Shown: piece after piece, positions 1 to 64,000 of the stretch
Numbering within the stretch: position 1 is the stretch's first letter
Layout: every line of letters starts with the position of its first letter
Source: Carcharhinus longimanus
Taxonomy: Eukaryota
Direction: 5' to 3'
Length of the DNA: 64,000 bases
NCBI GenBank assembly: GCA_030264375.1
Contig: JASCQW010000061.1
Location: forward strand, 69,172,882 to 69,236,881
Position numbers and translations under genes: made by a program
Notes under the pieces: generated by a model
The model's input: only the letters and a program-made list of their open reading frames with translations
Databases searched by the model: none
Told to the model about the DNA's origin: nothing

Positions 1-297
1 GCACTGAACTCTCTCAATTTTAATACCTGGTAGGTTCTGTATAAGTTTCTATGCTTATCTGTCTGGGATAATTCGACTTATGCTTAAGTTCCAAACTTGT
101 TAATTCATTTGAAATTTCACATTGAAAAACTGATATTAGTGTTAATAGTTAAGCATATCGAAACTTCATGTCATAAGCATAATATAGTTCAGCCAAATTT
201 GCATAACATATTATACAGCATGCAACTAACTCATGATAATCCTTCAGTATGATATAACAATGTTAGCACAATTATAGCATGGAGGAAAACACATTAT

Positions 298-748
298 GGC
301 CTGAACTTTTCAGATGGTGAGGCATGAACCGTACCATTTGGAGAGTCAGTGAGGATGCGTTCCACTGATTCTGACAGTCACTGTCATTTTATACTGAATG
401 TTAATGGGCAGCTGGCAGGACTTCTGTCCTCACTTGGAAAGAAGTTCCATCCTAAGACAACTGGCAGCCGACAGCTCTTCAACCTATCCAGGCACAGCAC
501 TGTAGTGGCCAAAGGAGGCACTGCTGCAAGGTCTCCGAGACTATTTCATATCCTGAGCTTTCTGACATCTGCCAGCCAAAAATGGATGCTGGGCAGGAAA
601 AGGCCCTCAAGTGACCACTTAATGGGGCATGGACGGGTTTCCCACCTGAAACTCTACCTGCCCCTGCATAAAATTAGGTCCAGAGCAACTCGAACCCACT
701 CAATGTCGTGCTCTCTCACCTTCTCAAGAGGAATGTAAAATTCAGGCT
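298..748. mobile_element. Decayed MITE (PIF/Harbinger-Tourist-like)
   Basis: Imperfect TIRs GGCCTGAACTTTT ... AAAATTCAGGCT around a GC-richer interior; the same TIR starts the element at 48190. Confidence 0.5.
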
Positions 749-1089
749 TATGCATAAATGATATGAAATATCAGTACTATAGGGAAGAAAAAAAGCAGAA
801 AGTTTACCACATGACACAAAAACTGAAATCTCTGCCTAACTTTACACCAATCCTGACCAATGGAAACTACCTTTAGTCAGATAAATTCAATTGCTTTACA
901 AGAACATGGTCAAAAAATAGCAGTGGTACAAACTCAACAGCAAAATACAAAATATTTTCAATTGGTGAACACAGTAAGTGAAGGCAGTTCTGATCATTGC
1001 ACCACACGAGTTCTTGGTCAGCAAGTGTTGTTGACCTGCTACTTGACCAAGGAAGGTTTGTTTCTAGTTAAACCCAAACACGTACTTGC

Positions 1090-1450
1090 CTTCAGTGGTA
1101 ACTCTCATCTTCTCCAGAAGGTCATGTGTAAAGCCTCAACTCAAAGACATCAGCAGTTGAGACTTAATCTCAGCTGACACACTAGTGAAGGACTGTTGCA
1201 TTGTTAAAGGTGCTCACTTTAGATGGGATGTTAAACCTAGGCCCCAAATTCCCTCTCAGGGAATCACTGAAGATACAATGATCAAACAGTAAGATGTTCT
1301 CTTGATCAACACACCACTAACTTGCCTTGATGCTATCCGATCTGAAAGAATAGCTAACTCAACATTTGTCCAGCTGTGTAACCCAGAACATTGGGGTCTG
1401 GTTGGCTGTTATATAATCCCTATATAATGAAAGGTACAGTTCAAGTGATT
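1090..1450 (+). mobile_element. Ancient Deu-domain SINE (SacSINE1/AmnSINE-like), degenerate
   Basis: GCTGACAC...GCATTGTTAAAGGTGC...AGATGGGATGTTAAACCTAGGCCCC resembles the Deu central domain. Confidence 0.55.
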
Positions 1451-1459
1451 CTCAGGGAT

Positions 1460-2428
1460 GTATGATCTTTATCAATGATTTGGATGAACAATCTATATTA
1501 ATGATGTGGACGAAGGAGCCAACTATATTGTAACCAAGTTTGCTGAATATACTAGAGGTAGGTAGGAAAGCAAGTTGTGATGAGGATGCAGAGTCTGCAA
1601 CGGGATAGGTTAAGGAAGTGGGTAAAAATTTGGCAGATGGCGAGTAATGTGGGAAAAAATGTGAGGTTGTCCACTTTGGCAGGAAGACTAGAAAAGCAGA
1701 ATTTTACTTAACTGAAGAGAGGCTGCAGCACAGTAGTGTTTAGATGCCCTTGCACATGAATCACAGTTAGCAATAGGCACATGGAAGTATTTCTGAAGAC
1801 AAATGGAATGTTGGCCTTTTTGCAACAGGGATGGAGTATAAAAGTAAGGAAGTCTGGCTACAATAAAGGGCCTTGAGGCAACACCTAAACTGCTTTGTAC
1901 AGTTCTGGCCTTCTTACTTGGATTGGAGGTAGTTCAGAGAAGGTTCATTGGAGTGGTTCCTGGGACAAAGGCCTGTCTTTTGAGGAAAGCTTGAACAGGT
2001 TGGGGCCTATATCCACTGGAGCTTAGGAAAATGAGGCATGATTTTTCTCCTAAGATTCTGAGGTGGCTTGATAGGGTAGACGCCAAGAGGGTGTTTCCCC
2101 TCATGGGAGGGAAATTTAGAATTGGGGCAGAGCTCAAAGACAATTGGTCCGTCATTAAAGCCAGAGGTGAGGAGAAATTTCTTCTCTCAGATGTGTTAGT
2201 TTTTGAACCTCTCCTCCACATTCAGCACTGGAAGCTGGGTTATGGAATATATTCAAGGCTGAGTCCAACAGATTTTTGATCTGCAAAGGAATCAAGGATT
2301 ATGGGAGGCAGGCAAGAAATTGGAGTTTAGGCCACAATCAGACCAGCCAGGATCTTGCTGAATGGCAGAGTAGGCTGAATGGACAGAATGGCCTACCCCT
2401 GCTCCTGTTTCTTATGATTTTATGACTT
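1460..2428 (+). mobile_element. CR1 LINE 3' fragment (RT C-terminus plus 3' UTR)
   Basis: ATTAATGATGTGGACGAAGG...AAGTTTGCTGA (YINDxDEG/KFADD-like); ends in the CR1 tail AATGGCCTACCCCTGCTCCTGTTTCTTATG. Confidence 0.9.
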
Positions 2429-2834
2429 ATCCATTGGACTAATTCTGATAGTTAACTGCAAATTTAACTGAAGATTACAAGACAGTTATAGGAGTTAGTT
2501 TGCAGATTTTGACCAATATATCAATTTGGTGACCAGCTGTAATAGTGGCTGAGGAAATATATCCTAGGAGAACAGTTTAAGCAGTTGCCAATACGAGTCA
2601 CATCAGGAATAACTCATTCCATTACAAAAACTACTTTATGTTGACCTTTCAGATGCTTTCACAAAATTCCAATGGTGGCAGTGTTGGAGGATTGATATGT
2701 TTATGTGACAAGTAGGCACAAGCATTACTTGAATTAACAGTCGTAGCAAAGTAGACTTTCCAAAAGGAACTAAAGTTTGAAAAACTTGCATAATTGATGC
2801 GATAACAAACTTAAGATGACAGCACAGGTTTTTT

Positions 2835-3919
2835 TGTGGCGTGATGCTTCTGTGCCTTTAAGAAATGTACTTCAATCATCTTTCAATCAGGGTTTGTTTG
2901 AAAATCAGCTCTGTTTTACAAGGTGCCAATTGTCTGGAAAAACAGGGCGCTTCAGGTTGAGAATGCAGGGTTACGACTAATTTTGGCTAATAGTGTGATT
3001 CAGAGTTGAAGCATTTTCATTCACTTGGGTTTCCCTTGGGGTTTCAGTGTATTTTGATTAGGTTCATTGACAAAGAAAAGAGTTATGTGCAAATGGGAGC
3101 AGCTAAGCTTGCAGGGAAACTATACAATTTCTCTTTTATTTTAAAGCAATCAGGTTTCTGCCTGGTCCTGAAAGAAACAGCATGGTGGCAAAGTGAGAGT
3201 GAGACAATGGTTAGCACTGCTACCTCACAATGACAAGGCCTCAGTCTCAATTCCAGCCTTAGGTGACTGTGTGTAGAATTCATATATTCTCCCCGTGACT
3301 ACTTGGATTTCTTTCGGGTGCTCAGGTTTCCTCCCCCGGTCCAAAGATTTACAGGTTAGGTGGATTAGTTATGCTAAATTGCTCCTTAATGTCTCAAGAT
3401 GTGTAGGCTAGGGAGATTAGCAGGATAATATGTGGGGTTACAGGGATAGGGCCTTGATAAGATACACTGTCAGAGAGTCAGTGCAGACTTGATGGGTTGA
3501 ATAGCCTCCTTTTGCACTGTAGGGAGTTTATGATTCTATGAAGCAAGAGTTGTCTTTCTGTCTCTTTCTACAGGTGTTTAAAAAGCTCTAAGATTGTTAA
3601 CAAGTACAAGAGTTCAAGCTTGTGCGTTGCTAACTGATTTTGAAGACAGGTTTTAAGTTTGCAAGAGGAATATTACTTGAATTGGAACTAAGACAGATAG
3701 ATCAGCAGTTAAGAATTGTATCTTGTCATGTTTAAGTACTGTTCAAATACTTGTTATAGTTAAACTGTATTGTTAAATAAAGTTTATTTTGATAAATGCT
3801 TCCTAGTGTGTCAATAGAATCACCCTGCACTGAAACACCTTATCCTTACAATGTTGAAATAGCAAATAGTTAGGGTCTAATCTAACTTGATAATATACTT
3901 TGGGGTTTCTGATCTAACA
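2835..3919 (+). mobile_element. Probable solo LTR (Gypsy-like) interrupted by a SINE
   Basis: TG...AACA ends, AATAAA at ~3776 in T-rich context, non-coding. No TSD resolved. Confidence 0.45.
3178..3541 (+). mobile_element. HE1/V-SINE-type tRNA-derived SINE
   Basis: Head TGGTTAGCACTGCTACCTCAC, V-domain-like GGGTGCTCAGGTTTCCTCCC, CR1-type tail ending TATGATTCTATG. Confidence 0.9.
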
Positions 3920-3984
3920 GTGGGCTATAGCTACAATAGCTGATGAGTTCGTACAAAATGCTGAAGTTAAGCAAGCCCATATGT

Positions 3985-4560
3985 TACGTAGAATTTTATG
4001 GTCAGAAAGAGTCCCATTGTCCAACAGGTCTATGCTGGTGTTCATGCTTAACATGAGTCTCCACTTATTGCATTCCACCCCATCAACATGTCCCCCTCAA
4101 AATGCATCTAAGCTAAGCATTTCAGCCATTCCATATGATAACAAGTTCCATATTCTCATAATTTTTTGAGAATGCATTTCTTTCTTCTGAAGTTTTTTTT
4201 TCCTGAAATCTTTATTGAATTTATTAGTGATTGTCTTGTGGGCCTTAGTTTTGGACTTCCCCACAAGTGGAAACATCTTTACACCCCGTCCATCAGATCC
4301 CCTCAGAACCAAAAAGGCTTCTATCAGGTCATTTCTCAGATATTTGCTTTTCTAGAGAAAAGAGAACCATCCTATTCAGTTTTTCACAGATTACTGCAAC
4401 ACAGATGGAGGCCATGTAGCCCTTCTGAACAATCTGTTAATCAGTTCCACTCCTAACTCTTTCCCATTAGCCTTAAGTTTCTTGATAGTTGTATCATCTC
4501 TCTCCAGTAGCTTTCTTTAAATTCTTTTTGTACTTTCTCAACCTTCTATACTCCTTTTGT
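3985..4560 (-). mobile_element. Degenerate CR1 fragments
   Basis: Reverse-complement CR1 3' motifs (GGCCATGTAGCCCTT, TGGAAACATCTT). Confidence 0.5.
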
Positions 4561-4684
4561 AAGAATTGTCAAAATACTCTGCATTTAATCATTTCTGCGC
4601 TTTGGAACTCTATTCCTTAATAAATTAATCCTAGTACCCACTTCACAATTTAATGGCTTTGTTGACATGTGTTATTTTTATTGA

Positions 4685-4790
4685 AAATTCTGATGAAATA
4701 TCAGACTTGAAATTTTACCTCCCATTTTTTTCCCACAGATGCTGCCAGACCTGATTACTTCCAGCATTTTCTGTTTTTATTTATTATTGA
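4685..4790 (+). mobile_element. Penelope-like pLTR remnant with hammerhead ribozyme core
   Basis: CTGATGA-N12-GAAA followed by CACAGATGCTGCCAGACCTG...TTCCAGCATTTTCTGTTTTTATT, the same unit as at 33000, 34700 and 48330. Confidence 0.7.
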
Positions 4791-5275
4791 CGTATTAGAT
4801 TTGCAGAAGCCAGACTGACTGGAATTCTAAGGGACTACCTTTAGTTTGCTTGTGCCTCTCCATTAACGATACTGTCCATAACTGGAACTGGAATATTACT
4901 CTGAAACTTTCCAAATGTTAAGCACAAACAGCTTGCAAACATTAGCGATAGCAAAAAACAATAAAACGGACAGTATAAAACACAAGTGAAAAATAAAAAT
5001 GTAACAGGGCAATAGTGCTGAAGAGGAACAGAACGCAACAGAATAAGTTAATATAAGGGCAGGGGAAGAGAAAAAAGAAATAGAAAGTAGCATACACACC
5101 AAATGAATGACTATCTTTTTAAAATTCAGATTGTTGTCCTGATGGATATGCCCTTCAGATATATTTGAGAAAAGTAACTTCAAAATATCAAATGTTTAAT
5201 TTAGAAAAATACTGAATAATGAAAGTGCTCCTTTTCATGTTATGAAAATGTCCTATGACCCAAAATATTTCCCTT

Positions 5276-5437
5276 ATAAATTATCCCTGTGTCCCGGGAT
5301 GTGTATGTTAGAGGGATTAGTGGGGAAAATATGTGGGGTTTTGGGGTTAGGGCCTGGGTGGGATTGGGATTGGTGTCAGTGCAGACTCAATGGGTCGAAT
5401 GGCCTCCTTCTGCAGTGTAGGGTTTCTATGATTCTAT
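5276..5437 (+). mobile_element. HE1-type SINE, 3' half
   Basis: TGCAGACTCAATGGGTCGAATGGCCTCCTTCTGCAGTGTAGGGTTTCTATGATTCTA tail. Confidence 0.85.
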
Positions 5438-7402
5438 AAAACTACACTGCTATTGTCACTACTTTTTTTGATTTCAAGGTGCTGTTCACATTGCTGCATC
5501 TGCCACTGTGCTCACCAAACAGGAAAGGATGTGTTGTCAAAGCGAAAGTCAAAACCACTATTTTAAATCTTAAAAGTAAAAGAATTAGTGACAACACAAC
5601 CCACAAGACAGAGAAACTGCTCAAAAAAGAGTTAACTCTTTGAGGACCACACTTTCCACAAGAGCACTCTTGTGCAAGGTACTGCAACTATGATGATGAC
5701 CTATAAGCCTCTAACACTAGTCACAGTGAAATCAGGTGTTTGGTGCTGTTACCTCGCCTTTTCTATGCATGTATAATGAAGATACAAGCACACTCAAGAT
5801 GAACTGTGTCCTTCCGCAAGAAAGGAAATTCAATCTTAGTTTATATTGCTTGCCATGGTATTGGTAATCTCCACAAATGTTTTTCCGCTCGCTTGCCTGA
5901 AGTCAGGCAGAAGTGCTGTAGAAACTTTAACTAACATGGTTCAAATGGTCCTTGTGCCATTTTTCCATGGTTTTCTGCGCCTTTTCCAGCAATGTTTTGA
6001 TAGGTCAGTGGCAGAAACCACACTGAAACTTTGCCCATTGTCAGCTGATTCAATCTACCACCTTTTTTTGGGTTATCTTGTTAATTATTTTACTAAAATC
6101 CAAGAAAATGATACATGCACACGCTCTCAAAGTTACCTCCAATAGGAGATGCCCAAAAATGTTGAAGCTGGGGACGGGATACATGCAACAACGAATGGGT
6201 TACATAGAATTACCCACAAATGTGAGATTCCCAAAAGTTGGGGCCCTGTTTTTCTACTCTACAAGCTGAGGATTTTTAAACTGAATGAGTAGGTTTGATG
6301 GATCAAATGGCTGTTTTTTTATCTTATGGCCTGTTCACTGGTTTACTTCTGGTAGTTAACTTCAAATTCAACTGTGAAGATTACAAGACAGTTAAAGAAG
6401 TTAGTTGGCAGATTTTGACTGACAGTTCAATTAGGTGACCAGTACTGAAGGCAGGTTTTAACACCAGTGCAGAAGACAGGAACTGCTCAGAACTTTGAGG
6501 GCTAGATCAAAGGGAGATCCTAAGCCACTTTTGGCCCCANNNNNNNNNNNNNNNNNNNNNNNNNNNNNNNNNNNNNNNNNNNNNNNNNNNNNNNNNNNNN
6601 NNNNNNNNNNNNNNNNNNNNNNNNNNNNNNNNNNNNNNNNNNNNNNNNNNNNNNNNNNNNNATGACTCAAGGATACGAGCATCTTCTAACTAGAAAGATG
6701 ACAACTGGATGGAGGTAGAATTGAGGCATTCAAAATCTAGCCAAATACTTAGATAGCACAAAGAAAGCCCAGTGCCAAATTATTTACTGATATTACACCT
6801 CTTCTGTAGGAAACTGCTTTCTTTAGCTTGTTAAATAATCATAGAAGCATGACTAACATCAATAACATAACTCGGTGGCTTAAGAACACAAACCGACGTA
6901 TCCACTGGAAGGCAACTGCTCCATTGTGCATTTCTGTCGACGCATTTCTTTTGAAAATGAAGTAATTGGGACAAAGTTGCATCAAATTTAAAAAGGAATT
7001 ACTTCCAGGGTCAATTAAATAAGCATATTGATCAACAAGTAGCATGCTAGAAAATCCCAAGACTCCATTCTCAGTAATTAAGGCAGGCACATTGAGACAA
7101 ACACATTGAGGCAAAAGTGTCAGTTCCAAACTGTTATCCACTAATTTCTCTTATAAAATGTGTGTGTCTGTCTGGTGAAAACACAGTCTTCACCTTGAGG
7201 CTTTCACATTTAAACGATAAATGAAGCATGGTCCAGTTAAATGAAGCATCAGGTGTCTGTTCGTACCCATGAAACCAAACAGAAGGCAAGTAAAATGGCA
7301 AGAAAGGTTGGTTTAATTATACCTTATGTTTGCATTTTGCAATGCACAAATATAATTTTGGCATACTTGTAGAAGCAACAATCATGTATCTTTTAACCTT
7401 AC

Positions 7403-7464
7403 TTCTTCCAGACTGCTGTACAGGTTCTCTGAACTTCAACTTCAAATGGCAGAGAATGTGTACT
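7403..7464 (-). other. Putative 62-nt exon
   Basis: Minus strand: gtttgtttgccatttatag|AGTACA...GAAGAA|gtaagg. Open in two frames. Confidence 0.5.
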
Positions 7465-7639
7465 CTATAAATGGCAAACAAACTCTACCTTTGTGGATTT
7501 CTTATTAGGATTTTGGACACACAGCTAACCACCACCAAAAAATATGACCTTTGTAGGGATGAAATAGAGTCTCCTTTGCTCCTCCCGCCATTGATAGGAG
7601 CTGGAGTATTTCTTTCCAACAAATAGCAGTTAGATTTCA

Positions 7640-7830
7640 CTTCATTCCTCCTTCTTAGGCAGCCCCTTGGGGTTAAGAATAACCTACTTCCACTCTGGTT
7701 CAATAGGATCCAAATAATTGATAAGTCCAGTGTGTGATCTGCAGACGCTGCCACATGCAGGACAAGTGGCTTTTGGAGGGTCAGGTAATGAGTTGTTCGG
7801 AGGTTTGTGTACTCCCTCCAATGCTTAAAA
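7640..7830 (-). mobile_element. RTE-BovB-like LINE 3' end
   Basis: The minus strand encodes CPACGSVCRSHTGLI, resembling the C-terminal CxxC..RIGLISH motif of BovB-type RTEs; terminus CTTCTTAGGCAG on the plus strand. Confidence 0.7.
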
Positions 7831-7930
7831 NNNNNNNNNNNNNNNNNNNNNNNNNNNNNNNNNNNNNNNNNNNNNNNNNNNNNNNNNNNNNNNNNNNNNN
7901 NNNNNNNNNNNNNNNNNNNNNNNNNNNNNN

Positions 7931-8070
7931 CAAGATGCCTCGCTATTTTCTCCTTGATCACGGATTCTAACATTTTTCCTACAACAGACGTTAAACTAAC
8001 CGGCCTACAATTCCCTGTCTTTTGCCTGTCACCCTTCTTAAACAACGGCGTAACATTAGCCAAGTCATCC
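7931..8070 (-). mobile_element. Young CR1 ORF2 fragment next to a gap
   Basis: ANVTPLFKKGDRQKTGNCRPVSLTSVVGKMLESVIKEKIARHL, the canonical CR1 pre-RT motif. Confidence 0.95.
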
Positions 8071-9834
8071 AAGTCTTCAAAGCATATAGGTTTGTAAGGG
8101 TCACTGCTGCCTACTAAACCATGACCTTAGTCTCGTGTTCAAGATTCTGGTACTTAAATATGATTTTCCTCATAAGGTCAAAGGTTGAGCTGGCACAATG
8201 GAGGTAATAATGAATTTTATCAAACTGTGGCAAACTGAAAGACAGTCATCCTACAGGTGTCAGATATCAAAAGTGCATCTTCAAATCTACCTTTTAAAGA
8301 ACAAGATGGTGGGTCGGAAGGGTGCAAAAGATCCAATTAATGGACACCAACAGTATGTACGTGTTCTTTGGGCTGTCAAAATGTCTGGGCCCAAGCACCC
8401 AGCAGAGGATCTCATCAAGGGTGGCCATCAGTGCTCGTGAGAAAGAACCTTTTGAAGAATTCCTCAATGAGATTCTGGCTTCAACTTGAACGCCCTGAAC
8501 TCCATTTCCCAATATCCCTCCTCATGCCCCTCATCTTGGGGAAAGCTGTGCATGCTGGTACACCACAAGAGTACGGTGACCATGGCAGTATTTGGAAAGG
8601 AAAACGAGCACAATGGGAGTAACGACAGTGGCGTCTCCCTGCTGACTAATAAAAGGAAGATTGGTGACAAGGATCCTCAATAGCCTCCTCCCTGTGGCCA
8701 ATAGGCCCCACCTTTCTATACATCAATAAAACAGTAACCTCCAAAATAAAGATTTCCTTTAGGGCCTGGAAATGCAGCAAAATGGATTCCATGAGCCATG
8801 ATAGTCATGCACAGTCAGAAAGGCATGATATTACATTCATATCATAATTCTCCAACAGCAGTTTGAAAGAATATAGAAAATTCTTAATACTTGCTGCAAC
8901 AGGTTTATGCCTTTGGGTCTATATAAAAGAATGCAACTTCCTAGCAATATGTGACTTTATTCAGTTTCCAAGATGTAACCCTAAAAGGAAAATGGCAATC
9001 CTCCCCTCAACAAACACTTGGGTGAGACTCTTTTGGGATTTGTCTGGTAGAATAGGCAAAGTGCAACTCTGGAAGCACTAGGTATTCTCAAGCTGTTCCC
9101 TAGAAACCTAATCAGTCACAAGCCAAAGATTCTTTTTCATTTCAGAAAGTTTCAAAAACAAGAACGTAATCTTGTTAAGACCCAACTACATAAACAGGAC
9201 TCTGACTCGGAACCGCATGCTTTGGGGACAGCTATTCTGGTTGCATCCTGGGGTTCAGCAATTTGCATGTCACTGCTAACAGCTCAACATCAGTGCGTTT
9301 GACACTTCACATAATGTGACAAAACTATGCAGTAAATTCACAAATGCATGGTTATTTTGTCATAAGGAGGCAGTTTTAGTCCTTTTGCCTGTTTTTTTTA
9401 AGCGGGAACATAACAGGACTCAGATGAAATTCAAAGTGAAGGACTTAATGCTCTGTTCCCACCTGCAATGAGCTGGGAAATAGATCCAAGGCTGTCAGCA
9501 GAAACATGCAATGGTTTCATTTATTTGTATAAGTCGGGGTTCCATTATGTACAACTTTGAAAACGAGTGGTGCCTATTCTACACTATCCCCACTCTCACT
9601 GCAAGGCAGCCAGATTAGTGTCCCTTAAAAGAGACTACTGGGACAACTGCATGGTTTTGGAAGACGAGGAGGGATTTTTTTTTCGTATGTGTTCACAAAA
9701 ACCATATCATCCACTTCATCTTCTGCTGAGCGAATCCCAAGTCCCTTTACGTACAAGTTGCCAGATCAGCTACACAGCTGAGTCGTTTGATTTACTGCCA
9801 CCTCACCAAACATGCATTCCTTTGGCATCATTTC

Positions 9835-10105
9835 ATATAAGCATAGAATGCAGAAGGAAGTCATTCAATCCATTAAGTCTTCACCGACTCATTGACAGGT
9901 ATCTTGCCCAGGCCCCCTCTCTGTAACCCCACACATTTACCATGGCCAATCCACCTACATCTTTGGGAAGAAGCCAGTGCATCCAGAGGAAACCCACACA
10001 GATATGGAGAGAACGTGAAAACTCCACACAATCACCCAAAGCTGGAATTGAACCCAGGTCCCTGGTGCTGAGAGGCAACAGTGCTAACTACTATGCCACT
10101 TTGGC
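9835..10105 (-). mobile_element. HE1/V-SINE-type SINE
   Basis: Reverse complement of the SINE head and V-domain (GGAAACCCACACAGA, AATTGAACCCAGGTCCCTGG). Confidence 0.9.
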
Positions 10106-10159
10106 TTCTCCCATTTTATTTGGGGGTCACCACAATTCTACCTGTCAGTCAGCCATTCC

Positions 10160-10860
10160 TATTCCAATTGTGTGTTCAAGTCTTTTGCGAGTACAGTTTT
10201 TCATCTAACATCAGGCTTTCCTCTTCTTGGCAGTCCCATCGCCATCATCATATTTCCTCTTTCTCCCTCCACTAAACGATCACACCATTTCAATCTCTTC
10301 TCAGTTGCTTTTTTCGATCTCCCACAACCTTCACTAACCCCCTGACGTGCTGATTCCTGATTTTGTCTTTTCTCATTACACCACACATCCATCTAAGCAT
10401 CCACGTCTCATTAGTATCTAGTCATTATTCCTGTCTTCTTAATGTTGCCCAAGTTTTTACACTATTTAAGAAAGCCCATCTCACAGTCTCTTGTAGATTC
10501 TTCTTTTCAGTTTCAGGTGATATTTTTCTATCACAACACTCCACTGCACTTCTTCCAAGTACACCTACCGGAGTTAATTCATTGCTTAATTTCCACGCTT
10601 GTCTTCTGCCAACATTGACTCTTGAAACTACCCTTTCTCCAAGTCTTCGCCCAAAATCTTCACACGTTTACTCTGACCCTCTTTCCGAGGCTCAAACCGA
10701 CAGTCCATTAATTGGCTCTTTGGTTTACTAATCAGCATACTGGTGTCTTCCAATACTTTTCTTCAATTCTCCAGGTACTCAGCCATGTTCTCATTCTTCC
10801 CATCACCCAGCTCAATCATTGACCTCATTCCCTCAACGTCACTGGTAATAATTTGAGTGT
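10160..10860 (-). mobile_element. Degenerate RTE-clade LINE fragment
   Basis: Frameshifted minus-strand remnants MLRWMCGV-RKDKIRN, RLKW and GLPRRGKP, typical of the RTE ORF C-terminus. Confidence 0.7.
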
Positions 10861-11479
10861 TTTGGCATTGGAAGAACGAAAGGTACAATATTTGGATGAG
10901 TAAAACCATTTTTATTATTGCTTAGTAGTATTTGATCACTGTTTTACACTAAGGTTAATATTCATATCTATGCTGATTTTGGGTTAACACATTTGAGGTC
11001 AGGCATTCCACCATCTTCTATAGTCCAGAAAATTCCAAAATCCAGAAGTGACCCAACTATTCCAGACTGGAGAGGTTACAGCGTGTATAAACATGTCTAC
11101 TTTTTAAAAGGACCCGCCTGCATCCCAGCAATGCATTAATGATCTGGTTACAAATAAAGCTGCAAGCCATATTTATGTGAATAAAGAGGTCAGTTATGTC
11201 TCATTAAAGTGATGAAACCTGGTCAATTTAGTTAGTTAATTTATTAGTCACAAGTAAGGCTTACAGTAACACTGCAATTTGAAAATCAGGAAGAAATTAC
11301 ATCCCTAGTTCATGTTTCAACTTTACCATGTGAGCAGAAGTAAGTTTACATCTACCAACCGAAATGATGTAACAGAGCCAAATACTGCTGATAATTAAAA
11401 TACATTTCAATCAAATGAATGCAACAATTGGTTGTTAGTCAATCTTGCTTGCAGTAAGTGAGATTGCAATTCAATCTCC

Positions 11480-12400
11480 AATCTTCACTATATGCTCACT
11501 ACTTTCTACACCACCACACACCCTGCTTCTCGTAGTCCTCTGTTTTACTCTCCCAGAGTCCTTGCCTCTACCGCATCTATTTTGACTATGCCAGTTTCCA
11601 TTCCAGTGTTTCTGATGTCTTCTTTTTCCCTACAACTGAGTCGTCCCCACCCACTGTGGTTGACAAGGATCACAACTATGTTCATTCCATTCCACGCACT
11701 CTGCTCTCAACTCTCTCAAACCCCCAGCAGTCACCTCAGGCTATGAAGCTTTCTTTGTCTTTGCAAACCATCTCAGACTTTACATTCAACGCAAGTCCTA
11801 TCATTTCCACCATCCCCAGCACAATGGCAACACCTAGCGCATCTCTCTGTCCCCACAACTTTCAAATTTTAAAAGGGATCGTTCCCTGGTCCACTCTTCA
11901 ATTGTCCCCAAAACTCCCTCCACTTCCTGTGGCACTTTGGCTCTTTCCTCTCTCCCTTTTTACCACCCAAGACCCCAAACACCTTCCAGATGAAGCAATA
12001 ATTTACTTCTTGTAACTTAATGTTCTGTGTTCACAGTTCACAACAAGATCTCTCTACATTAGGGAGACAAGGACGTTCACCTTATGGAACATCTTCATTC
12101 AGTCCAAACATTACTCCAAGCTTTTAGTTGGGTCATTTCAATTTTCTTCTCCATTCCCACTCCAACTCCTCTTTTCCTCAGTTGCCTATACTGTTCCGAT
12201 AAAATGCAACATCAGCTCCAGGAACAACTACAGCTTTCCAGACTCAGCATCAAGTTCAACAATTTCAGATCAGAACCTCCTTGTCCCACTGCCACCCATT
12301 TTCACTTTGCATTGACATCTCTTGACATTTAATCTTTCCTACCTTCTACCCAATCACCGACCTTCCCTTTTGTTCATTCCTTCCCTCCAAGTTTAACCAG
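11480..12400 (+). mobile_element. Degenerate Penelope-like element (RT C-terminus and GIY-YIG remnant)
   Basis: CTCTACATTAGGGAGAC (LYIxE) ... GAACATCTTCATTCAGTCC (EHLHSV); C-rich plus strand. Confidence 0.65.
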
Positions 12401-12419
12401 ACTTTTTAAGATGGCTATA

Positions 12420-12775
12420 TTTTAAACTGACTCATTTATTTTAAAGGTAAAATGGAGCAGCTTGGAGAAGTATGTGACCTATAGAATCTGCCCAAATCCA
12501 TGTAGCCTCATTATGAGATCTGCCCAGAAACAAGCATGTGCGTCCTGGTTGTGAAACTAAAACTGTATACATTTGCAAAGCTAAGGGCTGAGTAAAGGAG
12601 TACTGTACCAGAATCAAACTTTTCATGTTTAATAAATGTTTTGTTTCTTGTTGTTAAAACTGATAAGGTGTCCTCCATGTTTTCTAAAAATAGTAAAAAC
12701 GTTATGGCCTTTTGAGCCAGGATTTCGTACCGGAATCTTCCTATCCAGTTATAATACCAATTGAGATCGTTAAAG
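12420..12775 (+). mobile_element. LTR-like fragment
   Basis: AATAAA followed by a T-rich segment, similar in character to 3600-3919. Confidence 0.35.
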
Positions 12776-13224
12776 TCTTAAAATGCGATATCTTGTGCAA
12801 TTGCTTTGCATCAGTCACTGGGAAAATTCATATTTGTTTTTAAAAGTTGTCTACGGGGATTGTAAAAAAAAACTACTGATGCATTTCTTTTTAATCTGCA
12901 GATCTTTAAAAAAGGTTGATACAGGGGTAGTGAGTTAAGTATGCTTATATTAAGTACTTATTGCACGGATCCTTATGATGAATGAAAATGTAAAATATCC
13001 CATTACAGAATAATTATTTGTTTAATAGAATACATACCCTAACTCCAAATAATGAGGGATTTAACTTAGTTTATGAAATGTCTGCTTTTAGTATTTGTCT
13101 CTCCTTAAAAAAACATAACCCATTCATGTTTTGTGTCCACACACCCTTACCTATCTCACATCAAATTAATACATCAGTCCTGACGAATTCTGAATCAATA
13201 GTTTCCTCTCGAGAATCCTGCTCC

Positions 13225-14650
13225 TTTAAAGTATCAGGAGGGCATTCAGCCTATCGTGCCCATGTCAGCTCTTTGAAAAAGCTGTCTAATTCTGACCCAC
13301 GTCCCACCATTTTCCCCCTTACCCTGCAAATTAGTCAACTTCAAGTCACATGCCAAATTGTCTTTGAAACCTCCTATGGAATCTGTTTCCACCACCCTTT
13401 CAAGTCAAGCACTCCAGTTAATAACAATCCTCCCTGAAAACAATTGTTTGTTTTATGATTTATTTAAATCGTATGAGCACTAATTACTGATCCACTTGCC
13501 AGCGGCAGCAGTTTCTCCTTCCTTGCTTTATCAAAATCTCAGAGGTCTTAACTTTTCTGCTCTAAGGAGAGCAATCCTAGCATCTCCAATCTCTCCACAT
13601 AACTAAACTTTCTCATCCTTGGCACTGCCTGGTGAATCCTTTCCAAGGCCTTGACATCCTTCCTAAATTGTGGTGCCCAGAAATGTACACAATACTCCAA
13701 CTGAGGCCTATCCAGAATTTTTTTTTTTTAAAGACTTCCTTCTTTTTGTACTCAATGCCCCTATTTATAAAGCAAAGTATCCCTATCCTATACACTTTCT
13801 GAACAGCCTCCTCAACTTTCCCTGCCACCTCCAAGGAGATTCAATCACTTTGTTCTTGCACGACCTTCAAAATGGGATTTAGATTATACCACCTCCATGT
13901 ATTTTCTCCCAAGTGCATAACTTCATATTCATCTGCGCATTTCGCCCGACATGTCCTCCTTATATCTACAACCAATCTCCTCACTTGTTTGTGATGTTGC
14001 CAAGTTTTGGTCAGCTGCATGCTTCAAAAATTCCATCCCTAAACTCAAGTCCAGTCATTTTTATATTAAAAGAAGCAATACTGATCTCTGTGGCCACCCC
14101 CCCACTGCTGTTTCCCATCCCTCAGCCAATTACATATTCCAGGTTACATCATTCATTTAATCCAATGTCCTTTTATCTTCTGGAGTTTGCTTTGTTAGAT
14201 TTTATCTATTTTTAGTGGCACATATATACACAATATCTACTTTACCTTCATTTTACTCACTGTTACTCCATCAAAAACACACATCAGATGAGTCAAATAT
14301 GATTTGCACATAACAATTCCTTCAGTAGCTCTAGCCAGCTACTTTCATAAACTTTCCTTCTCTTAGTCCCTGATCAGTCCCGCCATTCCTTTAATTATCC
14401 TTTTACGTTTAGTACATTTACATTAGAAGGGATTTTTGGGACCCATTTTCTTTCAACCACCCTTTACTCTTATAGTCTCTGTCTTTCTTGTATCATTTTT
14501 CAACTTCCCACCCTGACTCTTCAGTGTCAGCCCGGTTTACTACTATTCTATTCAGTCCCTAATATTGAACATAAACCCCTTTTCCTATTTAATTTAATTG
14601 CTACTTCTTGTGTCATCCAGGGAGTTCTAGTCTTGGAAGTCCTTCAGGGA
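13225..14650 (-). mobile_element. Old CR1 LINE fragment
   Basis: GILCFINRGIEYKKKEV motif (ORF 13613-13834); reverse-complement CR1 tail at ~13235. Confidence 0.85.
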
Positions 14651-14900
14651 AAATGCTTGGTTCTCCTTTAACTGTTTCAACTAATACCCCAACCCCCCTC
14701 CAAACAAACAAAGTCAATAGTCAGGTGATTGAAGTTTTGCAGTATCGTTTTCTCTGGCCTCCAGATTTACTCCTCTATAAGCTCCACAATATCTCTATGG
14801 GCTCTTATGTAAATACCGTCAATCCTTTTCTATTCCTTTACTCTAACCAAATAGATTCAATCTTTAAAGCTTCCAGCATTTCATCCCTGTGTAGAGCTTA

Positions 14901-15028
14901 CATGATGTGGAGATACCAGCATTGAACTGGGGTAAACACACCAGCATCTCCACGTCATGGCTACCATCGACACCGCAAACTGCCGGCTCCAAGTGGAGAA
15001 CATCTCCAAGAAAATCACACATATCGAC
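14901..15028. mobile_element. Penelope-like terminus with inverted pLTR and start of the PLE ORF (MATIDTANCRLQVENISKKITHID)
   Basis: CATGATGTGGAGAT is inverted as ATCTCCACGTCATG; the same terminus occurs at 41816. Confidence 0.75.
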
Positions 15029-15199
15029 CTAGGGCTTCCATCCCAGATATTTCAGTATGTGAGTGTATCCTAGAAACATCTTCAGTACATGCTGTGTGGA
15101 AGGACACCCTCCTCCTTGTGAGATGGTTGCCTGAGTCCTTCGGTCAAGGGCTGCATTCTCAGTGGTTGGTTGTGAAGAATGCAAAAACGTACGTGCAAG

Positions 15200-15745
15200 G
15201 CTCTCCATAAATGCAAGTTTTCACAACGACCAAAGTGTTTAACAGCCAATGGAATATTTTTGAAGAGTGGCTATTGTTGTTTATAGGGAACAGGAGCAAT
15301 TTGACACAGAACTGCAGCACTTAAACTGATGGGCCCAAACCAAGTTATATTCTGCATCCTCCTTAGAAACAGTGGTCCTAATCTACGAGCCTAATCTACG
15401 AATATTTCAATATTCCTTTATACTGCTTTCTTTTAGCCATCCAGCTAACATATTTTTTAAATGTATACCTGGCCTCTGTCTAACCATTAAAACTCTTAGC
15501 ACATTCCACAACCTCAATCAATATTGTGTGTGAAACACATTCCAGTGCTCTCTATTCTAATTTACACAGAAAAGTCTAACAAAAAACAATATAGTTGACC
15601 AGTTAAACAGTTTTGTGGGCGCTGGCTGGCCTTCTCAGCTGTTCAAAAAAAATTATTTTGGGGATCTGTTATGTCCACTTGAACCGGTGAAGGGGACCTC
15701 AGCATCTCATGCAATGGTAACATTCAAGTAAAGCACTTAATAAAA
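15200..15745 (-). mobile_element. Fragments of ancient Deu-domain SINE
   Basis: Reverse-complement motifs ACAGCCAATGGAATATTTTTGAAG and GGGATCTGTTATGTCCACTTGA. Confidence 0.5.
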
Positions 15746-15869
15746 AGTACTTCCATTCTCTACTCATGACCCAAGTTAAATCACCACACACACGATCGAC
15801 TGCAGTGACGGGAGAAAATTCCCATTGACGGCACCTCTGTTGGTATGCATGATACCTCTCTGGCCCTTA

Positions 15870-15995
15870 TCTACAGAATCCTACAGTGCAGAAGGAGGCC
15901 ATTCAGCCCATCAAGCCTGCACCAACGACAATCCCACCCACGCCCTATCCCCACAACCCCATGCATTTACCCCAGCTAGTCCCCCTGACACTAAG
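15870..15995 (-). mobile_element. HE1-type SINE 3' fragment
   Basis: AGAATCCTACAGTGCAGAAGGAGGCCATTCAGCCCATC. Confidence 0.85.
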
Positions 15996-16049
15996 CAGCT
16001 CGCAAAACAAACTGACAGCCTTATATAAGTCAATGCCAAGCATTCATCA

Positions 16050-16400
16050 ACCTATCACTAGACACCAACAGGCCCTTAGATAACTATCAATTCTGCAGAT
16101 GCATTGCAGCAATTCACCAAAGACCCAGAAGAACAAGGGCAGCAGATACAAGGGAACACCACCACCTGCAAGTTCCCCTCCAAGCTACTCACCATCCTGA
16201 CTTGGAAATATATCACCATTCCTTCACTGTCACTGGGCCAAAATCCTGGAATTCCCTTCCTAACGGCATTGTGGGTCAACCCACAGCACATGGACTGCAG
16301 CGTTTCAAGGCAGCAGCTCACCACCACCTTCAAGGGAAACTGGGGATGAGCAATAAATGGGGGCCAGCCAGCGACACCCATGTCCCATGAATGATTTTTT
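16050..16400 (+). mobile_element. Non-LTR retrotransposon 3' end (CR1/Jockey-group shark family)
   Basis: PSFTVTGPKSWNSLPNGIVGQPTAHGLQRFKAAAHHHL-like C-terminus; tail CCCATGAATGA. Confidence 0.85.
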
Positions 16401-18267
16401 TAATCAAATGCTGAATCACTATGATCAAGTTTCATTTAAGACAGATTTGGAGCTATGATTCTTTAATTCAAGCAGATCCATGGTTAGGAGCACAATTACT
16501 TCACTTAGCTTGCAGCAACTAAACTACATCAAATCGTTGGTTTATTCTAAGGCTGAACACCAAAATGTAACTTAATAAAGAATAAAAATCCTGTAACAAG
16601 TAGAAACAGATTTTTCTGACTTCCTTGCGCTTCTGCCTCTACTCTGAGTCCCGTCACTTAAACAACAGTAAAATTCAACCAGACATGGTACTATATCAAT
16701 CAGGATTTCTGCTCCGAGTTATTTTTAAATGATGCTTATCCAGGTGCCAAGATGAAGATAGAGTCTGCCCAACCAAAATGAACTCCCCAGCTAACAATCT
16801 GTCGACACACTCCAAGAAAGTGTGCATGGGCATCGAAAAGATGAAGGGACAATCTTTTCAGCCATATCTTCATTTCAACACCGAGCACATTTTTGCCAGA
16901 AAAGTCACTGACCAGTGATTGGGAGAAGGAATTCTGGCTGATTTTTTTCTCCCTTTCTCAGTACAGGAATGCCGAAGCCAACTGTACCATCAACGCCAAC
17001 TAAAATGCACCAATTCAATCGCCTTTGGAATAGATCAGTCAGTGTCAATGAGATACTAGATATGCACTAATACAAGTACTGCACCCTCCATTAATCATAT
17101 AAAATGAAAATACATGTTACAATATTCATCAGCATGAGAAAGGTTTAAAAAATTCATTAACTTCATTGGTGCCGAAACTAAGGGAAGCAATTTTAATAAG
17201 TGAGGAAGAAAATAAGAAAAAAGCAAGCAAATTCAGCATCAAGCAGATAAACCTTGCCAAGATGTGGCAACTAAATGGTGTTCTAGATTTACTTCACAAC
17301 TCTTGATTTTTCTCAAGTACACAGAGCTGCTCTCTTAAAATCATTTTAACAAGAAAATTAGCACTGAAGAATTTTAAGTAGATTAAATAATATTATTCAG
17401 TTTCTCTCCATCAATGAATATATTTACAGGTCTGCATTTAGGCAGAAGCTATGAATTTTTACAACACTGCATTAAGCACTGGTCAGTGTTAAAAATTAAA
17501 TACAGGGTTATGCAGTTCCTTTGAAAGTTTTTACATTGATAGTTGCATACACTTACGTAATATTNNNNNNNNNNNNNNNNNNNNNNNNNNNNNNNNNNNN
17601 NNNNNNNNNNNNNNNNNNNNNNNNNNNNNNNNNNNNNNNTGGTGCAACGTTTGCCAAAGCATTGTTGTCCAATACACGTGGATAATTTTATGCACATGTT
17701 CTTCAATGTTTTTGTATGTTTTTTTTATTGTGTCATATTAGCAGCATGCAAATGTTTTTGGTTATGAATGATTTACCACTTTAGGTGCCATGACAAGAAT
17801 TCAATGACAAAGACATTTTCCAACAGCTGCTTTCTAAACACACAGTGCATTTCTCCTACCATCATTTACACCACAATGGCTGCTGCCTTGCCTTTGTGAT
17901 AACAGAATGTCTTATCTACATATTCAACTTTTACAATCATATAAAACCTTTATAATCTGTAGCCAGTAAAGGCAGCTTATAACACGCTCACATGCATTCA
18001 AGTATTTAGTTCTTGTCCATGGCCTTTGCTTCGTCAAGCAGTGAAAAGGCTCAGAAGATGGCACCACCACAAAACTACTGTAATAAAAAGCTTCTTTTGT
18101 TCATGAAAGCACAGATGGCTAAATACTCTAGCAACTCATTTACTCCATTAAAATTGTAACCATTTTATCCACTATATAAATTTAAAATATTGCCATTCAA
18201 GGCAGCAATTATTTAGCTAAGTGGACTTGGTGCACAGGTAGGAATCACAATCAAAAATCAGACTCAC

Positions 18268-18423
18268 AAACTGGACTTGAGTGGTTGTCTGGATACAAAG
18301 TTTAGATTTCAATTCCTTCAATAGTCTGTGGTGCAGCTTCTGCTTTTTGAACCTCCCCAACTGCTCAGACATGTCCTGTCCTGAAGTTTCAATGGCCTCA
18401 ACTGCCAATTCACATCACCGATT
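18268..18423 (-). other. Putative 5' UTR exon, 156 nt, carrying an ATG-initiated frame open to the donor (MSEQLGRFKKQKLHHRLLKELKSKLCIQTTTQVQF)
   Basis: Minus strand: ttcctgtgcctttccag|AATCGG...CAGTTT|gtgagtc. ATG at 18372, 35 codons, phase 0 at the donor. Confidence 0.7.
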
Positions 18424-21400
18424 CTGGAAAGGCACAGGAATTCCAAGGCATAAAATGCAAATGCATTTTTTCCCCACTATTTCAGAGTTTGCTTAAAATA
18501 ATAAAAAAAACTAGGGGAGATCTGTGCTCACTCAGTTAAGCAATTCCCTAAAATTTGTGAAAAATATTTGTATCCATTACTCTCCAGAGAGGGGTGGAAG
18601 GCAAACACTACATTTCCAGTGATTATGAGAAATATAAGCCCCCTTCTCCCTATCAAGTGTAGTTTTGCATGCAGAAGCAGCAAAAAGAAGTCTCAATTTG
18701 TGTGCAATCTTATATAATACAATAATTCTGCAGTTGTACAATTTCTTTACATGACATAATTTGGCATTTATTTAAACTTCCTTTTTTTTTTAAACAAAGA
18801 ATTGCAACACTATTAGAGATGAATGCGATTCTCAATATTCTATCTGGAAAACACATTTCAATGCAGTTGGAAAACTTTCAATTAAGCTCAAAGTTTCCTT
18901 TTACTATCTATTGAGATTGGACCACAAGAAGTTTACTCAAAAATAATCTTTCTGGTTCACGTGTCATCACGATAAATTACAAGCAACATTCGGGCTCCAC
19001 TAGGTTAAGTTTCAGTTTATTTTGGGAAGGGAAATGGGCCGTGCTGTGAATTTTGCATTCCTACAACTCACTGGCAGTTAAGACACACCTACATCAAGAA
19101 TAGAAAGTAAGAGTATAAGATAGCTCTCTGTACTCTTGCACAACAATATGCTTCACCTCCAATCTCAAAAAAGTGTCCCCTGTAACACAACTGCTTTCAT
19201 CATCCTCAGTGGCCATCAATGAATGGCGTGCAAAAAAAAAGCTCATGTAACCAGTACAGCCAGACATAACAGATAGATACCAAGAGCAGAGGAAAAATTG
19301 TACAAGTCTACCACGGCTCATGTGCATTTTAGCAACAATGGCTCAGCAAGTCTGCATTAGAAGATCAGAGTTCTAAGCACCACTGTCAGAGCTTCCATAA
19401 GCAGCAGTGTCACCAGGGGCATTTTTCACTAATTTCTTAACGATATTAATCTAAACACAAAATGTGTTTGTGTTTAGATTAAACACCACCTCCACCAGCC
19501 CTCAACAAGGCCTCCAAATCTGATCGACCTTATCTATATCACACCACTCCTCCAAAATAAGAATTTATCTCCTCTTACCTTCTCTTCCTCTCTTCCATCT
19601 CCAACACTTTATCTTCCCTCACTCAGCCTCTAACCCTCCTCCGCTTTCTTTCTTCCCATCTCTAAAACAACGTTGGCCCCCAGCCCTCCCCCACTGGCCT
19701 TTTTAGGCTTCCACTATTCAGAGTTCTTAACTGATTCGGGTCCCATTGCACACTGCAATCTAAACACCACATGCTCTTCATTCCCCAATAGGCCAAGTGA
19801 TTGTCTAATAACATTAAAAAAATCTTACCTCTACTTACCCTTCCGGTTAAGTGTTTCCATTTTTAATGGCAACGTCCACATTTATAACAGAAGTTGCACC
19901 TATACTTCCTGCCATTGGTGGTATGGCACCTCACTTCTGAATCACCCAAATCATTTGCCTGTGCAGAAAAACGGCGTTACTCCAACCAACTCTAATCTTC
20001 CTAAATTTCCAGCTTTTGTTGTTCAAATGTAAATGATGCAAAATTAAACAATAAAGGAAAAAAAGCCTTTAAAATGACAAGTGAATCACATTGGCATACC
20101 CTGATCCAATGACCCCTAACCACAAATCCCATTTTATATGAAGAATGCACGTGACCAACTAGTATTGTCCAACAAAGGTGATAAACCAAAGCTGGTTAAG
20201 TACAGACCCAACTAATCTGACAGTGGGAACAGAAACAAGCTTGATGATGAGCTACTTTGAGTTTTACAGGTGATAGAAAGTCTATAAAAGGGGGCAAATA
20301 AAAATTCAGACCCTAGCATTCACTTCAATTCAGAAAAGGGCCCTTTTTTTATTCTGAACCCCATAAAAATCAAGGTAAATAACAACCAACAATTACCGAT
20401 TTAACTCTGATGCCACTAGTTACTTGACCCCTTTACTTAAACAAAATCGAAGAAAATACACTTATTATTGTGCCTCCAGTGACTACGGCAGTGGCATTGT
20501 GAAGGCAACTGTTATATGCTTTTGTCAAACAACGTTTCAGTGCGTCACCCAAATCAACCTTCGATCAATGGCATTACCTCAGGAATTCCTGTGTAATAAA
20601 TGTAGCAAGAATAAACTGATATTTGCTGCAGTGTAAAGAATAGTTCTCAAAACAGTATCTAAAGATCTGGTATTGAATTCCATCTTCCACTGTTAGAGAT
20701 AATTAAAATCAATTTCTACCAATTTCCACTAATTAAAATGCCAGGTCTTTTTTCTGATGATTTGTTAACTATTTAGTGAAGTTAAATCATAATTGTAGGA
20801 CAAGGGAACATAGACATAAACTGTCAAAAGCAAACTCCAGGCCCGAGTCAGTGGTAAAAATTATGGGGAAGAATTTTGTTTCAGTAGGTAGCACTCTCCC
20901 CTGGAAGAGACAACGCTGTGGCTTACTTCCTGCCCAGTGTCCTTCAGCGTCAGTGAAGGCGGTTGCACAGCCCACACTGTTGTCTAGCCTAAGACGGTCC
21001 ATGTAGCCTTCTTACTGCTGTAACAACCCAACTCCCCATGACCCTTGTGAAGTTTAGGGGAGAGGGAGATCTAAGAAACTAATGGGATATAAAAACTGTT
21101 ATCTTTGGTCTTTTGGTTGGTCAAGTAAAAGGCAGTTAAAAGGGCTACAAAGAATAATTCATATCAGAAATGGTTTTCTATTTAAGGTGGTAATGGCAGA
21201 AACTGGATTAAATGGATGTTATGATGATGCAATCTAGTTTCCAGAAGGCTTCCCCTTGTGATCTGTACTTGAGCCTGCGACATTTCAACCAGTCAGAGAT
21301 TATATCGTATAAAATCAATCTCACAACCAGAAATGAGGTCAGCCATAAAAATGGAGAATGATGGGAAAAGATACAGATCAACAAAGCACTTGAAAAGTGA

Positions 21401-22679
21401 TATAGGTTAGTATTTCAGTTGGGAATCTTCAGAGCTGATGCAACTGGTAGGTGGTCAAATTATTTTGGATTTATACAGTAACATTTCAGCTCATGCTTAA
21501 GCTTTCTTGGTGCTTGGGTAGTGGGGGTCAGGGTGCAGAAAGGAGAAATATTCCATTTTTTCACTGCTTATGTCTCCTTTTCATCCAGCTAATATTAATC
21601 CAGCAGTTAAATGGATTAAACAGTTTGGACCATTTACTAATTAACACCAATCAATCTCTAATTAACTAGTGAGCTTCTGAATCAGCAAAGGCAGTTTTAT
21701 GCCTATTTTCTTTATGCCCAGCCCTTGACTCTCTATTACCATTCCGTTCCACAATTAACGAATGGGGTGCAAAGTAATAAAATTGGTTTCATGTAGTCAG
21801 ATGATCTGAAGATTTGATGACATCTCAGCTGGACACACTGATACCTTTATAACTAGTAAATCACTATGAATCCGTGATAATCCATATTGCACAATTGTGT
21901 GAGACACTTTGCCTTCAAGAGTAGCAGCAAAGATGGTATAGATAAGCTATGGATATACAAATTAAAAAACCTCTACAAAACTACCAATGAGAAATCTCAA
22001 GGATACATGAAAAGCAACCAGTCCTGAATTAGCAGTCAGGAGGAATGAACCAAACGTATCAAAAGGAGACTGATGATTTTTCACCATCTTTTCTCCCCTC
22101 TTATGTCCTAACACTAGCCCAGCTCAAAATAAGATTCACAATCATATGCAAAAATCATGTTTCTCACAGAAATAACAGTTAAAATGACTATGCTTCTGCA
22201 GCAGCTTCAGGAACACTTTAATTTGAAGGCATCAGCATCTCTTATCATGATATGGTCTTGATATATTTCCCCAAATGTTCATTGTCAGCTAAAGAGGGAG
22301 ATGGTATACAGTAAGGAGCATGTGCATCATGCACAATTCACAGCATGCCTCAGCCAGATTCTCCTGAAAAATGATTGTGAGCTGCTTTATCATTCCAAAT
22401 GATCTCAAAGCACACTGAAAGAATGAAATGATGCAGTTCAGCTCAAATCACTTTTCATATTCTAGTGTGTTTACCAAGTGTTTAACCAGTTTCATGTAGT
22501 CAGAAACTATTTTGTTTGATTTCCAAAAGAGAGATATGCAAATTGGTCACTGCTACTTATAAATCTAAATAAGTGATTATTTAAAGAGGTTTTCTCAATG
22601 GAAATGACGGCAAACCCCTATTCTCTTCATTTAGCTTCCAATGCAGGTTTGTAATTTTGGGTCAAATTTGGGTGGACAA

Positions 22680-23610
22680 ACATACAACTTCAGAGCAGGA
22701 GTGGGCCATTCAACCACTCAAACCTGCTCCACCATTCAGTAAGATCATGGCTCTTCTGACTGTGACTTCACTGCCACGTTCTTTCCTACTCCCTTATCAA
22801 GCACGAATCTATCAGCCTTAAAATATTCAATAACCCTGTTTCCACTACTCTCTGGGAAAGAGTGTTCCACAGACTTGGGATCCTTGGAAAGTAATTCTCC
22901 TTGTCTCTCTCTGAAATGGAAGTCCACTTCTTTATTTTTAACACTGCCTGCCAGTTCTAGTCTCTCACACAAGGGGGAACANNNNNNNNNNNNNNNNNNN
23001 NNNNNNNNNNNNNNNNNNNNNNNNNNNNNNNNNNNNNNNNNNNNNNNNNNNNNNNNNNNNNNNNNNNNNNNNNNNNNNNNNCTCAGCATCCTCTCTGGAT
23101 CTGTCTGTCAAGTCCTCTCTGGGTCTTGCGTGTAAGGTCACCTCTAATTCTTCTAAACTCAGTGGATATGGCCCAACCTGTCCCACCTTTCTTCATCTGG
23201 TTTCACCACCCCACCCCCCGAACTAATTCTAATGCAATTATGTCTTTTTTCAAATAAGATTAAAACTGTGCACTGTACTCTAGATGTGGTCTCACCAATA
23301 CCCTAAACAACTACAGCAAAACATCCCTACTTTCATATTCCATTTTGACCTCCAGAAAACAACAATATTCTATTCGTCTTCCTAATTACTTGCTGTAACT
23401 GACTTTTTGTGATTCATGTACCAAAACACATAGATGGCACTGTACCTTGGTGCTCTGCTATCTCTCTGTTTAAATAATATGCTGTTTTTCTATTCTTCCT
23501 GCCAAAAGGGATAAATTCACATTTTTCCAAATTTTACTCTCATCTGCCAAATTTTTGCCCACTCAATTTATCTCCCTTTGCAGACTCATGTCCTCTTCCT
23601 CAGACTCTGT
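22680..23610 (-). mobile_element. CR1 LINE fragment spanning a gap
   Basis: Reverse-complement tail GAGCAGGAGTGGGCCATTCAACC; CACTGTACTCTAGATGTGGTCTCACC (VRPHLEYSAQF-like). Confidence 0.85.
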
Positions 23611-24244
23611 CCTCTTAGTCAAAGGGTCAAGTGGCCTTCTCCTACACCCAAGTCCAATATTCCTGCATTCCTATAGAAACAAAGGTATCAAGCTCAAGTT
23701 GTCTTTTTTTTAAACGTTTAGTACAGCCAGTATTCCAGTTGCTGCAATGGATAAGTGTTGAGATTTTTAAAACCTCTAATTAATAGGTGCAAGAACAAGG
23801 GCGGAGAGCAACGGGTTTCGCTTGCCAATTTTTGCTATTCTTATCCTAAAGGCATTGACCTCTTGCTAAGATATGAGCCAGACACTTTCGGCAGGCAGAC
23901 CTGCAAAGTCACAGCTTAGAATCTGCAGCCAGCAACGAACAAGCTGAACCACTTTCATTCATTTACAGCTACCCACAGGCATCAAGTGGACTTCTGCACA
24001 GCAACTTGCAGTAATTAGAAAGCCAGTCCAACGTGGGCACACTTAGCCAGGGATCTGTGGGCATGGAAAATAACATCCGACATGTCTCTTCAACCAGACT
24101 GAACAATCCTTACTGAGATGCACAGTCTAAACCAGCATTGCATTGATAATTCAATACAAAAATCATGCACATGGAGTCAGGAGGGGAAAAAGAGTTGAGA
24201 TTGAGGGGGGAAGAGAATCAAAATCAAAAATCTTGGGTTTTATT

Positions 24245-25287
24245 TTCAAAGGAAGTTATACTGGCACTGGAGTGGGTGCAGAGGAGATTCACTAAGTTGA
24301 TTCCAGAGTTGAGAGGGTTGGCTTAAGGAGAGACTGAGTAAACTGGGGCTATGCTCATTGGAATTCAGAAGAATGAGGGGAGATCTTATCGAAACATAAG
24401 ATTATGAACAGAATAAATAAGACAGAAGCAGGGAAGTTGTTTCCACTGGCAGGTGAAACTAGAACTAGGGGGCATGGTCTCAAAATAAGAGGAAGCAGAT
24501 TAAAGGCTGAGTTGAGGAGGAACTTCTTCACACAAAGTGTTGTGAATCTGTGGAATTCCCTGCCCAGTGAAGCAGTTGAAGCTACCTCGTTGAATGTTTT
24601 TAAGGCAAGGATAGATACATTTTTAAACAGTAAAGAAATTGAGACATAGAACATAACAGCGCAGTACAGGCCCTTTGGCCCTCGATGTTGCGCCGACCAG
24701 CGGAACCAATCTAATGACCCTCTAACCTAAACTATTCCAATGTTATCCATATGNNNNNNNNNNNNNNNNNNNNNNNNNNNNNNNNNNNNNNNNNNNNNNN
24801 NNNNNNNNNNNNNNNNNNNNNNNNNNNNNNNNNNNNNNNNNNNNNNNNNNNNNATTCTCCTCGACTACACTGACTTTTTCCTGCGTGAATACTGACGAAA
24901 AATACTCATTCAGTGCCTCTCCTATCTCTTTAGGCTCCGCGCACAACTTCCCACTGTTGTCTCTGACTGGCCCTAATCTTGCCCTAACCAATCTTTTATT
25001 CTTGACATACCTGTAGAACGCTTTAGGATTTTCCTTGATCCTATCCGCCAAAGTCTTCTCATGTCCTCTTCTAAACTCTCTCTCTTTAGCTCCTTCCTGG
25101 CTAATTTATAACTCTCCAGTGCCCTAACTCAGCCTTCACGTCTCCATCTTTACATAAGCCTCCTTCTTCCTCTTCACCAGACTTATGGTGAGTGGGCAGG
25201 TAAGTGGAGCTGAGTGCATAAAAAGATCAGCTATGATCTTATTGCATGGTGGAGCAGGCTTAAGGGGCCAGATGGCCTATTCCTGCT
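24245..25287 (+). mobile_element. CR1 3' end split by a nested younger CR1
   Basis: LFPLAGETRTRGHGLKIRG...FFTQSVVNLWNSLP; the 3' UTR resumes at 25179. Confidence 0.95.
24646..25178 (-). mobile_element. Young CR1 insertion (collapsed at gap), AGAC duplicated at both ends
   Basis: ADRIKENPKAFYRYVKNKR...EALNEYFSSVFTQE; tail ATAGAACATAAC at 24646. Confidence 0.95.
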
Positions 25288-25714
25288 CCTGGTTTCTTAC
25301 ATTCCTGCAAGAATTAAATTCTAAAGAAATCAGAGTTCACACTTGCAGAACTCAGATTGTTTGACAGTAATTAAAACATATGACACCATTAAAAATTTAT
25401 TTACATTTGAATTAAGTTTTTTCTGCTTGTTTAATGGGTAAGCAAAGCAATTTCACAATTTTCTAATTGATTTAATGCAGTCATTCGATGACATACCTAT
25501 GTAGCTAAGCTTCTGGAGAAGATCAAATCAAATCCTATTCCTGGGTTCTCCATTGTACTGCACGGATGCTGAAGTTTGTGTTTGATTTACTCCATAATAA
25601 CTGTGATGCTGATAGTTGTGACATGAAATTTAGACCATTATTTATGCAAGCCTCAACAATGAAGGTTAGCAAGTTGCTTGTGGATCTTCACGATAGGAAT
25701 ATTAAAATGTTCTC

Positions 25715-25835
25715 TCTTAATAGCACTAACCTGCTACCTCACCTTTTGACTGTAGAACCCAACCATTGTTCAACATCTTATCTGACTGACAACGTCACCA
25801 AGTGCACCACTTCCTCAGCACTACACTGGGATTTG
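25715..25835 (-). mobile_element. Deu-domain SINE fragment
   Basis: TTCAACATCTTATCTGACTGACAAC...GTGCACCACTTCCTCAGCACTACACTGG. Confidence 0.55.
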
Positions 25836-28800
25836 TTGGAATGTTTTATACAAACATTCCAAAGATTATCAAAATTATGTTACCATGTTAAATGGATAGA
25901 ATCAATGCTGGCATCCCAATCTATAAATACAACTCAAAATAAACATGCTTCAGAAGCTCCATTTTTTTCTATTTCTGAGCTATTCTTTTCATATTTACTT
26001 TCCTCTAATGGCTCAAAAATGGATGCATTAGTCAGCAACAAAAAGCCAGATTATATTTACTGACTGAAAGCTGATCACCCTCATGAATTTTTTATTTCAT
26101 AGACACTTCAAGATGCCACTGGGATAGTACAGTGTGATAACACATTAGTCTGCAAATGGATAGCAACGGTTTTCTATCACTTGCAGAAACACTCTAATTA
26201 TTGTCCACAATATTAAATTTCAAACAACAGGCCTTCAGGAAACAATCTTCCAACTGTTGCCTTAAAATTTTCCAGATAATCCTATCAGGTGGAATTTGCA
26301 GTGAATATTCATACAAGCACAAACTCAACTGTAGGCAGCACTGCAACACACAGTGACTGTAGTGCAGCAACAACATTCCACCAAAACATCACACAATAGC
26401 TTTCCCTCAAAAAGCAGCTTATCCCCAAATGTTAGTTGCTCAGTGATTTGCTTCGATGTAATCTAAAATTATTCTGCACCATTACAAATGCATATAAATC
26501 ATGCAGGATTCTGATTCTGCACACTATAANNNNNNNNAAGACAAAATGTTAATTACCACTATCATATTGTATACTAAAACCACTGGTAAAACAGTGACAC
26601 CCTAAATTTTCTCTTTCCAACATGAATACAACTGCACTCTTCAATTATATAATTGCAGGAGGATTCCACACAGATGGCTTTAAGTGAATTAGGGGAGATT
26701 TTAAATGTTAAAAGAAATTGTCTTTCCTCAGGGGAAGCTTTACATAACTAGACATCATTAACTGATATTGATAACTATGATAACAAACCAGCTTATTGCA
26801 GAAATATGAAAATATTCTCTTCTCTGAATTAACAGACTACACCACTTTTTGGTTATAATAACTGCACACTGCACATTTGATTTTCAAAATCCAAACTGAA
26901 TCCAGTTAAATGTTTAAAGTATTATGTTTACCTCAGTAAGAAGTGAAATGTGACAGGTTTAGTCTTTTGTTACCCAAGCAAGTATCAAAGTAAAAGACTG
27001 TTTCCTCATTAAAGCTTCTCCTGCCATTTAACTGAAGATTGTAAATTATACTTTTGTGCAATTAAATGTTTGACTTAGAGATATCTTCGCTTACCATAAC
27101 AACTATCATTTAGTTTTATTAGCAACTGTAGATCGCCAACATATACTCGTTCTTAACCTTCGCCTTATGGTGTATTTTGCTTTCCCGAAATTGCATAATA
27201 GAATACATATGCTGCAGTAAGCATCATGCAAACCAGGAAACTATCAGCTTCAATCTCTGGTGTCAGCAATGGTTGAAAGTCCAGGAGCTCTAAGACATTT
27301 ACTGACTAAATCTAGATGTGAAGTATGACACTTAGACATGGAAGCAGAGGACTTCTGACCTCAAAATCACTCGAGAGTCACTAACCTTTGGAAAAGAGAT
27401 GAAGAGAAGCAAATCAGAGGAAAGCACAAAAAAAAGTGATTTGCATGGATGTGGAAAATTGGTCTGCTTACCACTGCAGGAGAACAGATTTATTTAATGT
27501 CTGCTCAAGTGCAGATCACAATCATATTTGCAAATCTGGTATAATATAATCATTAAGGTGTTGGAATGTGATTCATCCAGACATCTACAAGTCAACCTTT
27601 GCTACACTGGGCTTCTTAACCAAATAGGAAAAATCCTGGCTGCTACACTAGTGGCGAAGCAGCAAAATAGCTCCATCACACTCATAACACACCTGTCTGC
27701 TAACACACAGGAATGGATACAGTGAATATCAGTGCTTTCAAATGAGTCATCAAAGTCTGGTGCAACACTATGGCAAACAGACCTTAAATTAATCATTTCT
27801 ATGTTTATCTCCAATCTACTGACCCCATGTACTTTGCACAATGCAAATCTTACAGCAACTATTCAATTATACCATAGATTTTTAAATTATGTAGCAGTAT
27901 ATGAATTATATTGATACACTGAGCTTTTGCTTTAAAAAAAAGCAGGCAGATTTGCTCAGATTCGAGCAATCTTAATTGGTAGAGTCAGATATTAATTAAT
28001 AGGTGTGCTTGACTGCATAGACTGATTTTTTAGAAAGGTTCAAAGATCAAGCATGAGCTGTTAAAAAGCAGTACCTCCTCATTAATTACTCCCCCTAAAT
28101 TTTAAGAAAATGCTTATGCTGCATCAGGTTCATCTAATAATGGTGGTAAATAAAAATTATAGCAGGTTCTGCATTAGAACAATAGCAGATTAAAGCTCAG
28201 TCTGATGTGTTAACCAGCCCTCAGTATATAAAGCACACCATTATGAATACATTAACACTCGCACCTTAGAGACTTAATGGGAAGTTCAATTTCACACCAC
28301 AATTTTTCCACAGTCGCTTAAACTGTAGTATTGGTTTTGCACAGCTATTTGATGCATATTTTTATCTTTGTATTACAAGAGTGCCTTTATAACTTATATA
28401 CGACAGTGGATTTTAACAGGTCCTCCTTTGACAGAACCAGGCTGTTATTAAGATCAAGACTCACCCACTTCATCATGCAATAAACAGCATATGGTATTTC
28501 ACCTTTAAGCTTCTGACTACACAGTAAGAATGCTGGAATCGTTTCTCCAAAAACAGAAAAGTATCCACGACGAGGTGATTTAGTCTAGAACAGTTTTAAT
28601 GTAAGCAGAAACAACTAAACCAGACCAGACATCAAGCAACCACAGTAACCTGTGGAGTGAGGGTTACATCTTCATTGGTTGTATCAAATCATGTGATTTC
28701 AACATCTTTAACTTAAATACAATTACAAGCTGTCCCACTTAAAGGAGAGCAGCAACAACAGATATATATTACAAATCATTAATTAATTTATCCGTTACAA

Positions 28801-29099
28801 TGAAACATCAAAAACAAACAGCAGAAGCTGGCTTTCAATCGCTCTCAGCATCCTCTTCACTGGCATTATTTACCACAAAGTCAGGTTACTCAGCTGGTAA
28901 GAATGTGTATAGGCATAAGAGTACACATTGCATTTAAGTTGTTCATTTGAATGACTCGGCTTGTTTATCCAATGGACCCAGGAAGGTCTCTTGATTCAAT
29001 TCCCGCTGGAGTTTGTGGAGAGTGCTGTGATCCCAGACATTCACATCTCTACTGTCTGCATCACAAACTCTGATATTGCAGGGCATCAGGGAGGGATGG

Positions 29100-31545
29100 A
29101 GTTACCTGGATGAAGCAGCATTATAAAACACTGGCTTGGCTTCAACTGGAGCACTGAGTTCACCATACTTCAGCAAGGCTTTAGAGGGCAAAGATTTATA
29201 AAAATGATTATAGGGATTAAGTCAAGTGGATAAATGGCTATTTTCCTTAAAGGGAAAGTTGAGGGGGATTTGAAAGAGGACATCAAAATCTGAGGTGTCT
29301 GGACAGAACTGAGTGAGAAATTGTTCCTATTGGCAGAAGGATCAAGGAGGAGAGGACAGTTTTAAGGTGACTGAGAACCAAAGCTAACATGAGCATAATC
29401 TTTCAGGCCTCTTTAGTGTCAGGATGGGGCCAGAAAACTGGAGCATTGAAAATGTTACATCCTTTTTGACCAAGAGTATAAGGATAAATCCAGCAATTAC
29501 ATGTGGTTAGGATTTGGAATGCAAAGGAGGTAATGGAGGGAGATCCAATCCTGGCTTTTAAAAAGGAAATTGCATAAGCACCTGAAGGACAAATTTTTTG
29601 CAGGGTTAAAGAGAGAAGGAAGAAAGAGTGGGATTCACTAAATTGTTCCTGCAGTGGATCAGAAGGGACTGGATGAGCCAGATGGCCTTTTGTGTTGTAA
29701 CCATGCTCTGTTTTAATGAATGTTGCCATAAAGCGCATTAGCCCTAAAGATTGGGAGGATTTTAGAATTCAACTAAAGGCTAATCAAGAAAGAGAAAGAG
29801 AATACAGTGAGAGTAAATAAAAGCAGATTGTGAAAGTTTCCATCAGTATATAAACAAAAGGATCAGCCAATATAAGCATGGATGCCTTAGAGGCAGAGAC
29901 AGGACAAATTATAATGGAAAATAAGNNNNNNNNNNNNNNNNNNNNNNNNNNNNNNNNNNNNNNNNNNNNNNNNNNNNNNACAAAGTCTAACAAGAGTGAG
30001 GAACTAAAGGAATTGGTACAGTAAAAAAGTAATGGAGAAAATAAAAGGACTGACTAATAGTCAACAGATCTACTGAATCTGATTACCTCTATCCTAGGGC
30101 ATTAAAAGAGGTAGCTACAGCAATAGCGAATGCATTGGCTTTAATCTTCCAAAATTCCTCAACCTCCAGAATGGTTCCCCCATGGATCAGAAGTTAGCAA
30201 ATCTGACCCCGCTATTTAAGAAAAGCGAGAGAAGAAAACAGAACTATAGGTCGTTGGTAACCTAACAAGTAGGGGAAATCCTGGAATCCACTATTAGAAT
30301 CAGACTTTTANNNNNNNNNNCCATCATGTCTGCACCTGCCATCATGTCTAACCCTACTTTCCAGCACTTGGCTCCAAGCTTTGTATGTTATGGCATTTCA
30401 AATGCTCATCTAAATACTCCTGAAATGTTGTGGGGGTTCCTGCCTCTACCACCCTTTCAGGCAGTGAATTCCAGATTCCCATCACCCACGGGTACAAAAA
30501 TCTTTCCTCAAATCCCCACTAAATCTTTGGCCCCTTATCTTCAATCTACGCTCCCTGGTTATTGACTCCACTATTCAGGAGAAGGTTTCTTCCTATTTCT
30601 GATCCATAGCAAATCATTCTGGAAGTTAGGGAATTTTGGAAGATCTAAATGAATGCATTCACTATCACTGTTGCTACCTCTTTCAAATCCCTGGGATGCA
30701 AGTCACTAAATTCAATAGGTCTGTTGACAGTTCAATTAATTTCTCCATTACATTTTTTTTTAAAACCAATTCCTTTAGTTCCTCATTCTTGCTAGACTTT
30801 TAGTCCTTACCATTTCTGACCTTCTTTCTCTTCTATTAGGGACATAGCCTACTATTGCTGTCTCTGTCCTTAGTAATTTTGTGTGCCTCAATCAGGTCAA
30901 CATTTTCTGCTCGGAGGAAAACAATCCCAACCTAACCAGTGTCTCTTCATAGCGGAAACGTTCCAGCCCAGGCAACATCCTGATGAATCATCTCTACACC
31001 CTTTCTAGTGCAATTACATCCTTCCTATCATGTGGCCACCAGAGAGGCACACAATACTTTAACTGATGTCTAACAAAGTGTTTTATAGAGCTCCATCATA
31101 ACCTGCCTGCTCTTTAATTCTATACCTCAGCTAAGGGCAAGTGTCCCACATGCCTGTTGCCTTCCAGTATCTTTGGACACGCACCCAAAAGGTCTCTCTG
31201 GCCCTCTGTTCTTCCTAGCATCCTACCATTCATTGTGTTTTCCATTAGTCACACGATAATAGGTCACTTAGAAGTTCATTACGCGAGGCAAAGTTAACAC
31301 GGATTTATGAAAGGCTAATTGTGATTAATCATCTGTTACTGAGAGTTTGAAGTTGTAAGTAGCAGGGCGGATGAGGAGAAACTGTGGATGTATTGTATTC
31401 GGATTTTGAGAAATATTTAATAAGGTACGACACAAGAGCTTACTGCACAACAATAGAGCTCCGGGGATTGAGACTAATATATTAGCATGGATTGACAATT
31501 AGTTAATGAATAGAAAACAGAAATAAACTGATCATTTTCAGGTAC
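29100..31545. mobile_element. Cluster of CR1 fragments in both orientations
   Basis: Plus pieces 29100-29710 (tail), 29740-30300 (TPLFKK) and 31250-31545 (DF.K.F.KV.H); minus pieces 30320-31240. Confidence 0.8.
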
Positions 31546-31699
31546 GAGTTAGATTAAGGAAATCACATATTGCTCAATGCAAATTGTATTCAACTTAGTT
31601 CAGTAGTTGCGTTCTCGTTCAACTCAGAAGGCTGTGGATTCAACTTCACTTGTACACAATCTAGACTCACACTTCAATGCGATGCTGAAAGAATGTGCC

Positions 31700-31892
31700 A
31701 ACAAAGATTCCAGACAATCATCTGGCTCTCCACGCAGGCGGGATCTTATGGTCCTGCCAACAACGCACTCCGCCCCTCTGTTTCCCAGCAATGCAGAGTG
31801 GTATCAACGGGAAAGAAGATCCTGCCTCTGGCAACAGTGCACCACCTCCCGCTGCTGAGAAAAATGCTGCAGGGAGGCCAGAAAATCTGTCT
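31700..31892. mobile_element. GC-rich MITE remnant inserted after a Deu-SINE head (31590-31700)
   Basis: GCAGGCGGGATCTTATGGTCC...AGAAGATCCTGCC...GAAAATCTGTC; same family as 54255-54455. Confidence 0.5.
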
Positions 31893-32982
31893 TTTAATAC
31901 AACATTACATTTGCAAGGTATGGTACTGCAGTGGCTAAATGACTCAAATAGTAAGCCAAAGCTTTGGACTCACCGAGTTCAAATTTTTGAAAGAAAATTC
32001 TAGAAATACAAGACAACAGCTTCAGAAAAAGCGATCATTAAGCAGTCATGTCATCTTAGAAACAGGTTCACTAATATCTTTTGAGGATGGAAGTCTTTTA
32101 TTGATAGTTGGTGTGCCCATGTGACTCAATACTTGACCAACATCGTTGACCTTTAACTGTTCTAGGAAGTAAAATAACATCATGGCTGTGGCCTGCCAGT
32201 CAGTGAAGCTACGGGAGATCTTTCACTGTAAAATGCAGGGTCTCAAGTGGCAAGTCTACTCACCATATAGGTCAAACTCAGTTGTAATGTCCTCCAAAAC
32301 TCAGTCTTCCTTACAAAGAATTTCTTCCTCTTCTAGAATGTAGCTTGATGGTCCAGTGAGGAAGGTTGGATGTTGCATTGGGACATAAAAAGCTTTGGAT
32401 GTATGAAGGAGATCAAGATGGAGGAGACAGGTCATTGTCTAAAGATGCTGAATTCTAATTAGCTGTGGATTTTAGTGGGCATGCAATAATATTGCTGATC
32501 AGGCTACCATTGAAAGTGGAGATATGTCAATGCTTGGCCTGCTAAAAAGCTCCAGTGAAGCCCAAGGCAAACCAGAGGAGCGGCGTCTCATCTTCTGATT
32601 AGGTACATTACAGCCCTGAGGATTTTTCTGTTTGTGTCAATACACTACACATCTGAATGTTTACAAAGACATTNNNNNNNNNNNNNNNNNNNNNNNNNNN
32701 NNNNNNNNNNNNNNNNNNNNNNNNNNNNNNNNNNNNNNNNNNNNNNNNNNNNNNNNNNNNNNNNNNNNNNNNNGGATTTTTCTGTTTGTGTCAATGCACT
32801 ACACATCTGAATGTTTACAAAGCCATTATATAAATGCAACATTCTTCTTAAATTTTGGACTCTGGTGTGCAAAACAGTAACATTAAAAAAACCCAAAGCC
32901 TTTACTTTCAGTGCACATATTTTACTCTTTTTAAAACATTTGCTCATGAAAGGAGTGTACTCAATTCCAGATTTAGATTTAA

Positions 32983-33115
32983 AGGCAAAATACTGCAGAT
33001 CGTAGAATCTCAAACAAAAGCAAAATGCTGGAAAAACTCAGCAGATCTGACAGCATCTGCGGAGAGAGAATACAGTCAATGTTGCGAGTCAAGATGACCC
33101 TTTGTCAGAGTTGGT
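32983..33115 (-). mobile_element. Penelope-like pLTR with degenerate hammerhead
   Basis: Minus strand: CTGACAA-AGGGTCATCTTGACTC-GCAA-CATTGACT...CAGATGCTGTCAGATCTGCTGAG. Confidence 0.75.
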
Positions 33116-34429
33116 TTAGATTTCTCTGGATACTAGTTGTATTCCAAACACATTATAAGCAATTGGACAATCAGCAACATAAAGGAGTACAAATCTGGTA
33201 TTTGATTAAAGACTTCAGTTCCTAGAAGATAAATATAGGGGCCTGATATTTCTTTCTGGGGGAACAACCAATATTGCACCCATTTTACCAATGTCAAGTT
33301 ATACCAAAGTATTCTTACAATCTCATTATTTATGTTGATGTTAAGTTTGAATATATAATGTCAGCTGATGCTCTAAGTACATAGTCACACATCAACACAA
33401 ATGCTCCCTGCATACATCAGCCTCTTTCAGTTGCTGTTCCAAAAGAATACAAACTGGGCCAAAAGGAAACTCTTAATTTTAAGACTGGAAGAAGTAAGGA
33501 TTCAAAGTTTAAACTCAGTCAACCATCTTTCACCACGAGTCAGTGGATAGGTTGATTGTCTAAAATTTTGCAATCATTGATTTATATTTGAGTCAGGTAT
33601 GAATCTGAGCATGCATCAAATCCAGGCTGGGCACATACTTCTCAAACCAGGCTGACTTTTTAAGCCATTTTTTACTTTATATTTAAGCAAATTATAAAAT
33701 AATACATCCTCCTCTTGCCACAAACCTCACACTAATAAAGGGGTTGAAGTGTGCCACCTTAGCCTTGTGAATTATCTTAGGATCTTGTGTGTTTTGATTT
33801 TGCACAGCTTTTTAGAAGTGTCCTATTTACACTGACAGAATTATGCGGAAATCACTGAACAATAGTCACACTTATTAGGGCTGCTTATGCTCCACAGTCA
33901 TGAAATGGTCACTCAACTGGTCAGTTAGGGTATTAAATCCCTTAAAGTAGAGCGTCCCTGCTTCTGTGCTGTTTCACTAGTTGGATAGTTAGAAACCACA
34001 CTTTGCTTTCTCCCCTTAACGTGGATCTGTGCTACAGATTTAAAATTACCTGACAATCTGGATAGCTCTCTCAAGGGTTGAATCTCCCTTCAATTGAAGC
34101 ATATCTTGAGTGTGTGGCATCCATCACTCCGACAACTCCTGATTAGCTCAGATTTCAGACCACTAATCATAGTCTTTAGTCATTTTGTACAATTCATTAA
34201 TAACGGAGTCAACAAGTTCACCAGGTTGATGGATACGTTTATTAAATTTAGCCTTTTCAGGTTTTTTTTTGTTTTGAGGTTAAAATAAGCATCCAATGAT
34301 TTTAAAACTTCATGACATTTTGCAGATGATTTGCTAATTCCACCTAACTATATCATCAGCTATCGGGTCTACCAAATAAAGCAGTGTATTAACTGGATAA
34401 GCTTCAGTCTTTTTAATCCAGACCCAAAG

Positions 34430-34810
34430 CAACTATGCATCTTCATCCCTTTTTGTTTGTCTCACACAAACCTTCCCCCTCTGCACTGGGCCATCCATCA
34501 GCACTGACATTTGTTCTCCAATAACACACACTATCTTAGCTTTATGTCATTATCCGCACCTTCTTCAGTTAATGCTACCATTAACACTCCCTTTGTCTAT
34601 ATCCATGACATCTTTGTCAATCACTCCTACATCCCACCTATTCCTGGCCTTCTATTCTGAACTACTTTCTCCAACTATATAATCCATCACATTTCTACCC
34701 CTCTTCAGCTTTAAAGTCACACAGATTCGGACATTAACCCTGCTTCTCTCTTCACAGATGCTGCCAGACAAGCTGAGTCAAAACAGCATTTTCTTCTGTT
34801 TTTTTATACT
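34430..34810 (+). mobile_element. Penelope-like 3' remnant
   Basis: Ends in CTCTTCACAGATGCTGCCAGACAAGCTGAG...CAGCATTTTC; the ribozyme core is eroded. Confidence 0.55.
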
Positions 34811-36779
34811 TATTGAAGGCACCTCTTTCTCCAAGATCTTTAATTTTGTGATTGGTCTGGGCCTTGGATAGACCCAAATTGCATTTATATTTTGATTTTG
34901 GATCCACGGATAAGGTTTAAATTGCAGCATTTAACTTTGAGAGATTTCCAAGATGGTGCCACTGTACGATTCTTCCCACACTTACCAGTTTTTGTGGGCT
35001 CCCTCAGAAATAGTATTTGCTATTTCAGCATTTAAAAGTTTTCAACAACAGCTGCCTGGAGGGGCTGATTAAAGTCTCTCCTGTTTTGGCGCAATGTTTT
35101 TGGGTCTTGGAAGCATCCAATCCTGGCTTTTGCTGGGTGGTAAAGTCGTCCATTCAGTTCTGGCACGGAGTCAGGAATTGGCTTTTCTGGGCTGCAATTT
35201 AAATGGCAGTTTCTGACCAGTGCAGTATTTAACTTGTGTTGTCTAGGAATTTTAAAATTTTAGCTTACCCCTGTTAGATCTGTTGATTCTGCACACTCTG
35301 GGTAATGAAGCCAGACTTCCATAGGCTTCAATGGAGTCTTTTGCTGTAGCGAGGAATTTATTTTCTGTCTTCAGTGTCTAAGCCTTTATTTTAAGCTTTT
35401 CTCTTGATTTCCTTTTATGCCTTTGCTTCTTGAGCTTTTCTTCAGGTCTGAATGCTTCTTTGATTTTAATTTTCTTCTGCAGTCTCTATGAGCTTTTGAG
35501 TTTGTGTATTTGCAGCACCATTTTGTAAAGTATTGGTTCAGGATGCCTTAGGTAGCTAATTAGCAAATATTAACTACTATAAACTATGTACATAGATACA
35601 ATAAAGATCCAAGCTCGGAGCTGTCTTCAGGCTGCCTTCTACACATGCTTCTGTCCAAGACTATGCTGAACCTGGGTTTGGGGGGGGGGGGGGCGGTGCG
35701 ATGGTGGTGGTGGTGGTGGGTGAATGCTCTTATCTCACCTTGTCCCACGTTATCCCTTTTATGTGCCAGACCTCTTTACGATAGTATCAATACTAAAAGC
35801 ATAAATCCTTGCTAAACAGTAATGGTTCCAAGAGCAAGTTTATGGGAGTTTGTATAGTAATAACTCAAGTCAAAAAAACCTGGCTCAATTATAAGGGGGC
35901 AAAACGCAGCATGCTGTGACATGCAGATTTCTGGCAGTGCACAGTTAAAATGGTAGCTTTTCCAGTGTAATTAAATCATTTCACTTTCGATACAGAAGAT
36001 TACAAGACATAAATGCTTCAAACTTATTTCCAGTTGTTTGCATACAATGCAATGTCAAAATGCTATCTTGAGTGCAAAAGGAATAAGCCAATCAGCACCT
36101 CCAGCCAGCTTCAATGGTCAATTAGCTGATCTGTACCTTAATTCCGTTTTTCTTTGTTCTATAACTAATACTCAACTGTGTGATCTTGGTTTTGAAAATT
36201 TCAACTAACCCACGTTCAAGGCCATTTGGGGGAAAACTATACTCCAGACTTCCACCACCAGTATGGAAAACGTCCCTCCTAATTTTCCCAACGAGTCAAA
36301 CTCTAAATTTTAAGATTACATTCCCTTTCTTTTCAAAGAGCAGTACTTAATATATTACAATATAAAATCAGAAAAAAAAACCATACAATGGGCCACCTGC
36401 CTTTGAAAGAGAACAAGATGGTGTTTCTGACAAGGGCTGTCTTGATATCTCTATCAATGAGCAAACCCATCTCAATTCCTTTCACATTTTGACAGAGCTC
36501 CTTGTAGTTCTATCATTTTCTGCTCTGATTTGAGACTTTCAGCCTTTCTAGTTTCTTTTCATTCTTATAAGCAATTGTACAGTTACTCTAAAGAATTCAC
36601 ATATGAAACTTGGAACATTTTACAAAATGGTGGTGCATCATCATTTGTGAAGTTTTATTCTGCTGTTTGATCAGCTGGAACTCACTGGGGTAGGGTACTT
36701 TCAGTAGAAGAGCATATTTCCCCTCCCCCTTCCCCTTCCCTCCTATGCAGTCCAGAGCAAAATCACCCTCTGGTACAAC

Positions 36780-36900
36780 TTGGGGGTCAGTGTGGGGGAG
36801 GGGAGTCAGTATGAGGGGGTAGTCTGTGAGGGAGGGGTGGTCAGTCTGAAGGGGGAGGGTCTGGGTGTTGGGGGGGGGGGTCAGCGTGACGGGGTGGTAG
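36780..36900 (+). repeat. G-rich degenerate tandem repeat (GGGGTCAGTSTG-like), G-quadruplex potential
   Basis: Many G4-G10 runs separated by TCAGT/TCTG spacers. Confidence 0.7.
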
Positions 36901-37109
36901 TGTTCGGTAAGGATGAGCGGACCCCAGGGTCTGTTTCACTCCTCAATCACCGCCATAGAAACCAGTGCTGAGGGTGATGGTCACATTGCTGCTATTGGGA
37001 TCTTGCTGTGCTCTCATTAGCTGTAGCGTTTTACGTTTTCACAGTGACTGCTGTCTCCCCGGCTGGAAGCTGCATGGGACTGTCACAGGGCGGTTCAGAA
37101 TTGTCAATT

Positions 37110-37400
37110 GGACTGGCACAGTGGGTTAGCACTGCTGCTTCACAGCACCAGGGACCCGGGTTCGATTCCGGGCTCAGGCCACTGTCTCTGTGGAGTCTGC
37201 ACATTCTCCCCATGTCTGCGTGGGTTTCCTCTGGGTGCTCTGGTGTCCTCCCACAATCCACTTAGGTGGATTGGCCATGCTAAATGTTGGGGGGTTGTTA
37301 GAGGGATAGGGATCTTCCGGAGGGACAGTGCAGATCCGATGGACCGAACGGTCTCCTTCAGCACTGTCGGGATGCTAGGGGAGAGACACTCCATTCTATG
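37110..37400 (+). mobile_element. HE1/V-SINE-type SINE
   Basis: TGGCACAGTGGGTTAGCACTGCTGCTTCACAGCACCAGGGACCCGGGTTCGATTCC (A and B boxes). Confidence 0.9.
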
Positions 37401-37938
37401 GATTTCGGAGGACTGGAAGGAATGACAGAGATGGGGAAAAGCAAGGGTGAAATTGCCCTGTGGCCAGCTGACACAGGTCAGTGAGCACGCGGCGATGGCG
37501 AACAAAACTGGATGCAAATTTTCAATGAGCTCATGTTTACAGATGGTGCGAGATGGGAGGTCAGCCAGCAGTGTAATAGCCCTGTCTGTAGATAACAATT
37601 ATTAGCATGGCTGTGGGTGTCATCAGCAGATGTTCACCCTGTATATTTATTTCACATTCGTATACAAATGAACTTTCTTGCGCAGATAGATAAAATGTAA
37701 GTCTTCTTTCTTCTCAGCTGTTTGTACAGCTGCCAAGAAAGCCAGGTTGTCCTCACTTGCTAACGTGCCATGAACAAAATGGTTGCCGTGCGCAAAATGT
37801 CCGCCACGCTTGCCTACATCACAGAGCAGGCACATTTTCAGGATAATTCATGGTGTGTAGGGCACCATGAGGAATCCACACAGGTGTAATAATGCATACG
37901 TGCTATTTAAAAAAAAAACAGTTGATGGTGGAGTGCCT

Positions 37939-38210
37939 TTATTTATTGGTGTCGCAAGTCAGCTTACATTAACGCTGCAATGAAGTAACTGTGAAAATCC
38001 TCCAGTCGCCACACCCTGGCGCCTGTTCGGGTACACTGAGAGAGAATTTAGTACGGCCAATGCACCTGACCAGTACATCTTTCAGACTGTGGAGAGAAAC
38101 TGGAGCACCCGGAGGAAACCCACGCAGACACAGAGAGAACGTGCAAACTCCACACAGACAATGACCCAAGGCCGGGAATCGAACTTGGGTCCCTGGCGTT
38201 GTGAGGCCAT
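37939..38210 (-). mobile_element. V-SINE-type SINE, alternative-tail subfamily
   Basis: GGAGCACCCGGAGGAAACCCACGCAGAC; tail TTTATTTATTGGTGTCGCAAG. The same tail occurs as a fragment at ~11235-11285. Confidence 0.9.
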
Positions 38211-39869
38211 GTCACCCATGATGGAACACAAAAGCAGAGATGTAATGTTGGAACTGTGTAAAATACAGACTGGAGTNNNNNNNNNNNNNNNNNNNNNNNN
38301 NNNNNNNNNNNNNNNNNNNNNNNNNNNNNNNNNNNNNNNNNNNNNNNNNNNNNNNNNNNNNNNNNNNNNNNNNNNNCCCTCCCCTCCCGACAATCTGCTT
38401 CCATTTCTGCTTTAATAAATTTTCACTTCCTGTTCCTCTCCAAATGCCAGCTACACTCCTAACTTTAAAATTCCATTTGTTACTTTTAATATACAGGATA
38501 CTGCAGTGTGGGATACTGGCCTCAATCATGAAGATCTCATAAATCATTGAGGTGCTTATGCATTGTGGCTTTCTCATAAAATAACACATATGGTAGGAAT
38601 ATGAAAAGGGCATTTTGCCCATTGAGTGAAATCAGCTCAGTAACACTGAGCTACTAGCAACTGCAGCACCTCGGTATATTTATAACCAAAACATACTGTT
38701 TCCAGAACTAATCTTTTATCATTTCATTCACATACTCTAAACAGGTTTTAGTCAATGTTTTCCACATACTTGTAGAAGCTATTAACTACTTCAGAGATCA
38801 TTAACAGCTTCTTATAAACAGATGGCATGGGAGCTAACTGAGCCTGACTGAAACCTATGAAAAACTAGAAATGTCAACTTAACTTTCATAAACTACTGAC
38901 TAAGGGGCATTTGCAGTAATGATCATAATGTACTTAACAAAGTAAACAAAGAAAAGGCATAGACATATTCAAACCCTCAGCATCAGGAAATCACATTTTC
39001 TGAACACTATTATTTCACCCAATCCACAGCAAATTTTCACAATCCCCTTCTTATAATGATGTTCATCTGGAGGCAAATGGCTGCTGCAAAGTCACTATAA
39101 TGGAAAATGTGTAAAAGCACACATTGCAGTGAATTGCATGATTCAGACCACAGTACAACTGTGGCAATTTCTGCTGTCATTCTATTTTGTCAAAACTGGA
39201 CCTAAAACACAACTAAGCAGTAAAGTAATAATGGTTTGAAGTGTTGCTCAACTTAGTACTGCGCACAAAGCACAAATGGAAAAGGACAGATGAGTGCGAC
39301 ACTCAGCCTCAGGGCACAAGTGATGTAAAGCTACGCTCAAGGGATTAAGTAACAGTAGCTTAGTATTTGGCAGGGGGTTTGGGGGTGGGGGGGGGGGGGA
39401 TGTTGGGGAAGTGTAGGGCAGGTAGGAAAGAGAAGAGGAGAAAGATCTGATGCTTGCAACATGTAGCATCTATACAATATAAAATTACCCCAATGCTGTG
39501 TGTACAGAATGCCTACCGAGGCAGGAAGCATCTTTAACTGCTTACGTTCATTCTGAGACATTTGTTAGCTTGATAAGCAGCTGGGGACACTCCATTTCAT
39601 CTGGTAAACTGAAGACTTCAGGAAGTGTTCCCCACCCCCCCACCCCTGCCCCCGCCACAACTGAAGTGAGTTAGTGAGGAAGGGAAAAGAGTGAGCATCC
39701 ATTAGGGTAGGAAGAGAAGACAGGAAACAATGCAGGAATCCCAAGAGTACTGCATTAGAAAACAGACATTGGACAATTAATACTGGCAGCAATAAAAAAA
39801 AGAGAAGACAACCACTAAAATAAAAATGAAGCAACAGCAGTTGGCCACTCAACCCCTTAAACCAGTCAA

Positions 39870-40530
39870 ATATATTTGACCTGTATCTTTCCAATGAGCT
39901 TTGTTGGTCCCATATCTCTTAAATGTTCTACCTAACAAAAATCTATTGATCTGATTTTGACATTTTTAATCAAGCTAGTCTCAGTCTTTGGGAGAACGTC
40001 CCAAATATCCACTACACTTTATGTGAGGAAATACTTTCTGGGTAGTGTAGCTCAAATCTGAAGGTTATGACACCTTGTTCTGGAATCATTTACTACTAGA
40101 AATCTACCCATCAAATCCTTTGAATCAGCAAAATCATCCCTTAATCTTCATAATTAAGGGAATGCAAGCCTTGTCTAAGTAACCTGTCCTTAAAATTTAA
40201 CTCTTCCAGCCCAAGTACTCGGACAAACCTGTGATGCACTCCCTCCAAGGTTAATATATATTTCACAAGGGACAGTGCCCAGAACTGAACACAATAGTCC
40301 ATGAGGTCTGATCAAGACTAGGTACAACTGAAGCATAACTTCAGTTTGTACTCTTTGTATTTCAGCCCCATTAAGACACATGAAACATTCCGTTGGCCTG
40401 ATCACTTTTTATACCTGCATACCCAAATTCCTCTGCTGCTTGGTTTCTTATATTACCATTAAGAACATTTTCCACTTGTTTTTCTTGGATTCACTCAACA
40501 TTTCCCCATATTGAATTTCATAGAATCATA
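39870..40530 (-). mobile_element. Old CR1 fragment
   Basis: EVMLQLYLVLIRPH motif (ORF 40190-40405). Confidence 0.75.
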
Positions 40531-40639
40531 AAATAATTACGGCATGAAAGGAGACATTCAACCCATTGTGTCCATGCTGTCCCTCAATGAGGACAATTTA
40601 GTTCATCCCACTTTAACGCCTTTTCACCTCTAGCACTGC

Positions 40640-41800
40640 AAGGAAAAAAAAGGAACACAGGAAACTGTAGGTCAGTTATTTGAATGTTGAATGTCATGCT
40701 GAGAACATGCTGGAATCCATTATTAAGAAAGTAGTAGAAATCATAATACAATTTTACAGAGTCAACAAACAGGAAATCATGTTTGACAAATTTAGAGTTC
40801 TTTAAGAATGTAACAATAAAGGGGATAAAAGAAGGAAACCAGTAAATGTGGTGTATTTGTATTTCCAAAAATATTCAAGAAGGTGCCACATAGAAGGTTA
40901 CTACACGAGCTGATGGTGTTGAAGCTAATATATTAGAACGGATAGGGGATTGGCTAGCTATCAGGAAACAATTGGTATATACGGGTCATTTTCAGGTTAA
41001 CAAACTAGCTAGCGGGGTGTGTCGGGGATTAATGCCGTGGCCCCAACTATTTACAATCTAGGTTAATGGCTTGGAAGAAAGGACCAAGTGCATTTTAACC
41101 CAATTTACTGACAGGTAGGAAAGCAAGTTGTGAGGAAGATGCAGAGCCTGCAAAGATGTAGATAGGTTAAAGTGAGTGGGCAAGAATTTTGTAGATGGAC
41201 AACATGTGGGAAAATATGAGGTTGTCCACTTTGGCAGGCAGAATAGCAGAGCAAAATATTATTTAAAATGTAGAGAAACTGCAAAATGATGCAGTACAGA
41301 GGTGATAGGAATGTTCTTGTACATGAAACACCAACAATTAATATGCAGATACATCAAGTAATCAGTAAGGCAAACCGAATGTCAATTCCTTCATTATAAA
41401 GGGGGAAGGAGGAGGAGGAGGAATGGATTATAAACTTAGGGAAGCCTTGCTACAACAGTAAACAGTAATGGTAAGACCACTCCTAGGAGTACAGAGTACA
41501 GTGTACAGTTTTAGTCATCTTGTTTGAAGAGGGATATACTTGCTCTGGAGGCAGGTGTTTTCCCTCGCAGAGGAAACTAGAAGGAGGCACAGATTCAAAA
41601 TAAAGGATCATCATTGAGGCAGGAGATGGAGAAATGTATTCATCCAGAGTTGTTAATCTTTTTAATCTCTACCCCACAGAGCACTGGAAATTCAGTCATC
41701 GTATAGATCCAAGGCTGAGTTAGATTTTTGATCCGCGAGGAAAGTCAAGGCCTATGGAAGCAAGTGGAGTCAAGGCCACAGTCAGATCATTTATGACCTG
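40640..41800 (+). mobile_element. CR1 RT and C-terminal fragment
   Basis: GTGGTGTATTTGTATTTCCAAAAATATTCAAGAAGGTGCCAC (VVYxxFQK.F.KVPH); similar to 1460-2428. Confidence 0.9.
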
Positions 41801-41815
41801 ATTTGATTTATTGTC

Positions 41816-42018
41816 ATGATGTGGAGATGTCGGCGTTGGACTGGGGCAAACAGAATAAGAAGTCTCACAACACCAGGTTAAAGTCCAACAGGTTTATTTG
41901 ATAGCAACAGCCACTAGCTTGCGGAGCGCTGCTCCTTCATCTGGTGAGTGGGAGTTCTGTTCACAAACAGGGCATATAAAGACAAAACTCAATTTACAAA
42001 ATAATGGTTGGAATGCGA
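41816..42018 (-). mobile_element. Young Penelope-like element terminus with minimal type I hammerhead (41911-41950), running into a gap
   Basis: CATGATGTGGAGATGTCGGCGTTGGACTGGGG terminus; minus strand CAC-CAGATGA-A-GGAGC-AGC-GCTCC-GCAA-GCTA-GTG. Confidence 0.8.
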
Positions 42019-42559
42019 GNNNNNNNNNNNNNNNNNNNNNNNNNNNNNNNNNNNNNNNNNNNNNNNNNNNNNNNNNNNNNNNNNNNNNNNNNNNNNNNNN
42101 NNNNNNNNNNNNNNNNNNNNNNNNNNNNNNNNNNNNNNNNNNNNNNNNNNNNNNNNNNNNNNNNNNNNNNNNNNNNNNNNNNNNNNNNNNNNNNNNNNNN
42201 NNNNNNNNNNNNNNNNNNNNNNNNNNNNNNNNNNNNNNNNNNNNNNNNNNNNNNNNNNNNNNNNNNNNNNNNNNNNNNNNNNNNNNNNNNNNNNNNNNNN
42301 NNNNNNNNNNNNNNNNGCTCATACATCCTACCCCTCTACGCAGCTCAAGGGAGGCAAGTGACTCACTCTTACTCCTATTCCTACGCTCTATGGTAATAGT
42401 GTGAGCACTAGGCTGGCACTTCCAGTAGTTGCAAATCTAAAGGGATGCAGAAATAGACATGGGAAGACAGGAGATAAATGAGAATTGGCAAGAAAAAAAA
42501 GGAAAGCATTAACAAAGCTGGCATGTCAAAATCTCCAAATTGCACATAAACATGGAATT

Positions 42560-43290
42560 ATTGTGAACTGTGAGGAAGGTATTAAACCTTAACAGGATAT
42601 ACGCTGGTGGAATAGGCAAACAAGTGGCAGAATAAATTTAATGCAGAGAAGTGCAAAAAGATTCATTTTGATAGCAAAAATAAGGAAAGGTGATATAAAG
42701 GGGTCCATTCTAAAAGGAGATGCAGGAACCAGAAGGACCAGAAATAAATATGCACGAATCATTGTAAGTGGCAAGGCAGGTTGAGAATATAGTTAAGAAA
42801 ACATGAGGGATTGTGGGCTTTATAAATAAAGTATAAAAACATGAAATTTATGTTAAACTGTAAAAAAACGGTGGTTCTGTCTCAATTACTGGAGTATTGT
42901 ATCCTGTTTTGAGTATCACACTTTAGGAAGGATGCAAAGACATTTGAGAGGATGCAAAGGATTCAGGAGGATGGTTCTCGGGATGAGGAATTTTCATTGC
43001 AGGGAAAGATTGGAAAGGAACATTAAGAGGAGATTTGATGAAGGTGTTGAAAATCATGAGGTCTGTGGACAGAGTAGATGAAGAGAAACAATGTTCCTAT
43101 TGGCAAAAGGATCCAAAACCAGAGGACACCAATTTTAGGTGATTGAAAGAAAACAAAAACAACACAAGATAAAACTTATTTTTAAACGCAGCAAGTGCTT
43201 AAGATTTGGAATGTACTGCCTGAGAAAATGATGGGAGACAGGTTCAAAGAAAGCCTTCAAAACAGAATTTGATAATTTTGTGACAAGTCT
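42560..43290 (+). mobile_element. CR1 3' fragment
   Basis: TGGGCTTTATAAATA, CTGGAGTATTGT, GAGGAGATTTGATGAAGGTGTTGAAAATCATG. Confidence 0.85.
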
Positions 43291-43299
43291 GAGGGAGGT

Positions 43300-44140
43300 C
43301 ATTAACTTTTAAAAATAATTCAAACTCAGTTATTGGTCAAAAAAATTACACCACATGGTTTCATATTTTAAATAAACTTTACTGTATAGAGTTAAGCAAA
43401 GCAAGTACTAATTTAACACTTTCATAAACATTTCTACTTACAGCCAAAAATTTCTCAATAGGACACTCCTTGTTCAATTTTTATTTACACCAGAATTCCC
43501 CTATAAATTACTGGATCTTGAGAGTTCCTTCACTTCCCCTGAAAATAAACCAAATTGTGCTACAGCTTTCGCAAATTCACTTGGGTTCAATTCAGCATTC
43601 CCACTATTCTCCAAGCCAACAAGATTTCTTGAGTTCTTCCACCAACATTGGGCTAGGCAACCCTGCAACTTTATGTACCTCACAACTGACCCCAGCTCAA
43701 GCATGGGCTACACCCATTTCTTTGCCAATGACTCCAAAATCAGAAAAAAAATCGATCAGATAACCATTTTCTTTTGGTCAAAAGCTTCTTTACAGATTTT
43801 GGCAGCTTTCTCTCTCTGCCTACTTCCAAGCTGTCCCAGCTCCAGACATAAACTGCCTACTTCATAGCTGCTCCCAGGCTAACAGATTGTATGACAAAAC
43901 ACACAGACCCCAAATCAAAACAGGCCTCCCTGCCATCTATTCTTACAGCGTTAAAGCTCACGAAGGAAATCCCAGATAGAGACAAACTCATTAATTCCTG
44001 CTTTAAATCCGCCTTTTGATCTGAAAAGTATATGGATATATGTTATGATCTTGTTTACCCCACTGCTTTCAAACATTTTAAATCTGGGATCTACTGGAAT
44101 AATTTAAACCCCTTATGGAGATAACTGTAGACATATCGTC
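43300..44140 (-). mobile_element. LTR-like fragment
   Basis: Non-coding, with reverse-strand resemblance to the LTR-like segments at 2835 and 12420. Confidence 0.3.
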
Positions 44141-44619
44141 TGTACCAAGACNNNNNNNNNNNNNNNNNNNNNNNNNNNNNNNNNNNNNNNNNNNNNNNNN
44201 NNNNNNNNNNNNNATAAAAACAGGCTACCCTTTGAATCGTAATTGCATTAGGTCTGTTTACCAACCTCTCACCAAGAGCTTTCACTTTCTTGCACTTAAT
44301 TTCAATCCACACTTTAAATGTGTAATCCTAAAACATAATGCATTTTGAAATTAAACAATTCCACAACAAATATCTGGAGAGAAAAATATTGCAGGGTAGT
44401 GCAATCAAGCGGGTTGCTCTGGCAGAAAGCCATCATGGGCAAGAAAGGCTGAATAGTGTCCTTCTGTGCTGTAACAATTTAAATGTTGCATATACAGAGC
44501 AAATGTAAAAAGAGCTGCAAAGGAACAGAATAGCCGGAAATCATAGTATTAATGATATAAAAAGTAAATAGAGCTGACGGTCTATGAAGATATTTTTACC
44601 AAAGTAATCTCAAAAACAG

Positions 44620-45360
44620 ATCTACAACAAATATTTATACAGCCTCTTTAATGTAATAAGCTGTCCTAAAACACTTCACAGCAGCATTGTAAAAACAAAG
44701 TATAATATCTTGTTATATGGCTCGGTATTAAGTCAGACGATCAAAGTAAACTTTAAGAAGTGTTTTAAAGGAGGAAAAGTGGAAGAAAGAAAAAGTCAGG
44801 TAGTGAGTTGGAAAATTGTAGAGAGAAATCTAGAGCCTATGTATTTAGACATAGCCACCAACAGTTGACAATTAAAATCAAAGACTAATTTGAAGAGTGC
44901 AAGTATCTCAGAGGAAATTAATGAGGCAGGGAGGATCGAGACCATGGAGAGATTGGAAAACAGTGGAAATTTTAAAATTAAAACACATCTTGACCAGGAG
45001 CCAACAGGATGGGACTTGGTACTAGTTAAAGGCAGCAGAGTTTTGGATGACCTTAAGTTTACCTACACTGGATTGTGGGAAGCCTGCCAGGAATAGTCAA
45101 CTCTGTAGGTAACAAAAGCACCAATGAGTGTTTCAGTGGCAAGCAACTAGAGACAGTGATGAAGTCAAGTAATGTTACAGAGGTGGAAATAGACAATTGT
45201 ACAGTGGCCCAAACAGGATACAAGTTCAGGGTTAAGTAAGTGTGAACAGACCCAGCTTAATTTCAACTTACTGGCAGGGAGAGAAATGAAGCCAGTAGCT
45301 AGAGAATGAGGTTTGCAGCAGGGACTAGAAGCAATGGTGTTGGTCCTCACCATTTAGGGA
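44620..45360 (-). mobile_element. L2 LINE 3' fragment (another tail at ~46150-46350)
   Basis: Reverse-complement L2 tail ATTTATACAGCCTCTTTAATGTAATA...CTTCACAG; GCAGCAGAGTTTTGGATGA (IQNSAA). Confidence 0.7.
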
Positions 45361-46589
45361 ATACCTTACTAAGATGGTACCAAAGATCATGGGATTTGCT
45401 TATGAGACACTAGAGAAATTGGCATTCCTTCCATTGTGATAGTTAACGGATGATCTTGTCAGTGTTCACTGTGCAGTAAACATAGGGGATGGGGGAATGA
45501 ATTCTGCTGGTCAGTGACTTTATAATTAGAAGATGCAAATCATTTAGTTATGCTTAGTCTCTAAATCCCCATGCTTTTACTCATAACTGCCACATGGACC
45601 CAGCTGTTGGATCTGACATTTTACCTCGCACATGAAAAAACAAGGTGTTAACTAGCAGCTAAGTACTAAATAGCAGGTGACCACCACCTGGTACCTTTAC
45701 GTAATGTTGCCACTCCACCTGACACCAATTTACTCATCCCCATTAATGTAATGTAGTTCATGAGTCCCCAGTGACATTCACATTTCCCCACTATTAAGAA
45801 AGGACTTCAAATTTCTGTCTTACCATCTAATTAAGAAACAAAATCAATGGCGTTACATGGTCCCCACACATTTTACACTTGGCATATTATCTCAAGTGCA
45901 GCTGGTGTGCAAGGTGTAAAACACATTGGTGTTAAAGATTTGCACTGCAATTAATAAAGTAGATATTATCACCCAGCAATTTATAAAGCCAGTGGGGCAA
46001 AATATCTGGGAATGGTGGTGGCAGAAGCCACAATTCCACAGTGAAAGTTTTGCAATGAGTTATATGGATGCAAAAATCAGAGTTCAAAGAAACAGATAGG
46101 AGATGGGAAGGGATAAACATAGCAAGTTCCTCCAGGTAGTTTGAGCACTGGGCAACAACAGCAACTTATATGACACTTTTAACATTATAAAATGCCTCAA
46201 GATGCTTCACAGGTGCATTATAAAACACACCAAACCACATCAGGAAAGAGGACGACAAATGTCCAAATGTTTGGTCAAACAGGAGCAGTTTAAAAGGAGG
46301 AAAGCCAATTAGAGAGTGGACAGATAATTCCAGAGCTTGGGCCCAGGTTCAATAAACATTCATATTATGCCATACACCATATCGAGTCGGTGGGAAGACA
46401 TACAAGCCAATTCTCCACACTGTGTATATGTGCATGGATTAATTTTCTGTCCCTTGACAGAATTGACAACTCTGGTTCAAAGGCAGTCCAGGGAGCTTTG
46501 ATCACATGACTACCTGGCTCCATGACAACATCTACATGGTCCCGTGCAGCTCAGTATCTTTGCTTGTGATTTTGCAACAGCAGCTTTTT

Positions 46590-47500
46590 ATATACACTGA
46601 TCTTTGCTCATCAGTCGTGGGCATCACCAGCTAGGTCAGCATTTATTGGCCATCCTGAATTGCCCTCAAGAATTTGGCAGTGAGCCACTTACTTGAACCG
46701 CTGCTGTCCATGTGGTGTAGGTACTCCCACTATGCTGTCAGTGAAGGAGTTCCAAGATTTTGACCTAGCAACAGGGAAGGAACTAAGATATAATTCCAAG
46801 TCAGTATGGTGTATGGTTTGGAGGGAAATTTGCAGGTGATGGTATTCCCATGTACCTGCTGTCCTTGTAGGTGGCAGAGGTTGTGGATTTGTAAAGTACT
46901 GGTGAGTTGCTGCAGTGCATCTTACTGTTGGTGTACACTGCTGCCACATGTGTCAATAACAGAGGGAGCAAATATTTTAAGATGGTGGATAGGGTGCCAA
47001 TTAAACAGACCACTTTGTCTTGGAAGGCACTGAGCTTCTTGAACATTGTTGGGGCTGCACTCACCTAGGCAAGCAGAGAGTATTCCATCAAATTCCTGAC
47101 ATGTAAATGGTGGATAGGCTTCGGGAATTCAGGAGATGAGTTACTCATCGCAAATTTCCAGCTCCTATCTGCTCTTGCAGCCAGAGTAGTTGTGGCTGAT
47201 CAAAAATAACCCCCTCAACAATCATGTTAGTGCAGGATTCAGCAACGGTAATGCCAAGTAAAGATGGTTAAATTCTCTGTTGTGGAAATAGTCATTGCCT
47301 GACACTTGTATGGTTACGTGCCACTTATCAGCCCAAGCTTGAACGTTGTCCTCATCTTGTTGCATGCAGGCACAAACTGCTTCATCATCTGAGGTGTTGC
47401 AAATGGTGCTGAACACTATGCAATCAGTGAACATCACTACTTATGATGGAGGAAGGTAATTAATAATGCAACTGATAGTCGGGTGAAGAATTTGAAAGAA
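46590..47500 (-). mobile_element. Non-LTR retrotransposon RT and C-terminal fragment (same family as 16050)
   Basis: FTDCIVFSTI...MQQDEDNVQAWADKW; RSKSWNS...PTPHGQQRFK. Confidence 0.85.
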
Positions 47501-48189
47501 TCCCATGGTCTAACATCACACAGTTCACCTTCCCCTGACGGTTTTTCTCATCAACTGTCTTGGTCTCCTTGTTCCTCATTTGCCCATCAACGGGAACAGT
47601 CTTTTGCAATATACCCGAGGTGAATTATTACAATACCCATAGTAAATCCACAGGTTTCACCCAATACTTTACAGTTTCCTTCCTCAAGTTGTTGTTGCTC
47701 CTAGCTTTGCAGCTGCATCCTGCACTTTACCCAACTTTGCCCTAATGCCAGCTTTCAGGGTTTTGCACACATTATACTAGCTGATCGCCCTGCATCATGC
47801 CAAAATTACTTCACTTACCAAAATACAATTTAACCCATCTATAAAGAGCTTTCACTTGATTTAAAATGTCCATTAAATCTTTTCCATCAGAGGACTCAAT
47901 GTAAGAAGCCAAAGGCACCATTACCAAACACCATTAACCAAACAGCTGTACACAAGCAGGTTGTACCTCTTAAAATGAGTCTCTCTCAAGTGGGGGCCTC
48001 CAATGGAAAATACTGAGAATGCAAACTCACATACAACCATTGTTAGGACACTGAAGTCTAAGGAGCTATTGTCATATTCAGTTTAGTAGAAAAATGGCCA
48101 CGCCCAAAGTGCATTTAACAAGCAAACATTCTGCTTAAATAAACCAAGAACTGTTGCAGAAATACAAAACCAAAACACTTTGGATACTG

Positions 48190-48317
48190 GGGCCTGAATT
48201 TTACCACCCCACCCGTCACAGGAATCGGAGTGTGCAAGAGGCGGACAATGGGAAGGTCTATTGACCTTGGGTGGGGTTTTACAGTTTCAGGGCAGGCGAG
48301 GCCATAAAATCCCACCC
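48190..48317. mobile_element. Short MITE
   Basis: TIRs GGGCCTGAATTTTAC ... ATAAAATCCCACCC. Confidence 0.65.
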
Positions 48318-48920
48318 TGGAAGTCTGAAGTACAAACAGAAAATGCTGGAAACATTCAGAATGTCAGGTGAAATCTGTGGAGAGAAGGAGAAACCGAGTT
48401 ACCATTTCAGATCTGTAACTTTAATCAGAACTGAGAAAAATTGGAAATGCAACATGTTTTAAGCAAGTGAAAAGGTGGGGATGAGGAGGAAGAAACAAAA
48501 ATCACAAAGGGAATGTATGCGATAGGATGGAAAACAGGAGCGGTCCATTAACAAAACGATTGATGGTCCAAGGCCGAAGGGAATGATAAGAAGCCAACTA
48601 AGGAATCAAAAAGGTATCTAGAGGTGGTGTGAATGGCAGAATAGTGAACAGTTGTCCTCAAAAAAAAGAGAAAACCAAAACCAAAGAGAAAGGAAACAAA
48701 ATGGAAACATAGGCTACAGGTTGAAACTATTGAACTCAGACGGTGTAAGGTGCCCAAGTTAAAACAGGAGGGTGATGTTGAGCTTCAGTGGAACAGCGCA
48801 GGAAGTTGGGGATGGAAAGGTCAGAGTGGGAGCAAGATGGAGAATTAAAATGACAGGCAGCTTGTAGGCTGAACAGAAGTGCTCTCCAAAGTGGTCATCC
48901 AATCTGCATTTGTTTCCTAA
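48318..48920 (-). mobile_element. Penelope-like remnant: pLTR with hammerhead relic plus GIY-YIG segment
   Basis: Minus strand: AGTT-CTGATTA...GAAA-TGGT-AACT; NKCRLDDHFGEH resembles the ETKRRLGDRFAEH motif. Confidence 0.7.
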
Positions 48921-48929
48921 AGAAAAAGA

Positions 48930-49205
48930 GATTGCAACTGTACATTGGTGGTGAAATGAGTGAATGTTGTGGATGGGGTGCCACTGGAGCAAGCTGCTTT
49001 GTCTTAGATTATTTTGAAAATCTTGAATATTGTTTGAGTGCAGCTTCAACAAGCAAGTGGAGCATTTTCCATTACACTCCTGACATGTGTGTTGTAATTG
49101 ATGGATAGGCTTTGGGGAGTCAGTAGGTGAATTTCTGTAGCCACAATATTTATATAGCTAATCTAGTTGAAGTTCTGGTCAATGGTAACCCGCAGGATGT
49201 TGATC
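48930..49205 (-). mobile_element. Non-LTR fragment (16050 family)
   Basis: Similar to 46900-47200. Confidence 0.65.
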
Positions 49206-49269
49206 CACAGTAGTTTTCCGGAGGCCAATCAAAAAACACTTCATTTGATTCAAAGATCTTTAATTTCTT

Positions 49270-49920
49270 CTTAAATTCTTATGGGATGGGAATGTCACTG
49301 GCTGAGCCAACATTTATTGCCAATCCCTGAAGGCATTTAAGAGTCAACCAAATTGCTGGGATCTGGACTCACATGTAGGCCAGACCAGGTAAGGATGGCA
49401 GATTTCTTTCCCCAAAAGGACATTAGTGAATCAAAGAACAAAGAACAAAAACAGCCCGGGAAACAGGCCCTTCGGCCCAACGAGCCCGCGCCGCCATCTC
49501 AACACCACNNNNNNNNNNNNNNNNNNNNNNNNNNNNNNNNNNNNNNNNNNNNNNNNNNNNNNNNNNNNNNNNNNNNNNNNNNNNNNNNNNNNNNNNNNNN
49601 NNNNNNNNCTCCCCGTTTGAGATCCCTCCTACTCTCTCTGTATTCCTCCAACGCTCTCTCCGTTCCCAGCTGCTTAGACCTGACAAACGCCTCTCGTTTC
49701 TTCCTAACCAGGTCTTCTATATGTCTAGTAATCCACGGATCACAATCAGATGGATTTTTATGACAATCGACAATGATTTTATGATCATCATTAGATTTTT
49801 AATTCCTGATTTTTACTGAATTCAAATTTCAGGTTGGGGTTCAAACCCAGATCCCCAGATAATTACACTAGGTTTCTGCTACTAGTCCAGCGATAATACC
49901 ACTATGCCACTGCATTTCCA
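49270..49920 (-). mobile_element. MIR/CORE-like tRNA SINE interrupted by a young CR1 (49434-49743)
   Basis: Reverse-complement head TCCAGCGATAATACCACTATGCCAC, tail shared with the 16050 LINE family; AATCA flanks the CR1 insert. Confidence 0.75.
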
Positions 49921-50609
49921 TGCGCATGATGCAGCATCTATAGTTCCTTGTCATAGCATAATCTCTGCTGGCATTTTCAGAGTGATGACGCAACCGTTTT
50001 CCCCCTAAATGTTTTGTGTAAAATGTCACAATTCGAAAATTTTCATTGAGTTCTTTAAGTAAGAGAGTTTGAATAATGCTGAAGTTCAATACAAGAATGC
50101 TGTAGACTTACTTACAAAATGGCTACAAATTTCAATGTTCTTTGGTTTATTCACATTTACAGAATATAGCAAATGATTTGAACGAACAGATGAAAAAATT
50201 CTGACTGATGACGGTGCCATTGCAATTCTTTTCCAACCAAGCTAAAAAGCACGAAGCATATATTGACTGAGTTGCAAATTTCAATTAACAAGGATTTTTT
50301 TTTTTAAATTAGACAATGTATAATTAATGCCGTTGTTTTATGAAACAGATGTTGTAATTGTCATAACTAGTAGAGGCAATTCAGGGTGCTCCTAGTTGTA
50401 CAACTTTAATCAGTGACTTAGCAACTAAATGATTCACTATAGGATTCTGCCAATAGTTCAATGTGTTTATCTAGTGAATACTAAACAGGCAGTCAGGATG
50501 GTGCCACTTAGTATTTCAGCCCTGGGTTAGAAAAGAAACAAATTGTCCAGAACCATCACTCATTACTGCTGATCAGTAAATCTGCTGAACACATACATAT
50601 TCTTTCCAT

Positions 50610-51035
50610 TTGTATCGCAGCTTGGTACATCTCCTGTTCTGTCCAAGACCACAAGAAACTACAAAGGGCTGCGAACGTAGTCCAGTATATCATGCAAATC
50701 AGCCTCCCATCCGCTGTCTCAGGAAAGCAGCCAGCATAATCAAGGATTCCACGCACCCTGGACATACTGTCTTCCACCTTCTTCCGTTGAGAAAAAGATA
50801 CAAAAGTCTGAGATCATGTACCAACCAACTCAAGAACAGCTTCTTCCCTGTTACTATCAGACCTTTGAATGGACTTACCTCATATTAAGTTTATCTTTCT
50901 CTAAATCTTATGACTGTAAACTTACATTTTGGACCCTCTCCTTTCCAATGAATGAGATGCTTTGTCTGTATAGTGCACAAGAAACAGTACTTTTACTGTA
51001 TACTAATACACATGACAATAATAAATTAAATCAAA
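50610..51035 (+). mobile_element. Rex1/Babar LINE 3' end
   Basis: KAASIIKDSTHPGHTVFHLLPLRKRYKSLRSCTNQLKNSFFPVTIRPLN is the Rex1-type C-terminus; tail ACAATAATAAATTAAATCA. Confidence 0.9.
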
Positions 51036-51184
51036 AACACATGTTGACAGACCAAATTTGCCTGTGATGCTCCTGTAACCAAATAGCCTACCAATGCCAC
51101 CTGAGCTCGTAATTGAATAACTACCCGAATGACATACTAAAATATAAAAACTGAACACTAGGCTCCACACCACAATAAAAAATG

Positions 51185-51420
51185 AGGTCTTGAAGCCTAG
51201 GCAAATGTAACCTAGGCTAGTACTCCAGCACAATACAGAAGAGATGCTTCATTGTTGAAGATACTTTCTTTCAAATGAGACATTAGTTTAAAGGATCTTG
51301 GTTTAAAGATCAGTTTAGATGGCCACAAAACACCTCATTGCACTATTCAGAGAGTTGGGAGTCTATCTGAAATCCTTGCTGACTCTCAAAAATGTGATGT
51401 TTGAGGAGAATGTTATGGTA
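51185..51420 (+). mobile_element. Deu-domain SINE fragment
   Basis: AGGCTAGTACTCCAGCACAATAC...TTTCAAATGAGACATT. Confidence 0.5.
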
Positions 51421-51471
51421 AAGTTGCTTTTAGAAAAAAATGAAATAAAGTGAACGAGAAAAATAGTTAAA

Positions 51472-51701
51472 GTAAAGTCGCCATCGTCCCAGATGACCAT
51501 AGGCTGCTCTCTACTTTGAGGGGGACAGCTGACTCGGTGATGAAGAGCGATGCCAACAGCATGGGGTTCAATTCCCCCCATCAGCTCAGGTCATTCATGA
51601 AGGCCCCATCTTCTCAACCTTGCCCCTTGCCGGAGGTGTGGTGATCCTCAGGTTAAATCACCACCAGTGTCAATGGTCATCTGGAACTATTGTGACTTTA
51701 C
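51472..51701. mobile_element. tRNA-derived SINE with an inverted copy of its own 3' end at the 5' side
   Basis: 29-nt imperfect inverted termini; internal B-box GGTTCAATTCCC. Confidence 0.65.
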
Positions 51702-52529
51702 CTAGAAAAATAAGTAGACCTCTTGTCATTGTTATAATGGCTCAGATCAACAGCGTGTTTCTTTTTACTTCTTGATCGCGTAGTCTTGCGACAAAAATAA
51801 TTTTTGACCCGATCACCAAGGATAATGTGAAATCAGCCATGATACCAAACAACATTTGATATGAGATTTCTATCAGAAGCAACGTAAAAAGAAAATTATT
51901 TCCCCATTTTGACGAACAACCAAAATACTGGGCTAGTTGGAAGACTGCACTGTAAATAACAATCTCAGTATGCTGAGCTAAAACAATCAGTTCCTGTTGA
52001 GAAATCGAAATATTCAGGTTTAGGTTCCCAACCTAAAAATATTTGCAGACTTATATGTTCACTTAGCATAATCTATTAAACAACAGAGAATCATATCAGA
52101 ACTTCCAGCTTATTAGATTTTAGTATGAACATGCGAGGAGGGAGGAGGGAGGGAGGAGGGAGGGAGACCCCCCCCTCCACAAACAGATGAACTAGGCTGC
52201 TTGAGACGTGTACCTATTCACTCTTTTTTGTTCAAAAGTAAAGACATTTTGCAAAGTCATAATTCCACTGGCCCTCTCATTCAATTGCTATTCTACACTT
52301 GAGCTTAAATAATGAATCAGTCAGTGACATTATGTCAAAGTTCTGTCCTTAACCAAAAGCATACACACAAACCACCAGCGCTCACTGAATGCCAGTTCAA
52401 GACACTCAAGACCAAAAACTCCCAAAGCATAAGTATCGAGACCTAGCAAGTTTCTCCAGCGATACCCCAACTGAGAACAATTTGCGAGCATAGATCAGGT
52501 CAGATTTCAAAGACAAGTCCTCCTTTTCT

Positions 52530-53800
52530 ATTTTTTAATTTGTGATCAGGATGTAGGTGCCATTGGCAGGCCTGCATTTAATAGCAATCCAGAGTTGCCA
52601 TCAATGGTAGGCCTTTTCTTTCAATCATTCCATCAAGCTGGCATTTGTAATGCCATATTAAAACACAGCTTCAATACTGAAACTGCTGTTTTTCAAATGA
52701 GATGCCAGGTATTAAACCAAGGTCCTGCAAACTGAGAACAAGTTTAAGTAAATATTAAATATGCACAGCTCCCATGATGGCTTTACACAAAAAATTCTAG
52801 GATACTGATCCAGCAACAATAAACATGTTCAAAAGAATGATATGCAACTTTGAAGGGGAAAAATGTCATTTTGACATTGCTGCTTTTGTCCTTCTTTGAG
52901 GTCTCAGGGCAAGCAGAACTGTGAAATAACATTGACAAGTTGCTGAAATATGCTGTACATAGTTAGTACTTCATTCACGCTGCAGCAATGGTAAAGGGGG
53001 TGAATATTGAGTTCTGCAGCAGGGGTTTTTATAGGCTGGACTACTTCATCCTGGACAGCTTTGAGCTTCTTTGATGGCATCTTTTCAACGCAAGCATGGA
53101 GTAGAGTATTACATTGGTAACTCGGCTTTATAGGGGCTAAGCAGTAAGAGGAAGTGAAATAGTGTTCTCAGATTCTGCCCCAATTTTGTAGCCAATGTCA
53201 ATGGGGTTATAAGAACATAAGAAATAGGAGCAGGAGTAGGCCATCTAGCCCTTCGAGCCTGCCCCGCCATTCAATAANNNNNNNNNNNNNNNNNNNNNNN
53301 NNNNNNNNNNNNNNNNNNNNNNNNNNNNNNNNNNNNNNNNNNNNNNNNNNNNNNNNNNNNNNNNNNNNNNNNNNNNNATCCATCCCCTTCATGATCTTAT
53401 ACGTCTATATAAGATCCCCCCGCATCTGTCTAAACTCCAAGTCACTGGACTAAGTCCAAAGTCCAAGGTTCTAAACTCCAAGTCAAGACTCCAAGTCAAC
53501 TCCAAGGGTTAGTCAATTAAAATCTTGGTCAAAGGTGACCTTATTTGACTGATGATAAAGGATGCAGTAATAATGACCTCCTAGCAGCCAATAGCTGAGT
53601 ATGAACCACTTATATGTGGAACAAAAATTACCCATCACTTGTCACCTCATGCCAGGAGGCTGTCCAGGTCTCCTGTAGATTGGTAAAGGCTGCTTCCTTA
53701 TTGGAGTTGTGAATGAAGCTGGACACAGGACACATTACAATCTTCAGCAAATGGCCCCACTCATGTTAACAAAGAAAGTCAACAAAGGAGTGATCCACCC
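52530..53800 (-). mobile_element. Old non-LTR fragment (16050 family) with nested young CR1 at 53210-53440
   Basis: GGCCTGCATTTAATAGCAATCC tail; CR1 tail ATAAGAACATAAGAAATAGGAGCAGGAGTAGGCC. Confidence 0.75.
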
Positions 53801-54254
53801 AAAACCAGATCCTCTGCTCATTTCTCCATGTCTTGCACTTTCCACTTCAGTTGTTCCCAAGAGTCTCGCATTTTCAATTTCAATGAGCAATATGATAACA
53901 GGAAACAATACACGAGGCCTCATGTGTTATTAAATTCCCTTTCCCAATAGATTGCATACCTGGAAACAATAGTTCTTCCTCAGGGTTCTAGATCTTCTGC
54001 CATCACCACTGAAAATTCTCTGTTTCTGCCATGGCTCATAATTCTGAGTTGGGGACTGTCACCCAGACCTGGGGCCCAATTGTAGCTTTAAAAGGAACTC
54101 CATTAATGATCTGCCTCCAACAATCTGGCCATCTTCTTGCAATCCGGAAGATTTTCCTATCGACTTGTTTTGCTAAGGTTTCTTGCTGGGAAAAAAACAG
54201 TTTAGAGCCATACTGGGCATCAAAAACAAAAAATGCCTTTTGCTTTTTAAAAAG

Positions 54255-54455
54255 ATGATGGCTGAAATTTTTCAGCTAGTACCGCCAGCAGAAACTTCAG
54301 ATCCCATCAATGGTGACTCCCCACAATGCCCTGGTGGCAGAGTGTTTGGGGTATACAAAGTCCTGTAGATATCAGCGGGACCAGAAGACAGCACCATCGG
54401 CCAATGGCAGAACCACTGAAATATGCCATGGGGGTGTGCATAAGAAAATCTTATC
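54255..54455. mobile_element. GC-rich MITE remnant
   Basis: GGCTGAAATTTTTC ... GAAAATCTTATC; internal CAGCGGGACCAGAAGA shared with 31700. Confidence 0.5.
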
Positions 54456-54610
54456 ACTGGAGAAATGACTTACATTATTACAAAATATTTTCCAATGTCA
54501 ATAAAACAAAACTTTAATGTTTCATTTCAATCTTCAACTAGCCATTTAAGTTTGTAGTTGAGGTAATGAAATGCTACAGAAACTGAATTAACCAGACCAA
54601 GAAAGCTCAC

Positions 54611-54725
54611 CTTGAATCAGCTCAGTTTGTGTGTGTAGGGAAACATGGAACTTGTTGGACAACCTATTTCACTGACTTGCAACCTGGTTAGGCATCTCTC
54701 AGTAGCACAGCTGAACACAATGAAT
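54611..54725 (-). other. Putative 5' UTR exon, 115 nt (147 nt if the alternative acceptor at 54757 is used), with short uORFs MPNQVASQ* and MFPYTHKLS*
   Basis: Minus strand: caattctttgccag|ATTCAT...TTCAAG|gtgagc. A second acceptor tctctttttggattgtgtaatag lies upstream, preceded by a UG-rich tract. Confidence 0.65.
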
Positions 54726-56004
54726 CTGGCAAAGAATTGCGATGTGATCAACGTTATCTATTACACAATCCAAAAAGAGAATCCAAGCACGCACATCAAC
54801 ACACACATACCCAACAAATTACAATAAAACAGTACGTCCTTTTAGGCATTTTCAAATATTAACATAATTGCTTTGTTTTTCAAATCTTACTCAGGATTTT
54901 TGCTTCCTTTCTCTCACTTCCCCATCTGGTCTCATTTTAGTCCAGATGGTGAAACCACCTGGACATCTCCACAACTGCTTTCTAAACCTTAATATAAGCC
55001 AACAGGAGGCACACTTTGCGGTGCAGTCGCTCTTCTTGCCAATTTCACTTTGCCCCAAAGTGAAATAATGACTCAGCCAAGAGTAAACAAAAGTCAGCCA
55101 TTGAGGGGAGCTGTTTTTGGATGGCATCAAGATTGATATCCTCTCCAAGCCGTGTCCTAACATTCACTACATTTAGGTTACGACAGCGTACAGTGTAATG
55201 CCTTAGCCTGATAATGATGATGGCTAATTCTGAAAAGGTACCAAGCTTTATAAATGAAGATTTTCACCTAGGTAATCAAGTTACTATTTGCTCACTCTTG
55301 TTGAATTGCGCTCACTAGACAGACAATTAGGGGGAAAAATGTTGTTTGGTAAAATACAATTTGGCCAAGAAACCCAAACAATGCTGCTTAACTATATTTA
55401 TACTGACTGCAGTAAAAAACTGAAATTATTACTTTCATTCCTGTCTTTTTGAAGTCTGATGTAAAGAAAACCTCCAGCTCCATTTTCATAATTAATACAA
55501 GGACACCAGCAAGCAACCTTAAACCAACCACTGCTGAAATGAAGTAAACGAGAGCACATTCTGAAAGCACGCAGTAGCTTATCGCCTCTGTGATCTATCC
55601 AGCGATAGCTGACAAGCTAGCTACACAGGTCTTCTAAAACTCAGGACAGTCGAGTAATTCAAAACTCCAATGCTTTCTTTTCCAAATGCTTAAACAGAGT
55701 TCCCTGTTAACAAAGGTCATAATTAGCTTACAATTGTGTGATTTAAAAGCCAAGTTATCCTCTAATCATATAAAACATTGTTGGTTAATCAAATTTTGTG
55801 AGTAAAATATTGCTAGTTATAAGATTCAAATGAGATTTGAATTTGAATCAGATCTGCTCACATTTTAAAATCTTCCAATGAAAACATCAAGTTATATAGA
55901 ATCGAAGACAGAAAATGACAAAGCCACCACCACTTGTATTACATAAAAGCATAAAATTGTGTAATATTTTAATTCTGTTTTTTGTAATGAAAACAGTGAC
56001 AAAC

Positions 56005-56330
56005 GTAGCCCATATTCATTGCAGAGCTGAGCAAATGTTCCATTGAGAGGTGCCATCATTTGGATGCATTGTTAAACTAGTAGCTAAAGATCCCATGGCA
56101 GTGTTCAGCAACAGAAGAGTTCTCGCTGTGTCCCAGCCAACACGTATCCCTTAACCAGCAACACAAAAATAGATCTAGTCATTTATCTCATTTTCAGTCA
56201 CACAACCTTGTTGATCCCAAATTCTGCCATGTTTACGCACATTAGAACACAAAGTACTTTATTGGCTGCAATGCATTATGGGATATCCTGAGGGTGTGAA
56301 GCACTTTATAAACAACAAGTTTTTTCTTCC
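56005..56330 (+). mobile_element. Deu-domain SINE (best-preserved copy)
   Basis: GAGGTGCCATCATTTGGATG..GTTAAAC..AAAGATCCCATGGCA..CCCAGCCAAC..GTACTTTATTGGCTG..TATAAACAACAAGTTTTTTCTT. Confidence 0.7.
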
Positions 56331-56426
56331 TACAGTACAGGCCTTACGCACCAATGACAATTTGGAGTACTATAAACTCTTAACAGTTAAAACCATGTGG
56401 AAAAGAAAATCAAAATTTTAACATAC

Positions 56427-56506
56427 CTTGGCTTTACTCCAAAAACACCCCTAGGGCATTTCGGTTGCAATATGATTGACAATCTTCAGACATTATCCTC
56501 CTCACT
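56427..56506 (-). other. Putative 5' UTR exon, 80 nt, containing uORF MSEDCQSYCNRNALGVFLE* (56493-56434)
   Basis: Minus strand: attttctttggcag|AGTGAG...GCCAAG|gtatgt. Good polypyrimidine tract and donor; stops in all three frames. Confidence 0.7.
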
Positions 56507-57899
56507 CTGCCAAAGAAAATGTAATATTTATCAAAATTATACATTGTCAATTCAATCCTTCACTCAATGCATACTCGAGTTAAACTAGAGTGGTTTAATT
56601 AACAATTATAATGCGATAATGATTTACAGCTCTTTGGAATAAGCACTGGAGAACAAAGTCCACAAAATTATACTATCAAGGGATTTGTTAAATCAAAGCA
56701 TTAGAATGTGTTTCAGCAGATACTAGATTGGTTCCATCTTTTCATTCACACATGGGTTCCATAGCCTGAATCCCAGTTTGAGTATCATGTCTACTAACTT
56801 TGAGCCTCCTGTATTAAATAAGCTTGTATTTCTAGCAAGCATTATTCCACAGCAGATATTGCCTTGAATTCTGAATTAATTAGCACTTAGGCTAAGAGGG
56901 GCTTGATGTCTAAAACAGCAATGCCACACTGCTGCAGTAGGGGGTGTTTAGTGCAGAGGTTAAGGCAGCACAGTAGAAGCATTTTACCCCACACAACAGG
57001 AAAATGCTTAGTGCCAACTGAGCAGTGCCTTGCAGCAATATGTTCATCAGCAAATCCCTCAACATAAAACCAAATTCTGCTTTTTCCTCAGTACTGTTTC
57101 AGGGTCTTTTGTATTAATCTTTTCTAAATCTCAAGTACTATATTCTCAAGTAACAGAAGTTGTTGTCCTTGCGTTCTCACCTGTACACACCAGAAATCCA
57201 GGCAGACATTCATTGCTCCAACATCTATGCAAGTTGACAATCCCACCACATTCAGAAGTACAATTGGGAAGCTTTGTCCTAATTTGCATGGTTTAACTTA
57301 ACTACAGTCAACATTTAAAGTTCTCAGAATCTATATGGACACCGCAACAAGGACAAAGTTACAATACTGTGACAATACCACCCCCAACTCGCATTTAGGC
57401 TCCAAAACCAGACAAGGCCATGTTCTGCCAGACCTCAACTGAACTATTAATTTGACATCTGGCACATAGCATGTTAACTGTAATTTTAACTGTATTGTTT
57501 GCATTTCTGGAGACTACAATTGCAGAAGATGCATGCACAGATACACATATTTGTCTGCATACACAACTGTGATGCAGATAATGCAACTATGACTGCACAG
57601 TCATTAAAACCAAAAAGTAGGATACTTTAAAAAATTCTTCCTGATCTAAACTCATTTCAGCATGGAGAATATTAAAATCAAAATGATTTTTCAGAAAAGT
57701 TGTCCTGAACCAGTTTTTCTTTAAACAGTACTCCATGTGTGCAACTTTAATATACCCTAAATGGGGCCCCTTTCCAGTAGAAGAATGCTGGTTTATTTAA
57801 CTGCTTCAAGGAGGACTGGAGCACGAAACACACGTACATCTTGTATGTTACAGGCCACCACAGAGGGCCTGAGCTGCTTAGCCCATTATTGGTCAGAAA

Positions 57900-58150
57900 G
57901 GATGGTACACAAGTGATATTCAACTCACATAGGTGTCAGGTAAACAGACTTAACGTGACCTCCATGGCAGGAATGTAGGGGACTTCTCCCCAGAGAGTCT
58001 TGGTTAATATTTATCCTTCAAGCAGCATCATACTGCTGTGAGTAAACAGAATATAGTTCCCACATTGCAAGGACGGCCACTTTCAAACGTTCATTGTCTG
58101 TAAAATGCTCCAAGATGTCGTGAAGTCATCAAAGGCATTATATTTTAATT
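57900..58150 (+). mobile_element. Deu-domain SINE fragment
   Basis: TCCATGGCAG...GGTTAATATTTATCCTTCAAG...TTCATTGTCTGTAAAATGC. Confidence 0.55.
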
Positions 58151-59199
58151 ATTAATCTTATGCGGAACTTTACAAATGTCTAAGCAGCCCCAATATACAA
58201 TACCCTGAGACAATCCTCAATCATTCATATTGAGATCATGACTGCCTAGAACCTTAATTGGAGCCACTATATCCACATCATTACAAAAGCACAGCAGTTA
58301 TTGGTTATTTCATACTAAACGTTCACCTTCTTACTGATCAATCTGTCAAAGATCATGAGTACTCACTATCCACCAAGATCACGGCAGTTTTGCAGCTCAA
58401 TTTTGGGGGTGGTGGAAGGAGGAGGAGAAGATGAGTGAGTAAGTGTAGAGCAAGGGACAGCAGGGGCGAAAGAGACTGGGGTTGCGGGGGGAGGGCAGGA
58501 AAGAGGAAATGGGTAACAGACAGAAATATGGAAAAATAAGATAGATATATAAAAGAGGAGATTCTATAATGTTAACCCAAGGGAATCCCAAACATCTCCA
58601 GCAGAGTGATTGCACAAAACCTTAAAAGGGGCCTTTAAAGGAAAACTCAAGAATAGCAATTGAAAAATCCAATTGTTATTTATTGCATAAATTATTCAAG
58701 TTAATATTTTATACAATACCAACACATTACCAAAACATCACCGTTTTTAAATTCATGGAGCATATTGTGTTCTTCCAGGACTCATTAGGTAACAACTGGG
58801 AGTTTTTGATGTAGGTAACGAAATCACATAACAGTTGTACAATTTCCAGGATCCAGTCTCTACTAATTTGAATAATTGTGATAACATAATTTATCATTAC
58901 TTGAGCCTTACTCTCTTCCTTTGAAGATTCTTAATTCCACTCCAGCTAATGTCAGTGTGGTTATCAGGTCACCTGGGCTGGTCCAAAATGCAAGTCACTG
59001 ATACACAATGCCAAGGCCAGATGAGAGAGAAGAGGTTCGAACCCTTAATCTCAACTATTTGTGCAACTTCACAAGTCATCTCAAAAGTGAGCAACAACAA
59101 TGTAGTTTCAATAAGCTGTTTGATAAATCTTATACTGTTGATTTTACTTGATTAATGGAGCCAAGACCTCATACTATATTTTTATAAAATATGCATATA

Positions 59200-59792
59200 A
59201 AGGCAGTCCTCGACTTTACAACATTCAAGTTACGATGAACAGTACTTAAAACATTGTTAAATTAACACCCAATCAACTTTACAACATTGGTTTCAAATTT
59301 ATGACGCCACACCAGCACGGTCATACATGCAAACTGAGTTTCTGTACCACCCATTTGGGTGACTGGACAGGTCAAACCATCTTAAGATTGGAAACAAGTG
59401 TTTTATTCTATCAGAATGTTTTTCAAAACCATTCTAATGCTTTTATACACTTGTGTTGTATTTAATATGTACTTAGACTTGCTTAGTTCACGGTTAAACA
59501 GGCAACAGGCAGTGATCAAACAGCTTCATTATATACCCCAGACTTCATTATATCCCCACGCTAAAGCGTGTTGACATCAGCTGTTGCGTCAGCAACTTGA
59601 CAAGGCAAGAGTTGAGAGCATTTTACACTGTTGAGTGCCCCATGTGTGATTTTGAGCCTTGGCTCAGGAACCATTTCCACCATTTATATCATCATTCCTA
59701 TGGAAAAAACGGTTCCAAATTATGGCATTTTAACTTACAACATGGTTTTCAGGAACTGAACCAATTGTGTCACAAGACAAAAGGGCTGTTTA
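59200..59792. mobile_element. Non-autonomous Tigger/pogo-like DNA transposon
   Basis: Left TIR AGGCAGTCCTCGACTTTACAAC and degenerate right TIR GTCACAAGACAAAAGGGCTGTTT; TA at both flanks; repeated TTACAAC subterminal motifs. Confidence 0.6.
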
Positions 59793-61849
59793 TACCAACC
59801 TGGCTACTTCCTAAAATTAAAAAGAAAACTGCTCAAACACTTTAAAAAGGCTGAAGCTACGTCTGCATATAGCCCTTAAAAAAGAGAACTTTCTGGCAAT
59901 AACTGAAAAGCTGACACCTCAATTTCTGAAGACATGCTAACAGCCCTGTGGACTGAGACAAAGGGGAATTGCACAAAGGCTTTTTACATTTCATAAGGCA
60001 GGTTTGGCGAACAAGAGACTTCTAATCTGCTAGGAAAAAAGACCCTGCACTTTTATTTTCCAAATTCTTAAACGGTTAAACATTAACAATCTTGAGAATC
60101 CAGACAAAAGGAATACATATCCTTGGCAAAGCAGACAGATGGAGTCACATGATATGACCCCCAAGCTGGAGGAACCCGTGGCTCTGTTTTGCTGTACAGA
60201 TAATCAGTCTGCCATTTTCCATCTAGCAAGCAGCAGCTCACAAAAAAAGGACTCTGTCCTGGTTTGAAATCCTGGCTTGCCATCAACGTTGTTTCTACTG
60301 GAACTACTAAACTTCCATGCCAGAACCTAAAACAAATTAATTTTTAAGTGCCTATCACATTGTGGGAGTCATCACTACTGGAAAAGTGAATTATCCAGCA
60401 TCAGTTTTCAACCTGCAGACTTCTGTAAAAGAATACACCACTTGACTTTGTTTCTGGACNNNNNNNNNNNNNNNNNNNNNNNNNNNNNNNNNNNNNNNNN
60501 NNNNNNNNNNNNNNNNNNNNNNNNNNNNNNNNNNNNNNNNNNNNNNNNNNNNNNNNNNNNNNNNNNNNNNNNNNNNNNNNNNNNNNNNNNNNNNNNNNNN
60601 NNNNNNNNNNNNNNNNNNNNNNNNNNNNNNNNNNNNNNNNNNNNNNNNNNNNNNNNNNNNNNNNNNNNNNNNNNNNNNNNNNNNNNNNNNNNNNTTCTCT
60701 TTATGGATGGGTGGTGAAAGAAGAAATCAGGGCTGTTTAAAATTAAACTCCCTCCTGCAACTCGATTTATATAAATGTAAGAAAGGTACAAAATTCTCAG
60801 AAGACTGATGATTTTATAACACGTTAGAATGTTTCAAGTAAATGTGTTCTCTTACAGCATCACTGTGCATAATGTCTACACTTTTGTTCATGTGAATTAA
60901 TAATTGACTTATAATATTTAATTTTAAAAATGCATGCAAATTTATTACATTTCATTAATTCTGATGAGTTTTTAAAGTAGCAGCAAGTGAAAACAGGTAA
61001 CGTAGAACCGGTAGGTGGCCTTAGGTGGTAGGGTCAGAGGGAATCTTTTGCCACACTTGTGGTCAGTGGACAGAAAGGTTTGGGTACCACTGACCTTCTC
61101 CATCTAGTCAGACAGGTATAATGATTCATTTTCGTCAAAGCACACGTCTCACCTGATATATATTTGGGTTTGAGTTGCATGCCACAATGTATTTTAATAC
61201 AATCTGTAAAGTCTTATGAGAAGAATCCACTTAACAATTGTGCCAGATCCTAGTTCTGTTATATGTCAGCCCAACCCATCTCTTAAAAAACAAAGGAGCT
61301 ATTTTCTGGTGACTGCAATGGTAGATGGAACTTTCTTTAAAACCATTCTTTCATACATCTACAATCAGCTTTTTTAATCGCCTCGTATCTTTTCAAAGAC
61401 TACTTTTAGTGATCTTCAACAGTCATGTTCTCAATGCAATACTGGCAGATCACAAAGATTTACAAATGAAAACTGTACCCTTCCACCTGATTTGTTGTAG
61501 CTTTTGAAAACTTTGCAGGCTTATTTTCTTAGGACAGAATCAAACCAGTTTCCTCGCATCTTTATAATCACCGTCCAATATACAACTTGTTAAGATGCAT
61601 AATCAAAAAAAGCCCTTCCCCGGAACCATTCTCCAGTTTCCCAACAAGTCTATCTAACAATCTGGTACTGGATCTCAAACATCAACTGAAATCAGCAACT
61701 CAATTGCATATCTAGGTGTTATAACCAAAGAAAGAGGAGTGTTTTAATAACTTGAAAATGGCATTTACTGTCACTGAAGATAAACAGAAAGACCAAAGAG
61801 CTCTTGTGCAGTCTCAAATGACTGTGTCTAGACTAAAGCTGGCATCCGC

Positions 61850-62422
61850 GAAAGCTTTCATTGACTAATAAGAAGCCATTGAGACCTATGCCTACTTCCA
61901 ATTCTGTAGTGACACTTGCGTTGACCTGCCTCTAACACCCATGCCCTGATCACTTCGTGATCCGTCCAACGTAATGCCTTCTTGACTCGCCTCCCACTCA
62001 TCATAAGCTTGAGCTCATCCAAAACTCTGCTATCTGTATCCAAACTTGTACCAAATCGCTTTCACCCATAACCCTGATGTATACTGACCATCACTGGCTC
62101 CTGATCAATCAATGCCATGAACTAACAATTCTCATCTTTCTGTTCAAATCCCTCTACGGATTCACTTCCTCTTTCAAATCTTCTCCAGCCTTAGATCTCC
62201 ATACTCCTCTAAATACAGCCTCTTAACACCACTGATTTTCATCTCTCAACCAGTCTAGTCCCATGCTCTGCATTTCACTCTTTAAAATCTTCCCCCCACT
62301 CTTCAAATCCGTTCTTTGTCCTTCTGACTCAGTGTCAAACTTTGTCTGATGACACTCATGTGAAACACATGGGGTGAGTTAAATATGTTAAGTGATGCTA
62401 TATAAATTGCAGGTGGTTGTTA
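61850..62422 (+). mobile_element. L2 LINE 3' end
   Basis: HKLELIQNSA...SPIT...HWLLI remnants; tail GCTATATAAATTGCAGGTGGTTGTT. Confidence 0.75.
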
Positions 62423-63464
62423 CTGTAGCCTTCAATCAATGCCATCAGAGAAAGACTTTTGCCCCACTTAATGTGAATCTTATTGCTGTTGACATTTCCA
62501 TATCCTGCAATGAAAGTTAACATTGCCAGAGGGAAGGCCAAGCAATAATGATAGCACTTGTGTGTCAGATGTAAATTTTGAATCTCAAAACATGAACAGA
62601 GATGAGGCAATTAAAGAACTGGCATTATACAGTTATACATATCTGCATACAAGAAACAAGCTACTGTTTATTTTGTTTTCACCCAGGAGTCACATTATGC
62701 AGCAACTTTAATAAAGATTTGACCTTTAGTCCTCACACCTAAAAAAAAATCAGAACTAGAATTTTACATCCCAATAATCCCTTTCAGTTTCACATGTTGT
62801 CTTGTGATCTGCTTTTGCTTTGCACTGTGTTTTATCTTCAAAATACAATAAACATTCCAATGTTAAACATAACAAATTTCAATCTGAACTAATAACCATA
62901 TTTCCACTTTGGTGCAGAATACTAATCAGAGCCCTCCAGAATGTGGAATCTGCAGTTTACATTTTCTGTGTTAAAAACAATTTTAAAGTATGTTCTTGCT
63001 CCATTCTGAAGTCAATGTTTTTGGTGATGAAACGGCATTTTAGATTAAAGTCTTTTGACTTCAAAAGCTTAACCTTCAGCTTCCCTTCCAAATCCTGACA
63101 AGCTTCATCAATGGCAAGACTGAAAAAGATTGAGAGTAGTTGTATACAAATTCACAAGCCACACCTACTAAACTGGAGCGGTAAAATGCGTCCACTATAG
63201 AATCAAGAACTCCATTAGGAAATAATGTATTTTCTTCAGCGCTCAATTTGAATGTTAACAAATGAAAGAAATGCTGCACTCCAGTTTTCAATATCGTTTT
63301 TAAAATTTCTTCATTACAATGAGACGGGTGTCTTGAACTTGTTCAGTTGGATTGACTTGCAAGGGATAATTTGAGGGGAATCATTGGTAAATTTCATGAC
63401 AAAAATCAATCTAGTCTCATTATGCTTCTAATTCATCCGTTCGGATACCACCATTCTATGTTCT

Positions 63465-63578
63465 AAACATATGGATGATATTGGAATAGTGTAGGTTAGA
63501 TGGGCTCTAGATTGGTTTCACAGGTCAGCACAACAGAGGGCTGAAGAGCCTGTACTGCGTTGTAATGTTCTATGTTCT
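63465..63578 (+). mobile_element. Severely 5'-truncated young CR1 tail
   Basis: Similar to the reverse complement of 24646-24753; flanked by TTCTATGTTCT. Confidence 0.85.
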
Positions 63579-63902
63579 GTACCTGCTTTAACACTACTTA
63601 CGATGTATTAGTGTTTGAACTGTTGCACAGGCCATTAATCCATATCAAAAGTGATGGAGGAATAATTAATAAAACTAAGAATTTAGTGGACTCATATGAT
63701 ATCTTCTCAGATACAACAGTGCTTTTTTCAATAGATTCTTGAGGAATTACCTGTAGGTGAATGCATGGAGCTTTGCATCTATTGTAATCCTTTAGTACCT
63801 GTTAGGTTGCTCTTGGTGATTGTTCTAAAAAGCCTCATTCCAAGAAGAAAATAAATTAAACTGCATCTTTCTTTACCAAATCTCTTTGCAACAGTACTAA
63901 TA

Positions 63903-64000
63903 TTAGAATCATAGAATCCCTACAGTGCAGGAAGCCATTTATACTATCGAGCCTGCATCAACAACAATCCCACTCTGGCCCTATCCCCATAATGCCATAT
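63903..64000 (-). mobile_element. HE1-type SINE 3' end (runs off the window)
   Basis: TAGAATCATAGAATCCCTACAGTGCAG. Confidence 0.85.

What the first reader, a model, noticed from the sequence alone, without database searches (positions are those of the whole stretch)
7403..56506. Hidden multi-exon, uORF-loaded 5' leader spread over ~49 kb (PEAK1-like)
Seen: four minus-strand exons with strong splice signals, embedded in repeat-poor islands of otherwise TE-saturated DNA. Spliced together they carry at least six upstream ATGs: a 19-aa uORF with A at -3, MP*, MPNQVASQ*, MFPYTHKLS*, an ATG-TGA start-stop and a longer uORF. Inference: this is a translational-control leader. The size and spacing pattern recalls the human PEAK1 5' UTR, which would imply conservation of non-coding exons across jawed vertebrates.
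Basis: partly seen in the sequence, partly recalled or inferred. Interest (0 to 1): 0.7.

Follow-up and report, generated by a model that had tools for sequence, protein, structure and literature searches.

The report
Shark NCOA2 leader, not PEAK1
This is the long non-coding front end of a shark's NCOA2 gene (a helper of hormone receptors), not PEAK1: one of the four proposed exons is spliced in a close relative's transcript contigs, the other three have no support, and its short upstream reading frames likely damp translation in an ordinary way, although one in the true first exon lines up with a translated human one.

Summary
The four segments and six ATGs exist as described, but the gene is NCOA2, not PEAK1. 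Six ATGs in 413 nt is below the local mean of 8.4 (P≥6 = 0.80). A crude matrix ranks the segments 19th-54th among look-alikes in the interval. B, C and D are neither supported nor excluded. The 'longer uORF' has no stop within the four exons. The better lead lies outside the window. Exon 1 holds a strong-context 22-codon uORF that matches the human Ribo-seq uORF c8riboseqorf61 in place and in S-x-A-K-V-S at residues 10-15, though that ORF is catalogued as primate-young. Verdict: an ordinary alternatively spliced leader with uORFs, and one possibly ancient uORF. The scan noted similar shark leaders on other DNA (SLC20A1, HIVEP3).

The parts
56427..56506 (-). Exon A, 80 nt: non-coding leader exon of NCOA2 (supported at its 5' end). 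Its upstream partners, exon 1 and cassette exon X, lie right of the window (L030, L027) and the coding exons left of it (L002 onward); see Noticed in passing.
   Evidence: Contigs in runs X1 and X16 lie on its first 30-31 nt without a mismatch and continue into the end of exon 1 or of exon X. Acceptor 7.3, donor 9.2 bits. Its 3' junction was not seen.
56434..56493 (-). uORF of 19 codons in exon A (A at -3, T at +4); stop ends 7 nt before the donor
   Evidence: translation not tested
56451..56459 (-). MP* uORF nested in the 19-codon uORF in another frame (G at -3)
54611..54725 (-). Segment B, 115 nt, candidate exon with MPNQVASQ* (54695-54669) and MFPYTHKLS* (54646-54617); unsupported
   Evidence: Sequence; rank 22 by splice score; no junction seen
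18268..18423 (-). Segment C, 156 nt, candidate exon with ATG-TGA (18415-18410) and an ATG at 18372 whose frame stays open through D; unsupported
   Evidence: rank 36; no protein or family hit
7403..7464 (-). Segment D, 62 nt, candidate exon without ATG; unsupported
   Evidence: rank 54; its bin was swamped by a neighbouring repeat

Best explanation
The window is intron DNA of the NCOA2 5' leader, in which exon A is spliced to a CpG-island first exon either directly or through an 89-nt cassette exon, and the leader's three upstream ATGs likely lower NCOA2 translation by ordinary leaky scanning and reinitiation, while segments B, C and D are probably look-alikes or rare exons. SHOWN: gene identity; the exon 1-A joint; the X-A joint; the ATG positions. 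INFERRED: the exon 1-X joint (contig length); that A splices on to the start-codon exon, which was not readable in this assembly; that the cap lies upstream of the exon-1 ATG. INFERRED mechanism: most scanning ribosomes would start at the exon-1 uORF (A-3/G+4) and translate 22 codons. Those that reinitiate or leak meet the exon-A ATG (A-3/T+4) 37 nt later without X or 126 nt later with X. That second uORF ends 7 nt before the end of A, so on a direct path it would end about 26 nt before the main ATG (if the start exon has 19 nt before its ATG, a figure recalled from human), too close for efficient reinitiation. Only ribosomes that pass both would make NCOA2. The net effect would be a constant brake on a dosage-sensitive coactivator, perhaps shifted a little by inclusion of X.
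For: Gene: Pfam NCOA_u2, SRC-1, DUF1518 and bHLH_NCOA. PDB best hit is NCOA2, 27 of 28 identical. The top 35 of 120 listed hits are cartilaginous-fish proteins named NCOA2, 79-94% identical. Eighteen colinear tblastn blocks. Joints: two contigs in each of X1 and X16 (organism A, studies P1 and P10) end exactly at A's acceptor and continue with 28 of 28 letters of exon 1 or 30 of 30 letters of exon X, 93 and 59 kb away, at canonical GT/AG ends. In 8 cartilaginous fishes one identical NCOA2 protein carries 3-4 or more RefSeq accessions, as expected of alternative UTRs (5' versus 3' not told). 97 of 107 rows examined start at the canonical Met. Human NCOA2 has a Ribo-seq uORF at the 5' end of the gene (PMC10032668 supplement row). 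Reinitiation falls with uORF length beyond 13-18 codons and is best at 80-90 nt spacing (PMC6614817 passages). B-D are not exceptional by splice score, and the ATG count is below chance.
Against: The contigs have 28-31 letters on the shorter side, just under the tool's 31-letter rule for bridging. Their RNA nature is a guess by the tool, and organism A is a close relative, perhaps not this species. No translation data exist for the shark. The same paper shows efficient reinitiation after a 58-codon ORF with 42-nt spacing, so the spacing rules are soft.
Confidence: 0.68

Rival explanations
1. One reading: exon 1-(X)-A-B-C-D is a main NCOA2 leader. C's last ATG would then not be a uORF but would likely give NCOA2 an N-terminal extension of about 62 residues, because D ends in phase 2 and the pre-ATG codons of the start exon are open in two other sharks.
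For: All four have canonical ends in the score range of true exons, are single-copy and sit in repeat-poor DNA. A proved real. No A-only contig was laid, which fits a single unbranched path that could include B-D. The frame is open from C through D. Heterodontus and Stegostoma models read through the pre-ATG codons.
Against: None of 107 rows has this extension. The 5 extended ones (two species) match none of A-D. The C reading frame found no protein (a weak test) and no Pfam family. 35 and 45 antisense look-alikes score as well as C and D. The phase rests on a recalled 19-nt figure.
Confidence: 0.14
2. The leader exons are real but their ATGs are nearly neutral: exon A's uORFs are lineage-specific by-products, the exon-1 ATG lies too near or upstream of the cap, and the S-x-A-K-V-S match reflects a conserved DNA element rather than a uORF.
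For: The ATG count is not above chance. The shark codons for K-V-S spell AAGGTCA, a nuclear-receptor half-site, and the start reads ATGGCGG, a YY1-like promoter word (sequence; motif names from my knowledge). A TATA-like TTTAAA lies only 21 nt before the ATG. The human catalogue has no NCOA2 uORF other than the first-exon one (2 NCOA2 rows in 6 files) and classes that one as young.
Against: The human uORF is called translated by Ribo-seq and has a PhyloCSF mammals score of +11.16. Start, frame, motif register and a stop shortly after are all shared with the shark. Strong-context uATGs generally repress (established knowledge).
Confidence: 0.17
3. PEAK1 5' UTR conserved across jawed vertebrates.
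For: None found; only the recalled likeness of exon spacing.
Against: The downstream coding exons are NCOA2. The longest minus-strand stop-free run in the readable 200 kb to the left is the 381-codon NCOA2 exon. The human PEAK1 uORFs are unlike the six ORFs.
Confidence: 0.01

Closest known systems
Human NCOA2 (SRC-2/TIF2/GRIP1) 5' leader with Ribo-seq uORF c8riboseqorf61 (24 aa, chr8:70403713-70403787; PMC10032668 supplement row)
   Same: Same gene. Both have one ATG uORF of 22-24 codons at the 5' end of the gene, starting M-A, with S-x-A-K-V-S at residues 10-15 in register (7 of 22 identical). A CpG-island first exon followed by small non-coding exon(s) and very long introns is, for human, recalled and not checked.
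   Different: The shark has a cassette exon X and an exon A with two more uATGs; the catalogue lists no second NCOA2 uORF. Homology of A or X to a human leader exon could not be tested. The catalogue classes the human uORF as 'primatomorpha - young'.
ATF4/GCN4 delayed-reinitiation leaders (my knowledge; named in PMC6614817)
   Same: A first uORF in strong context followed by a second uORF close to the main start.
   Different: uORF1 is 22 codons, not about 3. uORF2 ends before the main ORF rather than overlapping it. No stress control is shown.
Conserved-peptide uORFs (CPuORFs; ESUCA, PMC7530721, abstract start seen, supplement unreadable)
   Same: A short in-register peptide motif shared by distant vertebrates.
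   Different: Only two taxa compared and identity is low outside the motif. No Ka/Ks and no peptide-dependent repression were tested.
Human PEAK1 5' leader (uORFs c15riboseqorf75 and 76)
   Same: A multi-exon leader with uORFs spread over long introns.
   Different: Different gene; no peptide likeness.

Membership tests
PEAK1 5' leader | Downstream coding exons encode PEAK1 (very large first coding exon, pseudokinase) | tested here: not met
   Downstream exons are NCOA2; longest stop-free run to the left is the 381-codon NCOA2 exon
PEAK1 5' leader | uORF peptides like the human PEAK1 Ribo-seq uORFs | tested here: not met
   Two PEAK1 rows of the catalogue resemble none of the six ORFs (by eye)
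PEAK1 5' leader | Nucleotide homology of the exons to vertebrate PEAK1 mRNA | not testable with these tools
   No vertebrate mRNA collection can be searched
NCOA2 (p160 coactivator) locus | N-terminal bHLH exon | tested here: met
   Pfam bHLH_NCOA E 2.2e-30
NCOA2 (p160 coactivator) locus | Receptor-interaction region with LxxLL boxes and C-terminal p160 domains | tested here: met
   NCOA_u2 E 2.5e-30, SRC-1 E 1.4e-25, DUF1518 E 4.3e-23
NCOA2 (p160 coactivator) locus | Closer to NCOA2 than to NCOA1 or NCOA3 | tested here: met
   27 of 28 identical to an NCOA2 peptide, better than NCOA1 hits; top 35 rows named NCOA2; no tree built
NCOA2 (p160 coactivator) locus | Start-codon exon between the leader and the bHLH exon | tested here: inconclusive
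   Not found in readable DNA; 77% of that interval reads N
Multi-exon spliced 5' leader | Exon A joined to upstream exons in transcripts | tested here: met
   2 of 4 runs, two studies, exact canonical joints; shorter sides 28-31 letters
Multi-exon spliced 5' leader | Joints A-B, B-C, C-D and D-start exon | tested here: inconclusive
   None seen; filter and repeat swamping prevent a negative
uORF-enriched translational-control leader | More upstream ATGs than neutral DNA | tested here: not met
   6 in 413 nt against 8.4 +- 3.3
uORF-enriched translational-control leader | uORFs translated and repressive | not testable with these tools
   No shark Ribo-seq or reporter; only the human first-exon uORF is catalogued as translated
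ATF4/GCN4 delayed-reinitiation switch | Very short permissive uORF1 | tested here: not met
   22 codons
ATF4/GCN4 delayed-reinitiation switch | Inhibitory uORF overlapping or abutting the main start | tested here: inconclusive
   The exon-A uORF ends 7 nt before A's donor; A's downstream partner is unknown
ATF4/GCN4 delayed-reinitiation switch | Induction on eIF2-alpha phosphorylation | not testable with these tools
   Needs a reporter under stress
Conserved-peptide uORF (exon-1 uORF) | Peptide conserved across distant taxa beyond chance | tested here: inconclusive
   AKVS at 12-15 in 2 of 7522 local ATG ORFs, one being this; rough chance of any in-register 4-mer about 1e-3; only human and one shark; DNA-level constraint not excluded
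Conserved-peptide uORF (exon-1 uORF) | Purifying selection on codons and peptide-dependent repression | not testable with these tools
   No orthologous DNA; the table gives PhyloCSF mammals +11.16, primates 0.01 for the human ORF

The most novel reading that the evidence does not exclude
The NCOA2 first-exon uORF, catalogued as primate-young, is at least as old as jawed vertebrates and keeps an S-x-A-K-V-S motif under selection on its peptide. In sharks it is the first step of a two-uORF reinitiation switch whose spacer is set by splicing: an ATG-free 89-nt cassette exon moves the second, inhibitory uORF from 37 to 126 nt behind the first stop, so exon choice would tune coactivator dose without changing the protein.
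Probability: 0.15. Interest if true: 0.55.

Novelty: new member of a known kind. Interest (0 to 1): 0.27.

Why it matters
As given, the finding is ordinary: many transcription regulators have long, alternatively spliced leaders with uORFs, and here the gene label is wrong and the ATG load is at chance. The work adds two things. It gives a partly evidenced leader structure for a shark NCOA2 (exon 1, cassette X, exon A). It also gives a testable hint that a human uORF filed as evolutionarily young has a counterpart in place, frame and a short motif in a shark. If that holds, peptide-similarity pipelines underdate such uORFs, and NCOA2, a dosage-sensitive steroid-receptor coactivator, has carried a translational brake since early jawed vertebrates. 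I found no paper on this uORF's function. Four full-text searches gave 2, 0, 0 and 2 papers. The one I opened concerns a different, internal NCOA2 start. Subscription papers and unread supplements were not covered.

Tried and rejected
PEAK1: rejected on gene identity. Start-codon exon: motif and tblastn searches of the window and its left flank did not find it; most of the interval reads N. Sequencing runs: no listed holder is on record as RNA (22 runs listed), so 'RNA' is the tool's guess. First laying (7300-27290; X1, X2, X4, X17): repeats swamped the tables (15 of 179 joints and 24 of 2333 loose ends shown). The bin with C had depth 0.17, 0.38, 0, 0, like other repeat-free bins, and D's bin was unreadable; no conclusion drawn. 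Second laying: no piece on B in 4 of 4 runs and none on the last 50 nt of A; a hole proves nothing because of the human-likeness filter. N-terminal extensions: 5 of 107 rows have one (Heterodontus 41 aa, whose start resembles a repeat found at 5 places in the 464 kb; Stegostoma 12 aa); none maps to A-D. Those 107 rows include 2 unrelated ENA sequences and 3 that start downstream. A search of shorter proteins with the NCOA2 N-terminus gave 54 hits, none with an A-D-derived extension. The C reading frame run into its intron (51 codons): 7 candidates, none at E<=10; no Pfam hit for it or for the exon-1 uORF (one of the four references in that call pointed at a wrong stretch and was redone). An LxxLL reading of 'KLHHRLLKEL' in C was rejected: the spacing does not fit. 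Tandem repeats: 7 short rows, irrelevant. Neighbours gave only weak synteny: a C2H2 exon downstream and a TLC-domain start upstream (E 0.019), PRDM14 and TRAM1 by recall. Papers: PMC4568590 supplements gave 2 NCOA2 rows, neither in the leader; 7 of 16 files were not searched and file 10 was cut. The PMC7530721 supplement was unreadable and could list this uORF. One recalled paper id was not held. The PEAK1 search listing (15 of 29) and the reinitiation listing (12 of 29) were seen as titles and abstract starts. Earlier findings near this place and in relatives: none.
Full report
Setting. The window is G000:C61:69172882-69236881 of a 2.68-Gb assembly, about 32-46% GC in 2-kb bins, with no CpG island. 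Its proteins are closest to those of sharks. I fetched 200 kb on each side. Positions outside the window are given by extending the window numbering.

Observation. The four segments can be reconstructed: A 56506-56427, B 54725-54611, C 18423-18268 and D 7464-7403, all with AG/GT ends. Joined they give 413 nt and exactly the six ATGs described. Each matched only itself in the genome. A, B and C sit in stretches with no local repeat match within 1 kb, which holds for 16% of window positions. Only 18-20% of the window matches repeats in the surrounding 464 kb (a lower bound), so 'TE-saturated' is not shown.

Chance. Random 413-nt pieces of the same strand hold 8.4 +- 3.3 ATGs and 80% hold six or more. 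The load is that of neutral DNA. It may be high for a selected UTR, but it is no sign of design. With an approximate, recalled splice matrix the four score like the 17 coding exons of the locus (median acceptor 6.1, donor 8.8 bits). They rank only 19, 22, 36 and 54 among non-overlapping candidates of the interval, and the antisense strand offers 11, 13, 35 and 45 of 132 candidates as good. The 'longer uORF' has no stop in the four segments.

The gene. Left of the window on the same strand lie a bHLH exon at about -8.1 to -8.3 kb (Pfam bHLH_NCOA, E 2e-30), a 381-codon stop-free stretch at -44.8 kb with NCOA_u2 and SRC-1 hits, and a DUF1518 exon at -79 kb. The large exon matches a human NCOA2 peptide at 27 of 28 residues, better than NCOA1. 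The top 35 of 120 listed homologues (892 in all) are cartilaginous-fish NCOA2 proteins. A Mustelus NCOA2 maps in 18 colinear blocks from residue 30 on. The exon with residues 1-29 was not found; 77% of the interval between window and bHLH exon reads N. PEAK1 is excluded.

The real leader. The nearest CpG island is at about 148.5-149.7 kb, 85 kb right of the window, with a strong donor at 149344 (10.8 bits). I laid contigs of four runs on 53700-59100; all 18 pieces were listed. In X1 and X16 (organism A, two studies; 0.89-0.90 of the coding words shared) two contigs lie on the first 30-31 nt of A without a mismatch and leave it exactly at its acceptor. One continues with 28 letters identical to the end of the CpG-island exon, skipping 92.8 kb. 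The other continues with 118 letters whose first 30 are identical to the 3' end of an 89-nt exon at 116058-115970; its length fits 29 nt of exon 1 plus X. So exon 1-A and exon 1-X-A both exist, at similar contig depths (4.1 and 5.5 in X1; 15.5 and 29.9 in X16; a poor measure). Against this: the shorter sides are just under the tool's 31-letter bridging rule, RNA is a guess, and X2 and X6 showed nothing on A. What follows A is not seen. The onward contig is missing in both runs, most simply because it runs into human-like coding sequence and is filtered. That no A-only contig was laid suggests one unbranched path, which could be A to the start exon or could contain B-D. The laying on 7300-27290 was swamped by repeats and decides nothing. 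In eight cartilaginous fishes one NCOA2 protein carries three, four or more accessions, so further minor UTR exons are plausible. I put B, C and D at roughly 20-35% each.

If C and D were used. D ends in phase 2, and Heterodontus and Stegostoma gene models read through the codons just before the canonical Met. C's second ATG would then probably be an in-frame extension of about 62 residues and not a uORF; this rests on a recalled 19-nt pre-ATG length. None of 107 rows shows that extension and a direct search found nothing (weak).

uORFs on the supported path. There are three ATGs: in exon 1 (A-3/G+4, 22 codons, stop 24 nt before the donor), and in A (19 codons, A-3/T+4, ending 7 nt before the donor; MP* nested in it). 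X has none, but it lengthens the gap between the first stop and the exon-A ATG from 37 to 126 nt. Reinitiation is reported to fall beyond 13-18 codons and to be best at 80-90 nt, with clear exceptions (PMC6614817, passages). The likely working is a two-step brake by leaky scanning and partial reinitiation. All translation steps are inferred, and the cap position is unknown: a TATA-like word only 21 nt before the exon-1 ATG could put the start very near or past it.

Comparison with human. The supplement of PMC10032668 (rows; passages) has two NCOA2 rows, one internal ORF and one uORF, c8riboseqorf61: 24 aa, 'primatomorpha - young', no MS study, PhyloCSF mammals +11.16. 'Young' there means no significant protein homology in non-primate mammals. 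That uORF and the shark exon-1 uORF both start M-A and share S-x-A-K-V-S at residues 10-15 (7 of 22 identical, by eye). AKVS at 12-15 occurs in 2 of 7522 local ATG ORFs, one being this, and any in-register 4-mer has a rough chance near 1e-3. This argues for common descent of the exon-1 sequence, not yet for selection on the peptide. The shark codons contain AAGGTCA, a nuclear-receptor half-site, next to a YY1-like start word (names from my knowledge), and I could not see the human bases. That the human ORF lies in exon 1 follows from its coordinates at the gene's 5' end and from recall. No human counterpart of the exon-A uORFs is catalogued. The T-cell preprint (10.1101/2025.07.31.667903, passages) describes another, internal NCOA2 start with uORFs. 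Searches for NCOA2 with uORF terms gave 2, 0 and 0 papers, and one for uORF with elephant shark gave 2 on another gene (listing only). Supplements that I could not read (PMC7530721; 7 files of PMC4568590) may list this uORF as conserved.

Verdict. This is the alternatively spliced 5' leader of NCOA2, a new member of a well-known kind. One of four exons is supported, the uORF load is at chance, and the PEAK1 label is wrong. Interest 0.27.

Noticed in passing
L030:5436-5344 (extended window numbering 149436-149344, minus): 3' part of the CpG-island first exon of NCOA2 (donor at L030:5344), joined to exon A in contigs. It holds a 22-codon strong-context uORF (L030:5436-5368) that lines up with human c8riboseqorf61 (S-x-A-K-V-S at 10-15); its codons contain an AAGGTCA half-site.
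   Followed up: partly
L027:2058-1970 (extended window numbering 116058-115970, minus): 89-nt ATG-free cassette exon X of the NCOA2 leader, found from a contig's loose end; acceptor inferred, and followed by two more ACAG words 4 nt apart.
   Followed up: partly
L002:1876-1704 (about 8.1-8.3 kb left of the window, minus): bHLH exon of NCOA2, the first readable coding exon downstream of the leader.
   Followed up: yes
   Followed up: no
window 16404-22678, 25300-29249, 53278-59157, 59193-63467: Long islands with no local repeat match; they could hold conserved intronic enhancers of NCOA2; not testable here.
   Followed up: no
L014:263-3 (about 130 kb left of the window, minus) and L035-L036 (extended numbering about 198-206 kb, minus): A C2H2 zinc-finger exon downstream and TRAM-like exons with a CpG-rich bin upstream: the order PRDM14-NCOA2-TRAM1 as recalled for human; only weakly tested.
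   Followed up: partly
P0011, P0185 (Heterodontus); P0129, P0131, P0133 (Stegostoma): Annotated N-terminal extensions of NCOA2 that read through the pre-ATG codons; the Heterodontus one starts in a repeat-like sequence found at 5 places in this region, probably an exonised repeat.
   Followed up: partly
window 55162-55327: One unspliced 166-nt contig at depth 2 in run X16 within the A-B interval: pre-mRNA or DNA background.
   Followed up: no
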